DNA of 64,000 nucleotides from an uncultured bacterium (lineage in GTDB: Bacteria; Actinomycetota; Acidimicrobiia; Spongiisociales; ZC4RG35): NCBI GenBank assembly GCA_963753285.1, contig CAVWBT010000008.1, forward strand, positions 112,045 to 176,044, read 5' to 3'. Below are positions 1 to 64,000 of the stretch, one piece after another; positions within the stretch are counted from its first letter, which is position 1, and every line of letters begins with the position of its first letter. A program made the translations under genes and the position numbers. The notes beneath the pieces are model-generated. The model saw nothing but the letters and a program-made list of their open reading frames with translations, had not been told where the DNA came from and did not search any database.

Positions 1-947
1 TCCATCGTGACGTGGTGGAGTTCGGCAGGGGCGCTCTTGAGGAGGCGATCGGCGCGGACCAGGGCGTCGTTGGCCTTGCGGAGATTGGAGTCCTTCAGCC
101 GGCCCCGTTGACGCCACACCCGGTCGACCCAGCGGTCGTTGCCCTTTGCATTCATCGCCTCCCGGAACGTCTCCTTGTCGGGTGACGAGAGTGCAACCGC
201 CCTGCGCCGGACCTCGGTCTCGAGGGTTGCCAGCAGCACCAGCGGGTGGTTGTGGACCAACTGGTCGTTGAGCCGTCGGAGGGCTTCGGCGGTGTCACCC
301 TTCGTGACCGCATCGGTGTAGTGGAAGATCGGCTCGTTCGGACGATTCTTGAAGCGACCGAGAATCTGGGCCGCAGTCACGTGACCGGGGGTCTCGGCGA
401 TCTGATCGAGTGCCTGACCGAGCGACGCCACATCCGCCCCGAACTTCTGGACCAGCGCCTGCTCGGCGGCCGCATCGAGTCTCAGCCCCCGGCGGTCGAT
501 CTCGTCGTGGAGCCACGAGGCGGCATTCGACTCCCACATCTTCCTGATCGTCGTGGTGTCCGCCTCGGACTTGAGATACTTCGACAGCTTGGCCGGCACC
601 GCGCCGGCCGACACGAAGGCGATGGCGAGTGCGTTGTGATCGACCTGATCGAGGAGTTCGATCAGCACGTCGGCCTCGGCTGCGGTCAGCTGCTGGGCGT
701 CGACGAGGGCGAGCCCCTGGTGGCCACCGAACAGCGAGCCCGACTGGAGGACGGGGATCATGGGCTCCAGTTCATGTCGGACCGAGCCGACCGCCCCCTC
801 GCTCTCTCCCCTGGCGGGCACGTCCAACCGGACGATGTCGTTGGGATGCACACCGACCCGAGCGAAGAAGGCATGCGCGGCGTCGAGCATCTGCTGACGC
901 TCCCCCGGCCCTGCCCCTGACGGCCCCGTGACGTGCTGTATCGCCAT
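1..947 (-). CDS. holA: DNA polymerase III delta subunit (3' end runs off the window)
   Basis: Manual translation MAIQHVTG...LQSGSLFGG...LVDAQ...EPIFHYTDAV...ALVRADRLLKS; SLF motif and delta-like C-terminus; lies downstream of comEA/comEC as in the conserved synteny. Confidence 0.8.
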   Translation of the reverse strand, partial: MAIQHVTGPSGAGPGERQQMLDAAHAFFARVGVHPNDIVRLDVPARGESEGAVGSVRHELEPMIPVLQSGSLFGGHQGLALVDAQQLTAAEADVLIELLDQVDHNALAIAFVSAGAVPAKLSKYLKSEADTTTIRKMWESNAASWLHDEIDRRGLRLDAAAEQALVQKFGADVASLGQALDQIAETPGHVTAAQILGRFKNRPNEPIFHYTDAVTKGDTAEALRRLNDQLVHNHPLVLLATLETEVRRRAVALSSPDKETFREAMNAKGNDRWVDRVWRQRGRLKDSNLRKANDALVRADRLLKSAPAELHHVTM

Positions 948-1065
948 GCCACCAGGCTACGGGGTGAGGCGGACGTCGGAGAAGGCGTGACCGTCGAACC
1001 TCGACCCGACAACACACTGGTTGTGTTGGCGAACCCTCGATTCTCGAAAGGGCCCCGGGTCCGGC

Positions 1066-1860
1066 TCAGCGTTGCGGAGGGAGCCGGTCGAAGAGCCGGG
1101 CCAGATCACAAGCCATCTCGACATCGTGCACTCGGATCATGTCGGCCCGATATTCCAGAGCCATGGCGATGTAGGCGGCGACCCGGTGATCCTCCTGCTT
1201 GCGCGGGATCGGCACGAGGATCGGCCGGCCGAGCCGTCGCAACTCGTCGAGGCCTCGAATCACGTCCAGCTGCATCCTCGTGTAGGCGAGGTAGTCGCCC
1301 CGATAGTTGATCGAGATCCCGGGATCCACGATGACGTCGGTGATGCCCATCGCCTCGAGCTCGGCGAGCCGGGCCATCAGCCTCCTCGAGGTGAGCGCCG
1401 CTTTGTCGGCGGTGATCTCGACCTCTTCCACGTCGTGGGGATTCGATCCCTCGATGTACATGACGATGGCGGTCACACCGGATTCGGCGACGATGCCCGC
1501 CATGCGGCGATCGGCGAGACCACCGGTGTCGTTGACGATCGCCGCACCCAGACCCACCATCACCTCGGCGACTTCCGGCTTCCAGGTGTCCACCGAGACG
1601 ACATGACCGTCGGCGACCAGACGCTCGACCACGGGGGCGAGCCGGTCGATCTCCAGCGCCGCCTGGATCGTCGGGTTGGAGTAATGCGACGACTGGCCGC
1701 CGACATCGATCACGGTCGCCCCCGCACTGCGATACCGGTCTGCCATCGCAATGGCCTCATCTGCGTTGCCGGCGACGGTGTGGATGTTGTTCGACTCCGG
1801 AGACATGTTGATCACCCCCATCACGTGGGTGACGCCACCGAACAGGAGGGGTGCGATCAT
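1066..1860 (-). CDS. folP: Dihydropteroate synthase (divergent)
   Basis: Motifs MGVIN, IDVGGQS, SVDTWK, VNDTGG, IVDPG, RK, IRVHDV. Confidence 0.85.
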   Translation of the reverse strand: MIAPLLFGGVTHVMGVINMSPESNNIHTVAGNADEAIAMADRYRSAGATVIDVGGQSSHYSNPTIQAALEIDRLAPVVERLVADGHVVSVDTWKPEVAEVMVGLGAAIVNDTGGLADRRMAGIVAESGVTAIVMYIEGSNPHDVEEVEITADKAALTSRRLMARLAELEAMGITDVIVDPGISINYRGDYLAYTRMQLDVIRGLDELRRLGRPILVPIPRKQEDHRVAAYIAMALEYRADMIRVHDVEMACDLARLFDRLPPQR

Positions 1861-2309
1861 GGACCGATCAGCAATGCGCCGCCGAATTCGGTGACCCCGT
1901 CGCCCAGCGAGATATCGATCGACTCCTCGAGGCTCGATCCACTGGGCACCCTTCCGAGATCGATGGGAACCCGGACGTCACCGACCGAGAAATCGACGGT
2001 GCCGTACCAGTCGACGCTCGACTCGTTGCGCAAGGTCGCAAACACGGTGACGTCCCGCTCCGGCGATGGACCGACCGAGATCTCCACGGCGAGTCCTCCA
2101 CACAACAGCACCGGGTCGCCCTCTTCGAGCGCAAACGAGCCGGTGACGATGGGCACGCCGTCGGTGAGGATCACCTGGAACGGCGTCTCGACCCGTTCCG
2201 TGCAGGTCAGGATGTGATCGATGCCCCGCAGCGAGCCTTGACCGATCGGAATCAGCAGGACGCCGGCCATGACCAAAACGGCGAGTCGGGTTCTCAGGTG
2301 AATCGGCAC
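1857..2309 (-). CDS. Hypothetical secreted/membrane-anchored protein
   Basis: N-terminal hydrophobic stretch; stop overlaps the folP ATG; GTG start chosen (ORF is open to 2357). Confidence 0.55.
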   Translation of the reverse strand: MPIHLRTRLAVLVMAGVLLIPIGQGSLRGIDHILTCTERVETPFQVILTDGVPIVTGSFALEEGDPVLLCGGLAVEISVGPSPERDVTVFATLRNESSVDWYGTVDFSVGDVRVPIDLGRVPSGSSLEESIDISLGDGVTEFGGALLIGP

Positions 2310-2405
2310 GGCACCATCCTGGAGGTGCATCGCGCCCAAGTCAACGTTCGGCGGCACGCTCGATGACCAGGAGGCCCGGCTGCCTCGGCATACACTGGCT
2401 CACCG

Positions 2406-3185
2406 ATGAGATCGATGGACTGGGATCGGGCGCGCGGCGTCTTGTTGGCGACCGGTGTCGCCCTGATCGGGCTCATCGCACTCACCGCCTTCTTTCGTGG
2501 CGTGGACCGGGTGGAGGTGGTCGCGACCCTGATGTATGCGCCCGTGCTCGCCGGCATGCTGTCGTTCGGACTGTCAGGCGGGCTGCTGCTCGGTCTCGCA
2601 GCCGCCGGTGTGTACGTCGGCCTCCGGCTTCCGGCCATCGATCTGGTGGGCCTCACGCCGATCGCCGGCACCGTCATCTCCCGGGTTCTCGGCTATCTGG
2701 CGTTCGGAACGCTCGGAGGCTGGGCCGCCAACCAACTGCGTGTGGCACTGGATCGCTACGAGCTCATCGACGAACTCGACCAGGACTCGGGGCTCGGCAA
2801 CCGGACGTCCGTCATCGGTGCGCTGGCCCGCGAATCGAACCGTGCCAGGCGGTATGGCAGCCCGTTCTCGGTCGTGACGACGACATTCGACGATATCGGG
2901 ACCGACCGTCGAGCGAGAGCCAAACTGCGAGAGCTCGGCGCCAAGGTGGCCATGAGCATCCGGGCCGCCGATCACGCAGCCCACATCCGGACCGAGGCGG
3001 GTCATCAGATCATCGTCGTCCTCCCCGAGACGTCCGCAGAGGGAGCCGAGACGGTCGAGCAGAACCTCGGAGTGCTGGTCGCCGGTGTCGTTGGCCGCCA
3101 GGTGCACACCGAGGCGATCACCGACGGCGGCGGCGACGAAGACCCCCTCACGGCCCTGCGAGACCGATTGGCTGCGACGCGCTGA
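2406..3185 (+). CDS. Membrane protein with degenerate GGDEF-like domain
   Basis: About 4 TM helices, then DQDSGLGNR...RARRYGSPFSV...IIVVLPETSAEGA; GGDEF motif absent. Confidence 0.7.
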   Translation: MRSMDWDRARGVLLATGVALIGLIALTAFFRGVDRVEVVATLMYAPVLAGMLSFGLSGGLLLGLAAAGVYVGLRLPAIDLVGLTPIAGTVISRVLGYLAFGTLGGWAANQLRVALDRYELIDELDQDSGLGNRTSVIGALARESNRARRYGSPFSVVTTTFDDIGTDRRARAKLRELGAKVAMSIRAADHAAHIRTEAGHQIIVVLPETSAEGAETVEQNLGVLVAGVVGRQVHTEAITDGGGDEDPLTALRDRLAATR

Positions 3186-3189
3186 GTCG

Positions 3190-5316
3190 TCACCCGGCAA
3201 ACACCAGATCGCCGTTCAGATCGGTCCGATGGACGACGGCTCCGGCCGAGGTCAACGTCTTCAGCACATCGGGCGACGGATGACCGAACTGGTTGGACCC
3301 GACGCTCACCACCGAGGTGTGCCCAGAATGGGCAGCGAGCCATCCGAGGTCCGAGGTCGCAGCGCCCTGATGAGGCACCTTCAACACATCCACTCGGGGA
3401 ACCCGGAGTTCGGATTGCGCGAAGGTCTCGATGTCGCCACTCATGAGGACGCGCTGGTCTCCGACTGTTGCCACGACGACCACTGACTCGTCGTTCGGTG
3501 AGGCGTAGCGACGCTTGGGCCCGAGCACTTCGAATCCGAGGGATTCGGTGCCGAACCGCCAGCCGGGCTGCGGGCTCACCAGGTCGATGCGGAGACGCTC
3601 GGCCTCCGACAGGAGCCACTCGGCTGCGGGAGTCGCGTGATGCTCGAAATCGGCGACGATGAGCCCGACGGGGACCCGACCGATCACGGCCTCCAGCCCG
3701 ACGATGTGATCGGCGTGCACGTGCGAGACGATCACGACGTCGAGCCGGTCGACGCCGTACCGCTCGAGCTTGCGTGTCAACACCACAGGATCGGGGCCTC
3801 CGTCGATCAACACCGTGAGGTCGTGGTCGAGGAACAGGGTTGCGTCACCCTGCCCGACATCGAGGAACACGACTGCCGGCAGCTCGTCCGGCCGCTGGTC
3901 CGCCGGCCAGACGTTCACGGCGATCAGCACCGCAATGACCGGCACCAGCAGGCCTCTGGCGAATCGGGCAAGGCACACCACACTCCCCAACAGGAGCAGC
4001 CAGCCCGCCCAATCCATCTGCGGCCAGGGCGCCGCCACTTCGGCGACGCCCAACACCGCAGCCGAGAACCCCGACGCCATCCCCACCAGCGTCTGCGATC
4101 CGATGACGACCCCGAAACCCGCGAGCGATGTGGCAGCCACGACCAGCGGCCCGGCGACGACGTTGGCGATAGGCGACAGCATCGGAACCGACCCGAACAC
4201 GACGAGCAGCAGCGGACCGACGAGCGCCTGCGCCGAAACCGACGCGCTGAGTGCCGTCGAAACGAACGATGGTCGAAACCGCCAGAGATCGGATCCAGCG
4301 AGCACCCCACACGCCGCCAGAACCGACAGCTGGAACCCGACATCGGTCGCCAACTCTCCCGCGATCGTCAGGGCCCCGGCCACCGCAAGCGAGAGCGTTG
4401 CCCACGACGACAACGGAACGCCGATCGAGCGGCCGACGAGCAGCACACCAGCGGCGAGCGATGCCCGAATCACGGAAGGCTCCCACCGCGTCATCGCCGC
4501 AAAGACCACGAGCCCGGCGAGCCCCGCAAACGTTCGTACCCAGCCCCGGAGCCCGAGCGGACCGAGGAGCATCCACCAGAGCAGGAGGAACAGCGCGACG
4601 TTGCTGCCCGACACAGCAACGAAATGGGTCAAGCCGGCCCGCCGCATCAGGTCAATCGACGTGTCCGAGAGTCCCGTGGTGTCCCCGATCAGGAAGCCCG
4701 CCAGCAGCGCCCTGGACTCGGAGTCGGATGGCCTGACGACGGCGATGACTCGCTCTCTCAATGTGTTGGCAACCCGAAGATGGATGGCCGGCCGGTGTTC
4801 GACGGATTCCACACCGGAGACCGACACGCGCCCTGCCGCGACAGATCGGCGGATCCGGGTGACGCCCGGCGTGAAGAGGCCCGACACCCGGAATCGGTCC
4901 CCGACGGTCGATCGTTCGGTCCAAGGCGACAAGATCAGTGGATCGTTCGGAAGCACACCCATCGACACATCGACGGCGCTGGCGACGATCGCTGCGCCGT
5001 ACTCGCCATCGATGACGTCGGTTCTCGCCTCGACCATCGCCTCGATTCGACCGGGCGCGACAAGCGTGTTCTCGAGCGAGGACCGCCGCTCGGCCACGAG
5101 AAGGCCCGAGCCCATTCCGACGACGAGCGAGGCGATGACCAGCCATCCGAAGGTCCCGTTGGAGAAGGCCCCATCGGACCTGAGCGCGACGACGCCGACG
5201 ACCGTCACCGCCGAGACGGCGAGGATCGGAGATCCGGCCAGGAGGACGCCGAGCCACAGCGCCGCAGCAGCGGCGAGGAGGGGTCGATCGACCTCCGGGG
5301 GCCAGCGGACGCTCAC
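3190..5316 (-). CDS. comEC: ComEC/Rec2 DNA uptake channel
   Basis: GLTHFVAVSGSN, GFQLS, DVGQGDA, SHVHADH MBL motif, KVPHQG, FGHP. Confidence 0.95.
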   Translation of the reverse strand: MSVRWPPEVDRPLLAAAAALWLGVLLAGSPILAVSAVTVVGVVALRSDGAFSNGTFGWLVIASLVVGMGSGLLVAERRSSLENTLVAPGRIEAMVEARTDVIDGEYGAAIVASAVDVSMGVLPNDPLILSPWTERSTVGDRFRVSGLFTPGVTRIRRSVAAGRVSVSGVESVEHRPAIHLRVANTLRERVIAVVRPSDSESRALLAGFLIGDTTGLSDTSIDLMRRAGLTHFVAVSGSNVALFLLLWWMLLGPLGLRGWVRTFAGLAGLVVFAAMTRWEPSVIRASLAAGVLLVGRSIGVPLSSWATLSLAVAGALTIAGELATDVGFQLSVLAACGVLAGSDLWRFRPSFVSTALSASVSAQALVGPLLLVVFGSVPMLSPIANVVAGPLVVAATSLAGFGVVIGSQTLVGMASGFSAAVLGVAEVAAPWPQMDWAGWLLLLGSVVCLARFARGLLVPVIAVLIAVNVWPADQRPDELPAVVFLDVGQGDATLFLDHDLTVLIDGGPDPVVLTRKLERYGVDRLDVVIVSHVHADHIVGLEAVIGRVPVGLIVADFEHHATPAAEWLLSEAERLRIDLVSPQPGWRFGTESLGFEVLGPKRRYASPNDESVVVVATVGDQRVLMSGDIETFAQSELRVPRVDVLKVPHQGAATSDLGWLAAHSGHTSVVSVGSNQFGHPSPDVLKTLTSAGAVVHRTDLNGDLVFAG

Positions 5317-5882
5317 GGGACGATGACACGATCCCGGAGCGCGGCCAGCTTCTGCTCTCCGATGCCGGGCACATCGAGGAGGTCCTCGACACTGCGGAAC
5401 GGGCCGTATTCATCTCGATGGGCGATGATCGTCCCCGCAAGCACGGGCCCGACCCCCGGGAGCGTCTCGAGCGCAGAGGCGTCCGCCTCATTGATCCGGA
5501 TCCGGCTGTCTGCTTCGACTGCCGGAACGGCGGCCGTACTCCGACCGCTCCCCGACGGAACGACCACCTGCTGCCCGTCGGCGACCGGTTCGGCGAGATT
5601 CACGCCGAGGAGGTCTGCGCGGACCGTGACGCCCCCCGCAGCAGCGATGACATCCGCGACCCTGGCATCGGATGGCACCTGGACCAGGCCGGCGGATTCG
5701 ACCTCACCGGAGACGTGGACCACGATCAGGTCCACGGAGCTCTCGATCACGTTTCGTGGCGGATCGATGGTCGGAGGAGGCGCCTGGGGCGGCTGCGGCC
5801 TGCCGATCACGACGCCGGCCACGACGGCTCCGGCGAGCAGCACAGATGCCCTGAGCACTTGTCGATCGATCCGAGCGAACAC
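5313..5882 (-). CDS. comEA: ComEA DNA-binding protein (SLBB + HhH)
   Basis: VHVSGEV, RVADVIAAAGG, NLAEPVADG, LPGVGP, VPGIGE. Confidence 0.95.
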   Translation of the reverse strand: MFARIDRQVLRASVLLAGAVVAGVVIGRPQPPQAPPPTIDPPRNVIESSVDLIVVHVSGEVESAGLVQVPSDARVADVIAAAGGVTVRADLLGVNLAEPVADGQQVVVPSGSGRSTAAVPAVEADSRIRINEADASALETLPGVGPVLAGTIIAHRDEYGPFRSVEDLLDVPGIGEQKLAALRDRVIVP

Positions 5883-5957
5883 AGCCCGGTGTCTATCTGA
5901 TGGGATGGTCCGGGTCTAGTACTTCAGAATGGGCCGTACCCTGCCGAAGACAAGCCC

Positions 5958-6548
5958 GTGGCAGAACAGCAGAAGTCCCCATTCGCCCGTGTTCAGAACG
6001 GCTACGACCCCAAGCAGGTAGCGGCGTTCGCTGCCGAGGCATTGAGCTGGAAGAGGGAGCTCGTAGCCCTCCGATCCGAGGTCTCGGCGGCCGCCAAGCT
6101 CGTCGAGCGGTACGAGTCGGTGATCGGCAGCATCGAAGATGTCGAGCGAGAAGCGGCAGGGCTCGTCGATGACGCCGAGCGTCGCGCCGCCGGGCTCATC
6201 GAAGACGCCGAAGAGCGCGCCTCGAAGATCGTCGCAGAGGCCGAGGACGAGGCAGCCAGGATCCTCGAGATGGCGGAGAACCAGATCAGCGCGATTCCTG
6301 TCACCGAACTCGTCGAGTCCCAGCCAGAGCCGCCCCATGAGACCGAACCCGGCGATTCCCAGCCGGTGGTTGGCGAAGGCTGGCTCACGCCCGAGCCGAG
6401 CACGCAAGAGATTCCCGACGTGGTAGACCAGATCTTCGAGCCGATCGAAGAGGTCGGGTTGAGCGAGACCGACCTGAGTCTGGAACGGCGTGCCGCAGGA
6501 GCCGCGAACCTGTGGAAGCGTCGGGGTGTCGTCGCTCCGTCCGAGTGA
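5958..6548 (+). CDS. DivIVA-domain coiled-coil protein
   Basis: FARVQNGYDPKQV DivIVA-like N-terminus followed by an EA..A..I heptad coiled coil. Confidence 0.6.
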   Translation: MAEQQKSPFARVQNGYDPKQVAAFAAEALSWKRELVALRSEVSAAAKLVERYESVIGSIEDVEREAAGLVDDAERRAAGLIEDAEERASKIVAEAEDEAARILEMAENQISAIPVTELVESQPEPPHETEPGDSQPVVGEGWLTPEPSTQEIPDVVDQIFEPIEEVGLSETDLSLERRAAGAANLWKRRGVVAPSE

Positions 6549-6584
6549 CGACTCGGAGCCGAACACCCGCCTAGGTTGAGGGTC

Positions 6585-7394
6585 ATGACATTCGATACCT
6601 CCATCTACCGCGCCACCCCACCCATCGACTTGAGTTCGTTCGACACGCAGGACACGACCCTCTTCGACGATGGCAAGAAAGCCGGGAAGAAGGCTCACAA
6701 GGAGCTCAACTCGCGGCTCGAGGTACTGCAGGAACGGCTCTACGCCCAGGGCGAGCATCGGCTGCTCATCGTGCTCCAGGCGACCGATACCGGGGGGAAG
6801 GACGGCACCATCAGACGGGTGTTCGAAGGTGTCAACCCTCAGGGCGTCGACGTCGCCTCGTTCAAGAAGCCGACACCCGAAGAGCTCGCTCACGACTACC
6901 TGTGGAGGGTCCACAAGCACGTCCCCGGCGACGGGCGGATCACCATCTTCAACCGATCCCACTACGAAGACGTCCTCGTCGTCCGCGTCCACGATTTGGT
7001 TCCCGAAGAGCGCTGGTCGAAGCGGTACGAGCACATCCGCAACTTCGAGCAGATGCTGGTCGACGAGGGCACCACGATCCTCAAGTTCTTCCTGCACATC
7101 TCGAAGGACGAACAGAAGGAGCGACTCGAAGCCCGCCTCGAAAACCCCGACAAGCACTGGAAGTTCTCGCTCGGCGATCTCGAGGAGCGGAAGCGATGGA
7201 ACGACTATCAAGCGGCGTTCGAGGCGATGATCAATGAGACGTCGACGCCCGACGCCCCCTGGTACGTCGTCCCGGCCGACCGCAAGTGGTACCGCGACCT
7301 GGTGATCTCGTCGACGATCGTCCAAACCCTCGAATCCCTCGACGTCGACTGGCCCGAAGCCGAATCCGACTACGCCGACGTCGAGGTCGTTTAG
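6585..7394 (+). CDS. ppk2: Polyphosphate kinase 2 family (class III-like)
   Basis: QATDTGGKDGTI Walker A, HDYLWR, FNRSHYEDV, WYVVPADRKW. Confidence 0.92.
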   Translation: MTFDTSIYRATPPIDLSSFDTQDTTLFDDGKKAGKKAHKELNSRLEVLQERLYAQGEHRLLIVLQATDTGGKDGTIRRVFEGVNPQGVDVASFKKPTPEELAHDYLWRVHKHVPGDGRITIFNRSHYEDVLVVRVHDLVPEERWSKRYEHIRNFEQMLVDEGTTILKFFLHISKDEQKERLEARLENPDKHWKFSLGDLEERKRWNDYQAAFEAMINETSTPDAPWYVVPADRKWYRDLVISSTIVQTLESLDVDWPEAESDYADVEVV

Positions 7395-7395
7395 C

Positions 7396-7659
7396 TGTCC
7401 CCCAGCTTGTGTTCGGGCAAGTCCCGGCCGCATAGGTGTTCCCCACAAAGTGGGGAAAGGTCCCTGCCCGGCGAGGAACGAGCCGGGGAGGTAAGGGGCC
7501 AACTCCAACGGAGCCGTAGGGCGCGTCGACCCGGAGCGTTGGAGGGGTCCCCCTACCTCCGAACCGCCCGTCGACGCTCAGGGGGTGGACGAGTCATGCG
7601 TGCGTTTGCGCGAGGCTGGGGCGGTTCGCAGGGACCTTCCCCCAGCGAGCTGGGGGACA
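7396..7659. repeat. Highly palindromic structured element (MITE/REP-like or ncRNA candidate)
   Basis: 12-bp terminal inverted repeats TGTCCCCCAGCT/AGCTGGGGGACA plus several nested inverted repeats; lies between convergent genes. Confidence 0.6.
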
Positions 7660-7663
7660 TCTG

Positions 7664-8062
7664 TCAGCCCGCCGCCAGGTGTCTGGCGACGGCGACTCGG
7701 GCTTCCTTCTCGAGGCGGATGGCGAGGTAGGCGTGCTGGTGATCCATGCCCGCGCGGCGATTGCGGAGGTAATCGGTGAAGTAGATCCGGACGAACCGCC
7801 AGGTCCCCAACCGCTGCCATTGTCGAACGTGGACCAACTCGTGGAGGATCAGCGGCCCGGCGTCGGCCGACCTCAGATGATCGGGATCGACGTAGATGGC
7901 CCACGGCAGTGTCATCGCTGCGACCGGGCCCCGCCACAGCCGGCGCATCCACGTCGGGGCGAGGCGAATCGGCACGCCGTCCAGATCATCGAGTCCGGTG
8001 ACGTCACATGCCTGTTCGGGTGTGACGCCGCATCCGTTCAGGACCGCCGACGGTGGGTACAT
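7664..8062 (-). CDS. Small HExxH protein (DUF4157-like)
   Basis: AMTLPWAIY...LILHELVHVRQW...LEKEA; ATG overlaps the leuS stop (TGATG). Confidence 0.7.
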   Translation of the reverse strand: MYPPSAVLNGCGVTPEQACDVTGLDDLDGVPIRLAPTWMRRLWRGPVAAMTLPWAIYVDPDHLRSADAGPLILHELVHVRQWQRLGTWRFVRIYFTDYLRNRRAGMDHQHAYLAIRLEKEARVAVARHLAAG

Positions 8063-10811
8063 CAGCCGATGACGAGGTTGACCAGGTTCGGCTCCCGCAC
8101 GATCACCTTCCGAACCTCGCCCTCTGCGAGGTAGGCCTGGATCTTCTCAAGGCCCCGGGCCACGGCTTCGGCGTCCGCGGCAGAGATGTCGGCAGATACC
8201 TCGATCCGGTCACGCACCTTGCCGTTCACCTGGACCACCATCGTGACCAGATCGTCCTTTGCGGCCTCCGGATCGACGGCCGGCCACGAATGCACGTGGA
8301 TCGAGTCGCCGTGTCCCCGCAGCCGCCAGAGCTCTTCGGTGATGTGTGGGGCGACGGGTGCGAGCAACAGCAACAGCGTCTCGATGCCCTCGTTCCACAC
8401 CGTCACGCTCACGTTGGCTGCCCGTCGGGCGTCACCCAGCTGATTGCGCAGCGTCATGAGCGCAGCCACGGCGGTGTTCCACTTGAACTCCTCGAGATCG
8501 TCACCGACCTTCTGGATCGTCTGGTGGACGCGGCGTCGAAGCGTCACATCGGCGTCGGGATCGGCGCCACCCGGCTGATAGTCGGCCGTCCCGAGCTTCC
8601 AGACATCTTCGATGAAGCGCCGCGAGCCGACGATGCCGCGGCTGTCCCACGGACCGCCCTTCTGCCATTCGAATGCGAACATCAGATGGGTTCGGACCGT
8701 GTCGGCGCCGTACTCGGCCACCAGCTCGTCGGGGTTGACGACGTTGCCGCGCGATTTGGACATCCGCTGGACGTCCAGATGATGCTTCAGCTGGTTCACG
8801 TCGTTGGCGCCAGGGATGCCGGGGATCTCCACCGGCGTGCCCTCCGGGACCTCCACCGTCACGACTCCGTCTGCTGTCGACACGCCGAGGATGTTCTCGG
8901 TACGCCGCATCAGCTCACCGGCGATGATCCCACCCGAGGGCGCTCCGGTCGTGACCGTCACCTTGGACGCGATGATCCGGTTGCCATCGCGGGCGCCTTC
9001 GATGACGACGATGTCCCCTCGCCGCTCCTCGCCCAGGATCTGCCCCTGGTTCCGCAGCATCATGAAGGGCTCGTCGAACGCTCGCCCGATCGGCTTGTTG
9101 TGCTCCGCCATGATCTTCTCGGTGTCGGCGAACACGCCCATGTCCCGCATGGCCTTGACGAAGAACCGGGCGTAGAGGAGATGCATGACTGCGTGTTCGG
9201 CGCCGCCGGTGTAGGTGTCGACCGGCAGCCAGTAGGCGGCTTCCTCGGCGTCGAACGGCGCAGATTCCGAATGCGGCGAGAGATAGCGGAACCAGTACCA
9301 CGACGAGCACATGAACGTGTCCATCGTGTCGGTCTCGCGTCTGGCCGCGTTTCCATCGGAGTCGGTGACGGCCAGGAAGTACGGGTCGTCGGCGAGCGGG
9401 CTACGACCGTCGAACTCGACCTCGCGGGGCAGCATCACCGGCAGGTCATCGTCCGGAACCGGTTCGATCATGCCGTCGGCGCGGTGGATCATCGGGATCG
9501 GCGACCCCCAGTAGCGCTGGCGGGAGATCAGCCAGTCACGCAGGCGGTAGTTGATCGACTCGGTGCCGGCGCCGGTCTCCTCGAGATGATCGATGGCCGC
9601 AGCGACGGACGGGTTCGCCCTGCCCTTGGCATCGGTGGTCTCTACCCCAGTGATCGCTCCCGAATCGACCATCACACCCGGCCCGACGAAGGCATCGTCC
9701 ATCTCTTCTGCGACCAGCGGCATTCGGCACCTTCGGGTCGGATGACCGGCACGATGTCGAGTTCATAGCGGCGGGCGAAGGCGAAGTCGCGTTCGTCGTG
9801 GGCCGGAACGGCCATGATCGCCCCGGTGCCGTACGAGGACAGGACGTAGTCGGCGATCCACACCGGGATCTGCTCACCGTTGACAGGGTTGGTGGCGTAA
9901 CCGCCGGTGAAGACGCCGGTCTTCTCCTTGTCGTCCTCGAGTCGCTCGAGCTCGGTCTTCGATGCAGCTTGGGTCCGGTAGGCCTCGACGGCGTCGCGCT
10001 GGTCGTCGGACGTCAGCGCATCGACCAAGCCGTGTTCGGGGGCGAGGACCATGAACGTGGCGCCCCAGAGGGTGTCGGGGCGGGTGGTGAACACTCGGAT
10101 CGGCGTGCCGGCCCCGGTGGCGAACTCGACCTCGGCGCCTTCCGAGCGCCCGATCCAGTTGGTCTGCATCGACCGGATCGGCTCGGGCCAGTCGATCCCG
10201 TCGAACTCCAACAGCTCGTCGGCATAGTCGGTGATCTTGAAGAACCACTGTTCCATCGTCTTCTGGATGACCGGCTGGCCGGTCCGCTCGTCCTTGCCGT
10301 CGATCACCTGCTCGTTGGCGAGGACCGTTTGCAGCGTCGGAGACCAGTTGACGACCGCCTCCCCCCGGTAGGCGATGCCGTGTCGGAACATCTGCGAGAA
10401 GAACCACTCGGTCCATTTGTAGTAGTCGGGCTCACACGAGACGGCCTCGCGTTCCCAGTCGAACATCGCTCCCATCGACCTGAGCTGGCCCCGCATCCGC
10501 TCGATGTTGTCGAACGTCCACGTGGCGGGGTGGACTCCGCGCTGGACGGCGGCGTTCTCGGCGGGCAGCCCAAAAGCGTCGAACCCCATCGGGAAGAGAA
10601 CGTTGAAGCCCTTCATCCGCATGTACCGGGCCCGGGCGTCCGAGGGGGTCATGGCGTACCAGTGACCCATGTGCAGATCCCCGGACGGATAGGGGAGCAT
10701 CGTGAGGGCGTAGTGCTTGGGCCGGTCCCAATCGACCTTCGAGCGGTACAGCCCCTCGGACTCCCACCGTTCCTGCCAGCGTCGTTCGATCTCTTGATGG
10801 TCATATGACAT
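8062..10811 (-). CDS. leuS: Leucyl-tRNA synthetase, one frameshift near 9723
   Basis: [69 protein letters not shown]; split between ORFs 9672-10874 and 8062-9723. Confidence 0.95.
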
Positions 10812-10897
10812 GTGGTTGCTCAGGGTACTCACCGGTGCCCAGCGACCTGTCTGGATAATGAGCGGCGCGGCCACCGGACGGCAGGAGGTGGGGCGCA

Positions 10898-11011
10898 GTG
10901 GACGATGCGTCTGGGACGCCGAGGACGGCGGTCATCGACATTCTCCACTCGCAGATCGGCGTATTCACCGAGTTCCGTAGGCAGATCGCAGCTTCGATCA
11001 CGAACACCTGA
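10898..11011 (+). CDS. Putative 37-aa small protein
   Basis: SD AGGAGGTG (10883-10890) 7 nt before GTG; [37 protein letters not shown]. Confidence 0.35.
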
Positions 11012-11065
11012 CAATCATCGCGAACTTGGTCGCCGGCGATGCGATGCGCAGCGGCGCGTATCGTC

Positions 11066-11964
11066 GTGACTGTGGAGATCTCGAACCCGGACAAGGTCTT
11101 GTTCCCCGATGCGGGGCTGACGAAGGCCGATCTGATCCGGCACTACGAGAGTGTCGGGGAGCGGATGCTGCCCTTCGTCGCCAACTCCCCTCTGACGCTC
11201 GAGCGCTATCCGAGCGGGATCGACAAGAAGGGCTTCCGCCAGAAGAACGCCTCCAGTCACTTCCCCGAGTACATCGGCCGCATTGAAGTCGACAAGAACG
11301 ACGGTGGCTCGACGGAGTATCCGACGATCGACACCGTCGAGGGCATCGCCTATCTGGCCAACCAGGGCACGATCACGTTTCACCCATGGACATCACGACT
11401 ACCGGAACTCGACCGACCCGACTTCCTCGTCTCGACCTCGATCCGACCGAGGGCGACATCGAAGGAGTTCGAGTCGTTGCCGGAGTCGCTCGGACGTGTC
11501 TGAACGAGTTCGGGCTCGAGTCGATGCTCGCCACCAGCGGCTCGAAGGGGTTCCACATCTGGGTACCGATCGTTCCTGACCACAGCTTCGACGTCGTCGG
11601 GATCGATGGCGCGGGCGCTGGCCGGCCTCGTCGTCGATCCGGGACGACCACGCCACCACCGAGTTCCTGAAGGAAGATCGGGCCGGCCGGGTCTTCGTCG
11701 ACTGGCTGAGAAACGGGTCGGGGATCCTCGATCGCCTCACCCTGGTCGGTCAGAGCCAGAGCCGGGCGCGCCCGTCGTCACGCCGATCCCGTGGAACATC
11801 TCGGATACGGCCGAGCCGGATCAGTGGTCGATCACCGATGTCGACACCGCACCCGAAGTCGGATCCCTGCACCAGACACTCGATCCCGATCCGATCATCG
11901 AAGCGCCACCGACGGCGGAGTGGATCTCGAGACCAGTTTCGACCGGTTCGGAAGGAAACGCTGA
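11066..11964 (+). pseudogene. ligD: LigD polymerase (PrimPol) domain protein with about 6 frameshifts
   Basis: SNPDKVLFP, RYPSG, FRQK, DLDP, SGSKGFH, VFVDWLRN, PWSVRA distributed over alternating frames. Confidence 0.8.
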
Positions 11965-12225
11965 CGCAGCTCCGCAGCGCACCGATCAGCGTCCGCCCAC
12001 ACCTGCTCCCCTGCCAACGGCGCTCGCAATCAGCCCGCCGATCGGGGTGGAGGACATGACAGGCGACGTACCGTTGCAGCCCAGGTGCCGAGCCGCGGTG
12101 CGATACGCTCGCGATCGGTACCGGCGCCGACCTGAGCCACGAGGACAGCGCCGGTCGCCATGTCGCGAGTGTGGAAGAGATGCGGCGTGATAACGTCGAC
12201 CACCGGCAGAGGTGGGAAGAGGTTC

Positions 12226-15200
12226 GTGCTGGAGATTCGCATCCTTGGTCCGCTCGAGGTGACCGATGACGGCGTGAAGGTCTCGGTGCGGGGCAGACGG
12301 CGGGTCGCATTGCTCGCCGGGTTGGCGGCGAGTCCCGACATGGTGGCGTCGCGCGACCGGTTGGTCGAGGCAGTGTGGGCCGATGCGCCGCCAAGAGATC
12401 CCGTGCATGCGTTGCACTCGCTGGTGTCCCAAGTGCGACAGGCGCTGGGGAACGCGGACCTGATCGAGGCGACCGGCGACAGCTATACGCTGCAACACGA
12501 CCTGGTTGAAGTGGACGTGACTGCGTTTCGTCGGCTGGTTGCGGACGGGAGACGGGCGGCCGACGCGGGGGATCAGGCGCAGGCCTCCCGCCTCTTCGCC
12601 GAAGCACTCGGCTTGTGGCGGGGCCAAGTGTTGGACGGGATCGACGTACCGGCGGTACTGCTCCCCGAGGTCGGCGAACTAGAGGAGTTGCACCGAGCAG
12701 CGATCGAGGCTCGGCTGCAGGCGGAACTGGAACTGGGCCATCACGATCGAGTGATCGGAGAACTCCGAGCGCTGACCCTGGCCGATCCGTTGCGCGAACG
12801 GGCATGGGGCATGTTGATGGTGGCCCTATATCGGTCGGGACGCCAGTCGGAGGCGTTACGCGCGTACCAGGACGCCCGGGAGCATCTCGGCGAACTGGTG
12901 GGAATCGAGCCAGGGCCGGAGCTGCGCGACCTGGAGGAGAAGATCCTGGTGCAGGACAGCTCGATCGCGTCCGCTAAACCACCTGCTGCACGAATGCACA
13001 ACCTCCCGGAGTTCTGGACGGCCTTCATCGGACGTCTCGACGAACTGGAGGCGATCACTCGACTGTTCGATCGATCGCGACTGGTGACGCTGGTGGGCCC
13101 CGGTGGCGTGGGCAAGACGCGGCTGGCGGTCGAGGCCGCGCGCGTGCTGATCGCAGATGGAGGCGAAGCCCGGTTCGTCGATCTATCTCAGATCGAGCGA
13201 CCTGACGACGTGGTGCCGGCGGTCGGTGTGGCGCTCGGACTGTTGGAGTCGAACTACGACGCGGTTCCCCACAGCGGTCTCGACATCGAAGCCCTGGTCA
13301 CCTCGTACACCGCGTCGAGGGAACCCCTGATCGTCCTGGACAACTGCGAGCAGGTGATCGACGAGGCGGCCAGGATCGCCGGCCTCGTTCTGAACGCCGG
13401 TCCCGGTGTGCGAGTGCTTGCGACGAGCCGAGAGGGGCTGCGGGTAGCAGGCGAACAGGTTTGGGAAGCGCCCTCGCTGACCCTCTTCGGCTTCGAAGGC
13501 CCCGATGGCGCCGTGGACTTGCTCGGCTCGGACGCCGTGCGGCTGTTTGCGGATCGGGCATCGGCGGCTTCGACGACGTTCGAGTTGACAGCCGACAACA
13601 TCGATCAGGTGGCATCGGTGTGTCACCGGCTGGAGGGGATGGCGCTGGCGATCGAGTTGGCGGCGGCCCAGGTGCGGGTGTTCGGGCTGCCGGAGATCCT
13701 GGAGCGGCTGGACCGGCAGCTGGCGTTGCTGGCGGGAGGGCCGCGCAGTGCGGATGCGCGGCATCAGTCGCTACGGGCGGCGATCGAGTGGAGCTACCGG
13801 TTGCTGACCCAGGACGAGCAGCGCGTGCTGAACGGCCTGGCGGTGTTCGCCGGAACCTTCGACGTGGCGGCAGTGGAGGAACTGTTCGCCGACGCGCCCG
13901 TCGACGGAGTGTTCGGCGAGCTGGTGCGCAAGTCGCTCGTGGTGGCGGAGGCGGGCCCAGGAGGGAGACGGCGCTACCGGTTGCTCGAGAGTGTGCGCGA
14001 GTTCGCCGGAGCCGAGCTGGCGACCACCGACGATGCGATGCTGCTCCCGGCTCGCCACGCCGAGCTGTTCCTCGATCGGGCGGAGGCCGCATGGGAGCAG
14101 TCAGAGACGAAGGATCGCCGTCTCGTGGCTGAGCGGCTGCTGCTCGACCTCGCCAACCTGCGTGCTGCGCTGGCCTGGCTCCAGAACAACGACACCGATC
14201 GTCTGTTGCAATTGTGCGGGGCGCTCGGGTGGTTCTGGGAGTTCCACTACCTCGACGCCGACGCCGAGCAGTGGACCGAACACGCATTGGCGACCACCGT
14301 CGACGAGGACTCCCCTCGGCGTGCGAGAGCACTCGAGGCAGCCGCTGCCGGGCTGCGCTCAGCAGGCGTGGCACGGCGCGATCACGCAATCGAGCGCGCA
14401 TGGCAGGCTGTGGCGATGTATCGCCGGCTCGGCGACGAACACGGCGAGGCCCGCACCGGACTCTGGCTGGGGCGACTGGACCTGCTCTTCGAGGAGCTCA
14501 CCGAACGAGGGCTCTCCGTGGAGCGGATCTGCGAGCTGTATCGAGAGAGCGGCTCGAGGTGGGGGTACGCGTCGGCAACGTTCAAGCATGCCGGCTACCT
14601 CATCTGGGTCGACCGCACCCGCTCGTTCGCGCTCGCCGGCGAGGCGGCCGACATCTTCCTCGAGCTCGGCGACGAGGTGTCGTGGGCACAGGTCGTCGTG
14701 TTGCGCAATTTCATGGCACTGATGACGGAAGCCGATGTGGATTTCGACGATGACGTCGCTCGCGCGCTCGCGACACTCGAACTGCGTGACAGTGACCGCT
14801 CGATCTTTTCAGACCTGCTCCGCGCTTCGCTGGCCCGTGAGCACTTCGACTGGGAGACGGCCGAGCGGCACGCCCTACAGGCGCTCGAACTGGCGATGGA
14901 CACACCGGACCAGCACAAGGGCATGACTGCGGGGTACCTCGCATGGATCAAGTTCGACTCGGGCGATCCTGCCGGAGCCGTGGAGTACTTCCGACTTGCA
15001 GCCGACGCCTACCGGCCTCACCAGAACTTCCACGGTCAACTCCACGTGGTCGAAGCACTCATGACCGTCGCAGCGGGCATGGATCGCTTCCTGCTCGGCG
15101 CCCGTCTCCACGGCGCGGCGCGCTCTTTTCGGACTGCGCTGGTCGACGGGCCCTTCCGCGAGACCGGCTATGACATGCACGAGTGGGACGCACGCAGATA

Positions 15201-15343
15201 CGAGCCGTCACTTGATCGCATCCGCACAAACCTGACCGCCCGGGAGTTCGAAACCGCAGTCACCGAAGGCGAGCGGTTGGAGCCTCGACCAGGCGGTAGA
15301 CGTGGCAACGACGACCATGGCCGACTCTCGAATCGACCACTGA
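12226..15343 (+). CDS. AfsR/SARP-type regulator (wHTH-BTAD-ATPase-TPR); a frameshift near 15280 extends the ORF to 15567
   Basis: ILGPLEV, ALGLWRG, PLRER..LMVALYRSGRQ, GPGGVGKT, LDNCE, LAIELAA; natural ending SLDQAVDVA...DH* is in another frame. Confidence 0.9.
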
Positions 15344-15520
15344 GCCGGTTCGCCTCTACCTCACGACGACTGCGCGACACTGCCTCGACGGAGATCCAGA
15401 GCGAGCTCGCACGTGTGAGCGGGCGTGCGAGCGATCTGCGATCGATGTGCGAGGGGCGATACGGAGAGTGGCACCTGTCAGCCGGATCCAACGGGGAACC
15501 GGCGAGGAAGGACAGGGAAA

Positions 15521-15986
15521 ATGACTGCTCAACTCGAACTCCGCAACACGGGCATCACCGCCGATAGCCCGACCGTCACGGGTCGGCGGAGCGTTCGCAT
15601 TGCGATCCTGGCAGCGATCGTCGCCGCCGTCGCCGGTGGGCTGATCGCAACGCAGGGCGACTCCGGCATGACGTCTTCGGATGTTCCGCCCGTTGGCGCA
15701 TCGGCTGTTCCAGCGGTCGCCTCCGTCGTCGCTCCTGAGGGCTACTGGAACGCCTACCTCAACGAATGGGTCGAACTCGGCGCCGCCGAAACCACCGCAC
15801 CCACCGGCTACTGGAACGCCTACCTCAACGAATGGGTCCAACCTCGGCGCCGCCGAGACCACCGCACCCACCGGCTACTGGAACGCCTACCTCAACGAAT
15901 GGGTCCAACTCGGCGCCATCGAGACCACCGCACCCACCGGCTACTGGAACGCCTACCTCAACGAATGGGTCCACCTCGGCGGGTGA
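15521..15986 (+). CDS. Secreted/anchored protein with four GYWNAYLNEWV repeats (1-bp insertion near 15842)
   Basis: Purine-rich RBS-like stretch, basic then hydrophobic N-terminus, 22-aa repeats; stop at 15986 once the indel is corrected. Confidence 0.7.
15740..15983 (+). repeat. Tandem repeat, 66-bp unit, about 3.7 copies
   Basis: Units start at 15740, 15806, 15873 and 15939 (GGCTACTGGAACGCCTACCTCAACGAATGGGTC...). Confidence 0.95.
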
Positions 15987-16069
15987 CGGAGCGAGTGCGT
16001 CACGTGCGACCTCGGAGGACGCCACATCGATGCTCGCAACCCGGGGAGCGGACCGGAAGGTCCCCGTCG

Positions 16070-16103
16070 GCCCGGCCCGACCCAGTTCTGGGTCGGGCCG
16101 GGC
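16070..16103 (+). terminator. GC-rich hairpin, probable terminator
   Basis: GCCCGGCCCGACCCAG-tt-CTGGGTCGGGCCGGGC. Confidence 0.7.
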
Positions 16104-16281
16104 TCGTTGTCGAGTGCTTCCAGCGTCTCGTTGAATGGGCGGCAGCACCGGCGCTACCGTCCAACCGGTGCCGAATTGGACACCGACACCGGGCGATGAC
16201 GTCGCCCTACTACCGGCTCGTGCGGGTTTCGAGTCAGCGCATTCCGTGATCGGCCGACTCGTAGGTCTCGAGGGCTGACCG

Positions 16282-16629
16282 ATGCAACTGCATCACGCCC
16301 AGGTCGCCATTCCGCCCGGTGGCGAGGACGCGGCACGGGCGTTCTGGATCGACGTCGTCGGATTCGCCGAGATCCCCAAGCCCGAGCCGTTGATCTCGCG
16401 TGGAGGATTCTGGATCCGACACGGCGAGGCCGAGATCCACCTCGGGATCGAGGAACCGTTCGCCCCGGCCCGCAAGGCACACCCGGGTCTCGTCGTCGAG
16501 GACATCGACGATCTCGAGGATCGCCTCCGGATCGCCGGCTACGAGATCCGACCGGACACACCGATTTACGGAATGCGCCGGTTACACATCTCAGACCCGT
16601 TCGGGAACCGGGTCGAGTTTCTCGGTTGA
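16282..16629 (+). CDS. VOC/glyoxalase family protein
   Basis: LHHAQV, ARAFW, EIHLG, KAHPG, DPFGNRVE. Confidence 0.9.
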   Translation: MQLHHAQVAIPPGGEDAARAFWIDVVGFAEIPKPEPLISRGGFWIRHGEAEIHLGIEEPFAPARKAHPGLVVEDIDDLEDRLRIAGYEIRPDTPIYGMRRLHISDPFGNRVEFLG

Positions 16630-17184
16630 GCTCTCGACCCGCCGGCGGGCCGGGGTATCGCCGTCCGGCAGCTTGTGCAACGCCCGATAGATCGAGAAGA
16701 ACACGACGCCGATGACCATGACGCCCACCACCACCCGGTACACCGGGTTGGTGACGTCGGTGCCGGCCATGCCGGCATGGAGCGTGGCGACGAAGAACAG
16801 TCCGAAGCTCGACATGTGAACCCACTTCCAGAGCCGGCGGGGCAGCCGCTTCATCGCCAGCGAGGTCGCCTGGACGGCGATCAACGCATAGAGGGCGACC
16901 ACACCCCAGGCAACGGCGGCGGGACGCCACTCCGAGGCGAACGGCACGAACAACTCACGCACCCCGAACTCGACGTAGTCGTCGAGGACCAGTCCAAGCA
17001 GGTGCACCCCGGTGAAGGTGACCGACAGACCGCCGAGCCAACGATGCAGGTCGAGGACCCAGGCGGGGCGCGGCTTGCGCCCGAGGATCCGGGTCGCGAC
17101 GAGGATTCCCCAGATGACGGCGATCGCCAGCATCACCCAGGCAACGATCCCCGAAGCCCTGGCCACATACCACCAGATTTTCAT
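16591..17184 (-). CDS. Ferric reductase-like (MsrQ-like) heme membrane protein
   Basis: WYVARASG, DLHRWLG, VHLL, WKWVHMSS, TLHAG: four candidate heme His residues. Confidence 0.85.
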   Translation of the reverse strand: MKIWWYVARASGIVAWVMLAIAVIWGILVATRILGRKPRPAWVLDLHRWLGGLSVTFTGVHLLGLVLDDYVEFGVRELFVPFASEWRPAAVAWGVVALYALIAVQATSLAMKRLPRRLWKWVHMSSFGLFFVATLHAGMAGTDVTNPVYRVVVGVMVIGVVFFSIYRALHKLPDGDTPARRRVESSTEKLDPVPERV

Positions 17185-18098
17185 GCCGGCACCGCCAGTC
17201 GTGGCGTGTGACTGATCCCACCCGCCCGGTCGACCATCAGCCCGTGAAGACCGAGGCGCTCGAGGAGCTGGAGCCCATCCACGGGCCCGGACACGAGCGC
17301 AGCGGTAGCAGCCACCTCGGCGGTCGCCGCGTCCTGCGCCACGACGGTCACCGATGCGATGTCGGAGCCGACGGGTGCCCCGGTCCTCGGATCGATCACA
17401 TGCGGCGCCGGGCCCTCCGGCGTGAGCCATCGACCGTGCAGTGCGGAGCTGGTGGCGACGCCACCCGCTGGGAGATGCAGCACAGCGATGTCACGCCGGA
17501 GGTCCGACGGATCTTGGATCGAGATGGTCCATTCGCCGCCCTGAGGCGACACGCCGGCGACGGCGATGTCGCCCCCGATGGAGACCAGGGCTCCGTCGGC
17601 ACCTCGGCTGAGCACGGCTTCGACGGCGATGTCGGCGGCGAGACCCTTGCCGATGCCGCCCGGGTCGAACCCGACCCCGGCGTCCAGGCGGGCGCTCGTC
17701 CGCCGCTTGTCGACATGGATTGCACGAACGCCCCTGGCGGGCTTGGGCCTGGCGAACCACCTTGTCGGCATTCCCGCATCGAGGCTGGTGACGTATCCGA
17801 GCGACTCGACGTTCTCGAGAACCGTGGGATCGAATCGACCGCCGGTCATCTCCGAGCCGCTGCGAGCTGCCTCGAGCAGTCTGATCGTGTCGGCATGCAC
17901 CGACACCGCCGAGCCGGCAGCCTGGTTCATCCGCGTGACGTCGCTGTCTGCGAGGAAGCGGCTCCAGCGGAGTTCGAGACGCTCGAGGAGCCGCCTGACC
18001 CGGCTCGTCTCGCTGCGTCCGGCACCCACGACCAGCACCTGCGCTTCACAGCCCATGACCCGAAAGCGGGACTCAGCGACTCGCACTGGTTCTTGCAT
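17181..18098 (-). CDS. apbE: FAD:protein FMN transferase
   Basis: FRVMGC, WSRF, FDPTV, DPGGIGKG, GGD, VATS, HVIDPRTG. Confidence 0.92.
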   Translation of the reverse strand: MQEPVRVAESRFRVMGCEAQVLVVGAGRSETSRVRRLLERLELRWSRFLADSDVTRMNQAAGSAVSVHADTIRLLEAARSGSEMTGGRFDPTVLENVESLGYVTSLDAGMPTRWFARPKPARGVRAIHVDKRRTSARLDAGVGFDPGGIGKGLAADIAVEAVLSRGADGALVSIGGDIAVAGVSPQGGEWTISIQDPSDLRRDIAVLHLPAGGVATSSALHGRWLTPEGPAPHVIDPRTGAPVGSDIASVTVVAQDAATAEVAATAALVSGPVDGLQLLERLGLHGLMVDRAGGISHTPRLAVPA

Positions 18099-18441
18099 TC
18101 GATGCCTGGGCCCGAACGGGCCGAGCGACGGTGATCGTCTGGATGGCCGGCTGCTGTGCCCGAAGCGGCTGTACGGCGGTAGGGCGAGACGCGGCTGCCG
18201 CGTCGGATGCCTGGAACGCAGCGAGGGGCTGGGTCTGAAAGACCGGCGCCTCGACGACCTCGACCACCCGGTCGGCCTGGGCCATGGCGGTCACCATCGT
18301 CAACACCGCAGCGGTACCGGCGCCGGCGGCGAGGACACGAGAGGACTCGGCAGGTCGGCGACGTTTCCCACTCTTCCGGCCGGCGCGCCTCCGCTCCAGC
18401 GCGATCAGGCGTTCGGCCGTCGAGGGATCAGTCGTCGTCAT
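18073..18441 (-). CDS. Small membrane-anchored protein ending ...ARTSASR
   Basis: Basic N-terminus, one TM segment, low-complexity tail; overlaps both neighbouring genes. Confidence 0.6.
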   Translation of the reverse strand: MTTTDPSTAERLIALERRRAGRKSGKRRRPAESSRVLAAGAGTAAVLTMVTAMAQADRVVEVVEAPVFQTQPLAAFQASDAAAASRPTAVQPLRAQQPAIQTITVARPVRAQASNARTSASR

Positions 18442-18967
18442 AGCTGCCCTCGTCGTCGTCATAGCTGCCCTCGTCGTCGTAGCCCTGCGACTCGCTTCCG
18501 TGGTCGTCATCGTCATAGCTGCCGGCCGCAGGCGCCGGGGTCTCGTCGATGACGTCGACCACAACCTGATCGCCGATCACCGACGCCGAGAACGCAATCA
18601 CCTGACTGCTCGACGTGAATCGGATCGAGACGCCGTCGGTCGATGGCACCTGTGTGGCAGTCCACTGTTGGTCGACGTCGATGGAGGCGACAGCGAGCAT
18701 GTCGGCGGTCCGCGTGAGCGTCACGACACCGACGCCCTCGACCTGATACGCCAGTGTTTGACTCGCTTCCGTGGTGGCGGTCACTTCCTGTACAGGAACG
18801 TCGACGAACGCATCGTCGGCGACCGTGGATACGATCGAAGGCATCACATCCGCCTCGTCCCCGCTTCCCGACAAGATGCCGAAGTTCGCCGCCAAGGCCG
18901 CGGTACCGGCCACGACGACGGCAACGACCGAGGCCGCCGCAGCGAGAGCCGTTCTGTTGATCTTCAC
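18428..18967 (-). CDS. Secreted protein with acidic YDDEGS-repeat tail
   Basis: GGAGG RBS, GTG start, signal peptide, C-terminus GYDDEGSYDDDEGSYDDD. Confidence 0.7.
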   Translation of the reverse strand: MKINRTALAAAASVVAVVVAGTAALAANFGILSGSGDEADVMPSIVSTVADDAFVDVPVQEVTATTEASQTLAYQVEGVGVVTLTRTADMLAVASIDVDQQWTATQVPSTDGVSIRFTSSSQVIAFSASVIGDQVVVDVIDETPAPAAGSYDDDDHGSESQGYDDEGSYDDDEGSYDDD

Positions 18968-19090
18968 TGTTCCTCCAGAGTTCGGGTTCGTGTGGTCAAC
19001 GTACGACGAGCCGTGCAAGGCCCGAGGCATCGCCAGGCAAAGGTTCGGTAAAGACCCGCACGGCACGCGAGATCCGATGCCATCCTCTGT

Positions 19091-19750
19091 GTGATGCGAC
19101 TGCTCCTGGTTGAGGACGATCCGGCGATTGCAACGCCCCTCGTGTCGGGCCTCGAACGTCAGGGATTCACGGTCCGTTGGGTGGAGACGGGGGCCGACGC
19201 GCTCAATGCCGAGCTCGGCGATCTGGTGCTGCTGGATCTCGGGCTGCCCGATCTGGACGGCCAGGTCGTGTGCCGGCGGCTGCGTGATCGGTCCTCGATC
19301 CCGATCATCGTCGTGACCGCCAGATCCGAAGAAGTCGACCGGGTCGCGTTGCTCGAGATGGGCGCGGACGACTACGTCGTAAAGCCGTTCGGCTTCCGCG
19401 AGCTGGTCGCCAGAATCCGCGCCGTCCTCAGACGGACCGGCCATGAAGAACCTCCGGCCGCTCCGCACGCAGGTCGGATCATGATCGACCGCCGCACCCG
19501 CCAGGTCGAGGTCGACGAGCGCCATGTCCAGCTCACCCCGAAGGAGTACGACCTGCTGTCGTTCCTCGCCGACGATGCCGGCGCGGTTCGGACCCGAGAC
19601 GCGATCCTGCGGGCCGTCTGGGACGAGAACTGGTGGGGATCCTCCAAGACGCTCGATGTCCACGTGGCCTCGTTGCGCCGCAAGCTCGGGGATCCGGATC
19701 TCATCGAGACGGTGAGAGGCGTGGGGTACCGCCTGGCAGACGACAGATGA
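19091..19750 (+). CDS. OmpR-family response regulator
   Basis: VEDD, DLGLPD, GADDYVVKPF, ETVRGVGY. Confidence 0.95.
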   Translation: MMRLLLVEDDPAIATPLVSGLERQGFTVRWVETGADALNAELGDLVLLDLGLPDLDGQVVCRRLRDRSSIPIIVVTARSEEVDRVALLEMGADDYVVKPFGFRELVARIRAVLRRTGHEEPPAAPHAGRIMIDRRTRQVEVDERHVQLTPKEYDLLSFLADDAGAVRTRDAILRAVWDENWWGSSKTLDVHVASLRRKLGDPDLIETVRGVGYRLADDR

Positions 19751-21123
19751 CCCGTCGCCTGATCTTCTCGTACCTCACCGTCACGATGTTCGTACTCATC
19801 GTGCTCGAGGTCCCGTTCGCCGGGCTCGTGGCCGACCGACAGCGTCGCGAGCTGGTCACCGGGTTGGAGCGCGACGCCCTGATCCTGGCGACGATCTACG
19901 AAGATGCCTTGGATCGCAACGCCCCGTACAGCCCCACACCGGCCGACGACTACGCCGAGGAGACCGGAACGCGCGTCGTTGTCGTCGATCTCGAAGGTCG
20001 CTCGATCGTGGACTCGGTGCGGAACGTCAACGACGACTTCTCGAACCGAGAAGAGATCACCCGAGCGCTGTCCGGCGAGATCGCAAGCGGCACCCGACGT
20101 TCGGAGGACCTGGACCGGGATCTGCTCTTCGTTGCGGTCCCGGTGGCATCCGGAGGTGAGATCTACGGCGCAGTTCGGATCACCGCCGATCCTGCCGATG
20201 TGGAAGCAACGATCCACCGGTTCTGGTGGACCCTTGCCGGGGTCGCGGTCGTCGTGCTCGCAGCGATGGCGCTAGTGGGATGGGTGATCGCCCGATCGAT
20301 CACTCGACCGATCGTCGCCGTACGCGATGCTGCGGTCAGGGCCGGATCGGGAGATCTGGACGTCGACATCGAAATCGGCGACGCTCCACCCGAGTTGGGT
20401 GAACTCGTCCATCGCTTCAACGAGATGGCTGGGAGACTGAGAGACCTGATCGACCGGCAGCGCTCGTTCGTCAGTGACGCCAGCCATCAGCTCCGCACGC
20501 CGCTCACCGGCCTTCGCCTTCGACTCGAGAACCTCGAGGCCACCGTCCACCCCGACGTGCTGCCCGAGGTGGAGGGCGCCCTCGCCGAGGTCGAGCGGCT
20601 CGGACGGCTCGTCGAGCAGTTGCTCACGCTGGCTCGAGCAGAGGACGCCCCGATCGATCCCGAGCCCGTCGACCTGGCGCAACTGGTTGCGGAGCGTTGT
20701 GAACTGTGGGGGGCGGTCGCAGCAGCCAACGAGGTGTCGATCCGAAAGGAAGGCGCCGACGACGGACCAGTGATGGGCCTCGCGCTCCCGGGCGCTCTCG
20801 ATCAGATCCTCGACAACCTGATCGACAACGCCCTCTCGGTCTCACCGCCAGGCTCGGAGATCGTGGTGAGCGTCGAACCCGATCTCTCGGGTCACCGCAC
20901 GCGAGTCACCGACTCAGGCCCAGGTATGACCCCCGAGCAGATCGACCACGCCTTCGACCGGTTCTGGCGCAGCGACACGTCGACGTCGGGCACCGGGCTC
21001 GGACTGGCCATCGTCCGGCGGCTCGCCGAGGCCTCGGGCGGAACCGCCTCGTTGGAGGCCTCCGAGTCCGGCGGCCTCGAGGCCGTCATCATGGTGCCCG
21101 CCCACCGCAGCCGCCTCGCGTGA
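19747..21123 (+). CDS. HAMP sensor histidine kinase
   Basis: Two TM segments, HAMP, ASHQLRTP, NLIDNA, DSGPG, GTGLGL; ATGA overlap with the response regulator. Confidence 0.95.
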   Translation: MTRRLIFSYLTVTMFVLIVLEVPFAGLVADRQRRELVTGLERDALILATIYEDALDRNAPYSPTPADDYAEETGTRVVVVDLEGRSIVDSVRNVNDDFSNREEITRALSGEIASGTRRSEDLDRDLLFVAVPVASGGEIYGAVRITADPADVEATIHRFWWTLAGVAVVVLAAMALVGWVIARSITRPIVAVRDAAVRAGSGDLDVDIEIGDAPPELGELVHRFNEMAGRLRDLIDRQRSFVSDASHQLRTPLTGLRLRLENLEATVHPDVLPEVEGALAEVERLGRLVEQLLTLARAEDAPIDPEPVDLAQLVAERCELWGAVAAANEVSIRKEGADDGPVMGLALPGALDQILDNLIDNALSVSPPGSEIVVSVEPDLSGHRTRVTDSGPGMTPEQIDHAFDRFWRSDTSTSGTGLGLAIVRRLAEASGGTASLEASESGGLEAVIMVPAHRSRLA

Positions 21124-21160
21124 TGGGCCGCGCATCGGCCTCATCACCTCCTGATCGAGC

Positions 21161-21191
21161 GAGGGGACCCGCCCCTGGGACGGGTCCCCTC
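21161..21191. terminator. Bidirectional hairpin terminator
   Basis: GAGGGGACCCG...CGGGTCCCCTC between convergent genes. Confidence 0.7.
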
Positions 21192-21196
21192 CGCAT

Positions 21197-22603
21197 TCAC
21201 GGACAGAACGCCAACGACGGTGTTCCGGCTGCCGTGAGCCCGGCGAACTTGGGAACGAGCGTGAACTCGCAGCCGAAGGTCGGGTCGGCAACCACGGCCG
21301 GATCGAGCACGGCGTCACCTTCAGGCTTCGGCCCACCGTCGGTCCAATCGATCAACGCCGACAGCCCGGCCACGATCTCGGATCCGTCGATGTCGCAGTG
21401 GATCGCACCGAGTATCGCCCGTTGGACGAGCAAGTCGCTCGTCCCAGACTCGGCTGCCTCGTTTCCGTAGACGATCTCGTTGTGGAAGGGCACGAAGAGG
21501 TCGCCGGTGTTGTGCAGCGTCAGAGTCGGGATCCGAATGTCGCCCGACACCTTCGGCACGTTCGACAGGCCGTTGCTGCTCCTCGCCGATCGGTCCGCCT
21601 GAACGCGAGCGATGCCCTCGTTCAAAGCGATCTCCGCGGCCGACAGCGCCGGGTCGAGGTCGGTCTGGTACTCGACCCCGACGTTGTCTGCAGCGACGCC
21701 TGGCCGTCCCGGCAGCGCTCCGTTGCCGGTCCCCAGGTCGAAGAGGAAGTTCCCGTTGGGATTCGTGGCCGTCGAGTTCCAGAATCGGAAGGCGTCATCG
21801 AAGTACGGTCGGTCACCACCCGAGCGGAGCTCGACCAGCTGGGCAAACGCCGCTCCGTCGGCATTGAGCACGAACGGGAAGATCGGCCCGAGAGCCGCCT
21901 TCACCTGCGGCACGGTCGTGGTCAGGTAGTCGTCGGCAACGGGGAAGCTCGAGGTGCCCAGGGCGATCTGTTGCGCGGCCACGTTGAAGTCGAGGAAGTA
22001 GTCGAACAGCTCGTAGTCGCCCACGACTCCGCACATCGGCATCGCCGCTGCGTAGCTGTTGGCATACTGCTCGGCCGACACCGCCGTGATGTGGCCTCCC
22101 ATCGAGTACCCGATGATGAACACATCTTCGGGGTTGCCGACCAGCCCGTTGAAGAACTTGGAGAGGGCATGGGTGTCTTTCACGCCCTGGGCGACGTTGT
22201 AGCCGTTCTTGGAATAGGTCGACTGGGCCCAGGCGTAGCCGTTGGCGAGCATCCACGCCCGGACGTCGGGCGGGAACTCGGCAGGCTGATAGAGGCCCGA
22301 ACCGGCCGGGAATTCCTCCCGGTTGAAGAACAGCCGGGCACCCTCACCCCGGTACCCATGGGCCCACATGATCAGGTCGCCATTCCAGTTGGCCGGAACC
22401 TCGATCTGATAGCCGGCGTTGTTGTGGATCCCCCACAATTGCTCAGCCGACTCGAAACCCGGCAGTGGCTCGAACGGCAGCGTGGCCTCGTCCACGTAGT
22501 AGTCGGGAGCGTCGGGCGCCTTCGCCTTCCCCGCGCTCGCCGCTCCCGGCATGACCGACACCAGCAACGCTGACAGCGCTGCGAGCAGCATGAACCGTCT
22601 CAT
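21197..22603 (-). CDS. Secreted alpha/beta hydrolase
   Basis: Signal peptide, WAHGY oxyanion loop, GYSMGG nucleophile, GDLFVP, HC. Confidence 0.8.
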   Translation of the reverse strand: MRRFMLLAALSALLVSVMPGAASAGKAKAPDAPDYYVDEATLPFEPLPGFESAEQLWGIHNNAGYQIEVPANWNGDLIMWAHGYRGEGARLFFNREEFPAGSGLYQPAEFPPDVRAWMLANGYAWAQSTYSKNGYNVAQGVKDTHALSKFFNGLVGNPEDVFIIGYSMGGHITAVSAEQYANSYAAAMPMCGVVGDYELFDYFLDFNVAAQQIALGTSSFPVADDYLTTTVPQVKAALGPIFPFVLNADGAAFAQLVELRSGGDRPYFDDAFRFWNSTATNPNGNFLFDLGTGNGALPGRPGVAADNVGVEYQTDLDPALSAAEIALNEGIARVQADRSARSSNGLSNVPKVSGDIRIPTLTLHNTGDLFVPFHNEIVYGNEAAESGTSDLLVQRAILGAIHCDIDGSEIVAGLSALIDWTDGGPKPEGDAVLDPAVVADPTFGCEFTLVPKFAGLTAAGTPSLAFCP

Positions 22604-22786
22604 TCCCACTCTCTCTCCTCGCGAAGCTTCGACCGTATTCAGCTTCACGTTCGAATGTCAGGCGAACCCGGGACTTTTTGGCCGACATCCATCACTGCGA
22701 TGAGCCCAGCAGCGGCCACCCGCCGCCGGAGGTCCGAGTCACCACTTCGTTGCCCCACCTTCGAAACCACGCCGACGATTGCCCAG

Positions 22787-22800
22787 CGAACGATCGTTCG
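22787..22800. promoter_or_regulatory. Perfect palindrome, probable PaaR operator
   Basis: CGAACGATCGTTCG immediately upstream of a TAGCCT -10-like element and the paaA ATG. Confidence 0.65.
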
Positions 22801-22814
22801 TTAGCCTGCGCCCC

Positions 22815-23762
22815 ATGACCACGAAAACGACCGGACAGGAACGATTTCAGGCGATCCTCGACGAGGACGGCAAGATCGAGCCGAAGGACTGGATGCCCGA
22901 CGGCTACCGCAAGACCCTCATCCGCCAGATCGCCCAGCACGCCCACTCGGAAGTGATCGGGATGCAACCCGAGGGCAACTGGATCAATCGGGCACCGAGC
23001 CTCCACCGCAAGGCGATCCTCATTGCAAAGGTGCAGGACGAAGCCGGCCACGGGCTCTACCTGTACTCGGCCGCAGAGACCCTCGGCGTGAGCCGGGACG
23101 AGCTCGTCGACCTGCTCCACGCCGGGAAACACAAGTACTCGTCGATCTTCAACTACCCGACGCTCAGCTGGGCCGACATCGGTGCGATCGGCTGGCTCGT
23201 TGACGGCGCCGCCATCACGAACCAGGTCATGCTCACCCGATGCTCGTACGGACCCTACGCACGCGCCATGGTCAGGATCTGCAAGGAGGAATCGTTCCAT
23301 CAGCGGCAGGGCTACGAGATCCTGCTCACCCTCGCCAACGGCACCAACGAACAGAAGGCCATGGCCCAGGACGCCCTCGATCGCTGGTGGTGGCCCGCAT
23401 TGATGATGTTCGGGCCGCACGACGCCGACTCGACGCACTCGGAGCAATCGACGGCATGGAAGATCAAACGCATGTCGAACGACGCATTGCGACAGCAGTT
23501 CGTCGACATGACCGTCCCACAGGCGGATTTCCTCGGACTCACCATTCCAGACCCCGACCTCAAATGGAACGAGGAGCGCGGCCACTACGACTTCGGCCCG
23601 ATCGACTGGGACGAGTTCTGGAAGGTCGTCAAGGGAGACGGCCCGATGAACCGGGAACGGCTCGAGCACAAACGCAAGTACTGGGACGACGGAGCCTGGG
23701 TCAGAGAAGCCGCCGAGGCCTTCGCCGCCAAGCACGCCGGCAGGCCGCGAAGGGTTGCCTGA
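22815..23762 (+). CDS. paaA: Phenylacetyl-CoA epoxidase subunit A
   Basis: [33 protein letters not shown]. Confidence 0.97.
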
Positions 23763-24100
23763 TGGTCTACGAGGGACACGGCGCGCCTGAAGAGGGCTCG
23801 GAACCGACCGGCACCGGCCGGACCGGCTGGCCGCTGTGGGAGGTCTTCATCCGCCAGCGACGCGGCCTGTCCCACACCCACGCCGGCAGCATCCACGCAC
23901 CCGATGCCGAGACTGCATTGCAGAACGCCCGAGACGTCTACACCAGGAGATCCGAGGGCGTCTCGATCTGGGTCGTGCCGAGCGCATCGATCTCCGCATC
24001 AGACCCCGACGCCGCAGAGGAGTTCTTCGACCCGGCCGCCGACAAGCCCTACCGCCACCCCACCTTCTACACCATCCCCGACGAAGTGGGGCACATGTGA
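23762..24100 (+). CDS. paaB: Phenylacetyl-CoA epoxidase subunit B
   Basis: WPLWEVF, ARDVYTRRSEGVSIWVV, YRHPTFY. Confidence 0.95.
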   Translation: MVYEGHGAPEEGSEPTGTGRTGWPLWEVFIRQRRGLSHTHAGSIHAPDAETALQNARDVYTRRSEGVSIWVVPSASISASDPDAAEEFFDPAADKPYRHPTFYTIPDEVGHM

Positions 24101-24123
24101 GACTCGGTCGCAAGCTCCCTCGC

Positions 24124-24190
24124 CGTCTCACGTCTCACGTCTCACGTTTCACGTCTCGGCCCGTTACGTGTGACGTGGAACGTGGAACGA
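24124..24190. repeat. Heptamer (CGTCTCA/GAACGTG) repeats with an inverted arm
   Basis: CGTCTCA x3, CGTTTCA, CGTCTCG, then TGACGTG, GAACGTG and a partial GAACG. Confidence 0.7.
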
Positions 24191-24203
24191 GGAGAGCAAT
24201 CTG

Positions 24204-24968
24204 ATGGCGGTCAAGACCAACCAGTCCCTGTTCTCGTACGTGCTGCGCCATGGCGATGACTGTTTGATCCTGGCGCAGCGGTTGGGGGATCTGGTGTCGC
24301 GGGCGCCGGAGCTCGAGGAGGACATCGCCCTGGCGAACATCGCCCTCGACATCCTCGGAACCGGGCGGCGGCTGCTCCAATACGCCGGCGAGATCGAAGG
24401 CGAGGGCCGGAGCGAGGACGACCTGGCGTTCGGACGAAGCGAGCGCGAATTCACCAACCTGCTTCTCACCGAAGCTCCGAACGGCGACTTCGGGCAGACG
24501 ATGGCCCGACAGTTCCTGTTCGACGCCTACCACGACCTGCTCTGGAACCGGCTCGTCGAGTCGAGCGACGACACGATCGCAGGCATCGCCGGCAAGGCAC
24601 GGAAGGAATCGGCCTACCACCTCCGCCACTCCCGTCTGTGGGTGCTGCGGCTCGGCGACGGCACCGAGGAATCTCACCGACGGATGCAGGCCGGTCTCGA
24701 TGCCGTGTGGCGGTTCACCGGAGAGATGTTCATCGACGACGATGTCGACAGGGCTGCCGCCGACGCCGACTACGGAGTGCTTCCATCCTCCCTCCGCGAT
24801 GAATGGCTGGCGACGATCACCGACGCCATCATCGAGGCGACACTCCACGTGCCGGACGACACCTCGGTCAGGACCGGCGGGCGAGAAGGCCGCCACTCCG
24901 AGGAGATGGGACCGCTGCTCGCAGAGATGCAGCACATGTATCGGTCGTTTCCGGGGGCATCGTGGTGA
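24204..24968 (+). CDS. paaC: Phenylacetyl-CoA epoxidase subunit C
   Basis: GDDCLILAQR, APELEEDIALANIALD, KESAYH, RLGDGT, GRHSE. Confidence 0.95.
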   Translation: MAVKTNQSLFSYVLRHGDDCLILAQRLGDLVSRAPELEEDIALANIALDILGTGRRLLQYAGEIEGEGRSEDDLAFGRSEREFTNLLLTEAPNGDFGQTMARQFLFDAYHDLLWNRLVESSDDTIAGIAGKARKESAYHLRHSRLWVLRLGDGTEESHRRMQAGLDAVWRFTGEMFIDDDVDRAAADADYGVLPSSLRDEWLATITDAIIEATLHVPDDTSVRTGGREGRHSEEMGPLLAEMQHMYRSFPGASW

Positions 24969-25420
24969 GCACCGCCTGGGACGTCGCCGCAGCGGTTCCC
25001 GATCCCGAAATCCCCGTGCTGGACATCGCCGAGATGGGAATCCTCCGCTCGGTGGAGGTCGACGAAACCGGCCACGTCACCGTGACGATCACCCCGACCT
25101 ACTCGGGATGCCCCGCGATGGAAGCCATCCAGTCCACGATCCTCGACGACCTCGGCAAGGCCGGATTCACCGATGCGGAGGTGAAGACCGCGCTGTCGCC
25201 GGCGTGGACCACCGACTGGATGACCGACGATGCCCGCCGCAAACTGGAGGAACACGGCATCGCTCCCCCCGCCAGGACCGGATCGGAGCAGCCGGCCCGC
25301 TGCCCGCAGTGCTCGTCGACCAACACCGACGTCATCTCCCCGTTCGGATCCACGGCGTGTAAAGCGCTCATGGTCTGCTCCGATTGCGGCGAGCCCTTCC
25401 ACCACTTCAAGACGCTCTGA
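24965..25420 (+). CDS. paaD: Phenylacetyl-CoA epoxidase subunit D
   Basis: VPDPEIP, TPTYSGCPA, WTTDW, CPQC, FGSTACK, EPFHHFK. Confidence 0.95.
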   Translation: MSTAWDVAAAVPDPEIPVLDIAEMGILRSVEVDETGHVTVTITPTYSGCPAMEAIQSTILDDLGKAGFTDAEVKTALSPAWTTDWMTDDARRKLEEHGIAPPARTGSEQPARCPQCSSTNTDVISPFGSTACKALMVCSDCGEPFHHFKTL

Positions 25421-25424
25421 CTCG

Positions 25425-26504
25425 ATGACGACGATCGCCACTCCCCCCGTCTTCCATCGCCTCGAGGTCATCGAGATCGAGCCGCTCACCGACGACTCCG
25501 TTGCGGTGACGTTCGACGTCCCTCCCGAACTCGAGGACGTGTTCACGTTCGTGCCCGGACAGCATGTCACCGTGCGCTCCCAGATCGACGGACAGGACGT
25601 CCGGCGCAGCTACTCGATCTCGTGCCCACCTGGTCAGGGCAGGGTGAGGGTCGGGATCAAACGTGTACCGACAGGGATCTTCTCGACGTTTGCCACGACG
25701 CGACTCGCGCCGGGCGATGTGCTCGAGGTGATGCCACCGGTCGGCGAGTTCACCCTCCCGTCGGAGCTGACAGACAAGCATCTGGTGGCGATCGTCGCCG
25801 GTTCGGGCATCACTCCCGTGCTCTCGATGATCGCCACCGCGCTCGGCAGCGACCCGACCTGCCGATTCACGCTGATCTACGGGAACCGGACGTCGATGTC
25901 CGTGATGTTCCTCGAAGAGCTCGAAGCGCTGAAGGATCGGTTCAGCGACCGCTTCCACCTCATGCACGTGCTCAGCCGCGAACCGCAGCCCGTCGACCTG
26001 TTCACCGGCCGGATCGACGCCGACAAGCTGGACGCGATCCTGTCCGCGCTCGTCGACCCCGACGACGTGGACGAATGGTTCCTGTGCGGCCCCCACGGTC
26101 TGATCGAGACGGCCCGAACCACCCTCGGACGTCGCGGCGTCCCCAGTGGCTCGATCAGGGACGAACTGTTCTACGCAGGCGACACCCCACCCGTTCCCGT
26201 GGTCGACGAGTCCGACGCCCAGGAGGGCTCCGTGCACGTCGGATTCACCCTCGACGGCCGGCGTTCGACCGTCGGGATGGAACCCCACCAGACGCTCCTC
26301 GAAGCAGCGATGCGGGTCCGTCGGGGCCTGCCGTTTTCGTGCAAGGGCGGTATGTGCGCAACCTGCAAGGCCCACGTCGTCAGCGGGGAGGTCCGGATGG
26401 ACAAGAACTACGCGCTCGTCGCCGACGAGGTGGAGGCCGGATTCGTGCTCACCTGCCAGTCACATCCTGTCACGGACACCGTCGAGATCGACTTCGATGT
26501 CTGA
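25425..26504 (+). CDS. paaE: Phenylacetyl-CoA epoxidase reductase subunit E
   Basis: RRSYS, GSGITP, LCGP, CKGGMCATC, LTCQ. Confidence 0.95.
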   Translation: MTTIATPPVFHRLEVIEIEPLTDDSVAVTFDVPPELEDVFTFVPGQHVTVRSQIDGQDVRRSYSISCPPGQGRVRVGIKRVPTGIFSTFATTRLAPGDVLEVMPPVGEFTLPSELTDKHLVAIVAGSGITPVLSMIATALGSDPTCRFTLIYGNRTSMSVMFLEELEALKDRFSDRFHLMHVLSREPQPVDLFTGRIDADKLDAILSALVDPDDVDEWFLCGPHGLIETARTTLGRRGVPSGSIRDELFYAGDTPPVPVVDESDAQEGSVHVGFTLDGRRSTVGMEPHQTLLEAAMRVRRGLPFSCKGGMCATCKAHVVSGEVRMDKNYALVADEVEAGFVLTCQSHPVTDTVEIDFDV

Positions 26505-27079
26505 TGGTGACCGCCCGGAACAGCCGTGAAGACGTCATCGCTGCCGCCGGCAGGCTCTTCGCCGCCCGCGGCTATCAAGGGACGTCGATGCGGGACCTCG
26601 GAAGAGAACTCGGCCTCCACGGCTCGTCGCTCTACAGCCACGTGACCTCGAAGGAGGACCTGCTGGTCGCAGTCGTCGAACGCGGCGCCGAGCGCTTCGA
26701 GCACTCGGCGGAGCAAGCGCTCGGCGGCCACGACACCCCCGTCCAGCGCCTCCGAGCCCTCATCGGCGGCCACATCGACGTCGTCCTCGACCACACGGAT
26801 GAGGCAAAGACCTTCCTCGACGAGGCCCGGTCGCTCGAAGATCCGGCCCGTCGGCGTATCCGCGACGCCCGTAACGGCTACGAGTTGCGGTTCCGAACCG
26901 TCATCACCGAGGGCATCGAGCGCGGAGCGTTCAGCACGACGACCGACCCCAAAATCGCCACGATCTTCATCCTGTCGATCCTCAACGCCATCGAACGGTG
27001 GTACGACCCCGCCGGCCCGCTCGGTCGCGACGATCTCAAGAGCGAGATCAGCGCGTTCGTGGAGAAGTCCTTGGTTTGA
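26504..27079 (+). CDS. TetR-family regulator (PaaR-like)
   Basis: LFAARGYQGTSMRD...SLYSH..KEDL; WY.P.G C-terminus; coupled to paaE. Confidence 0.88.
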   Translation: MVTARNSREDVIAAAGRLFAARGYQGTSMRDLGRELGLHGSSLYSHVTSKEDLLVAVVERGAERFEHSAEQALGGHDTPVQRLRALIGGHIDVVLDHTDEAKTFLDEARSLEDPARRRIRDARNGYELRFRTVITEGIERGAFSTTTDPKIATIFILSILNAIERWYDPAGPLGRDDLKSEISAFVEKSLV

Positions 27080-27140
27080 GTCATCCACTTCTGGGTACCA
27101 CTCCGAACAAGGAGTGTCGTACCCGAGTGAGGAGAGAGAC

Positions 27141-27743
27141 ATGCGACGCAAACTGTCCATCATGTTGGCCGCCGCCCTGGCCATGACCGTGGTTGCCGTC
27201 CCGGCGACCGCAGACGAAGACCCCTTCACCATCGTCGACGCCGTGCTATTGGACGATGGCGAGTTCGATGTCCTCGAGGCCGCGGTGCTGGCCGTGGAGG
27301 ACGCCGGCATCCTCGCCGCCGCCACCCTGCTGTCGAGCGAGGGTCAGTTCACGGTGTTCGCACCGACCGACAAGGCGTTCGCCAAGCTCGCCGAGGACCT
27401 GGGTGCAGGAGACCTGAAGTCCGATGACGACGTCGTGACCTGGCTCGTGACCAACGTCGGGCTCGAGACGATCGCTGCAGTGCTCGCCTACCACGTCGTC
27501 GACCCTGTCGCCGTGCCCTTCGCAGTCGACTCCTCGACTGTGGTGACGCTTCCCGCAGCTCCGATGTTCGACGGCAACACCGTCGGCATCTTCGCTCCGG
27601 GCAAGGCGTTCCGCTCGATCCAGTTCGTCGACAACGATCCCGACGCCCGTAACCCGAAGCTGGTCAAGGGCCTGTTCGACATCGAAGTCGACAACGGCAT
27701 CATCCACGGCATCGACCGGGTCCTCCGTCCCATCGATCTGTGA
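27141..27743 (+). CDS. Secreted fasciclin (FAS1) domain protein
   Basis: Signal peptide, FTVFAPTDKAF, LAYHVV, NGIIHGIDRVL. Confidence 0.9.
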   Translation: MRRKLSIMLAAALAMTVVAVPATADEDPFTIVDAVLLDDGEFDVLEAAVLAVEDAGILAAATLLSSEGQFTVFAPTDKAFAKLAEDLGAGDLKSDDDVVTWLVTNVGLETIAAVLAYHVVDPVAVPFAVDSSTVVTLPAAPMFDGNTVGIFAPGKAFRSIQFVDNDPDARNPKLVKGLFDIEVDNGIIHGIDRVLRPIDL

Positions 27744-27785
27744 GATAGCCACCGGCTGGCGGCCAACGGCCAAGAGCCATTCGCT

Positions 27786-27823
27786 GAGTTGGAGGGCGGT
27801 GCGACAGCGCCGTCCTCCAACTC
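27786..27823. terminator. Bidirectional hairpin terminator
   Basis: GAGTTGGAGGGCGG...CCGTCCTCCAACTC between convergent genes. Confidence 0.7.
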
Positions 27824-27828
27824 GTTGG

Positions 27829-28101
27829 TCAGGCCGGGCGGACTTTCGGCACGAGGATGCCTGGCTCGTACTGATGTCGCGGGTACTGATCGATCGCCAT
27901 CTCGGGATGGTCGGCTCTCCCGCAGATCACGCAAGCCTCGCGGCCGCCCCCGCCGGCCTCGGAGATGACGGTCCCGAACGCATGAAGCAACTGCCCGACG
28001 AACTGGACCTCATCCGCATCGAAACTGGTCCCGGTCTCGTTTTCGATCGCACGGCGCAACCGCAAGGTCACGCGCTCGAGGATTTCCCTGTCGTTGTCCA
28101 T
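27829..28101 (-). CDS. Hypothetical protein with CxxC-x4-H motif
   Basis: 90-aa ORF downstream of PAC2 with typical codon usage. Confidence 0.5.
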   Translation of the reverse strand: MDNDREILERVTLRLRRAIENETGTSFDADEVQFVGQLLHAFGTVISEAGGGGREACVICGRADHPEMAIDQYPRHQYEPGILVPKVRPA

Positions 28102-28122
28102 CGGGCGCCAACCTACCGGAAA

Positions 28123-28995
28123 TCAGTCGCCGAGGCCGCCATCAGAGGGACGGTTGCGCAGAAACCGCTCGATCTCCGACGCCAGATCCTCTCCCGATGC
28201 CGGGAGTTCTTGGTCCACAACGGCCTCGAGCCGCTCGACCATCGTGGCGATGTCGGGCCGAGCCTCGGTGATGGCATCGAGGTGGATGCGCTGGGCGTCG
28301 GCCTCGGCTGCGAGGCCGACCGCATCGATCGCCATTCCGAGATGCCGCGAGATCCGCTCCACCAGGGCGAGCGCGGCACCGTGGAACTCGACGCCGACGT
28401 AATGCGGCACCCGAGCCCAGAACCCCATGGCTGGGATGCCCGTTGCCGTCAACTCCACCTCGATCGCACGCGAGATGGCGGCGGGAACCCGTATGAGACC
28501 CTCCGGCCGTTCATCCGAATCCCGGATGCGCGACAGGTCGGACGCGGTGGTCAGGACGGGAACCGGACGGGTGTGGGGCACGGCCCACGGAATCCCACCG
28601 ATACCGATCACCTCCGTGACCCCGAGTTCGCCTGCAAGTGCCGCAACGGATTGCACGAACCCTCGCCATCGCAGCGCGGGCTCGGTCCCGGTGAGTACGA
28701 CCAGATCGCGTGCGCCGCCCGAGACAGCGGTCATGGTGACCTCGGGCCATTCGAAGGACTCGATCACTCCTTCCCGGAGCTCGTGCATGGGCCGTTGATC
28801 CCGAAAATCGAACAGCTCGTCGGAATCGAACCGGATGAAGGGCGACCGATCGCCGACGATCCACGAGAGGGCACCGGTGCCGGCTGCGCCTGCGTCGATC
28901 CATCCGTCGAAGGCGACGAGGAGAACCGGCGCCACGACGTCGGGTTGTGTCAACCGCCGATACATGACTCCGAGTATGGCGGACTCCTCGCACAA
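28123..28995 (-). CDS. PAC2 family protein
   Basis: AFDGWIDAG, FDFRDQRP, GTEP..RW, VPHTRP, VPHY, EIERFLR; start may be at 28965. Confidence 0.88.
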   Translation of the reverse strand: MCEESAILGVMYRRLTQPDVVAPVLLVAFDGWIDAGAAGTGALSWIVGDRSPFIRFDSDELFDFRDQRPMHELREGVIESFEWPEVTMTAVSGGARDLVVLTGTEPALRWRGFVQSVAALAGELGVTEVIGIGGIPWAVPHTRPVPVLTTASDLSRIRDSDERPEGLIRVPAAISRAIEVELTATGIPAMGFWARVPHYVGVEFHGAALALVERISRHLGMAIDAVGLAAEADAQRIHLDAITEARPDIATMVERLEAVVDQELPASGEDLASEIERFLRNRPSDGGLGD

Positions 28996-29059
28996 GGAGA
29001 TCCTTCAGATAGATTCGAGATCCACCGATCAATCGGCATCCAACCCGAAGGGGATCGAC

Positions 29060-30307
29060 GTGAACACGCGTCACACCACACTGCTCGCCGTCGTTGCGCT
29101 GGTCGTCGGCGCGTGCACCAGTGGAACGAGCGACACCACGGTGGCGCCGACCACCACTGCCGCACCGACCACGACGACTGCGGCACCTGATGCCGACGTC
29201 TGCACGGTGCTCAAAGTCGCCGATTTCGACCTCTCGAACGGCATCTCCGACATCTTCTCCCCCGAGAACTTCGCCGATCCCGAGTCCGTCGACGAGGATC
29301 GGCTCGGACAGGAGTTCGCCGACGTGGTCATCGCGTATTACGACACCATCGCCGAGCTCGGGGAGACCGCCCCCGCCGACATCCGAGGCGATTTCGCCAC
29401 CGTTGCAGCCGCGGTCGAACCGCTCCAGGCCGAGCTGGAGAACCTCGAGCCGGGTGAGTTCGACGGCGCGCTCGACGACTTCGCACCGGAGGACTTCTCG
29501 ACACCGGAGCTGGAGGATGCAGCGGGACGGATCGAGAGCTGGACCGACCTCAACTGCGACGTGGAGGTGTCGGTCGATCCCGAGAGCGTCCTCACCGAGA
29601 AGATCTTCGCTGCGGCGTTCGCCTCCCTCGGTGGGCTGTTCGACGAGCTCGGCGAGGGTCTGGGGGAAAGCCTGGGAGATCTCGGAGATCTCGGCGGGAT
29701 CGATGATTTCGACGGCACGTTCGACGCAGTGACCTTCGGGGACAACGCCGAACTGGACGCGCTGTGGGAACGATGCCAGTCGGACGACTACGCCGCCTGC
29801 GACGAGCTCTACTTCTCCAGTTTCAACGTGTACGAGTTGTTCTCGGTCACCTGCGCCGGGACCGTGCCCTTCTACGCCTTCTCCACGAGTTGTGACGAGA
29901 AGCACAACGGGACGGCACAGGTCTACGGAGACGACGGGTTCCTCGATTCGCTCTACGACTCGTGCGCCGAAGGCGACTCCTTCTCATGTGATCAACTCTT
30001 CGGCTCTTCGCCGATCGGATCGGAATACGAGACCTTCGCCCGGACGTGCGGCGACATCCGAGAGGCCGACAGCACACCGTGCGAGCTGTTCGGAACCGGT
30101 GAGCCCTTCACCTACGGTGACGACTCCGCGTTCGACGCGCTCTGGGACGCGTGCTCGGTCGGGGACGCGGATGCCTGCGACGACCTCTATTTCGAGTCGC
30201 CATTCGGCTCGGCCTACGAGGCATTCGGCGAGAACTGCGGACTGCTGGCCGAGCGGGGCGAAGACTGCGCGCTCGTCGCCGAACTCCTCGACGGCCCGGT
30301 GGGTTGA
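29060..30307 (+). CDS. Acidic lipoprotein with three Cys-rich repeats
   Basis: Lipobox VGAC, Thr-rich linker, 3x GD..LD.L...C...D...CD.L...S...YE.F...C. Confidence 0.75.
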   Translation: MNTRHTTLLAVVALVVGACTSGTSDTTVAPTTTAAPTTTTAAPDADVCTVLKVADFDLSNGISDIFSPENFADPESVDEDRLGQEFADVVIAYYDTIAELGETAPADIRGDFATVAAAVEPLQAELENLEPGEFDGALDDFAPEDFSTPELEDAAGRIESWTDLNCDVEVSVDPESVLTEKIFAAAFASLGGLFDELGEGLGESLGDLGDLGGIDDFDGTFDAVTFGDNAELDALWERCQSDDYAACDELYFSSFNVYELFSVTCAGTVPFYAFSTSCDEKHNGTAQVYGDDGFLDSLYDSCAEGDSFSCDQLFGSSPIGSEYETFARTCGDIREADSTPCELFGTGEPFTYGDDSAFDALWDACSVGDADACDDLYFESPFGSAYEAFGENCGLLAERGEDCALVAELLDGPVG

Positions 30308-30336
30308 GATCACGCTCGGTTGGGTAACCCCGGCCC

Positions 30337-31302
30337 ATGGATCTCAACTCGCTCATCGATCGATACCGGGACCGCGTCGTCGATCGCGCCACCGATCCCT
30401 TCGGCCACGCCGAATATCCGCTGGCACGCACACTCGACTATCAGGGTGACCCCGGGCTCTTCGGCCCGGATTCGGTGAGCTGGCGGGTCATCGGCGACGC
30501 TGCTGCGTTCGTCGGCGGGGTGCGAGCGCTGCTCGTCCAGGCGGCCCACCCCGAAGTCGTCGCAGGAGTCGCCGACCACTCCAGCTACCAGGCGGACCCG
30601 CTCGGTCGGCTCTCCCGGACTTCCTCGTACGTGACCGCGACCACCTTCGGCGCCCTTCCCGAGGTCGAACAGGCGGTAGCCAGGGTCCGACAGGCCCACC
30701 GCCCCGTGACCGGACGGAGCCACCGAAACGTCGCGTACAGCGCCGGCAAACCCGAGTTCGCCGCCTGGGTGCACAACGTCCTGACCGATTCGTTCCTCCA
30801 GGCCTATCAGGCGTACGGGCCCGGCCCGCTGACGACCGAGGAAGCGGACCGCTTCGTGCTCGAGCAGACCGAAGTCGGCAGCCTGCTCGACGCCGACCCG
30901 CTCCCCGAGACCGCAGCCGACCTGGCGGACTGGGTCGCCGACCACCCGGCGCTGGACGAGTCCCCCGGCATGACCGAGACGCGTGGATTCCTCTCGAACC
31001 CTCCCCTCGATCCCGTCCAACGCGTCGGCTACCAGGCGCTGTACCGGGGCGCGCTGCCCACCATCCCACCTCGCGTTCTCGAGTTGCTCGACCTCGAACC
31101 CGGCGTCGTCGACGGGGCGCTCGGGAGAAGGTTCGTGTCGTTCCTCCGGTGGGCGCTCGGCTCGTCGCCGTCGTGGCACGTGAGCCTCGTCCGGGTGGGT
31201 GCCGAGATCCCCGAGGGTGTGTTCCGTCAGCCCCTCCCGGTCGACGATGTCACCACCATCGGCACACCCAGGCAACGACGCTCGACGCAGGCCGTGAGCT
31301 GA
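30337..31302 (+). CDS. MpaB/DUF2236-family oxygenase-like protein
   Basis: GLFGPDSVSWRV, ALLVQAAHP..AGV.DHS, RL.RT, WVH. Confidence 0.85.
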   Translation: MDLNSLIDRYRDRVVDRATDPFGHAEYPLARTLDYQGDPGLFGPDSVSWRVIGDAAAFVGGVRALLVQAAHPEVVAGVADHSSYQADPLGRLSRTSSYVTATTFGALPEVEQAVARVRQAHRPVTGRSHRNVAYSAGKPEFAAWVHNVLTDSFLQAYQAYGPGPLTTEEADRFVLEQTEVGSLLDADPLPETAADLADWVADHPALDESPGMTETRGFLSNPPLDPVQRVGYQALYRGALPTIPPRVLELLDLEPGVVDGALGRRFVSFLRWALGSSPSWHVSLVRVGAEIPEGVFRQPLPVDDVTTIGTPRQRRSTQAVS

Positions 31303-31354
31303 GCGGGACACCACAGGACTTGTACACTCTCCGGTTCAGCAATCGAAGGCATAC

Positions 31355-31579
31355 ATGGCAGACGAAGACGAATACATCAGGATGCGCGGCACCGTGCAGA
31401 AGGTCCTGCGATCAGCGACGTTCCTGGTAGAGCTCGAGGGCGGCCTCCAGGTGACGGCACGCCCCTCCGGTCGCATGCGACGTGGCCGAATGATCCGCAT
31501 CCTGCCGGGCGACGAGGTCGACGTCGAGGTGTCGACGTACGACCCCACCAAGGGACGAATCGTCTGGCGCTACCGCTGA
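31355..31579 (+). CDS. infA: Translation initiation factor IF-1 (divergent paralog)
   Basis: G.V...L...F.VEL..G, SGRMR, IRILPGD.V.VE.S.YD.TKGRI.WR. Confidence 0.85.
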   Translation: MADEDEYIRMRGTVQKVLRSATFLVELEGGLQVTARPSGRMRRGRMIRILPGDEVDVEVSTYDPTKGRIVWRYR

Positions 31580-31580
31580 C

Positions 31581-32309
31581 GTGAAGATCATGTTCGCCGG
31601 CGACTGGCACGCCGGCATCGGCTTCGGGACCGCCGCCATCGCATCGGCAGCTGCTCGCGGAGCCGAAACGATCGCCCATGTCGGCGACTTCGGGTTCTGG
31701 CCCCGACACCCCGAAGGACAGAAGTACATCGACGCCATCAGCGCAGCCTGCCTCGAACACGACGTCACCGTGTGGTTCTGCGATGGCAACCACGAGGATC
31801 ACGACTCGCTCCCCCACGACACCGCCTGGGAGCCTGTCGAGGTCGCCCCGGGAATCCGTTGGGTGCCGCGCGGCGTCACGTTGGAGTGGGCCTCGACACG
31901 CCTGTTGTTCATGGGTGGGGCAGTCTCTGTCGACCAGTTCTCCCGGTTTCCCGGCAAGACGTGGTTCCCCAACGAGACGCCATCACCCGGACACTGGCAA
32001 CGTGCAATGGCGGCGACCGACATCGACATCGTCGTCGCTCACGACACCGTCCCCGGCATGCCCGTCTCCGGGCGTCCGGCCCTTTCGATCCCATGGTCGA
32101 TCCGCAAACGGGCTTCCGATCACCGCAAACGGCTGGCAGCGCTGCAGAAGTCGTTGCAGCCCCGCCTGTGGGTCCACGGTCACTGGCATCAGCGGGCGAC
32201 GGCAACCCTCAACGGCACCCGGTTCGAGTCGCTCGGCCATGACCGCGGCTTCGATTCCGACGCCGCGCTCTTCTGCGACCTTCCGTCTCTCGAGCTCACG
32301 GCGCCGTAG
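31581..32309 (+). CDS. Calcineurin-like metallophosphoesterase
   Basis: GDWH, VGDFG, DGNHE, AHD, HGHWH. Confidence 0.88.
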   Translation: MKIMFAGDWHAGIGFGTAAIASAAARGAETIAHVGDFGFWPRHPEGQKYIDAISAACLEHDVTVWFCDGNHEDHDSLPHDTAWEPVEVAPGIRWVPRGVTLEWASTRLLFMGGAVSVDQFSRFPGKTWFPNETPSPGHWQRAMAATDIDIVVAHDTVPGMPVSGRPALSIPWSIRKRASDHRKRLAALQKSLQPRLWVHGHWHQRATATLNGTRFESLGHDRGFDSDAALFCDLPSLELTAP

Positions 32310-32329
32310 GCACCGTTACCGTTGGTGGG

Positions 32330-32737
32330 GTGCTGTCCGTCCCACTCGCAAAGGAACTCCGGCGGGCCGGCCTCGTTTGGAAGCCCGCCCTGTTCGACTT
32401 CTTCCACATCCCAGAACGAGATCTCGACGATCGAAAGTTCGTCATCGCCGACATGTCGATCGACATCCAGATCCTGGCCGACGGGATCGGGGCGATCACG
32501 TTCAACGGCGCCGTCGAGTGGTCGCTCGACTACATCCTGACCCAGGATGTGATCTGGCTCCCGACCGAGGCTCAGCTGCGTGAGCTCCTCGGCGACCGGT
32601 TCGCCGGCCTCGAGCGGATCGACGCCGGATACCGAGTCTCGGTTTCCGACGAAGCGGGCGATCGCCACTTCGACGGGCCCACCGCGGCGGAGGCCTACGG
32701 CTGGGCGGTCCTGAACGCTCTCACCGACTTCCGGTGA
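32330..32737 (+). CDS. Conserved hypothetical protein
   Basis: LA..LR.AGL.W.P...D.F, FNGAVEWSLD, WLP.E.QLRELL. Confidence 0.7.
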   Translation: MLSVPLAKELRRAGLVWKPALFDFFHIPERDLDDRKFVIADMSIDIQILADGIGAITFNGAVEWSLDYILTQDVIWLPTEAQLRELLGDRFAGLERIDAGYRVSVSDEAGDRHFDGPTAAEAYGWAVLNALTDFR

Positions 32738-32849
32738 CACGCCCGACCTGAAGCGATCATGAACTCGTCGTAACCTGCGCGCTACGAACGCGTCAGGTAG
32801 CGTTTGGACTTCGGAGCGTCGAGCTCCGGATCACAACACAGGGAGACAT

Positions 32850-34550
32850 ATGAAACACGCGAAACTGATCGCCTTGATCGCGGTCTTCGCTCTCGTTGCA
32901 GCCGCCTGTGGCGGTACTGCCGACGACGAGCCGACGACCACGACGGCAGGCGAACCGGCCGCAACCGAGACGACGGCCGCGCCGGCCACGACAGAACCGG
33001 CAGAGCCTTCCGCCGACTTCGAAGGCACGACCCTCGAAGCCGGATGCGACTACGGCGGCAAGATCAACTCGATCACGGCCGTCGACGAGCTCACCGTCGA
33101 ATTCGACCTGTGCTCCCCCGACCCGGCGTTCCTGCCGAAACTCGCCTTCAGCGTGTTCGGCATCCAGCCGGCCGAACATCTCGAGGCAACCGGTGGAGCA
33201 CCACTAGACAACCCGATCGGCACCGGCCCGTATTCGCTCAACGAATGGGTCCGTGGCGACTCGATCATCTACGACCGCTTCGACGACTACTACGGCACCG
33301 TGGCTCCGCATGCGACCGCCGTGCTGCGGTGGGCGACTGAGAGCGCCGGACGTCTGCTCGAGCTCCAGTCCGGAACCGTGGACGGGATCACCTTCCCCGG
33401 AACCGAGGACCTCGAGACGATCGAGAACGACCCGAACCTCCAGCTGCTCGACAAGCCCGAGCCGAACATCTTCTACATCGGCTTCACCAACACGTCCGAG
33501 CCGTGGAACGACGTCAACGTCCGCAAGGCCGTTGCGCTCGGCATCGATCGTCAGCGGATCGTCGACACCTTCTACCCGGCCGGTTCGGAGACCGCTTCGC
33601 ACTTCACCCCGTGCTCGGTGGAGAACGGCTGTCAGGGTGAGTCGTGGTTCGACTTCGACCCCGAAGCGGGCCGTGAGTTGCTGGCCGAGGCCGGATATCC
33701 CGACGGGTTCGAGATGTCGATCTATTACCGGGACGTGACCCGCGGCTACCTGCCGACACCGGGTGACGTCGCAGCCGACATCCAGGCCCAGCTCGCCGAC
33801 AACCTCGGCATCACGGCCGAAGTCGTGGTCGTCGAGTCCGGCGAGTTCATCCAGACCTCGTCGGCCGGTGGCTACGAGGACGGCGTCCACCTGCTCGGAT
33901 GGACGGGTGACTACCCGCACGTGACCAACTTCCTGGACTTCCACTTCGCAGAGACCAACGCCCAGTTCGGCGATCCCTATCCGGAGATCTACGAGCCGCT
34001 GGACGCCGCGTCGAAGCTGGCGAGCGCCGAGGAGGCAGCACCGCTCTACGAAGAGGCGAACAACGCCATCAAGGAACTCGTTCCGATGATCCCCGTCGCC
34101 CACTCGGCGGCGAACTTCGCAGCCGCTGCGGACGTGGACGGCGCCTATGCACCGATTTGGGGTCAGGTCATGTTGAACCTCTGGGACAACGGCACCGACA
34201 CGCTGGTCTTCATGCAGGGCAACGAGCCCATCTCGCTGTACTGCGCAGACGAGACCGACGGTGAATCGCTCCGGGCCTGCGCCCAGGTCGTCGAGGCGCT
34301 CTACTCCTACGCACCCGACGGCTCGATTCAGCCGCAGCTCGCCACCGAATGTGTGCCGAACGACGAGCTGACCAACTGGGTGTGCTCGCTGCGCAGCGGT
34401 GTGACGTTCCACAACGGCTCGGCATTCGACGCCAACGACGTCGTCGCCTCGTTCTCTGCCGGCCTCGACGCCGGGTCGCCGTTGCACACCGGCAACAGCG
34501 GCGTGTTCGAGTACTACGACTACCTGTGGGGCCTCATCCCCGAGGGATGA
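32850..34550 (+). CDS. Family 5 ABC substrate-binding lipoprotein (circularly permuted)
   Basis: Lipobox, PIGTGPY, VRKAVALGIDR, LLAEAGYPDG; the family N-terminal signature LRSGVTFHNG lies at the C-terminus. Confidence 0.9.
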   Translation: MKHAKLIALIAVFALVAAACGGTADDEPTTTTAGEPAATETTAAPATTEPAEPSADFEGTTLEAGCDYGGKINSITAVDELTVEFDLCSPDPAFLPKLAFSVFGIQPAEHLEATGGAPLDNPIGTGPYSLNEWVRGDSIIYDRFDDYYGTVAPHATAVLRWATESAGRLLELQSGTVDGITFPGTEDLETIENDPNLQLLDKPEPNIFYIGFTNTSEPWNDVNVRKAVALGIDRQRIVDTFYPAGSETASHFTPCSVENGCQGESWFDFDPEAGRELLAEAGYPDGFEMSIYYRDVTRGYLPTPGDVAADIQAQLADNLGITAEVVVVESGEFIQTSSAGGYEDGVHLLGWTGDYPHVTNFLDFHFAETNAQFGDPYPEIYEPLDAASKLASAEEAAPLYEEANNAIKELVPMIPVAHSAANFAAAADVDGAYAPIWGQVMLNLWDNGTDTLVFMQGNEPISLYCADETDGESLRACAQVVEALYSYAPDGSIQPQLATECVPNDELTNWVCSLRSGVTFHNGSAFDANDVVASFSAGLDAGSPLHTGNSGVFEYYDYLWGLIPEG

Positions 34551-34565
34551 TCTCCACCTGATTCG

Positions 34566-34603
34566 AAAGAGGGGTGGCGTCCAGCCGGACGCCATCCCTC
34601 TTT
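34566..34603 (+). terminator. Intercistronic stem-loop after the substrate-binding gene
   Basis: AAAGAGGGGTGGCGTCC-agcc-GGACGCCATCCCTCTTT. Confidence 0.7.
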
Positions 34604-34624
34604 TGCTCGTAGTCTGCAGAGGCC

Positions 34625-35704
34625 TTGCTCAGCTACATCACCCGACGCGTGCTTCTCGCCATCCCGGTCCTCATCGGGATCGTCGTCGTGGTGTTCTTCC
34701 TCATTCGGGCCATCCCCGGGGATCCGTGCTCGTCGCTGCTCGGAGAACGCGCCACCGAAGAGGCGTGCGAACGTTTCAACGAGGCGAACGGGCTCAACGA
34801 ACCGATCTTCGTCCAGCTCGGCATCTACATGCGCAATATCGTCACATTCGACCTCGGCGATTCGGTCAGATTCTCCCGCCCGGTCAATCAGCTGCTCCTC
34901 GAGCGCCTTCCGCTGACGACGGAGCTGGCCGTGTCAGCCCTCTTCGTGGCAGTGATCGTGGGCATTCCGCTCGGCGTCATCGCCGCCCGTCGCCACAACA
35001 CCATTGCCGACACCGCAACCGTGGCGCTGGCGAACGTCGGGGTATCGATGCCGGTGTTCTGGCTGGGGCTCATGCTCCAATACCTCTTCGCGCTCGTGCT
35101 CAGGGACACCCCGCTCGCGCTCCAACCGACCGGCCGGCTCAGCGCCGGCGTCCGATCCACGCCGTACTACGACCTGTGGGAGTGGCAGCTCACCGACGGA
35201 TCGCTGTGGGCCAAGTTCAACGAATACGTCGCCAACCATTATCTCTTCAACAACCTGATCACCGGCCAGTGGGAGGTGTTCTGGGACGCCGCGACCCATC
35301 TCATCCTGCCGACACTCGCCCTGTCGACGATCCCGCTGGCGATCATCGCCCGCATCACCCGCAGCTCGCTGCTGGAGGTGCTGAGCCGGGACTACATCCG
35401 GACGGCCAGAGCCAAGGGCGTGCGGGAACGAACCGTGGTACGCGAGCACGCATTGCGCAACGCCTTGCTGCCCGTCGTCACGATCGTCGGGCTCCAGCTC
35501 GGCGCCCTGCTCGGTGGCGCAGTCCTCACCGAGACGGTGTTCAACCTCGCCGGTGTCGGGCGAGCACTCTTCGACGCCATCACCGGCCGTGACTACGCCA
35601 TCGTCCAGGGCTTCACGGTCGTTATCGCCGCCGTGTATGTGCTCGTCAACCTGCTCGTCGACCTGTCATACGCCTATCTCGACCCGAGGATCCGAATCGA
35701 ATGA
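34625..35704 (+). CDS. Peptide ABC permease (DppB-like)
   Basis: IPGDP, SMPVFW, YIRTARAKG, HALRNA, ETVF, DPRIR. Confidence 0.93.
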   Translation: MLSYITRRVLLAIPVLIGIVVVVFFLIRAIPGDPCSSLLGERATEEACERFNEANGLNEPIFVQLGIYMRNIVTFDLGDSVRFSRPVNQLLLERLPLTTELAVSALFVAVIVGIPLGVIAARRHNTIADTATVALANVGVSMPVFWLGLMLQYLFALVLRDTPLALQPTGRLSAGVRSTPYYDLWEWQLTDGSLWAKFNEYVANHYLFNNLITGQWEVFWDAATHLILPTLALSTIPLAIIARITRSSLLEVLSRDYIRTARAKGVRERTVVREHALRNALLPVVTIVGLQLGALLGGAVLTETVFNLAGVGRALFDAITGRDYAIVQGFTVVIAAVYVLVNLLVDLSYAYLDPRIRIE

Positions 35705-36663
35705 CCTCTCCCAATCACAAGGAGGCGATGGAGCAGCTCGAGCGCGAGGCTGCCAACGCCAAGACCCTCTACGAGAAGCCGCTCACCCAGTGGCGACTCA
35801 CGCTCCGCCGCTTCCGGCAGCGCAAATCGGGCATGATCGGCCTCGGCATCATCGCATTCCTGATCCTCGTCGCAGTCCTCGCTCCCCTCCTCGCCCCGTA
35901 CGGGCCGAACGAGATCCTGATCGGAAAGGAAGACGTCGGCCGCTACGACCCGCCATGCATCCACATCCTCGGGTGCCCCGAAGAAACACCCCAGCACATC
36001 CTCGGGATCGACGGCAACGTTCGCGACGAGCTGTCCCGCATCATCTACGGGTCGAGGGTCAGCCTCACGCTCGGGTTCTTCACCGTCACCCTGGCGCTCG
36101 TCGTCGGCGCCACCATCGGAGCGATAGCCGGGTTCACGGGAGGTTGGCTCGACAACATCCTCATGCGGGCGATGGATGTCATCCTCGGGTTCCCATCGTT
36201 CTTGCTCGCCATCGCCATCGTTGCGTCGATCGGACGGGGCCTCCAGAACGCCCTGATCGCGATCGCCATCGTCACCATGCCCGGCTACGCCCGAGTGATG
36301 CGCGCCCAGGTGCTGGCGATCAAAGAGAGCGACTTCGTGGCGGCGTCGCGAGCCCTCGGCGCCAGGCCGAGCCAGATCCTGATTCGTCGCGTTGTGCCGA
36401 ATGCGATGACCCCCCTCGTCGTGCTGGCCACGCTCGGCGTCGCCACGGCGATCCTCGAAGCGGCCGGCCTGTCGTTCCTCGGGCTGGGCGCACAGCCACC
36501 CCTGGCGGAATGGGGTTCGATGCTCGCATCGGAGCGCAACCAGGTGTTCACCGCACCTCACCTCGTCTTCTTCCCCGGACTGGCCATCATGATCACCGTG
36601 CTCGGCTTCAACCTCATGGGTGACGGGTTGCGCGACGCCCTCGACCCGACTCTCAACCGATGA
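35701..36663 (+). CDS. Peptide ABC permease (DppC-like)
   Basis: HILGIDGNVRD, FVAASRALGA, AAGLSFLGLG, GDGLRDALDP. Confidence 0.93.
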   Translation: MTSPNHKEAMEQLEREAANAKTLYEKPLTQWRLTLRRFRQRKSGMIGLGIIAFLILVAVLAPLLAPYGPNEILIGKEDVGRYDPPCIHILGCPEETPQHILGIDGNVRDELSRIIYGSRVSLTLGFFTVTLALVVGATIGAIAGFTGGWLDNILMRAMDVILGFPSFLLAIAIVASIGRGLQNALIAIAIVTMPGYARVMRAQVLAIKESDFVAASRALGARPSQILIRRVVPNAMTPLVVLATLGVATAILEAAGLSFLGLGAQPPLAEWGSMLASERNQVFTAPHLVFFPGLAIMITVLGFNLMGDGLRDALDPTLNR

Positions 36664-37700
36664 CGGACACATCAACCGGCAACATCGAGTTCGACAACGT
36701 GCGCGTCGCCGGGGAACGCCTGCTCGAGGTGAACGGGCTCAAGACCCATTTCGACACCAGAGACGGGGTCGTCAAGGCCGTCGACGGCGTCGATATCCAC
36801 GTCGACCGGGGAGAGGTGCTCGGGATCGTCGGCGAATCCGGTTGCGGCAAGTCCGTCACGTCCCTGTCGATCATGGGCCTGATCAGCCATCCCGGAGAGA
36901 TCGTGGCCGGCGAGATCCTCTTCGGAGGGCGCGACCTCGCCAAGATGAAGACGTCCGAGCTTCGCAAGCTGCGAGGCGAGCACATCTCGATGATCTTCCA
37001 GCAGCCTTCCTCCGCACTCAACCCGGTCTATCGAGCAGGTGCACAGATCAAGGAAGTCTTCGAGCTCCATCGTGAATGGTCCGACGAGGTCGAAGAGGAG
37101 AAGGTGGTCGAGATGCTCGCCAAGGTGGGCATCCCAGACCCGAAGAGCCGGGCACGCGCCTATCCCCACGAGCTCTCCGGCGGGATGGCACAACGCGTGA
37201 TGATCGCCATGGCACTGGCGTGCGAGCCCGAGCTCCTCATCGCCGACGAGCCCACCACCGCGCTCGACGTCACCATCCAGGCACAGATCCTGGATCTCAT
37301 GCGCGACCTGCAGGAGACGTCGAAGACGGCGGTGATCCTCATCACCCACGACCTGGGCGTCGTCGCAGAGATGGCCCACCGCGTGGCAGTCATGTACGCC
37401 GGTGAGGTGGTGGAGGAAGCCGACGTCCGTTCCATCTTCGGAGACCCACAACATCCCTACACCCGCGGCCTGATCGGATCGATCCCGGTACTGGGCGCCC
37501 GCAAGGACGTTCTCGACACGATTCCGGGCGTCGTGCCGTCACTGGTCGACCTGCCGGCCGGATGCCGGTTCGCAGCCCGCTGCGTGTCCCGTGTCGAGAA
37601 CGGCCTGGAGATCTGCAACACCGACAAACCCGATCTGATCGAGACCGCACCCGGCCGCAAGGTGCGCTGCTGGCTGTACCAGGAGCATCCGAATGGCTGA
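36660..37700 (+). CDS. Peptide ABC ATPase (DppD-like)
   Basis: [30 protein letters not shown]-terminal Cys cluster. Confidence 0.95.
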
Positions 37701-38688
37701 GAACCTCGTCGAGATCCGCGATCTGGTGAAGGAGTTCCCGGTCCGAGGTGGGCTGCTCCAACGCCAGATCGGCTCAGTGCGGGCCGTCGCCGGAGTCGAT
37801 CTCGACGTCATCAGGGGCGAGAGCTTGGGCCTGGTGGGCGAGTCGGGATGCGGGAAGACCACTCTGGGCCGGATGCTCGTGCGGTTGCTCGAACCGACGA
37901 GCGGAACCATCACCTTCGACGGTCGGGACATCACGCACCTGTCCGGTTCGGAGCTCAAGCCGTTCCGCAAGCGGGTCCAGATCATCTTCCAGGACCCGTA
38001 CGGATCGCTCGATCCTCGCACGCAGGTCGGAGACGCCATCGCCGAGGGACTCCGACTCCACGGCGTGGACGACCGGGACGAGCGCCGCGAGCGGGTGGAG
38101 CGGATGCTCGAACTCGTAGGGATGAACGCCGGTCACGCCGGGCGTTACCCCCACGAGTTCTCGGGCGGACAGCGTCAGCGAATCGGAATCGCCAGGGCCC
38201 TGATCCTCGAACCCGATCTGGTCGTCGCCGACGAGCCCGTGTCTGCGCTCGATGTCTCTGTTCAGGCCCAGGTGCTGAACCTGCTGAAGGAACTGCAATC
38301 GGAGCTGGATCTCACGCTGCTCTTCGTCGCCCACAACCTCGGCGTGGTCGAGCACATCTCCGATCGGGTCGCCGTGATGTATCTCGGGCGAATCGTCGAG
38401 TTGGCTGAGCGGGACTCCCTGTATGCAAACCCGGTGCACCCATACACCGAGGCGCTGCTGTCTGCGATCCCGATCCCCGACCCCGACCGGCCGCGGAACC
38501 GCCAGATCCTCCAGGGAGAGATCCCTAGCCCGCTCAATCCGCCGACCGGATGCCACTTCCATCCCCGCTGTCCCATCGCGAAGCCCGGGCTGTGCGACGT
38601 CCAGGAGCCGCCCCTCGCCGATTCGGCCTTCCCCGGGCACAAAGCCGCCTGTCTGCTCCGCACCGGACCCCGGGCTGCCGCCCGCTAG
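37693..38688 (+). CDS. Peptide ABC ATPase (DppF-like)
   Basis: [37 protein letters not shown]. Confidence 0.95.
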
Positions 38689-38887
38689 TGGCACCCGGCC
38701 CGGACAAGTTTGCGCTGGGTCTGGGAAGAGTGCTGTCAGCCATCGGCCATCGGCTTTCATCTCTCGATCTGGCCGACGTCGCTCGATAGCTGGACAGCTG
38801 AGGGCCGACAGCACACCGTCTCGATGCACCGGCACCGTCGAGATCGCGGTGGAATCGGGAGGGCCTCCGCGGGGTTGGTGAAGACCG

Positions 38888-40330
38888 ATGAGGGACACGA
38901 ACATCCACGAGCATCAGATCGCTGTCGTCGGTGGTGGATCAGCCGGGCTGGTGGTTGCGTACGGGGCGGCATCGGCCGGAATCGATGTCGCATTGGTCGA
39001 AGCCGACCGGCTCGGCGGCGAGTGCACCTGGACCGGATGCGTGCCGTCCAAGACGCTCATCGACGCCGCCCGACGCGCTCACGAGGCAGGCAATTCCGGA
39101 CACATCGGCGTCACCTCCTCCGACGTATCAGTCGACTTCGGTGCACTGATGCGTCACATCCACGACACCTCGGCGCACATCGCTGCAGAAGAGGGACTGG
39201 AACGGGCCCTGCAGGCGAAGATCACCGTCTACCAGTCGTTCGCCAGGTTCGAGGATCGCCGGACGCTCGCCCTCGACAGCGGAGAGCGGATCCGCGCCAA
39301 ACGGATCGTGCTCGCAACCGGGAGCAGGCCGAACACACCTCCGCCCCTTCGCGGCATCCGCCACCTGACCAACGAGACGATCTGGGGCCTCACCGAACTC
39401 CCCGAACACCTCGCCGTCGTCGGAGGGGGCACAATCGGAACGGAGCTGGCCCAGGCGTTCCGCAGACTCGGGAGCCACGTCACGATCATCACCGACGTCC
39501 ACGGACTCCTGCCTGACGCACATCCCGACGCCTCGAAGCTGATCGCCGAACGACTGACGGTCGAGGGCGTCTCGATCCACACAAACACGATGGTCGTCTC
39601 CGCAGTCGAGGGCACTGACGAGATCAGGCTTGCGATCGAAGACGGCACCGTCATCACCGCGTCACATGTCCTGGTCAGCGTCGGCCGGGATGCGTCGTTG
39701 CATTCGATGAATCCTCAGGCTGCGGGGGTCGATCTCGACGAGTCGGGCGTTCCGATCCTCGATGACCGTCTCAGGACGAGCGAGAAGCACATCTACGTCT
39801 GTGGCGACGCGGCGGGGGCCGGTCTCACCCATGTCGCTTCGGCACAGGGGTCCGCGGTGCTACAGAACATCGTCGGCCTGAGAACGAAACCGGTCGACAC
39901 CGGCGTGCCCCGCTGGGCGGTCTTCACCGACCCCGAGATCGCCCAGGTGGGGTTGACCAAGGACGAGGCGCTGGGGCGAGGTCTCGACATTCGCATCACC
40001 CGCGTGCCGATCGCGCGGGTCGACCGTGCGAGCATCACCGGCGCCTCGAACGGTTTTGTCGAGGCCGTCCACAGCAGAACGGGAAAGCTGCACGGAGTCA
40101 CGATCGTCGGTCCTCAGGCGGCCGAGTGGGCGAATCAGTGGGTCGAACCGATCTCGAAGAACCGACGGCTCGCCGAACTCGTATTCATCCCGACCATTTA
40201 TCCAACGATGGGATCGTCGAGTGCCGTCGTCGCCTACGAATGGGGAGAATCGATCCTGCGGCGGGGCCTGCTCGGTCGCGTCGTCCGTCTCGCCGGCAGA
40301 GCGCGCATGTGGCTCGCCCGGAATCCGTGA
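38888..40330 (+). CDS. Class I pyridine nucleotide-disulfide oxidoreductase
   Basis: GGGSAG, GGECTWTGCVPSK, GGGTIGTE, FTDPEIA, YPT. Confidence 0.88.
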   Translation: MRDTNIHEHQIAVVGGGSAGLVVAYGAASAGIDVALVEADRLGGECTWTGCVPSKTLIDAARRAHEAGNSGHIGVTSSDVSVDFGALMRHIHDTSAHIAAEEGLERALQAKITVYQSFARFEDRRTLALDSGERIRAKRIVLATGSRPNTPPPLRGIRHLTNETIWGLTELPEHLAVVGGGTIGTELAQAFRRLGSHVTIITDVHGLLPDAHPDASKLIAERLTVEGVSIHTNTMVVSAVEGTDEIRLAIEDGTVITASHVLVSVGRDASLHSMNPQAAGVDLDESGVPILDDRLRTSEKHIYVCGDAAGAGLTHVASAQGSAVLQNIVGLRTKPVDTGVPRWAVFTDPEIAQVGLTKDEALGRGLDIRITRVPIARVDRASITGASNGFVEAVHSRTGKLHGVTIVGPQAAEWANQWVEPISKNRRLAELVFIPTIYPTMGSSSAVVAYEWGESILRRGLLGRVVRLAGRARMWLARNP

Positions 40331-40361
40331 AGCACCGGTCGCCGGGTAGCGTGACGGCCTC

Positions 40362-42128
40362 ATGAACCAACGCCCTCCCATCCGGCGTCTGCTTGCCTAT
40401 GCGCGGCCGCATCGACGCGATCTTCGGATGGCGACCACGTGGTCGGTCCTCAACAAGATCATGGACATCGCTCCGGAGATCCTCATCGGAGGAGCGGTCG
40501 ACGTCGTCGTGAGAGGCGAGCGATCCTGGCTGGCGGCGCTCGGCGTCACTGCCGTCAGGGATCAGTTGATCGTGCTCGGCATCCTCACCTTCATCGTGTG
40601 GGCATTGGAGTCCGCCTTCGAATACGCGCTCAAGATCCGCTGGCGCAACCTGGCCCAGACGATCCAGCATGATCTCCGCGTCGAGACCTACGACCACACC
40701 CAGGGCCTCGAACTCGGCTACTTCGAGAACCGATCGACGGGCGCCCTGATGGCGGTGCTGAACGACGACGTCAACCAACTCGAGCGATTCCTCGACGTCG
40801 GCGCCAATCAGATCATCCAGACCCTGACCAGCGTCGTCGGTGTGGGAGCCGTCTTCTTCTTCCTGTCCCCATCGATCGCTGCGCTGTCGCTGATCCCCAT
40901 CCCGATCATCGTCTGGGGATCCCTCCGATTCACCAGGGCGCTGGCACCCCGCTATATGGGGGTCAGGAACCAGGCCGGCGTGCTCAACTCGGTCTTGTCG
41001 AACAATCTCGGCGGAATCGCCACCATCAAGTCGTTCACGGCCGAGGCACGTGAGACCGCCCGGATCGAACAGGAGTCGGGCCGGTACCGGACGGTGAACG
41101 AGGGAGCGATCAAGCTCTCGTCGGCGTTCGTCCCGGCGATCCGCATCGCCATCCTCGCCGGATTCCTCGTGACCCTTCTGTACGGCGGGTTCCAGGTGCT
41201 CGAAGGCGGTCTCGAAGTCGGCGCGTACTCGGTGCTCATCTTCCTCACGCAGCGACTCCTGTGGCCGCTCACCATGCTCGGCGAGACGCTCGACCTGTAT
41301 CAGCGTTCGATGGCGTCCGCGAGTCGCATTCTCGATCTCCTCGACACGGAGCCAGGAATGTCGGATGGAACCGTTCCACTCGGCGAGCCCATCGGGCGTG
41401 TCACGTTCGATGGGGTTGCCTTCTCATACGATGCGGGATTCCCGGTGCTCCACGGGATCGACATCGACATTCCCGCCGGTCAGACGGCTGCGATCGTGGG
41501 CGCGACCGGTTCGGGGAAGACCACCATGTTGAAGCTGCTCCTGCGGTTCGCCGACGTCGACACCGGGGCCGTGAAACTGGACGGACACGACGTCAGGGAC
41601 CTGAGATCGGCGGACCTCCGGAGGGCGATCGGACTCGTCAGCCAAGACGTGTTCCTGTTCCACGGGACCGTGAGAGAGAACATCGCGTACGGCGCGCCTG
41701 ACGCCGATCTCGACGCCGTCATGAGAGCGGCCGAGCTCGCAGAAGCCGACGGGTTCATCCGGGCGCTTCCGGAAGGCTACGACACGGTGGTCGGCGAACG
41801 CGGTCAGAAACTCTCGGGTGGACAGCGACAGCGCATCTCGATCGCCAGAGCGATCCTCACCGACCCGGCCGTTCTCGTGCTCGACGAGGCGACCTCCGCA
41901 GTCGACAACGAGACGGAGGCGGCGATCCAGCGTTCCCTCGAGAAGGTGGCGGTGGACCGCACCACGATCGTGGTCGCGCACCGACTCTCGACGATTCGAC
42001 ATGCCGACTGCATCTATGTGCTCGAACGGGGAAAGCTGGTCGAGTCCGGCACCCACGAGGAACTCGTGTCACACGAGGGCCAGTACCACTCGTTGTGGAG
42101 GGTTCAGACGGGCGAGCGAGTCCCCTGA
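40362..42128 (+). CDS. ABC exporter, fused permease/ATPase
   Basis: TM domain, [26 protein letters not shown]. Confidence 0.95.
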
Positions 42129-42130
42129 CC

Positions 42131-42290
42131 TCAACGCGGCCGAACACCCTCGGCTGACTTCCGGACGGTCTCGGCAATCCGCTTCCGCCGAGTGTCGAGC
42201 CGCTTCGCTCGCATGATCCTCTCGAGCGTTCGAGCTCGTCGTCGAACGTGGGAATCCGTCGAATCGTTCGTTCGCACGGAGTTCCAACGA
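42131..42290 (-). pseudogene. YdeI/OmpD-associated protein, C-terminal fragment
   Basis: FDGFPRS / IMRAKRLDTRRKRIAETV in two frames. Confidence 0.55.
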
Positions 42291-42518
42291 ATCGTTTCGG
42301 GACAGCTCCGAAGCGCCGATTGACCCGCGGCCGGGTGGTCCGTCGCAGGGCCGTATGCGTTCTGGGCCGTCTGGAAGGCGCCGTGCTCAGTGCGGGTCGG
42401 GTTCGGGTTCACAGCGAGGTGCGGCCCTCGGTACTGCCCGAAGGACCTAAAGCACTGTGGCGGCCTGAGGCTTGGTGACAGACTGGAAGTGCTCGTCGCG
42501 GAACGGAAGGTGAGTGCC

Positions 42519-43070
42519 GTGAGGACGTCGGCAAACCGGATACAGGGCGTGACGATGGCCGTCTTGGCGGTCTTGGCGGTGGGCCTGATTGCCGTCAGCG
42601 CATGTGGCGATGATGACGATGCTGCGTCTCCCGACACCGGCACCATCAAGATCGTCGTTGAGGGTTGGGAGGACGTCGAGGGATACCGGCTTCTGGCTGG
42701 CGTCGATCCCGCTGGCGGTGGCGCGTTCTGGACGATCGTCGATAGCGACCCATGGTCGGGCGAGGACGTTGTGCACCCTCCATATTGGGGCGAGGGGGAA
42801 TACGTCGGGGGCAGCGACGATGGTTGGGGTGCCGGCGACTACATGTGGGATCAAACCCAACGGCTCGAACCAGGCTCATACAGCGTTCAGTTCTGGGCGC
42901 ACCCTGGTGAACTGGCTCCGTTTGGGAGCCATATCCCCGCTGATCCGATCGAGCGGAGTTGCTCGGTAGACGTTGACGTATCCGCCGGGGAAACCACCAC
43001 CGTCGTGATCTCAGACATCCCACCCGGCGGCGGGGACATCTGCCCAGACGCAAGTTGGTCCAGCGACTGA
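42519..43070 (+). CDS. Hypothetical lipoprotein
   Basis: GGAAGG RBS, lipobox VSAC, acidic and Trp-rich domain; visibly less GC-biased. Confidence 0.65.
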   Translation: MRTSANRIQGVTMAVLAVLAVGLIAVSACGDDDDAASPDTGTIKIVVEGWEDVEGYRLLAGVDPAGGGAFWTIVDSDPWSGEDVVHPPYWGEGEYVGGSDDGWGAGDYMWDQTQRLEPGSYSVQFWAHPGELAPFGSHIPADPIERSCSVDVDVSAGETTTVVISDIPPGGGDICPDASWSSD

Positions 43071-43079
43071 GAACGAAGG

Positions 43080-43424
43080 CACTGAGCCGCTGATATTGCT
43101 GCAACCGGCCTGCCTGACCGCCCCCGACCGCCGGCTTCTGGACGCGCCGTCGGCCGTTCGCGAGCGTCCGAAGAGCGATCCCTTCCTGAGACGATGGGCC
43201 GCCGACGGGGCGTGTCAGTTGGGCGTCGAGCCTGGTCGAACTGATCGGACCATCCGAGACCGAGCAGCTCCTGCACGACCTCCTCCCAGGGCACATACAG
43301 CTCCGGTCTCACAGACTTCTTGTAGGTGACCAACCAGACACTCGAGGACTGTTGATGTCTGGCCTCGAGCCAGGATCTGAGCTTCGCACGGGAGGTCACT
43401 TCGATCCGCTCGAAGCTCTGTCAC
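43080..43424 (-). pseudogene. YdeI/OmpD-associated protein, N-terminal fragment
   Basis: EVTSRAKLRSWL...VWLVTYKK...YVPWEEVVQELLGLGW, then degraded sequence ending AAISAA. Confidence 0.65.
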
Positions 43425-44014
43425 GCCCGCGCCCATCTCGTCCAGGCGTACGGCCAGCGACGTCCGGCAACTCGACTGTGACCTCCCTCTTCCACCAGGG
43501 CAAACCGGTCACCCAGAGCGACGGCGAGATCCTCCGTGGCGAATCCCCACGGAGGGCCGCCCTCCGATGCCGGTCTTCCGAACGGGAACACGATCGATAT
43601 GAGTGCTCCAGAACGCCCGAGCACGCGGTCCGCCATCGCACCGAACCTGGGTCGATCCGGGGGATCGATGGCGCAGAAGAACGTGTGGTCGAAGACCAGG
43701 TCGAACGGCTCGTCGGCCTCGATCTCGAGAGAGTCTGCGATGAGCACCGAGGCGTGCTCGGCGTCGAGACGGCGAAGCAGCGCCGCCTCGACGGCGGGGG
43801 CGACGTCGACGGCCGTCACACGCCATCCGGCTTGCGCCAGGGCTGCCGCATCATGACCGGTCCCGGCTCCCGGCACCAGCACCCTCCCCACCGCTCGGGT
43901 GCCGAGCGCCGGGTCGAGGGCCAGCCGGGTCTCCAGTTCTGGATGAGCCCGGCCGAGGTCCCATGGGATCGATCCGATCTCGTATCTGGCGTTCCAAGCG
44001 TCAGCGTCCGGCAC
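43421..44014 (-). CDS. Thiopurine S-methyltransferase-like SAM methyltransferase
   Basis: W..RY....PWD, VLVPGAGTGHD, DHTFFCAI, GGPPW. Confidence 0.88.
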   Translation of the reverse strand: MPDADAWNARYEIGSIPWDLGRAHPELETRLALDPALGTRAVGRVLVPGAGTGHDAAALAQAGWRVTAVDVAPAVEAALLRRLDAEHASVLIADSLEIEADEPFDLVFDHTFFCAIDPPDRPRFGAMADRVLGRSGALISIVFPFGRPASEGGPPWGFATEDLAVALGDRFALVEEGGHSRVAGRRWPYAWTRWARA

Positions 44015-44105
44015 AAAACCTCCGTGTTGTGATCACGATGGTACGTCCCGGTGTCTGCCACGGTCGGCCCTGTCAGAATGAGGCTCGAACGAGATGGAAG
44101 GAACC

Positions 44106-44963
44106 ATGAGCGGGATATCGAAACTCGGCGTCGTCGGCGGCGGCCAGATGGGAGCAGGGATCGCCGAGGTGGCAGCGAAGGCCGGCACGGACGTGATGAT
44201 CATGGAGGTGAAGCCCGAGTTCGCGGAGAAGAGCCGCGAACGCCTCGTCCGATCGCTCGATCGTGCGGTGGAGCGCGGCAAGCTGGAAGCCGGCGACAGA
44301 GACGCTGCGCTGTCCCGGGTGGGATACACCACCGATCTCGCCGAGTTCGCCGACCGCGATCTCGTCATCGAGGCCGTCACCGAGGACGAGGAACTCAAGA
44401 TCGGGATCTTCCGGACGTTGGACGCCGCCGTGGAGTCTGACGACGCGATCCTCGCGTCGAACACCTCGTCGATCCCCATCACGCGGCTGGCTGCGGTGAC
44501 CAAGCGCCCATCCCACGTCGTGGGGATGCACTTCTTCAACCCGGTGCCGGTGATGGCACTCATGGAGTTGGTCACGACCGTGCGTTCCGACGAATCGGTC
44601 GAGGAGCGGGCGCAGGCCTATGCCACCGAAACCCTGGGCAAGACCGTCATCCGGGCGAAGGATCGTGGCGGCTTCGTGGTCAACATGCTGCTGGTGCCCT
44701 ACCTCCTCGGCGGGATCCGCATGTACGAGGCCGGGATCGCCACCGCCGATGACATCGACACCGGGATGCGCCTCGGGGCCAACCACCCGATGGGCCCGCT
44801 CGAACTGAGCGACTTCATCGGGCTCGACACGATGAAACTGGTCGCCGACGTCCTTTTCGACGAGTACAAGGAGCCGTTGTACGCCTCACCACCGCTCCTC
44901 ACCCGGATGGTCGAGGCCGGCCTGCTGGGTCGCAAGACGGGACAGGGGTTCTACACCTACTGA
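44106..44963 (+). CDS. 3-hydroxybutyryl/3-hydroxyacyl-CoA dehydrogenase
   Basis: GGGQMGAGIA, ASNTSS, GMHFFNP, HPMGP, GRKTGQGFY. Confidence 0.93.
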   Translation: MSGISKLGVVGGGQMGAGIAEVAAKAGTDVMIMEVKPEFAEKSRERLVRSLDRAVERGKLEAGDRDAALSRVGYTTDLAEFADRDLVIEAVTEDEELKIGIFRTLDAAVESDDAILASNTSSIPITRLAAVTKRPSHVVGMHFFNPVPVMALMELVTTVRSDESVEERAQAYATETLGKTVIRAKDRGGFVVNMLLVPYLLGGIRMYEAGIATADDIDTGMRLGANHPMGPLELSDFIGLDTMKLVADVLFDEYKEPLYASPPLLTRMVEAGLLGRKTGQGFYTY

Positions 44964-45019
44964 GTGTTTCACGTTCTACGTCGGACGTGAAACGTGGAAC
45001 GCCGAACGTGGAACGTTCA
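44964..45019. repeat. Period-7 ACG-core repeats with an internal palindrome
   Basis: acgttct acgtcgg acgtgaa acgtgga acgccga acgtgga acgttca; GTTTCACGT/ACGTGAAAC. Confidence 0.7.
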
Positions 45020-45244
45020 GGAAACCGGCACCGGGAAACGGCGGAGACGGTTCCTCGGCGAGCGAAGGAGAACGGGGTACCAGGAGTGATCACCGGCCTC
45101 GGCCGCCTCGTAGAAGGCCTCCAGGGCGCAATCGAGACATGCGAACCCCGATGGAATGAGGGCAGCGGCTCTGGCGCCGCACAACCCACATTCCATCGTG
45201 ATTCGCTTCGGATTCGCTCCCAGCGTCGCTCCGGCATATGTCAT
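45017..45244 (-). CDS. Small putative zinc-binding protein (CxxC...CxxC)
   Basis: CGLC...CLDC; start uncertain. Confidence 0.4.
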   Translation of the reverse strand: MTYAGATLGANPKRITMECGLCGARAAALIPSGFACLDCALEAFYEAAEAGDHSWYPVLLRSPRNRLRRFPVPVS

Positions 45245-45365
45245 GTACCCATTGTCGACCACGACGTAGCACAATCTGGAGTAGGGTTCCTGCTACGCAC
45301 ACAGTGACTAGTCATCCGGCCGACCTCCTGGTTCACTTGCCCGCATATCGGCCGATAGAGAGAGC

Positions 45366-46670
45366 ATGAACTCACCGAGAGCCGCGGCGTTCTCTCCTTC
45401 CACAGGCGTGGATGCGATCGATCGCGCCCTCACGATGCTCGGGCTCTCGATCGGTCGGGCCCCAACCCGCGACCAGTGGGGTGAGTTCCTCAGCCTCATC
45501 GCATACGAGTACCACCACTCGGACACGGCGCGATTCGAGACGCTCTTCGCCGCCTCACCCATTCCCACGCTCGAACAGGACTACTCCGAGGTCGTCGCTC
45601 GATTCTCGGCCCTGCGTGCAGCCGGCGTCAGCGACATCAGAGCGCACATCGACGAGAATGACACACTCCTTCGGGAGTTGGTCGGCAGCATCCGCAATGT
45701 GGCCGTCAACCCTGCTGCGATCGCGATCATCGGCTTGACGGAGGAACACGTCGAGGGCTACATCGACCCGGTGATCGTCAACGACGAGTCGGTTGGAAGT
45801 TGGATCGACCAACTCGAGACCGTCTGGCACGGGCGGACTTCCAGCGAATTCGAGTACACCGGTAGAACGCTGCATGGGGCGCCCTTCGATGCCAGACGGA
45901 CGATGGCGGTGCCGGTCGGGCCGCTCGGCCCCGACTACCGCCGGGTGGTCGTGACCATCGAGGACGCCACTCGAGAACGGAACGAACAGCGTCGACTCGC
46001 GCACCTCGTCGAGGAGAAGAACGAGTTCCTGGCCGCAGTCAGCCACGAGATCCGCACACCGCTCACCGGTGTGCTCGGTTTCACCGAGATCCTCATGGAC
46101 AACGGCAGAGACATGAGTGTCTCGGAACGGTCCGAGATCCTGGCTTCGATCGCACGCCAGGCCCAGGACGTCTCCGACATCGTCGAAGATCTCCTCACCT
46201 CCACGCGCTCGGAATCGGGTGACCTCGCCGTGACCCGAGAGCCGGTCGATCTCGCGGCAGAAGTCGCCACCGTTCTCCACAACGGCGGCTCACACACCCA
46301 GGGCGTCGAGATCGGCATCGACGCAACATCCACGGTCACGACCGGGGATCCGGGTCGTGTCCGTCAGATCATCCGAAATCTCCTGACCAACGCCGAGCGA
46401 TACGGTGGACCTGACGTTCGGATCGACGTGCGTGAGCTTCCCGACGCCATCGTCGTGTCCGTCTCCGACGACGGCTGCGGGGTAGCGCCCGACCGTATCG
46501 CGACGCTGTTCTCGTCGGCTCGATCGATGTCCGCCGCGACCGTGTCGGGCTCCGCCGGCCTCGGCCTGTCGATCTGTCAGAAGCTGGCAGAGCTCATGGG
46601 CGGCTCGCTCGGCTACGAGCGTCGCGATGAGCGAACCTACTTCACCTTGGCGCTGCCGAAAGGCGACTGA
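45366..46670 (+). CDS. Orphan cytoplasmic histidine kinase with PAS-like region
   Basis: SHEIRTPL, NLLTNA, DDGCG, GLGL; no TM segments. Confidence 0.88.
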   Translation: MNSPRAAAFSPSTGVDAIDRALTMLGLSIGRAPTRDQWGEFLSLIAYEYHHSDTARFETLFAASPIPTLEQDYSEVVARFSALRAAGVSDIRAHIDENDTLLRELVGSIRNVAVNPAAIAIIGLTEEHVEGYIDPVIVNDESVGSWIDQLETVWHGRTSSEFEYTGRTLHGAPFDARRTMAVPVGPLGPDYRRVVVTIEDATRERNEQRRLAHLVEEKNEFLAAVSHEIRTPLTGVLGFTEILMDNGRDMSVSERSEILASIARQAQDVSDIVEDLLTSTRSESGDLAVTREPVDLAAEVATVLHNGGSHTQGVEIGIDATSTVTTGDPGRVRQIIRNLLTNAERYGGPDVRIDVRELPDAIVVSVSDDGCGVAPDRIATLFSSARSMSAATVSGSAGLGLSICQKLAELMGGSLGYERRDERTYFTLALPKGD

Positions 46671-48020
46671 TCAACCGGCGGCGAGGATCGCCAAACCGAC
46701 ACCGGTCAACACCACCATGAGCGCCAGCATGGCGTACTGCGTCCGCACCGCAACGGCGTCGTCGAAGTCGTAGAGCGCTCGATCGTGCGCCAAGATGACG
46801 GCGGCGACATGGCCGGCGACGATCACACCCAACTGGACGTACCACACCCCGGTCGGAGAGATCAGCGTGAAATCGATCGGACGGTCGACGGTGCCGAACA
46901 GATCCAGCCCGGTCCCGAAGGGGTCGGACATCGAACTGATGATCCGTTGCCCCTCGAAGAGGACGAGGGTGAAGTAGTGGGCGACTGCATAGGCGAGGGC
47001 GATCGGCACGAGTGTGTGCGCGAACCGGTCGGCGACGCGTTGGGTGGTCCACCCGTCACCGGCGATCCGGGCGGCTGCCAGACAGGCCCCCGCATAAGCC
47101 ATGCCGATGACCCCTACGGTCACGACCAGCAGGACCGTGCCACCTGAGAGCGACGTGGCGAACGAACCGAACAGATCTCGGAACCACGGGGTCTCGGAGA
47201 TCCCGTCGTAGGTCACCGTCCCCACCATCACGACGAGGAAGAGCGAGATCCCGGGTACCTCGTCGAGCGTCGCCAGACCACGCAACCAGCCTCTCCACGC
47301 CGGCCGACCATCCGGAGTCCGAGTGAACGGTGCGATCCGAGAGAACAAGCGGTTGTAGACGGCGAACCCGTCGACCGACTTCAGTGTGGTGGCAGAACCG
47401 AGGCGTTCGATCGAAACGAGCATCGCCACGAGATAGACGAGCGCCATGATCGCCACGGTGCGTGGAGCGGCCGGCTCGGGGTACACGGTCTCGACCCATA
47501 CGAAGGCGAGGAGCACACCCGCAGCCGGGTAGAGCCCGTTGGTGACGACGAATTCGGGCCGTTCCTCTCCTCCGATCCTCAACCACCGTGCGAGGGTCGG
47601 GAACGGATTGAGAAACCGATAGAGATCACCGAGTAACGCCGACATGAACGGCACCAAGAGCCAGAAGCCCACCCACAGCAGCACCGGCGCCGGGTTCCGA
47701 CTCGCGTTGTTCACACCGAACACTCCGGTTGCGATCATGAAGACGAGCACCACCACGCCGACGATCCGCAACCCGGCCAACAGGCCACCGAACCCCGGAA
47801 TGCTGAGTGGCCGCGGTGTCACTTCCTCTTGCCAGCGGTGCCCCGGCCAGAGCACGACGAGCGCAGCGAACGAGAGAATGAGTACGACGGCAGCGCCCGC
47901 AAGAAACATCCCGAGAGGGATCGGCAGGTCCGCCCGGCCGCCCAGTCCGTGCGCCGAGGCGGGCAGCGCTGCGATCATCAGCGCTGCCGTCAGCATCAGC
48001 ACGATCGGGGTTCGCCTCAA
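46671..48020 (-). CDS. Polytopic membrane protein with conserved His residues
   Basis: AHGLGGRADLP, about 10 TM segments, VPIALAYAVAHYF, GHVAAVILAHD. Confidence 0.8.
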   Translation of the reverse strand: MRRTPIVLMLTAALMIAALPASAHGLGGRADLPIPLGMFLAGAAVVLILSFAALVVLWPGHRWQEEVTPRPLSIPGFGGLLAGLRIVGVVVLVFMIATGVFGVNNASRNPAPVLLWVGFWLLVPFMSALLGDLYRFLNPFPTLARWLRIGGEERPEFVVTNGLYPAAGVLLAFVWVETVYPEPAAPRTVAIMALVYLVAMLVSIERLGSATTLKSVDGFAVYNRLFSRIAPFTRTPDGRPAWRGWLRGLATLDEVPGISLFLVVMVGTVTYDGISETPWFRDLFGSFATSLSGGTVLLVVTVGVIGMAYAGACLAAARIAGDGWTTQRVADRFAHTLVPIALAYAVAHYFTLVLFEGQRIISSMSDPFGTGLDLFGTVDRPIDFTLISPTGVWYVQLGVIVAGHVAAVILAHDRALYDFDDAVAVRTQYAMLALMVVLTGVGLAILAAG

Positions 48021-48487
48021 GGAGCGACCTCCAGGTCGGCGAGAAGGACGCCGGCACCCTCGAGTTCGAGTTCGAAGATGCCCGGAATATCGGCGACGAA
48101 CTCGATCACGCCCGTGCTGCCGGGTTCGAGGTCGACGTAGATGTCATACCCGTGGAGATGGCCCTCGTCGGCCACGTCGCTGTCGATCCGGATGACGACG
48201 GGTTCGCCGAGCGGCACCTCGATCCGCCCTCCCCCTTCGACGCTCCCGGACACGTAGCTGATCTCGATCTCGAGGACCTCGGGAGCGACTGCCGTGGTGG
48301 TGGTCGCCGGGGCCTCGGTCGTGGTCGGAGAGACGGTCGTCGACGTCGGCTCAACGGCGGTCGTTGAGGTCTCCTGCTCGACGCCCGTCGTCGACGTCGG
48401 TGCGACGGTCGGCTCCCCAGCATCGGACGAGCACGCAGCGAGGACGAGCGACAGGGCGGCGGCAATGAGTATGGATTTCACGGTCAT
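48017..48487 (-). CDS. Lipoprotein with cupredoxin-like domain
   Basis: Lipobox LAAC, Thr-rich linker, DEGHLHGYD...PGIFELE. Confidence 0.72.
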   Translation of the reverse strand: MTVKSILIAAALSLVLAACSSDAGEPTVAPTSTTGVEQETSTTAVEPTSTTVSPTTTEAPATTTTAVAPEVLEIEISYVSGSVEGGGRIEVPLGEPVVIRIDSDVADEGHLHGYDIYVDLEPGSTGVIEFVADIPGIFELELEGAGVLLADLEVAP

Positions 48488-48559
48488 GGGACACACTCCT
48501 CGTAGCCGGTCAAGGTAGCCCCGCTCGTGAGTTGCCTGGCACTGCGCGGCGTCAGGTTG

Positions 48560-49786
48560 CTACCGCTCGACCCCTGTGGCCAACACCAGGATCGACTCCG
48601 CGGACGTGATCGACGACGCCACCTCTCGGTCGAGCAGCCCGGCCATTCCGGCCGTACCGGTGGCGCTGACATCGAGACCCAGTACCTCGCGCCCGACCCG
48701 ATGGGCCTCGACCACCGCGCGCTCGTCCACGACGACAGGCCAACCCCCCGACCGGATCGTGGGCTCGAGGAGGCCGAGCCAGTCGTAGGTGATGTCGTCG
48801 AGGATCCCGGTCGCCGCCGTCTCGCCCACCGGATCCCATGGATACATGAACCGATCTGACTCGTTGTTGGCGAGACTCGTGACCACGGCGATTGCCCCTG
48901 CGTCCTCTCTCAGGTTGGTCGCCCGCTCCTCATCGCTGGGCGAATCCTCGACGGACGCGGCTCGCAATAGCGAGTCCCATGCGCGGTACAGCGGGGCGCA
49001 CGCCTCGGTCTGGACCGGGTGGTATCTCGGTTCGATCCGCACCCAGTCATGGAACACGCCGGTCTCGATCCCCGAGGCGACGGCCGCCGCCATCGCCCCT
49101 CCCCCAACCTGAAGCATGACACGCATCGGTCCTTCCACTCCGAGATTTCCGAGTTGCTCGGCAGCTTCCCACCCGAGCGTGCGTCCCCCATCGATCGTCG
49201 TCGGGGTGACCGTGCTCTGCACCGAGAACGGCACGGCCCCGCGATTCACCGCCTCCATGAAGCGAAGATACGTGGGGTCACCAGCCTCACCCGGCCTTCG
49301 TTCGCACACCTCGATCCGAGCGTCGAGGCGACCCAGCTCCTCGACCACGGAGCGGTCCGCCCACGTCGGGATGAAGACCCGGAGTGGCCGCTGCTCGGCC
49401 CGAGCGACGACCGCTGCAGCGAGCGCCGCGTTTCCGCACGAGGCAATGGCCAGCTCCGAATCGGCGTCTTCGAGATCAAGTGCCTGATGCAGCATGACAC
49501 CGAACAGGTGCCGTGCCTTGTGCGAACCTCCGACGTTGTGGGTGTCGTCCTTGATCCAGAGTCGATCGGACTTCAACTCGAGCGCCTCGGCGGCTTCGGG
49601 CCGCATCGAGATCGGAGTCATCATGAAGCCCCGGCCGTCGACTCCGCGGACTGCCTCGTCGAGCCGGTCGACCAGCGACACGAAGTCGTCATCCGACCAT
49701 CCGCCCGCCATGGCCCGACGGAAGGAGTCGAGAAACCGCCGGTACCGAATGAACGGGTTGCCGGAGTCCAGGTCGATCGTGCTCAC
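48560..49786 (-). CDS. PLP-dependent fold type II enzyme (lyase-like)
   Basis: WIKDD...GSHKAR (PLP Lys), ASCGNAA, QVGGGA, ATGTAG, ATG. Confidence 0.82.
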
Positions 49787-51267
49787 AGAGTGGCGCCGGT
49801 CCGTTCGTTGAACTCGCGGATCATCTCATCCCATCGATCCGTGTAGCTACGGAGCCCATCCCACCACTCCAGTCGGCGCCGGGCTTCGAAGGTCGGGAAC
49901 GGAATGTCCTGCTGCTCGACCCAGGTGTAGTAACCGAGGTTGAAGATCCGACGTCTGTCGACCTCGCTCAGCTCGAGCAGATGCTCGGTGTCGGTTCCCT
50001 CGAGGAAGCGGGCGTGGGCTGCTGCGGCCGCAGCCCGGTCGAAGTCGCCGCCGTGGTCCCGTTCGATGATCGGCTCCAACTCCGAGCTGTACATCTCGAA
50101 GCCATCGGTGGCTACGGTGACGATCACATCGTCGGATCCGTAGCCGTGATACTTGGCGAGCTTGATCGCGGCCAGCATGTTTGCGATCGACGAGTACCCG
50201 AGATGACGGAGCTGGGCGACGAACTCCGGGTCGAGCCCGAGTCCGACCAGATACTCCTTGCCGGCCGGTGTGTTGAACAACACGGTCAACGTGTCGGTCG
50301 CCCGATCGGAGATGGCGACGACGTCGTCTGAGTTGGTGACGTTGTGGATGAGTGGGATGTGCTTGTCGCCGATCCCCTGGATGTTGTGCTCCCCGTAGCC
50401 GTTGTAGAGCATGGTGGGACACTCGAGCGCCTCGACCGGGACGATCCGGCATCCGTGTCGCTCCTTGAGATAATCGCCTGCGCCCAGGGTCCCCGCCGAT
50501 CCCGACGCCGAGACGTAGGCCACGAGGTTCGAGCCGCCGGTGTCCTCGAAGACCCGTTCCAACGCCGGTCCGGTCACCCGGTAGTGGCCCAGGTGGTTCG
50601 AGAACTCCGAGAACTGGTTGAGGATCACGTTGCTCTCGTCCTTGGCCAGTTCCTTGCAGGCGTCGTAGATCTCCTTGACGTTCGACTCGGTGCCGTACGT
50701 GCGGATGACGTCGGACGGATCGGCGATCCACGCGTCCAGCCAGTCGAAACGCTCCCGGCTCATCCCCTCCGGCAGCACCGCCACTCCACGACAGCCCATG
50801 ATTCGCGAGATCGCCACGCCACCCCGCGCGTAGTTGCCGGTCGAGGGCCAGATCGCCCGGTGCCGGGTCGGGTCGAATGCGCCTGCCACGAGCTTCGGAG
50901 CCAGGCACGAGTAGGCGGCCAGCACCTTGTGGGCGGTGATCATGGGGAATCGATGGCCGAGCGCCAACACGATCCGGGCGTCGACACCAGAGAGTTCACT
51001 CGGGATCTCGAGGTAGCCGGGCACGTCGACGCGGCCCCGCCGGTCGTCGGCGTTGTACCAGTGGACGCGCCAGAGGTTGCGGGCGTCGGCGTCGTCCGGT
51101 CCGATGGGTTCGAGTGCCCGCTCGGTCTGCTCCGGCATCAGCGACGGATCCGCGAGCTGAGCGAAGGTGGGGAGGACGATGTTGCGCTCTCGGAAGCGGT
51201 CGATCGTGCGGGTGAGCGCCTCGGCATCGACGATCTCGTCGTACAGGCCCAACAGTTCAGCAGTCAT
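49783..51267 (-). CDS. PLP-dependent fold type II enzyme (494 aa)
   Basis: AHKV (PLP Lys), STGNY, GSAGT, HNIQGIG. Confidence 0.82.
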
Positions 51268-51336
51268 TCTTCTGACGCTAGTACCTGCATATCCGGTGTT
51301 TCCGTCGCGAGCACGAATTCGGCACCGTGGGCGCCT

Positions 51337-52176
51337 TCACAACTCTGCGATCCTCGCGTAGGTCTCGGGGCGGCGGTCACGGAAGAACTGCCAGTAGTTG
51401 CGGGTCTCCTCGACCATCGACATGTCGAGATCCCGGACGACGACATCGTCGTCGGCATCCGAACCGAGATCCCCGACGAAGTTGGCGCGCGGGTCCACGA
51501 AATAGGACGACCCGTAGTACTCGGTTCCTTCGTACGGGTCGGTTCCCACCCGGTTGATCGCTCCGATGAAGTACTCGTTGGCGACGGCCGCGGCCGGCTG
51601 TTCCAGACGCCACAGGTAATCGGAGTGCCCCTTGGTGGTCGCCGAAGGGTTGAACACGATCTTGGCTCCGTTGAGTCCGAGCTCACGCCACCCCTCAGGG
51701 AAGTGGCGGTCGTAACAGATGTACACCCCGATCGTCCCGACTGCGGTCTCGAACACGGGATAGCCCAGGTTCCCGGGCCGAAAGTAGAACTTCTCCCAGA
51801 ATCCCTTCACCTGGGGAATGTGGTTCTTTCGGTACTTTCCCAGCAGTTCGCCGTCGGCGTCGATCACGGCGGCCGTGTTGTAGTACGTGCCGTCGTCGAC
51901 CTTCTCGAACATCGGGACGACCAGCACCATCCCGGTCTCCTTCGCAAGGGCCACCATCCGCTCGGTGGTGGGACCCGGCATCGGCTCTGCGTAGGCAAAG
52001 TGCTCTCGCTCCTGGATGGCACAGAAGTACGGGGTGGAGAAGATCTCCTGGAAGCACAGCACCTGGGCGCCGTCTTCGGCGGCCTGGCGGGCGTACCCGA
52101 TCTGCTTTTCGACCATGGACTCGACGTCGCCGGTCCATTCGGCCTGCACGAGTGCGGCGCGCACGATGCTGCTCAT
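51337..52176 (-). CDS. Carbon-nitrogen hydrolase (beta-ureidopropionase/N-carbamoylase-like)
   Basis: FQE, YRKNHIP, FWEKFYF, ICYDRHFPE (E-K-C triad). Confidence 0.88.
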   Translation of the reverse strand: MSSIVRAALVQAEWTGDVESMVEKQIGYARQAAEDGAQVLCFQEIFSTPYFCAIQEREHFAYAEPMPGPTTERMVALAKETGMVLVVPMFEKVDDGTYYNTAAVIDADGELLGKYRKNHIPQVKGFWEKFYFRPGNLGYPVFETAVGTIGVYICYDRHFPEGWRELGLNGAKIVFNPSATTKGHSDYLWRLEQPAAAVANEYFIGAINRVGTDPYEGTEYYGSSYFVDPRANFVGDLGSDADDDVVVRDLDMSMVEETRNYWQFFRDRRPETYARIAEL

Positions 52177-52219
52177 TCGAACTCCTCGGGGGTTTTCGAC
52201 GAATTGTAAATCTGGACGA

Positions 52220-52600
52220 TCACGCCACCGCGACGATGGCGATCTCGACCTTCCACCGGCGCTGCGCCAGCTCGGGAACGGTGACGAGCGTCGACGCAGC
52301 ACGATGATCGCCCATGAAACGGTCGCGTTCGGCCATGACGGCGACGAGGTCATTGCCGGCGACGACATACGTCACGACCGACACGATGTCGGTGACCTCC
52401 ATGGCTGCTTCCGACAGCATGGCCGCGATGTTCGACCACACTACGGCTGCCTGCTCGCCGATGTCCTCGGGAGTACTTCCGTCCACTCGGGCGGGGACGA
52501 CTCCCGACGTGTGCAGCATCCTGGTGCCTGTCGAGACCACGGCGTGGGCATAGTTGGCGGCGGGAGCGGGGATCCCGTCCGGCGAGATGAGGCGGTGCAT
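52220..52600 (-). CDS. RidA/YjgF family protein
   Basis: YAHAV, TSG, EQA, RAAST, KVEI. Confidence 0.85.
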   Translation of the reverse strand: MHRLISPDGIPAPAANYAHAVVSTGTRMLHTSGVVPARVDGSTPEDIGEQAAVVWSNIAAMLSEAAMEVTDIVSVVTYVVAGNDLVAVMAERDRFMGDHRAASTLVTVPELAQRRWKVEIAIVAVA

Positions 52601-52658
52601 CCGCCGAGTGTGACAGATGGCACGTGATCGGGTGGGGCCGACCGGATATGTTCGGTGG

Positions 52659-53984
52659 ATGACTGCATCCAACCCGACCAGGGTCTTGATCCTGGGAGCC
52701 GCCGGCCGCGACTTCCACAACTTCAACATGCTCTATCGCGACGATCCCTCCCAGCGCGTCGTTGCGTTCACCGCCACACAGATCCCGGACATCGCAGGTC
52801 GGGTCTATCCGCCCGAGCTGGCTGGAGACCTCTACCCCGCCGGCGTCCCCATCGTGCCGGAGGAACGCCTGGAGGCGCTCGTCGCCGAAGAGGACATCGA
52901 TGTCGTGATGTTCGCCTATTCCGATGTCGGCCACGACCACGTCATGCACCTTGCTGCGCGGGCGAATGCCGCCGGTGCCTCGTTCCTGTTGGCCGGAGAC
53001 GAGACGATGCTGCGCTCTTCCAAGCCGGTCATCTCCGTCACGGCGGCACGCACCGGATCTGGCAAGAGTCAGACCTCGCGGAGGATCCGCTCCATCGCCG
53101 CCGAGATGGGAGCTCGGGCCGCTGCGATCCGACACCCCATGCCATACGGCAATCTCGTCAAGCAACGTGTGCAGCGGTTCGAGACGTTCGATGAGCTCGT
53201 GGCCGCCGAAGCCACCATCGAGGAGCGCGAGGAGTACGAGCCGTACCTGCGGGAAGGCGCCATCGTGTTCGCCGGAGCCGACTACGCCGCCATCCTCGAA
53301 GCGGCCGAATCGGAGACCGATGTCGTCTTGTGGGACGGGGGAAACAACGACACGCCGTTCATCCGGCCCGATCTCGACATCTGCGTCGTCGACCCGCACC
53401 GGGCGGGACACGAACTCAGGTACTGGCCCGGTGAGGCGAACCTCCGGCGGGCGGGCGTCATCGTCGTCAACAAGGTCGACTCTGCTCGCCCGGAGGATCT
53501 GGACACGATCCGGTCCAACATCTCCATCGCCAATCCCGATGCATTGGTGATCGAGGCCGCGTCCGTGGTTCGGGTGGACGACCCGGACCTCATCGCCGGC
53601 AAGCGCGTGCTCGTCGTCGAGGACGGCCCGACCACCACGCACGGCGAGATGGCCTACGGGGCCGGGATGGTCGCAGCTCGGACGTTCGGCGCGGCCGAGG
53701 TGATCGACCCTCGACCGTTCGCCGTCGGGTCACTGGTGGACATCTTCGAGAAGTGGACCCACCTCGAACAGGTGCTCCCGGCGATGGGCTACGGCGAGCA
53801 GCAGCGCGCCGACCTGCGGGAGACTATCCACCGGGCGTCCGCTCAGGCGGACGTCGTCGTCATCGGAACCCCGATCGACCTCGCCGGGCTGCTCGACCTC
53901 GAGACACCGTCGGTTCGCGTGTTCTACGACCTCGAGGAGAAGAGCGGCCCCAGCCTCGAAGAGTTGGTCGCCCCGTTGCTGTGA
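52659..53984 (+). CDS. P-loop enzyme of the cyclic-2,3-DPG-synthetase/ArcE-like family
   Basis: GAAGRDFHNFN, RTGSGKS, IRHPMPYG, TIEEREEYEP, WDGGNND, EDGPT.THG, PAMGY. Confidence 0.75.
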   Translation: MTASNPTRVLILGAAGRDFHNFNMLYRDDPSQRVVAFTATQIPDIAGRVYPPELAGDLYPAGVPIVPEERLEALVAEEDIDVVMFAYSDVGHDHVMHLAARANAAGASFLLAGDETMLRSSKPVISVTAARTGSGKSQTSRRIRSIAAEMGARAAAIRHPMPYGNLVKQRVQRFETFDELVAAEATIEEREEYEPYLREGAIVFAGADYAAILEAAESETDVVLWDGGNNDTPFIRPDLDICVVDPHRAGHELRYWPGEANLRRAGVIVVNKVDSARPEDLDTIRSNISIANPDALVIEAASVVRVDDPDLIAGKRVLVVEDGPTTTHGEMAYGAGMVAARTFGAAEVIDPRPFAVGSLVDIFEKWTHLEQVLPAMGYGEQQRADLRETIHRASAQADVVVIGTPIDLAGLLDLETPSVRVFYDLEEKSGPSLEELVAPLL

Positions 53985-53990
53985 GAGTCA

Positions 53991-54060
53991 TTGGCTCTTG
54001 GCTCTTGGCTCTTGGCTCTTGGCTCTTGGCTCTTGGCTCTCGGCTCTTGGCTCTTGGCCT
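53991..54060. repeat. Heptanucleotide tandem repeat (TTGGCTC)x10
   Basis: 7 perfect units followed by TCGGCTC, TTGGCTC and TTGGCCT. Confidence 0.97.
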
Positions 54061-54120
54061 GGGCACTCTGTGCCGAACTCCACTTGAAACCTGAAACGGG
54101 AGACCTCGGACCCGAGACGC

Positions 54121-55390
54121 TCAGTCGGCGGCGTAGAAGACGATGGCTTCGTCGATCGTGCTGCCCGGGGGCGGCCAGACGCCGATCCGGAGATCGGGGG
54201 TCGATGCGATCTCGAACGGGACGTTGATCGCGAGAGTCGTCGAGCGGAACCCGCTCCCACGCTTCGCCATCGATCGACCGCCACAGCGCCGGGACGGCCT
54301 GGACTCCGGATCGGCGCGCGTCGAAGTCCTCGCCGGACACCCAGATGTACCCGTCGGCCACGGTCAGTGCTTGACCTGTCATATACGCCACCGAGGGGTC
54401 AGTCGTTTCGGGCGGAGGTGGCAGACGCCGCCATTCGAACCCGTCCGGCGACGCCCAGGCGGTCATCAGTCCGGTCTGGAAGAAGTCTCCTCCGACAGCG
54501 AAATACCGGTCGCCGACACGTGCGATGTCCAAGATCATGTGGTCGTCGAAGCCAGGCCCACCCGCAGGCGTCACCCGCCGCCACCTGAGCCCGTCCGGTG
54601 ACGTGAACACGGCGGCGGTCGGCACGAACTCACCTCCCGGTGAGGACCCTGCGGCGAGCAGGCCGTCGCCTCCTTCGATCACCGAAGCGATCCCTGAGCT
54701 GTCGAACAAGGACTGCGACGGGTGAGCGTTCTCGACCCAGGTCTCGCCGTCGGTCGTCGTGACGAGCGTGGCGACCGTCGACTCGTTCAAGGACGCTCGC
54801 CGATACAGCACCGTCATACGCTCGCCGTCAGGTGAGACGAACAGGTTGTCGACGTATCCGAGCTGGAAGGTCTCCTCGTAGCCGAGGATGCCCGGGACGT
54901 CGACGATCTCCCACACCTCCCCGTCCGAGGACCGCAGGAGCGGCCCGAGCCCGCCGGCGAACCAGCCGAACGGCGTCGAGACGACCTCCTGGACGCATCG
55001 AACGTCCTGCGGCCCCGCCGTCTCGGGTTCGGACGCCCGCTCGAAATCGAAACCCTCATCCGACCACCAGACGGGGAAACCCGTAGAACCGTCAGACGGG
55101 CAGCCGACGAGGACCAGCCTGCCGTCCTCCATTGCCCCATCGACCGGGACGACCCCACCGAAGACGTCCGTGTCGACATCGAGCCGACCCCAGCCCTCGG
55201 CTGGATCGGGACGCGTGGTCGAGGTCGTCGGCACATCCGTAGAGGACGATGACGTCGACATATCCGATGATGTGGTGGCGACGGACGTCGTGGACACCTG
55301 AACATCCGATGTGTCCGACGAGCTGCCATCGCAGCCGGCAATGGCAAGGGCGACGAGCAGAATGGCGCACATGGGTTTCGAGACGCTCAT
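54121..55390 (-). CDS. Lipoprotein with Asp-box (SxDGxxW) beta-propeller repeats; frameshift near 54235
   Basis: Lipobox IAGC, repeats SSDGEVW, TTDGETW, SPDGLRW, SPDGFEW, SIDGEAW; natural end VFYAAD* at 54121. Confidence 0.75.
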
Positions 55391-55574
55391 TGCGTGATCT
55401 TCTCTCGCGCGAGGACTCTCCTCCAGGGGTCGAAGGTAACGGGATCGAAACCTTGTGATTTGTATAGTTGATGGGGATGAGCCGAAACCTGAAGATCGCC
55501 GCTGCGCACATGGGTCCGGTCCATCCGAGCGACCGGCGCGACGACGGTGTGCTCCCCCCTACGGAGGACATCAG

Positions 55575-58160
55575 ATGACACTCGCTCCCCACCAGACGGT
55601 CACGATCACGATCAATGGCGAAGCCAAATCGGTCGAAGCCGACCACCCCCATCTGCTGGCCGCTCTCCGCGAAGAGCTCGACGTCACCTCCCCGAAGGAC
55701 GGATGCTCGCCCTCGGGCCAATGCGGCTGCTGCACCGTCTTGATGGACGGCAAGGCGATCCAGGCGTGCCTGGTGTCGATGGAGAAGGCGAATGGCCGAG
55801 AGATCGTCACGCTCGAAGGATTCGACGACGAGGAGCGGGGCCGGCTCGCTCGCGCCTTCGCAGCCAAGGGTGCGCTCCAGTGCGGGTTCTGCACCCCCGG
55901 GATCCTCGTGCGGGCGAAGGCGCTCATCGATCAGAAGGGCCCCGACCTCGACCGATCGACGATCCAGGGGCGGCTCGGCGCCCACCTCTGTCGCTGCACG
56001 GGGTACACGAAGATCATCGAGGCGATCGAACTGCTCGCCACCGGCGAAGAGATCCCCGTACCACCGGCTCCCGACGGCATCGGCTCGGGTGGAGCCAAGT
56101 ACGAGGCCGTCGAACTCGCGCTCGGCGACCGCGGATTCATCGACGATCTGCGTGTCCCCGGGATGTTGCACGGTGCGCTTCGCCTCACCGATCACGCCCG
56201 GGCGGATGTGCTCGACATCGACACGACCGACGCCGAGGCGCTCGAAGGTGTCGTGGCGATCTTCACCGGTGACGACGTCCCCGGACAGCTCTCCGTCGGT
56301 CTCATCCACACCGACTGGCCGGTGTTCATCCCGATCGGGGGGCGCACCAGCTACCTCGGCGATGTACTGGCGATCGTGGTCGCCGAGACCCAACAGACCG
56401 CAAGGGAGGCGGCCGAACTGATCCGCGTCTCCTACGACGTGCACACCCCGTTCACCGACGCGCTCACCGCGCTCGAGTCCGAGGAGGATGCCGTGTGGGG
56501 CCTCGACGGCAACGTCCTGTCGCGCTCGGTGTACGCCCGGGGGGACGTCGACGCTGCACTGGCCGGCTCGACCCACGTGGTCAGAGAGGTGTTCGAGACC
56601 CAACGCGTCGAGCAGGCGTTCCTCGAGCCAGAGTCCACTCTGGTCGTTCCCCGTGAGGACGGCGGACTCCACGTCTACTCGGGCGGACAGGGAATCTGGG
56701 ACGACCGCAATCAGATCTGCGCAGTGCTCGGCCTCCCGACCGACCAGGTCAGCGTCCAACTCGTTTCGAACGGCGGGGCGTTCGGCGGCAAGGAGGATCT
56801 GTCGAACCAGGCGCAGACGGCGCTGGCGGCGCACCTCACCGGACGGCCGGTCAAGTGCACACTGACCCGCGAGCAGTCGCTCCTGATGCACGCCAAACGC
56901 CATCCGATCCGCATCGACCTGACGGTCGCCTGCGACGGCGACGGCAAACTCACGGCAGTCAAGGCGAGGATGATCGGCGACTCGGGGCCCTACGCCTCGG
57001 TCGGCATGAAGGTGCTCGAACGCGCGGCCGGGCACGCATCCGGACCGTACGTGACACCCACGATCGACGTCGACGCCGTCGCCGTCCGGACCAACAACCC
57101 CGTCTGCGGGGCGTTCCGAGGGTTCGGAGCCAACCAGGCCCAGTTCGCCATGGAGGGGGCACTCGACCGGCTGGCCGAACTGGTCGGCATCACGGGATGG
57201 GAGATCCGAAGCAGGAACGTCATCGAACCCGGTGTGATCTGGGGGCCGGGCCAGCGCATGGACGACGGATGCCTCGGCGCGCGCTCCTGTCTCGACGCCG
57301 TCAAGCAGGCCTATGACGACGCCCGTGCCGCCGGCAAGGCGGTGGGACTCGGCCTCTCGCTCAAGAACTCCGGCCTCGGGAACGGCTCCAAGGAGATCGC
57401 GCGAGCCGTCGTGCACTTCCGGGACGATGGCCAGATCGAGGTCCGGCACTGCTGGACCGAGATGGGCCAGGGCGTTCACACCGTCGCCCAGCAGGTGGCC
57501 GTGACCGAACTGGGAATCGAGCCGGGCCGGATCGAGGTCCTCGTCGACACCAGCCGCGAGCTGGGGGCCGGCCAGACCACCGGATCCCGCGGGACCCTGA
57601 TGGCTGCAGGTTCCGTGAAGGCCGCGTGTGAAGCTGCCCTGGCGGGCGGCTGCCAGAGCGGCGTCGACTATGCCGGCGAGTACGTCGTCGATTGGACGCA
57701 CTCGCTCGAGGACGACATCGGTGAGCCCACACTCCATTCGGTATTCGCGTACGCTGCGCAGGTCGTGATCGCCGATCCCGAGACCGGAGAGATCGAACGC
57801 GTCGTGGCGGCGCATGACGTCGGAAAGGCGGTCAACCCGACGCTGTGCGAAGGCCAGGTGGAAGGCGCCGTTCACATGGGCCTCGGGTACGCGCTCACCG
57901 AGGACTTCCCAACCGACGAGCACGGGCGCCCCACGAACATGACCCTTCGGAGCTTGGGGATCATCCGCCCGAAGGACATGCCGGAGGTCGACGTGATCCT
58001 GATCGAGTCTCCAGACCCGAACTCGCCGTACGGGATCAAGGGGGTCGGCGAGATCGGGCTGGTACCCACCGCCGGGGCAGTCGCGGCGGCGCTACACGAG
58101 GTCGACGGCGTCTGGCGGACCAAGCTGCCATTCGACGTTCATCAGCCGGTGACGAGATGA
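55575..58160 (+). CDS. xdh: Molybdenum hydroxylase with fused 2x[2Fe-2S] domain, selenium-dependent xanthine dehydrogenase type
   Basis: GCSPSGQCGCC, QCGFC, CRCTGY, GGAFGGK, HAKRH, GAFRGFG, WEIR.RN, KNSGLG, KGVGE; GGAGG RBS. Confidence 0.85.
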   Translation: MTLAPHQTVTITINGEAKSVEADHPHLLAALREELDVTSPKDGCSPSGQCGCCTVLMDGKAIQACLVSMEKANGREIVTLEGFDDEERGRLARAFAAKGALQCGFCTPGILVRAKALIDQKGPDLDRSTIQGRLGAHLCRCTGYTKIIEAIELLATGEEIPVPPAPDGIGSGGAKYEAVELALGDRGFIDDLRVPGMLHGALRLTDHARADVLDIDTTDAEALEGVVAIFTGDDVPGQLSVGLIHTDWPVFIPIGGRTSYLGDVLAIVVAETQQTAREAAELIRVSYDVHTPFTDALTALESEEDAVWGLDGNVLSRSVYARGDVDAALAGSTHVVREVFETQRVEQAFLEPESTLVVPREDGGLHVYSGGQGIWDDRNQICAVLGLPTDQVSVQLVSNGGAFGGKEDLSNQAQTALAAHLTGRPVKCTLTREQSLLMHAKRHPIRIDLTVACDGDGKLTAVKARMIGDSGPYASVGMKVLERAAGHASGPYVTPTIDVDAVAVRTNNPVCGAFRGFGANQAQFAMEGALDRLAELVGITGWEIRSRNVIEPGVIWGPGQRMDDGCLGARSCLDAVKQAYDDARAAGKAVGLGLSLKNSGLGNGSKEIARAVVHFRDDGQIEVRHCWTEMGQGVHTVAQQVAVTELGIEPGRIEVLVDTSRELGAGQTTGSRGTLMAAGSVKAACEAALAGGCQSGVDYAGEYVVDWTHSLEDDIGEPTLHSVFAYAAQVVIADPETGEIERVVAAHDVGKAVNPTLCEGQVEGAVHMGLGYALTEDFPTDEHGRPTNMTLRSLGIIRPKDMPEVDVILIESPDPNSPYGIKGVGEIGLVPTAGAVAAALHEVDGVWRTKLPFDVHQPVTR

Positions 58161-59179
58161 GAGAGACCACACCCGGGATGGTGTGTGCCCACCACCACCT
58201 CTACTCCACGCTGGCGCGCGGCATGCCCGCTCCCCCGGAGACCCCGACCACCTTCCAGGGGATCCTCGAGCAGATCTGGTGGAGGCTTGATGCTGCGCTC
58301 GATCTCGAGATGCTCGAGTGGTCGGCGAAGCTCGGAGCGCTCGAAGCCCTCCAACAGGGCACCACCGCCATCATCGATCATCACGAGTCACCGAACGCCA
58401 TCGAAGGTTCGCTTTCGGTCATCGCCGAGGCATGCGCCGAGATCGGCGTCAGGGTGATCACCGCGTACGGCGTCACCGATCGTCACGGTGCCGACGGAGC
58501 GGCTCGAGGACTGGAGGAGAACCGCCGATTCCTCTCGGAGGGCGGTTCCGGTCTCGTCGGGATCCACGCTGCCTTCACCTGCTCGGACGAGACGCTCGAG
58601 GCGGCCGCCGCCCTGGCCGCCGAGTTCGGCACAGGCGTGCACATCCACGTGTGCGAGGGACCCGAGGACGCTGACGCCCCGAATCGGCTGCGGGGGCTCA
58701 CGAACGACGATTGGCTCCTCGCCCATTGCGTGCACCTGCCGACCGACCACGATCTGGCGGGCACGATCCTGCACAACCCGATGTCGAACCTGAACAACTC
58801 GGTCGGATACGCCGACCCGGCCCGCTTCGACAACCCGGTCGCACTCGGCACCGACGGGATCGGCGCCGACATGATCGAGACCTTCCGCCTTGCCTACGTG
58901 ATGAGCCGATCGGTCGATGTCACCGCCTCCCCCGAGCACGCCTGGTCGTGGCTCGAACAGGGCTGGAAGCTGGTGCCCGAGGCACGACAAGACACCGTCA
59001 CCTGGTCGTACGCGCCGATGGAGCCCTGGCACGTTGCGTTCACTGCGGGCATCCGGCCCCTCGACATCGTGATCGACGGCGAACGGGTGCTCGAAGACGG
59101 CGAACCGACTCGTGTCGACGCATTCGAGATCAGAGCCAAAGCAGCCGAACAGGCCGCCAGACTCCACGCCCGACTCTGA
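58157..59179 (+). CDS. ssnA: SsnA-like amidohydrolase (short)
   Basis: HHHLYS..ARGM, IWWRLD, DHHES, HAAFT, HIHV.E, AHCVH, GTDG. Confidence 0.8.
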   Translation: MRETTPGMVCAHHHLYSTLARGMPAPPETPTTFQGILEQIWWRLDAALDLEMLEWSAKLGALEALQQGTTAIIDHHESPNAIEGSLSVIAEACAEIGVRVITAYGVTDRHGADGAARGLEENRRFLSEGGSGLVGIHAAFTCSDETLEAAAALAAEFGTGVHIHVCEGPEDADAPNRLRGLTNDDWLLAHCVHLPTDHDLAGTILHNPMSNLNNSVGYADPARFDNPVALGTDGIGADMIETFRLAYVMSRSVDVTASPEHAWSWLEQGWKLVPEARQDTVTWSYAPMEPWHVAFTAGIRPLDIVIDGERVLEDGEPTRVDAFEIRAKAAEQAARLHARL

Positions 59180-59188
59180 GGAGGTCAC

Positions 59189-60976
59189 ATGACCATTCCC
59201 CCACTCACCCCCATGCCTCTGAACACCCTTCTCGGGCGCATCGCCGAGGAGTGGGATTCACGGAGCCGGATCTTCGACCTCCCGACCGCCCGGTTCTACG
59301 ACGTGTCGTCGGGTCCCGACCTCTCGGTCGACTTCATGGGAAGGAGCGCCGCCACACCGATCGGACCGGCAGCCGGTCCCCACAGCCAGCTCGCCGAGAA
59401 CATCGTGCTCGCATGGCTCGGCGGGTCGAGGATCATCGAACTGAAGACCGTCCAGATCCTCGACGAGCTCGAGATAGGGCGACCGTGCATCGACATGGAG
59501 ACGATCGGCTTCAACATCGAGTGGAGCCAGGAGCTGCGGGTCGCCGAGTCACTCGAGGAGTACGTCAAGGCCTGGATGATGATCGACATCCTCTCGGGAT
59601 GGGGCGAGCTGAAATCTCACCTCGGGGCGGACCCGGGACCGCACATCTTCGATCTGTCGGTCGGTTACGACCTCGAGGGCATCCAGTCGGAGAAGGTTGC
59701 GGGGTTCATCGACGGCCTCGTCGATGCTTCGGCGGTGATCGAGCGGCTACGCGAAGCGATCCCAGAGTCGTTCGCTGCGTGGCGCGACCACGATTTCAAC
59801 CCTCACATCGCCGACACCGTCACCCTGTCGACCTTCCACGGATGCCCGCCGGATGAGATCGAGTCGATCACCAAGCACCTCATGACCCGGCACGGACTGG
59901 ACGTCGTCGTCAAGCTCAACCCGACCCTGCTCGGCTTCGACCGGGTGCACGGGATCCTCAAAGGCACGCTTGGATATGACGAGCTCCGGCTCAGGCGGTC
60001 GGACTTCGATGCCGACCTCCGGTTCGATCGTGGCATCGAGTTGATCGGAGAGCTCCGCCGTTTCGCGACCGACCACGACAGACGGTTCGGGATCAAACTC
60101 ACGAACACGATGGTGGTCGAGAACCATCGGGGCTTCATGCCCGACGACACGATGTACATGTCGGGACCACCGTTGCACGTGCTGTCGATGACGCTCCTCG
60201 GCGAGCTCGATGCCGCCCTGCCCGGGGTGCTCGCAGTCGGGGAGAACGATGGCGACGTCCAGGTGAGCTTCTCGGCCGGCATCACCAAGGAGAATCTCGG
60301 GCATGCCGTCGGCCTCGGGCTGGCCCCGGTCACGATCTGCTCCGACCTGCTCAAGCCGGGTGGCTACGGGCGGCTCAAGCCGATGTTGACGACGCTCGCC
60401 CACGACATGGGCGAGGCAGGCGCCTCCGACCTGGGCGCCTGGCGGACGGTCAGGACGGCGCAAGCGCACGCTGCCGGCCATCCGGGCGTCGTGTCGCACT
60501 ACATCGCGAGCCTCCACGATCCTGACACCAACGGGGCGTACACGCGCGACGGAACCTCGAAGTTGCCGCGGGCGGTCGACCACGAACTCGAGATGTGGGG
60601 CTGTGTTGCCTGCAACTTCTGCGTGACCGTCTGCCCCAACGACGCCTTCTTCCGCCTGCCCACGCCAGAAGAAATGGAGGTGGAAGGGAGACAGCAGTAC
60701 TTCGTGCTCGCCGAGCTCTGCAACGAGTGCGGAAACTGTCTCACGTTCTGTCCCGAGATCGGTGACCCTGCCGTCGTGAAACCCCGGATCTACACGGAGC
60801 TGTCCAGGTTCGAGACCGGAGACCGCCCCGGATTCCTCGTGACGGCCGGGACGGACCGCGTCGAAGTGCGTGCGGCACCGGGTCTCGATGCCGACGTCGA
60901 GCGGCTCTCGTGGATCCTCAACGAGCCGGAGGGACTGCCGCTCGAGCTGTCCACGCTGCTCGAGGCGGGTTCGTGA
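59189..60976 (+). CDS. YgfK-like oxidoreductase: N-terminal domain + 2x[4Fe-4S], lacking the central FAD/NAD(P) module
   Basis: TPIGPAAGPHSQLAENI, ELKTVQ, FNIEWS, TFHGCPPDEIE, KLNPTLLG, MYMSG, CVACNFCVTVCP, CNECGNC..FCP. Confidence 0.82.
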   Translation: MTIPPLTPMPLNTLLGRIAEEWDSRSRIFDLPTARFYDVSSGPDLSVDFMGRSAATPIGPAAGPHSQLAENIVLAWLGGSRIIELKTVQILDELEIGRPCIDMETIGFNIEWSQELRVAESLEEYVKAWMMIDILSGWGELKSHLGADPGPHIFDLSVGYDLEGIQSEKVAGFIDGLVDASAVIERLREAIPESFAAWRDHDFNPHIADTVTLSTFHGCPPDEIESITKHLMTRHGLDVVVKLNPTLLGFDRVHGILKGTLGYDELRLRRSDFDADLRFDRGIELIGELRRFATDHDRRFGIKLTNTMVVENHRGFMPDDTMYMSGPPLHVLSMTLLGELDAALPGVLAVGENDGDVQVSFSAGITKENLGHAVGLGLAPVTICSDLLKPGGYGRLKPMLTTLAHDMGEAGASDLGAWRTVRTAQAHAAGHPGVVSHYIASLHDPDTNGAYTRDGTSKLPRAVDHELEMWGCVACNFCVTVCPNDAFFRLPTPEEMEVEGRQQYFVLAELCNECGNCLTFCPEIGDPAVVKPRIYTELSRFETGDRPGFLVTAGTDRVEVRAAPGLDADVERLSWILNEPEGLPLELSTLLEAGS

Positions 60977-61548
60977 TCACACTGGCCCTGCCCGACTGGC
61001 TCGACGACGCCGTAACGAACTTCGCCGGGCACCGCACCGACGCAGAGCGCATGGGCGGTGTGATCGAACTCGCCCGCCGCAACGTCGACGAGCAGACGGG
61101 CGGGCCGTTCTCGGCTGCGATCTTCGACACCGCCTCGGGTCGGTTGATCGCCGCAGGCGTGAACGTCGTCGTCCCCACCAACGCAGCCATCGCCCACGCC
61201 GAGGCAATGGCGGTCGCAGCGGCCGGCCAGAGGCTCGAGTCGTTCGATCTCGGAAGGCACGGGCCCACGTCGCTGTTTGCATCGACCGAGCCCTGCGTGA
61301 TGTGTATGGGCGTGACCGTGTGGTCGGGCGTGTCGAGACTCGTGTGTGCCGGGAGGGACGAAGACGCACGTGAGATCGGGTTCGATGAAGGCCCCAAGCA
61401 CCCCGATTGGGTGGCAGAGTTGGAGAGGCGAGGCATCACGGTCGAGCGCGACCTCGAACGGGGCTCGTCGATCGAGGTTCTCCGCCACTACCTGGCAAGC
61501 GGGGGAAGCATCTACAACGCCGGTATCGGGGAGGGTGGCCATGCATGA
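60973..61548 (+). CDS. Zn-dependent nucleobase/nucleoside deaminase (guanine deaminase-like)
   Basis: GGPF, AHAE, PCVMC, GFDEG. Confidence 0.85.
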   Translation: MITLALPDWLDDAVTNFAGHRTDAERMGGVIELARRNVDEQTGGPFSAAIFDTASGRLIAAGVNVVVPTNAAIAHAEAMAVAAAGQRLESFDLGRHGPTSLFASTEPCVMCMGVTVWSGVSRLVCAGRDEDAREIGFDEGPKHPDWVAELERRGITVERDLERGSSIEVLRHYLASGGSIYNAGIGEGGHA

Positions 61549-62968
61549 AGTCCAGCTGAGGGGCACTCGGGCCACGCGCCATCTCGTGGCCTCGACCATC
61601 GGCGAGGCGGTGGAGATGCTCGCCGTCGAAGGAGAGCGGGCTCGAGTGATCGCCGGCGGAACCGACCTGCTTCTCGAGATGGAGCGACGCCAACGGCCCG
61701 AGATCGACACGCTGATCGACATCACCGGCATCCCCGGCCTTGCCGGCATCGATTTCAGAGACGAACGGATCCACATCGGAGCACTCACGACCCACAACCA
61801 GGTCGTCGCCTCCGACGTGGCGTGGAAGCATCTCACGCCTCTGGCTCAAGCGTGCCACGAGGTCGCCTCGCCGCAGCTGCGCAATCAGGCGACGGTCGTC
61901 GGCAACCTGGTCACCGCAAGCCCGGCCAACGACACCATCACACCGTTGCGCGCCCTGGGGACGACAGTGCACGTCGAGTCCACAGATGGGGCCCGCAGCA
62001 TCGATCTGAGCGACCTGCACACCGGAGTCAGAAAGACCACACTCAGACCGGGCGAACTGGTGACCGGTCTCACCGTCGCCCCGCTTGCGGAGAACCAGCG
62101 CGCCGTCTACGTCAAGGCAGGGCTCCGCGCAGCGCAGGCGATCTCGGTCGTCCACTTGACGATTCTGCTCGAGTTCGCCGACGACGTCGTGCAAGACGCC
62201 AGGATCCTGCTGGGGTCGGTTGCACCGACGATCGTCCACAGCCCCGAAGCCGAGCAGGCATTGGTCGGAAGCCGGCTCGATGCGGACTCGATCGGGGCCG
62301 CCGCCCGGGCCGTCGTGGCGTCGGTCAGTCCGATCGACGACGTCAGATCGACGGCCGAGCACCGGCGGCGTCTGCTGGGCTCGATGACCACCCGGGCATT
62401 GACCACCCTCCGAGATGGAACGACGGCCGCGCCGGAGTCGCGGGTGCTGCTGTCACCCACCGGAACCGTCTTCGGGGCGACTCCGGCGGCAAACGCGGTG
62501 GTCGAGACGACCATCAACGGCACATCGGTCCGTGCGGCGGGCGCCATCGGCGAATCGTTGCTCGACTGGCTCCGCGACCACGCCGGACCGGCGTCGGGCT
62601 TCTCGCTCACCGGCACGAAGGAGGGCTGCGCCGAAGGCGAGTGCGGCGCATGCACCGTGATGATCGACGGCACCGCCGTGATGTCGTGTCTGGTCCCTGC
62701 GGTTCGGGCTCACGGCGCCCACATCACGACCGTCGAGGGCCTGGCACACGACGGCAGTCTGCACCCGGTCCAACAAGCCTTCATCGACGACGCCGCCGTG
62801 CAGTGCGGATTCTGCATCCCCGGCTTCCTCGTCTCCGGGGCTGCCCTGCTGGAAGAACAGGATCGACCGACCCGAGCCGAGATCCTCGAAGGCCTGAGCG
62901 GCAACCTCTGTCGCTGCACCGGCTACGTCAAGATCATCGACGCCATCGAGACGGCGGCACGGTCATGA
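61541..62968 (+). CDS. Mo-hydroxylase FAD subunit fused to a [2Fe-2S] subunit
   Basis: IAGGTDL, NQATVVGN, PIDDVRS, then TKEGCAEGECGAC, QCGFC, CRCTGY. Confidence 0.9.
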   Translation: MHEVQLRGTRATRHLVASTIGEAVEMLAVEGERARVIAGGTDLLLEMERRQRPEIDTLIDITGIPGLAGIDFRDERIHIGALTTHNQVVASDVAWKHLTPLAQACHEVASPQLRNQATVVGNLVTASPANDTITPLRALGTTVHVESTDGARSIDLSDLHTGVRKTTLRPGELVTGLTVAPLAENQRAVYVKAGLRAAQAISVVHLTILLEFADDVVQDARILLGSVAPTIVHSPEAEQALVGSRLDADSIGAAARAVVASVSPIDDVRSTAEHRRRLLGSMTTRALTTLRDGTTAAPESRVLLSPTGTVFGATPAANAVVETTINGTSVRAAGAIGESLLDWLRDHAGPASGFSLTGTKEGCAEGECGACTVMIDGTAVMSCLVPAVRAHGAHITTVEGLAHDGSLHPVQQAFIDDAAVQCGFCIPGFLVSGAALLEEQDRPTRAEILEGLSGNLCRCTGYVKIIDAIETAARS

Positions 62969-64000
62969 CACTGGGAACATCACAGCCCCGCATCGACGCG
63001 CCGGGCAAGGTCACGGGCGAGGCGAGGTATCCCGCCGACGCTCCTGCAGACGGGCACCTGCGCGCTCTCGTCGTCTTCAGCGATCAACCGCACGCCCGGA
63101 TGACCGCGATGGACCTGTCGGAGGCCCGATCCGTGCCCGGCGTCGTGGCGATCTTCACCGCGGCAGACGTCCCCGTGAACGAATACGGCCTGACGATGTC
63201 GGATCAGCCGGTGTTGGTGGGCCTCGACGACACCGGACGCTCGGAAGTGCCTGCAGACGTGAGTCGATGGGAGGCCGACCACATCGCACTCGTCGTCGCC
63301 GAGACGCTCGACGCCGCCCACACCGCTGCCGAGGCGATCGACGTGTCGTGGGAGCAGCTCCCCCTCGTGGCCGACATCGACGCCGCGCTCACCGACGGCG
63401 CCCCATTGGTGCATCCCGAGAAGGGATCGAACGCCTACCTGCACTACAAGATCCGCAAGGGCGACCCGTCGACCGCCTGGGACGAGGCAGCTGCGATCGT
63501 CGAAACCACCTACACCGTTCCTCACCAGGAGCACGCCTACCTCCAGCCCGAAGCCGCCATCGCCTACGTCGACGAACAGGGCAGGGTCACCGTGGAGATC
63601 GCAGGCCAGTGGACCCATGAGGACCAGATGCAGATCGCCCACGCCCTCGATCTCGACGACGAGCAAGTGCGGATCATCTACCCGGCCATCGGCGGCGCCT
63701 TCGGCGGGCGCGAGGACATGAGCCTCCAGATCGTGCTCGCACTTGCAGCGATGCGTTTGAGCGAGCGCGGCGAAACCCGGCCGATCCGATGCCAGTGGTC
63801 TCGCGAGGAGTCGATCGTGGGCCATCACAAGCGCCACCGCGGCCGGATCCACGCCAAGTGGGGCGCCAGGGCAGACGGGACACTCGTGGCGATCGAGGCC
63901 GAGGGGTATCTCGATGCCGGGGCCTACAACTACACCACGAACAAGGTGCTGGGGAACATGCACTTCACGCTCGCCGGGCCGTATCGATGTGACAACGTTC
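62965..64000 (+). CDS. Xanthine dehydrogenase family molybdopterin-binding subunit (partial)
   Basis: Manual translation MTLGTSQPRIDAPGKVTGEARYPAD...QEHAYLQPE...GGAFGGRED...HHKRH; runs off the window. Confidence 0.9.
   Translation, partial: MTLGTSQPRIDAPGKVTGEARYPADAPADGHLRALVVFSDQPHARMTAMDLSEARSVPGVVAIFTAADVPVNEYGLTMSDQPVLVGLDDTGRSEVPADVSRWEADHIALVVAETLDAAHTAAEAIDVSWEQLPLVADIDAALTDGAPLVHPEKGSNAYLHYKIRKGDPSTAWDEAAAIVETTYTVPHQEHAYLQPEAAIAYVDEQGRVTVEIAGQWTHEDQMQIAHALDLDDEQVRIIYPAIGGAFGGREDMSLQIVLALAAMRLSERGETRPIRCQWSREESIVGHHKRHRGRIHAKWGARADGTLVAIEAEGYLDAGAYNYTTNKVLGNMHFTLAGPYRCDNV

Follow-up and report, generated by a model that had tools for sequence, protein, structure and literature searches.

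The reductive urate (2,8-dioxopurine) pathway was published in 2025. Li et al. 2025 (bioRxiv 10.1101/2025.05.19.654654) and Liu et al. 2025 report roles for XdhD, for YgfK together with SsnA, and for HyuA, YgeW/UacY, YgeY, and YgeX. In E. coli, the genes are arranged as ygeW-ygeX-ygeY-hyuA-yqeA/ygfK-ssnA-ygfM-xdhD (Li et al. 2025). Clostridial variants, namely XdhAC/DOPDH of C. sporogenes (Liu et al. 2025) and XdhD-UacX-UacY of C. difficile (Li et al. 2025), are described there as having a molybdenum enzyme without an FAD subunit, a reductase without an FAD/NAD(P)H domain, and hydrolytic rather than phosphorolytic cleavage of one ureido group. The low-potential donor of the clostridial-type system is called an open question by Percudani (PMC12990295). 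A Chloroflexota variant keeps SsnA and XdhD and swaps the reductase for an F420/luciferase-like one, according to Li et al. 2025. The Pyd pathway (dihydropyrimidine dehydrogenase, dihydropyrimidinase, beta-ureidopropionase) proceeds from FMN-dependent ring reduction through cyclic-amide hydrolysis to N-carbamoyl hydrolysis.

The island described here probably represents an Acidimicrobiia-type variant of the reductive urate pathway in an oxygen-respiring host. Its upper genes match the published pathway, and the core is thus already known; for the lower half, we infer the assignment of steps. As in E. coli, a molybdenum hydroxylase with fused Fe-S domains, a YgfK-type reductase domain, and SsnA are adjacent, a xanthine dehydrogenase (XDH)-like enzyme lies nearby, and the genome encodes a carbamate kinase. 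Unlike in E. coli, YgfK is missing residues of about 406-897 (the Fe-S/FAD/NAD(P)H part), SsnA is missing its first ~50 residues, YgfM is absent, and XdhD falls in the TIGR03311 branch rather than TIGR03313. YgeW, YgeY, YgeX, and HyuA are replaced by C-N hydrolases, OTC- and ATC-like carbamoyltransferases, and two other PLP enzymes. The absence of FAD subunits or domains is shared with the clostridial variants as reported and implies the need for a low-potential donor; one ureido group would likewise be cleaved hydrolytically. The island differs from those variants in having the YgfK N-domain instead of the PydA-like UacX, nitrilase-superfamily hydrolases instead of the D-aminoacylase-like UacY, and a host that respires oxygen. 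The predicted reaction order resembles that of Pyd, as do a YgfK model matching dihydropyrimidine and dihydroorotate dehydrogenase (DPD/DHODH) barrels and a C-N hydrolase closest to beta-ureidopropionase structures. In contrast to Pyd, the inferred substrate is a purine, and additional Mo-dependent dehydroxylation and PLP-dependent end steps would be needed; the dihydropyrimidinase and beta-ureidopropionase pair seen in relatives is absent from the source genome. Where the Chloroflexota variant has its swapped reductase, our locus uses the short YgfK; a luciferase-like gene does adjoin SsnA and XdhD in one relative of the same class (G095).

Organization of the island and its host

The window analyzed is a stretch of 64,000 nucleotides. 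As listed in Table 1, the span 55575-65178 holds an XdhD/DOPDH-like molybdenum enzyme, an N-truncated SsnA, a short YgfK, and a second, two-subunit XDH-like enzyme. A minus-strand operon at 48560-52600 encodes a RidA-like protein, a beta-ureidopropionase-like C-N hydrolase (CNhydA), and the fold-type-II PLP enzymes PALP494 and PALP408. Between the two operons, the heptamer TTGGCTC is repeated in tandem 9.7 times (53991-54058). GC3 frame analysis backs the reading frames: none of the eleven ORFs is interrupted, and their GC3 bias is strong. The xdhD-ssnA-ygfK order is preserved with junctions of 4 nt and 9 nt.

Table 1. Features of the island and of the genes between its two operons.
Feature	Coordinates	Strand	Remarks
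PALP408, fold-type-II PLP enzyme, threonine-synthase/serine-dehydratase-like	48560..49786	-	Pfam PALP 1.1e-28
PALP494, cysteine-synthase-like PLP enzyme	49783..51267	-	Pfam PALP 2.9e-15; conserved extensions at both termini
CNhydA, C-N hydrolase, beta-ureidopropionase / N-carbamoyl amidase type	51337..52176	-	Pfam CN_hydrolase 1.7e-65
RidA-like ORF	52220..52600	-	first gene of minus-strand operon; start codon uncertain; GC3 0.81
P-loop protein, 455 aa	52617..53984	+	GxxGxGKS motif in translation
Lipoprotein-like ORF	53924..55390	-	signal peptide + Cys, Ser/Thr-rich linker; 3' end reads through 7-bp repeat
XdhD/DOPDH-like molybdenum hydroxylase	55575..58160	+	fused 2x[2Fe-2S], no FAD domain; Pfam Fer2_2, Ald_Xan_dh_C, MoCoBD_1, MoCoBD_2
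SsnA-like amidohydrolase, short form, 340 aa	58157..59179	+	begins at HxH motif; ATGA overlap with xdhD stop
Short YgfK, 595 aa	59189..60976	+	FMN-type TIM barrel + C-terminal 2x[4Fe-4S] ferredoxin domain; only Fer4 Pfam domains found
FAD-binding + 2x[2Fe-2S] fused subunit	61385..62968	+	start 61346, 61370 or 61385; Pfam FAD_binding_5, CO_deh_flav_C, Fer2_2
Mo-binding subunit, second XDH-family enzyme	62965..65178 (window edge 64000; end = G000:C8:177222)	+	Pfam Ald_Xan_dh_C, MoCoBD_1, MoCoBD_2 (on L001:3822-7178)

An earlier note on this DNA had recognized the xdh-ssnA-ygfK-like core and second Mo-hydroxylase, together with the C-N hydrolase and two PLP enzymes beside them, which the Pfam and NCBIfam matches and GC3 frames confirm. 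It also listed a separate deaminase; none was found, and SsnA is the sole amidohydrolase-superfamily gene. The note expected the island to run on past the window. It does, but only for the 1178 bp that complete the Mo subunit. The sequence past 64000, where it advised looking for hyuA, ygeW, ygeY, and arcC, holds none of the canonical pathway genes; downstream of the island are a Na/Ca exchanger, an aminotransferase, FabH, an acyl-CoA ligase, and an ABC transporter.

The closest loci carry Acidimicrobiia titles, and so do the nearest named relatives of PALP494, of the P-loop protein, and of the short YgfK; this fits the earlier reading of the source as a probable actinobacterium. Three COX1-family haem-copper oxidase genes in the genome point to an aerobic capacity of the host. 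The genome also contains SelD with an in-frame TGA, and several further XDH-family clusters to which no substrate is assigned. Neither YqeB nor YqeC, which mature selenium-dependent Mo hydroxylases, was found in the genome, nor was any of the uricase-pathway markers (uricase, HIU hydrolase, OHCU decarboxylase).

Conservation was assessed in two samples. One comprises 80 loci fetched around short-YgfK genes, 44 of them with 4 kb or more of sequence to either side; the other comprises 120 genomes of the same class, divided into 38 SsnA-positive and 82 SsnA-negative. Kinship inflates counts in the class sample; a family-level tally is given beside them.

Three genes in or between the operons are not conserved parts of the island. 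The RidA-like ORF matches the Rid family TIGR00004 weakly (9.7e-12, 45 bits; cut-off 106) and lies near the cluster in 0 of the 80 related loci. The P-loop protein, which the earlier note labelled an ArcE-like ATPase, is matched by nothing in Pfam, NCBIfam, or PDB; its relatives are named ‘predicted GTPase’ or ‘cyclic 2,3-diphosphoglycerate synthase’ in databases, and its gene occurs in 1/80 loci, that of the closest relative (L006). The note had counted both RidA and this gene among those adjoining the core. The lipoprotein-like ORF, without a Pfam or NCBIfam match, is also present in 1/80 loci; the note mentioned neither this ORF nor the heptamer repeat.

Core enzymes

The XdhD-like protein scores 817 bits against TIGR03311 (selenium-dependent XDH; cut-off 830.45) over profile positions 2-842 of 848, and shares 24% identity with E. 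coli XdhD along its full length. It recurs at 40% identity or more in 39 of the 80 loci. We propose, from homology, that it acts as the reductase converting urate to 2,8-dioxopurine. SsnA reaches 252.7 bits against NF005540 (cut-off 444; positions 58-340 of 444). It aligns with E. coli SsnA residues 52-438 at 32% identity, with the HxH, HIH, and GTDG motifs in register. The in-frame stretch upstream of its start is non-coding in the SsnA frame by GC3, and a length of 337-355 aa is shared by all 26 of the 38 listed orthologous ORFs that are at least 63% identical.

The short YgfK scores 426.6 bits against TIGR03315 (cut-off 835.3; positions 5-396 of 1012). It aligns only to E. coli YgfK residues 5-405 (39%) and 898-995 (37%), the GltD-like Fe-S/FAD/NAD(P)H module being missing. 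A structural model (pLDDT 74.7) matched DHODH and DPD FMN barrels with a Foldseek probability of 1.00, and there is a very large number of relatives about 580-615 aa long. SsnA and the YgfK N-domain each find their own NCBIfam family as a specific best match; to judge from the alignments, both are shortened rather than canonical forms. As all three core proteins fall below the NCBIfam equivalog cut-offs and XdhD is so divergent, the substrate could differ.

In the second XDH-like enzyme, the FAD/2Fe-2S subunit is best matched in NCBIfam by families of XDH small or FAD subunits, without reaching the cut-off of any. The Mo subunit scores 483.7 bits against PucD and 419 bits against XdhA, again below cut-off. 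The stop of the former overlaps the ATG of the latter as ATGA, and the gene pair follows the short YgfK in three further loci (L007, L010, L011) and one class genome (G023) as well.

PLP enzymes and C-N hydrolases

The start of PALP408 overlaps the stop of PALP494 by 4 nt. A profile of 19 PALP494 orthologues matches O-acetylserine sulfhydrylase 1o58 (2.5e-32; profile positions 96-395), with His113-Lys114, an STGN ‘asparagine loop’ (142-145), and Ser359 invariant; database names of its relatives are generic only. The PALP408 profile (13 orthologues) retrieves threonine synthase 2zsj (2e-20), followed by serine dehydratase and serine racemase, and diaminopropionate (DAP) ammonia-lyase 4d9g at only 5.8e-6. 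An SGSHK motif with Lys90 and a GGG loop are invariant. Identification of PALP408 as YgeX was rejected, the similarity to the E. coli protein being a single 46-residue local match.

The PLP pair is linked to the SsnA/YgfK island. PALP494 is present in 34 of the 120 class genomes, all 34 of them SsnA-positive, and in 0 of the 82 SsnA-negative genomes. By family, the two genes occur together in ten, SsnA occurs alone in three, and PALP494 occurs alone in none. PALP408 is found in 28/120 genomes and adjoins PALP494 in every one. PALP494 also occurs in 28/80 short-YgfK loci (25/44 among those with 4 kb or more to either side), including records titled Myxococcota, Planctomycetota, Alpha- and Betaproteobacteria, and Terriglobia, and both genes flank SsnA/YgfK in several phyla. 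The co-occurrence of the left-hand PLP genes with ssnA and ygfK, on which the earlier note had staked its case, is thus borne out. Of the four SsnA-positive genomes without PALP494, all have a YgeX-like gene, in three on the same contig within ~11 kb of SsnA. The two nevertheless coexist in four class genomes (G038, G071, G080, G118) and lie close to each other in G071 and G080, which indicates that the pair is not simply a YgeX substitute.

CNhydA is likely a ureido-group (decarbamoylating) hydrolase by sequence. Its nearest structures are the beta-ureidopropionases 2vhh (1.8e-54) and 6ftq, followed by N-carbamoylputrescine amidase 5h8i and N-carbamoyl-D-amino-acid amidohydrolases. Copies 73-84% identical occur on cluster contigs of nine class genomes (order-level relatives) and adjoin the cluster in L012, L042, and G023.

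A further module on contig C1 comprises C-N hydrolase B, arcC (carbamate kinase; 382 bits, cut-off 266), and OTC-like and ATC-like carbamoyltransferases. In five loci (L014, L035, L037, L070, L077), such a module and the cluster are contiguous, and hydrolase B occurs in 25/80 short-YgfK loci. No other OTC-type gene was found in the genome, and the OTC-like one may serve arginine metabolism too, or instead. Orthologues of YgeW, YgeY, and YgeX were found neither in the window, as the earlier note had observed, nor in the whole genome. That note proposed an undescribed lower pathway for ureides. Linkage of the PLP pair and CNhydA to the cluster speaks for this in part; the contiguity of arcC and the carbamoyltransferases with the cluster in relatives means that another part is probably conventional and phosphorolytic, by non-YgeW enzymes.

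Proposed pathway and alternative explanations

By homology to enzymes characterized in 2025, the two-subunit XDH would oxidize hypoxanthine and xanthine to urate, and the XdhD-like enzyme would form 2,8-dioxopurine by stripping urate of its 6-oxo group. The short YgfK would then reduce the pyrimidine ring at its FMN barrel, and the truncated SsnA would open it by hydrolysis. Since XdhD and YgfK are both without an FAD/NAD(P)H module, each must draw on an external electron donor; speculatively, this could be a ferredoxin or the FAD/Fe-S protein of the XDH. Linkage and fold family suggest that the ureido groups of the ring-opened product may be cleaved by CNhydA, C-N hydrolase B, and the C1 carbamoyltransferase/carbamate-kinase module. 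On the same grounds, the translationally coupled PALP494-PALP408 may take YgeX's place and break down the alpha-amino acid so formed, 2,3-diaminopropionate or albizziin, into pyruvate and ammonia, with RidA possibly quenching the enamine. Hydantoin opening would be a step with no enzyme assigned in the source genome: no D-hydantoinase exceeds the cut-off there (best 240.7 bits versus 393). This gap is peculiar to the source genome, as 34/38 SsnA-positive class genomes keep the enzyme.

It is unlikely, though a small chance must be granted, that the XdhD-SsnA-short-YgfK set degrades another N-heterocycle (some other oxopurine, a pterin, or a substituted pyrimidine), with the PLP pair and C-N hydrolases processing its ring-opened products. 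The sub-cut-off core scores (817 vs 830, 253 vs 444, 427 vs 835), the divergence of XdhD, the missing canonical lower enzymes, and the unassigned XDH-family clusters would accord with this. The family-specific matches of SsnA and the YgfK N-domain and a gene order as in characterized clusters argue against it. Furthermore, relatives add the full logic of a urate pathway: a Bmp/PnrA-type ABC transporter, guanine deaminase, and XdhABC (the purine context of L010, L076, and G023), as well as D-hydantoinase, carbamoyltransferase with carbamate kinase, M20 carbamoylase-type enzymes, and YgeX-like genes. A urate pathway is preferred, yet in this genome it may be rearranged or incomplete: no D-hydantoinase above the cut-off was found, no HTH_22 regulator gave a tblastn match at 1e-8, and the B hydrolase and carbamoyltransferase module lie on another contig. 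That the system is a partly decayed remnant that has lost complete purine breakdown is nonetheless improbable. The P-loop gene, lipoprotein gene, and heptamer repeat do separate operons that are compactly laid out in G023, but the ORFs remain open and GC3-biased, catalytic motifs are conserved, and translational coupling is kept. In addition, the genome is a draft (16 contigs, 97.9% completeness), and a gene that seems missing may not have been assembled.

We regard it as decidedly improbable that the minus-strand operon forms a module of its own, for amino acids, polyamines, or pyrimidines, and is a chance neighbor of the purine genes. The top NCBIfam match of CNhydA is indeed N-carbamoylputrescine amidase (241 bits), a paralogue sits beside dihydropyrimidinase in relatives, giving the look of a Pyd module, and the PLP pair of one family (f12) is separated from SsnA by megabases and sits beside an SDR gene. 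Set against this are the restriction of PALP494 to SsnA-positive genomes (inflated by kinship), the family tally, and its adjacency to SsnA or YgfK in several phyla. Database names, including that of TIGR03315, call YgfK a ‘putative selenate reductase’, and one study interprets ygfK, present in 53% of UBA5794 genomes, as a sign of selenate respiration (PMC12008989). A selenate reductase formed by YgfK and the Mo enzyme is hardly credible here: YgfK with SsnA converts 2,8-dioxopurine, as Li et al. 2025 and Liu et al. 2025 showed, and the gene context at this locus is one of ureide and amino-acid catabolism.

Gene organization of the island

The catabolic island is real and ordinary-looking, and its core is a known pathway. 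The window (G000:C8:112045-176044) lies on contig C8 of the source genome, G000, which spans 4.07 Mb in 16 contigs and is 97.9% complete. Because the G+C content of the window is high (about 65%), reading frames were picked using third-position G+C together with family matches. A small lipoprotein and a membrane protein lie to the left of position 48560. To the right of 65178 are a Na/Ca exchanger, an aminotransferase, FabH, an acyl-CoA ligase and an ABC transporter, and the island therefore ends at 65178. The earlier note had stated that it continues past the window; it does run on to that position, but none of the canonical purine genes is found downstream. Scans for promoters and terminators gave a yield not above that of shuffled controls.

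Features of the island, with positions counted from the start of the window
Feature	Position	Strand	Remark
PALP408	49786-48560	-	overlaps PALP494 by 4 nt
PALP494	51267-49783	-	same operon as RidA-like ORF
C-N hydrolase A	52176-51337	-	same operon as RidA-like ORF
RidA-like ORF	52600-52220	-	one operon with C-N hydrolase A, PALP494 and PALP408
P-loop protein, 455 aa	52617-53984	+	between the operons; without family match
7-bp tandem repeat	53991-54058		between the two operons
Lipoprotein-like ORF	after the 7-bp repeat	opposite to P-loop gene	between the two operons
XdhD-like Mo hydroxylase, fused 2Fe-2S domains	55575-58160	+	
SsnA-like amidohydrolase, 340 aa	58157-59179	+	ATG overlaps xdhD stop
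YgfK-like protein, 595 aa	59189-60976	+	
FAD + 2Fe-2S protein	61385-62968	+	
Mo subunit	62965-65178	+	ATGA-coupled to FAD/2Fe-2S gene

Comparison of the core with the reductive urate pathway

According to two 2025 preprints (Li et al.; Liu et al.) and a commentary (PMC12990295), E. coli and clostridia break urate down by a reductive route. In the preprints, XdhD (DOPDH) yields 2,8-dioxopurine, YgfK reduces this compound, ring opening by SsnA gives ureidomethyl-hydantoin, and HyuA opens the hydantoin. The two ureido groups are then removed by YgeW (with YqeA) or UacY, plus YgeY, and YgeX converts 2,3-diaminopropionate to pyruvate.

The XdhD, SsnA and YgfK proteins of the window have their best family matches among the enzymes of this pathway, with all three scoring below the NCBIfam equivalog cut-offs. 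The XdhD-like protein has the architecture of a Mo hydroxylase with fused 2Fe-2S domains; it reaches 817 bits on TIGR03311 (cut-off 830.45) and only 203 bits on TIGR03313. We take E. coli XdhD to be a TIGR03313 member, and the NCBIfam name of this model fits the fused Mo/Fe-S make-up of that enzyme. The window protein is 24% identical to E. coli XdhD, and at this identity the loop of Glu606 (residue from Li et al.) falls in a gapped alignment.

Whereas E. coli YgfK combines an FMN domain, a GltD-like Fe-S/FAD/NAD(P)H module and a ferredoxin, its counterpart in the window is not full-length. It aligns solely to residues 5-405 (39%) and 898-995 (37%) of the E. coli protein, is without the central Fe-S/FAD/NAD(P)H module, and scores 426.6 on TIGR03315 against a cut-off of 835.3. 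A predicted model of the short protein (pLDDT 74.7) has structural matches to the FMN barrel of dihydroorotate dehydrogenase and that of dihydropyrimidine dehydrogenase, which supports an FMN-barrel fold. The SsnA-like protein, encoded next to YgfK, is a best family match at 252.7 bits (cut-off 444). It aligns to residues 52-438 of E. coli SsnA (32%) with matching metal-ligand motifs, and starts at the HxH motif, so that the N-terminal ~50 residues are absent. These short forms are not an accident of G000: almost all of the best 120 YgfK relatives listed are 580-614 aa long. Of 38 listed SsnA orthologues, 26 reach 63% identity or more, and every one of these ORFs measures 337-355 aa.

Selenocysteine in the short YgfK was considered when matches in three genomes of the same class (G028, G106, G114) were flagged with one TGA. 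It was rejected after tblastn, in which neither G028 nor G106 showed an internal stop and G114 had only the natural one near the C-terminus. In G000 itself, the SelD gene (G000:C1:642682-643608) has one in-frame TGA, a sequence feature which suggests that the organism uses selenocysteine. YqeB (TIGR03309) and YqeC (TIGR03172), which serve the maturation of selenium-dependent Mo hydroxylases, were absent in a search of the 97.9% complete genome.

Linkage of the PLP enzymes to the core

The minus strand of the island encodes two fold-type-II PLP enzymes, PALP494 and PALP408. To assess the linkage of the island genes, 80 short-YgfK loci were sampled from a one-genome-per-species collection, in which at least 595 stretches, with record titles spanning several phyla, encoded a relative. 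The loci were queried with the island proteins and with C-N hydrolase B, a second hydrolase type encoded on contig C1 of G000.

Occurrence of relatives in the 80 short-YgfK loci (at least 50% coverage required)
Protein	Minimum identity	Loci
XdhD-like	40%	39/80
SsnA	30%	44/80
PALP494	30%	28/80
PALP408	30%	15/80
C-N hydrolase B	45%	25/80
C-N hydrolase A (island-type)	55%	2/80
FAD/Fe-S protein	40%	5/80
XDH (xanthine dehydrogenase) Mo subunit	55%	3/80
P-loop protein	30%	1/80
Lipoprotein	30%	1/80
RidA	30%	0/80

The proposal that the left-hand genes belong to the purine island is thus borne out for PALP494 and PALP408 and fails for RidA. Many of the loci are short contigs; in the subset of 44 with at least 4 kb on each side, PALP494 is present in 25 and SsnA in 28. 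Titles of the PALP494 loci include Myxococcales, Planctomycetota, Betaproteobacteria, Xanthobacteraceae, Roseiarcus and Terriglobia. In Pfam scans, XdhD-SsnA-PALP494-PALP408-YgfK recurred as the gene order of L054 and L076, and YgfK-hydrolase B-XdhD-SsnA-PALP494-PALP408 as that of L030 and L044. At another locus, a different PALP enzyme (L042:8450-9643; 185 bits, 397 aa) follows the short YgfK in the place of PALP494/PALP408.

As a reciprocal test, a further 120 genomes from the class of G000 were searched. SsnA was found in 38 and PALP494 in 34, all of them SsnA-positive (34/34); none of the 82 SsnA-negative genomes encodes PALP494. PALP408 occurs in 28 genomes and is always beside PALP494 (27 within ~250 bp, one at 2.2 kb). 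All 21 genomes with YgfK are positive for SsnA and PALP494, and in six of the 21 YgfK is a long form, its frame staying open over 1116-1275 aa. Counted per family, ten have both SsnA and PALP494, three SsnA only and none PALP494 only, with kin not being independent. The four SsnA-positive genomes that are PALP494-negative all contain a YgeX-like gene (236-292 bits), which in three lies on the same contig as SsnA at a distance of up to ~11 kb. PALP494 and a YgeX-like gene coexist in four class genomes and lie near each other in two of them, G071 and G080. The PLP pair is tied to the pathway, yet it cannot be a simple one-for-one replacement of YgeX, because some genomes hold both.

Two paralogue groups of C-N hydrolase A, the island copy of which is beta-ureidopropionase-like, were found in the class. 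Members of one are 73-84% identical and lie on cluster contigs in nine genomes; those of the other (62-73% identical) lie beside dihydropyrimidinase, in what looks like a pyrimidine (Pyd) module. The island copy is the only one in G000. In G023, a complete genome of the same family, the layout is compact and uses both strands, with Bmp-hydrolase B-XdhD-SsnA-YgfK-XDH FAD/Fe-S-XDH Mo on the minus strand and hydrolase A-HTH_22-PALP494-PALP408 on the plus strand. Among YgfK-less relatives, one locus (L095; G095:C1:3107000-3124000) has a luciferase-like oxidoreductase, probably F420-dependent, between SsnA and the XDH FAD subunit, with a carbamate kinase and an M20 peptidase nearby. This arrangement is that of the Chloroflexota reductase variant described by Li et al.

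Predicted roles of the PLP enzymes and C-N hydrolase A

PALP494 has a cysteine-synthase-like core (profile match to 1o58 at 2.5e-32) with the invariant Lys, the STGN (asparagine) loop and a Ser at the pyridine-N position, flanked by conserved extensions of ~95 residues at the N-terminus and ~100 at the C-terminus. It shares fold and motifs with cysteine synthase (CysK) but reaches only 46-81 bits on the cysK/cysM models (cut-offs 344-394); it is predicted to work like a CysK-fold enzyme and not to be a cysteine synthase orthologue. The profile of PALP408 has its closest matches in threonine synthase, serine dehydratase and serine racemase. The protein carries the invariant SGSHK lysine motif; a single-sequence PDB search with it gave no match at E 1e-5. 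Database homologues of both enzymes have generic names only. Because the PLP-lysine motifs and family folds are conserved, both look catalytically competent for alpha/beta-carbon chemistry on amino acids. C-N hydrolase A matches the CN_hydrolase Pfam at 221 bits and the aguB equivalog at 241 (cut-off 410), and its top PDB matches are all decarbamoylases. Its sequence places it in the beta-ureidopropionase/N-carbamoylputrescine amidase branch of the nitrilase superfamily.

The role that we consider most likely for the PLP pair, albeit tentatively, is the conversion of a de-carbamoylated three-carbon amino acid to pyruvate. A urea-releasing lyase was ranked below this ammonia-releasing reading, since the urease alpha subunit was not found in the genome. 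A joint reading, which we regard as improbable, would make PALP494/PALP408 a dedicated end-module of the reductive purine pathway with undescribed chemistry. It would also have the adjacent XDH, by oxidising hypoxanthine/xanthine, supply the FAD-less XdhD and short YgfK with their four electrons. The PLP chemistry might, for example, start with beta-elimination or beta-replacement of a ureido-amino acid and end with deamination. If electrons were fed by XDH, ring reduction would be redox-neutral, without need of O2 or NAD(P)H, and this would explain an 'anaerobic' route in oxygen-respiring bacteria of several phyla.

Candidate pathway genes elsewhere in the genome

The absence of YgeW, YgeY and YgeX, initially noted for the window, holds genome-wide, with best scores far below the cut-offs: 178.9-182.6 bits against 500 for YgeW, 56.2 against 321.5 for YgeY (M20) and 39 against 532 for YgeX. 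The scan with the YgeW model detected three carbamoyltransferase regions. No HyuA (D-hydantoinase/dihydropyrimidinase) scores above the cut-off in the genome (best 240.7 against 393.25, from an unrelated F420-LLM/XDH-like gene cluster of contig C4). D-hydantoinase is present in 34 of the 38 SsnA-positive class relatives and lies within the cluster in L010 and L030.

On C1 lies the hydrolase B orthologue, which shares 70% identity with the L010 protein. After it come a carbamate kinase (NF009007 382 bits, cut-off 266) and two carbamoyltransferases, of which one is OTC-like and reaches none of the cut-offs and the other is ATCase-like. Genes of this type are contiguous with XdhD/SsnA/YgfK in L014, L035, L037, L070 and L077, and arcC is cluster-linked in 7 of the 80 loci. 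The OTC-like gene beside the carbamate kinase (G000:C1:162290-166351; L086:10291-14352) is the sole OTC-type gene detected in the genome, and it may also serve arginine metabolism.

Contig C4 holds two further gene groups. One (G000:C4:48864-55760; L087:6864-13760) comprises an F420-type luciferase-like oxidoreductase, a cyclic amidohydrolase, a lactonase-like gene and a three-subunit XDH-family enzyme, and may represent another N-heterocycle catabolic route. The amidohydrolase is dihydroorotase/allantoinase/hydantoinase-like, scores below all cut-offs and is the sole candidate hydantoinase in the genome. The other (G000:C4:70997-76214; L088:8998-14215) encodes an 8-oxoguanine deaminase (693 bits, cut-off 532) followed by XdhB-, XdhC- and XdhA-like genes, with a Mo subunit at 716 bits on TIGR03313; it is possible that this group feeds urate into the island pathway.

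Relation to previous descriptions

What is new relative to the known pathway is the FAD-less short YgfK with a truncated SsnA, the nitrilase-superfamily decarbamoylases with OTC/ATC-like carbamoyltransferases, the uncharacterised PLP pair linked to SsnA, and the oxygen-respiring host. Functions in the lower half are inferred solely from gene linkage and from fold families, and conversion of urate through 2,8-dioxopurine to pyruvate is likewise putative. The commentary by Percudani (PMC12990295) restricts the pathway to obligate or facultative anaerobes. This description is contradicted by the presence of the core in a genome that encodes three haem-copper oxidases (COX1-family genes), in which searches found no OHCU decarboxylase, uricase or HIU hydrolase.

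Li et al. note SsnA in Actinomycetota, and a network legend there colours PF00291 neighbours under the label YgeX; the network may therefore already include these PLP genes, as 'YgeX'. Full-text literature searches, which covered Li et al. and Liu et al. by their main text, brought up no account of the variant, an aerobic host or these PLP enzymes. Environmental genomics calls these ygfK genes selenate reductases, as PMC12008989 does for Acidimicrobiia; the present reading would re-annotate them as purine catabolism. The PLP pair, with its distribution tied to SsnA, provides one biochemical target, and the electron donor of the FAD-less enzymes, an acknowledged question in the field, provides another.

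Features between the operons

The P-loop protein matches nothing in Pfam, NCBIfam or the PDB, where a single-sequence search with it was empty at E 0.01. Its close relatives in Acidimicrobiia number in the thousands, and the only names they bear are 'predicted GTPase' and 'cyclic 2,3-diphosphoglycerate synthase'. Directly 3' of the stop of its gene is the tandem repeat, TTGGCTC (9.7 copies, 96% matches). The lipoprotein-like ORF crosses this repeat on the other strand, where it encodes the motif AKSQEPR three times, and a change in copy number would shift the 3' end of the ORF.
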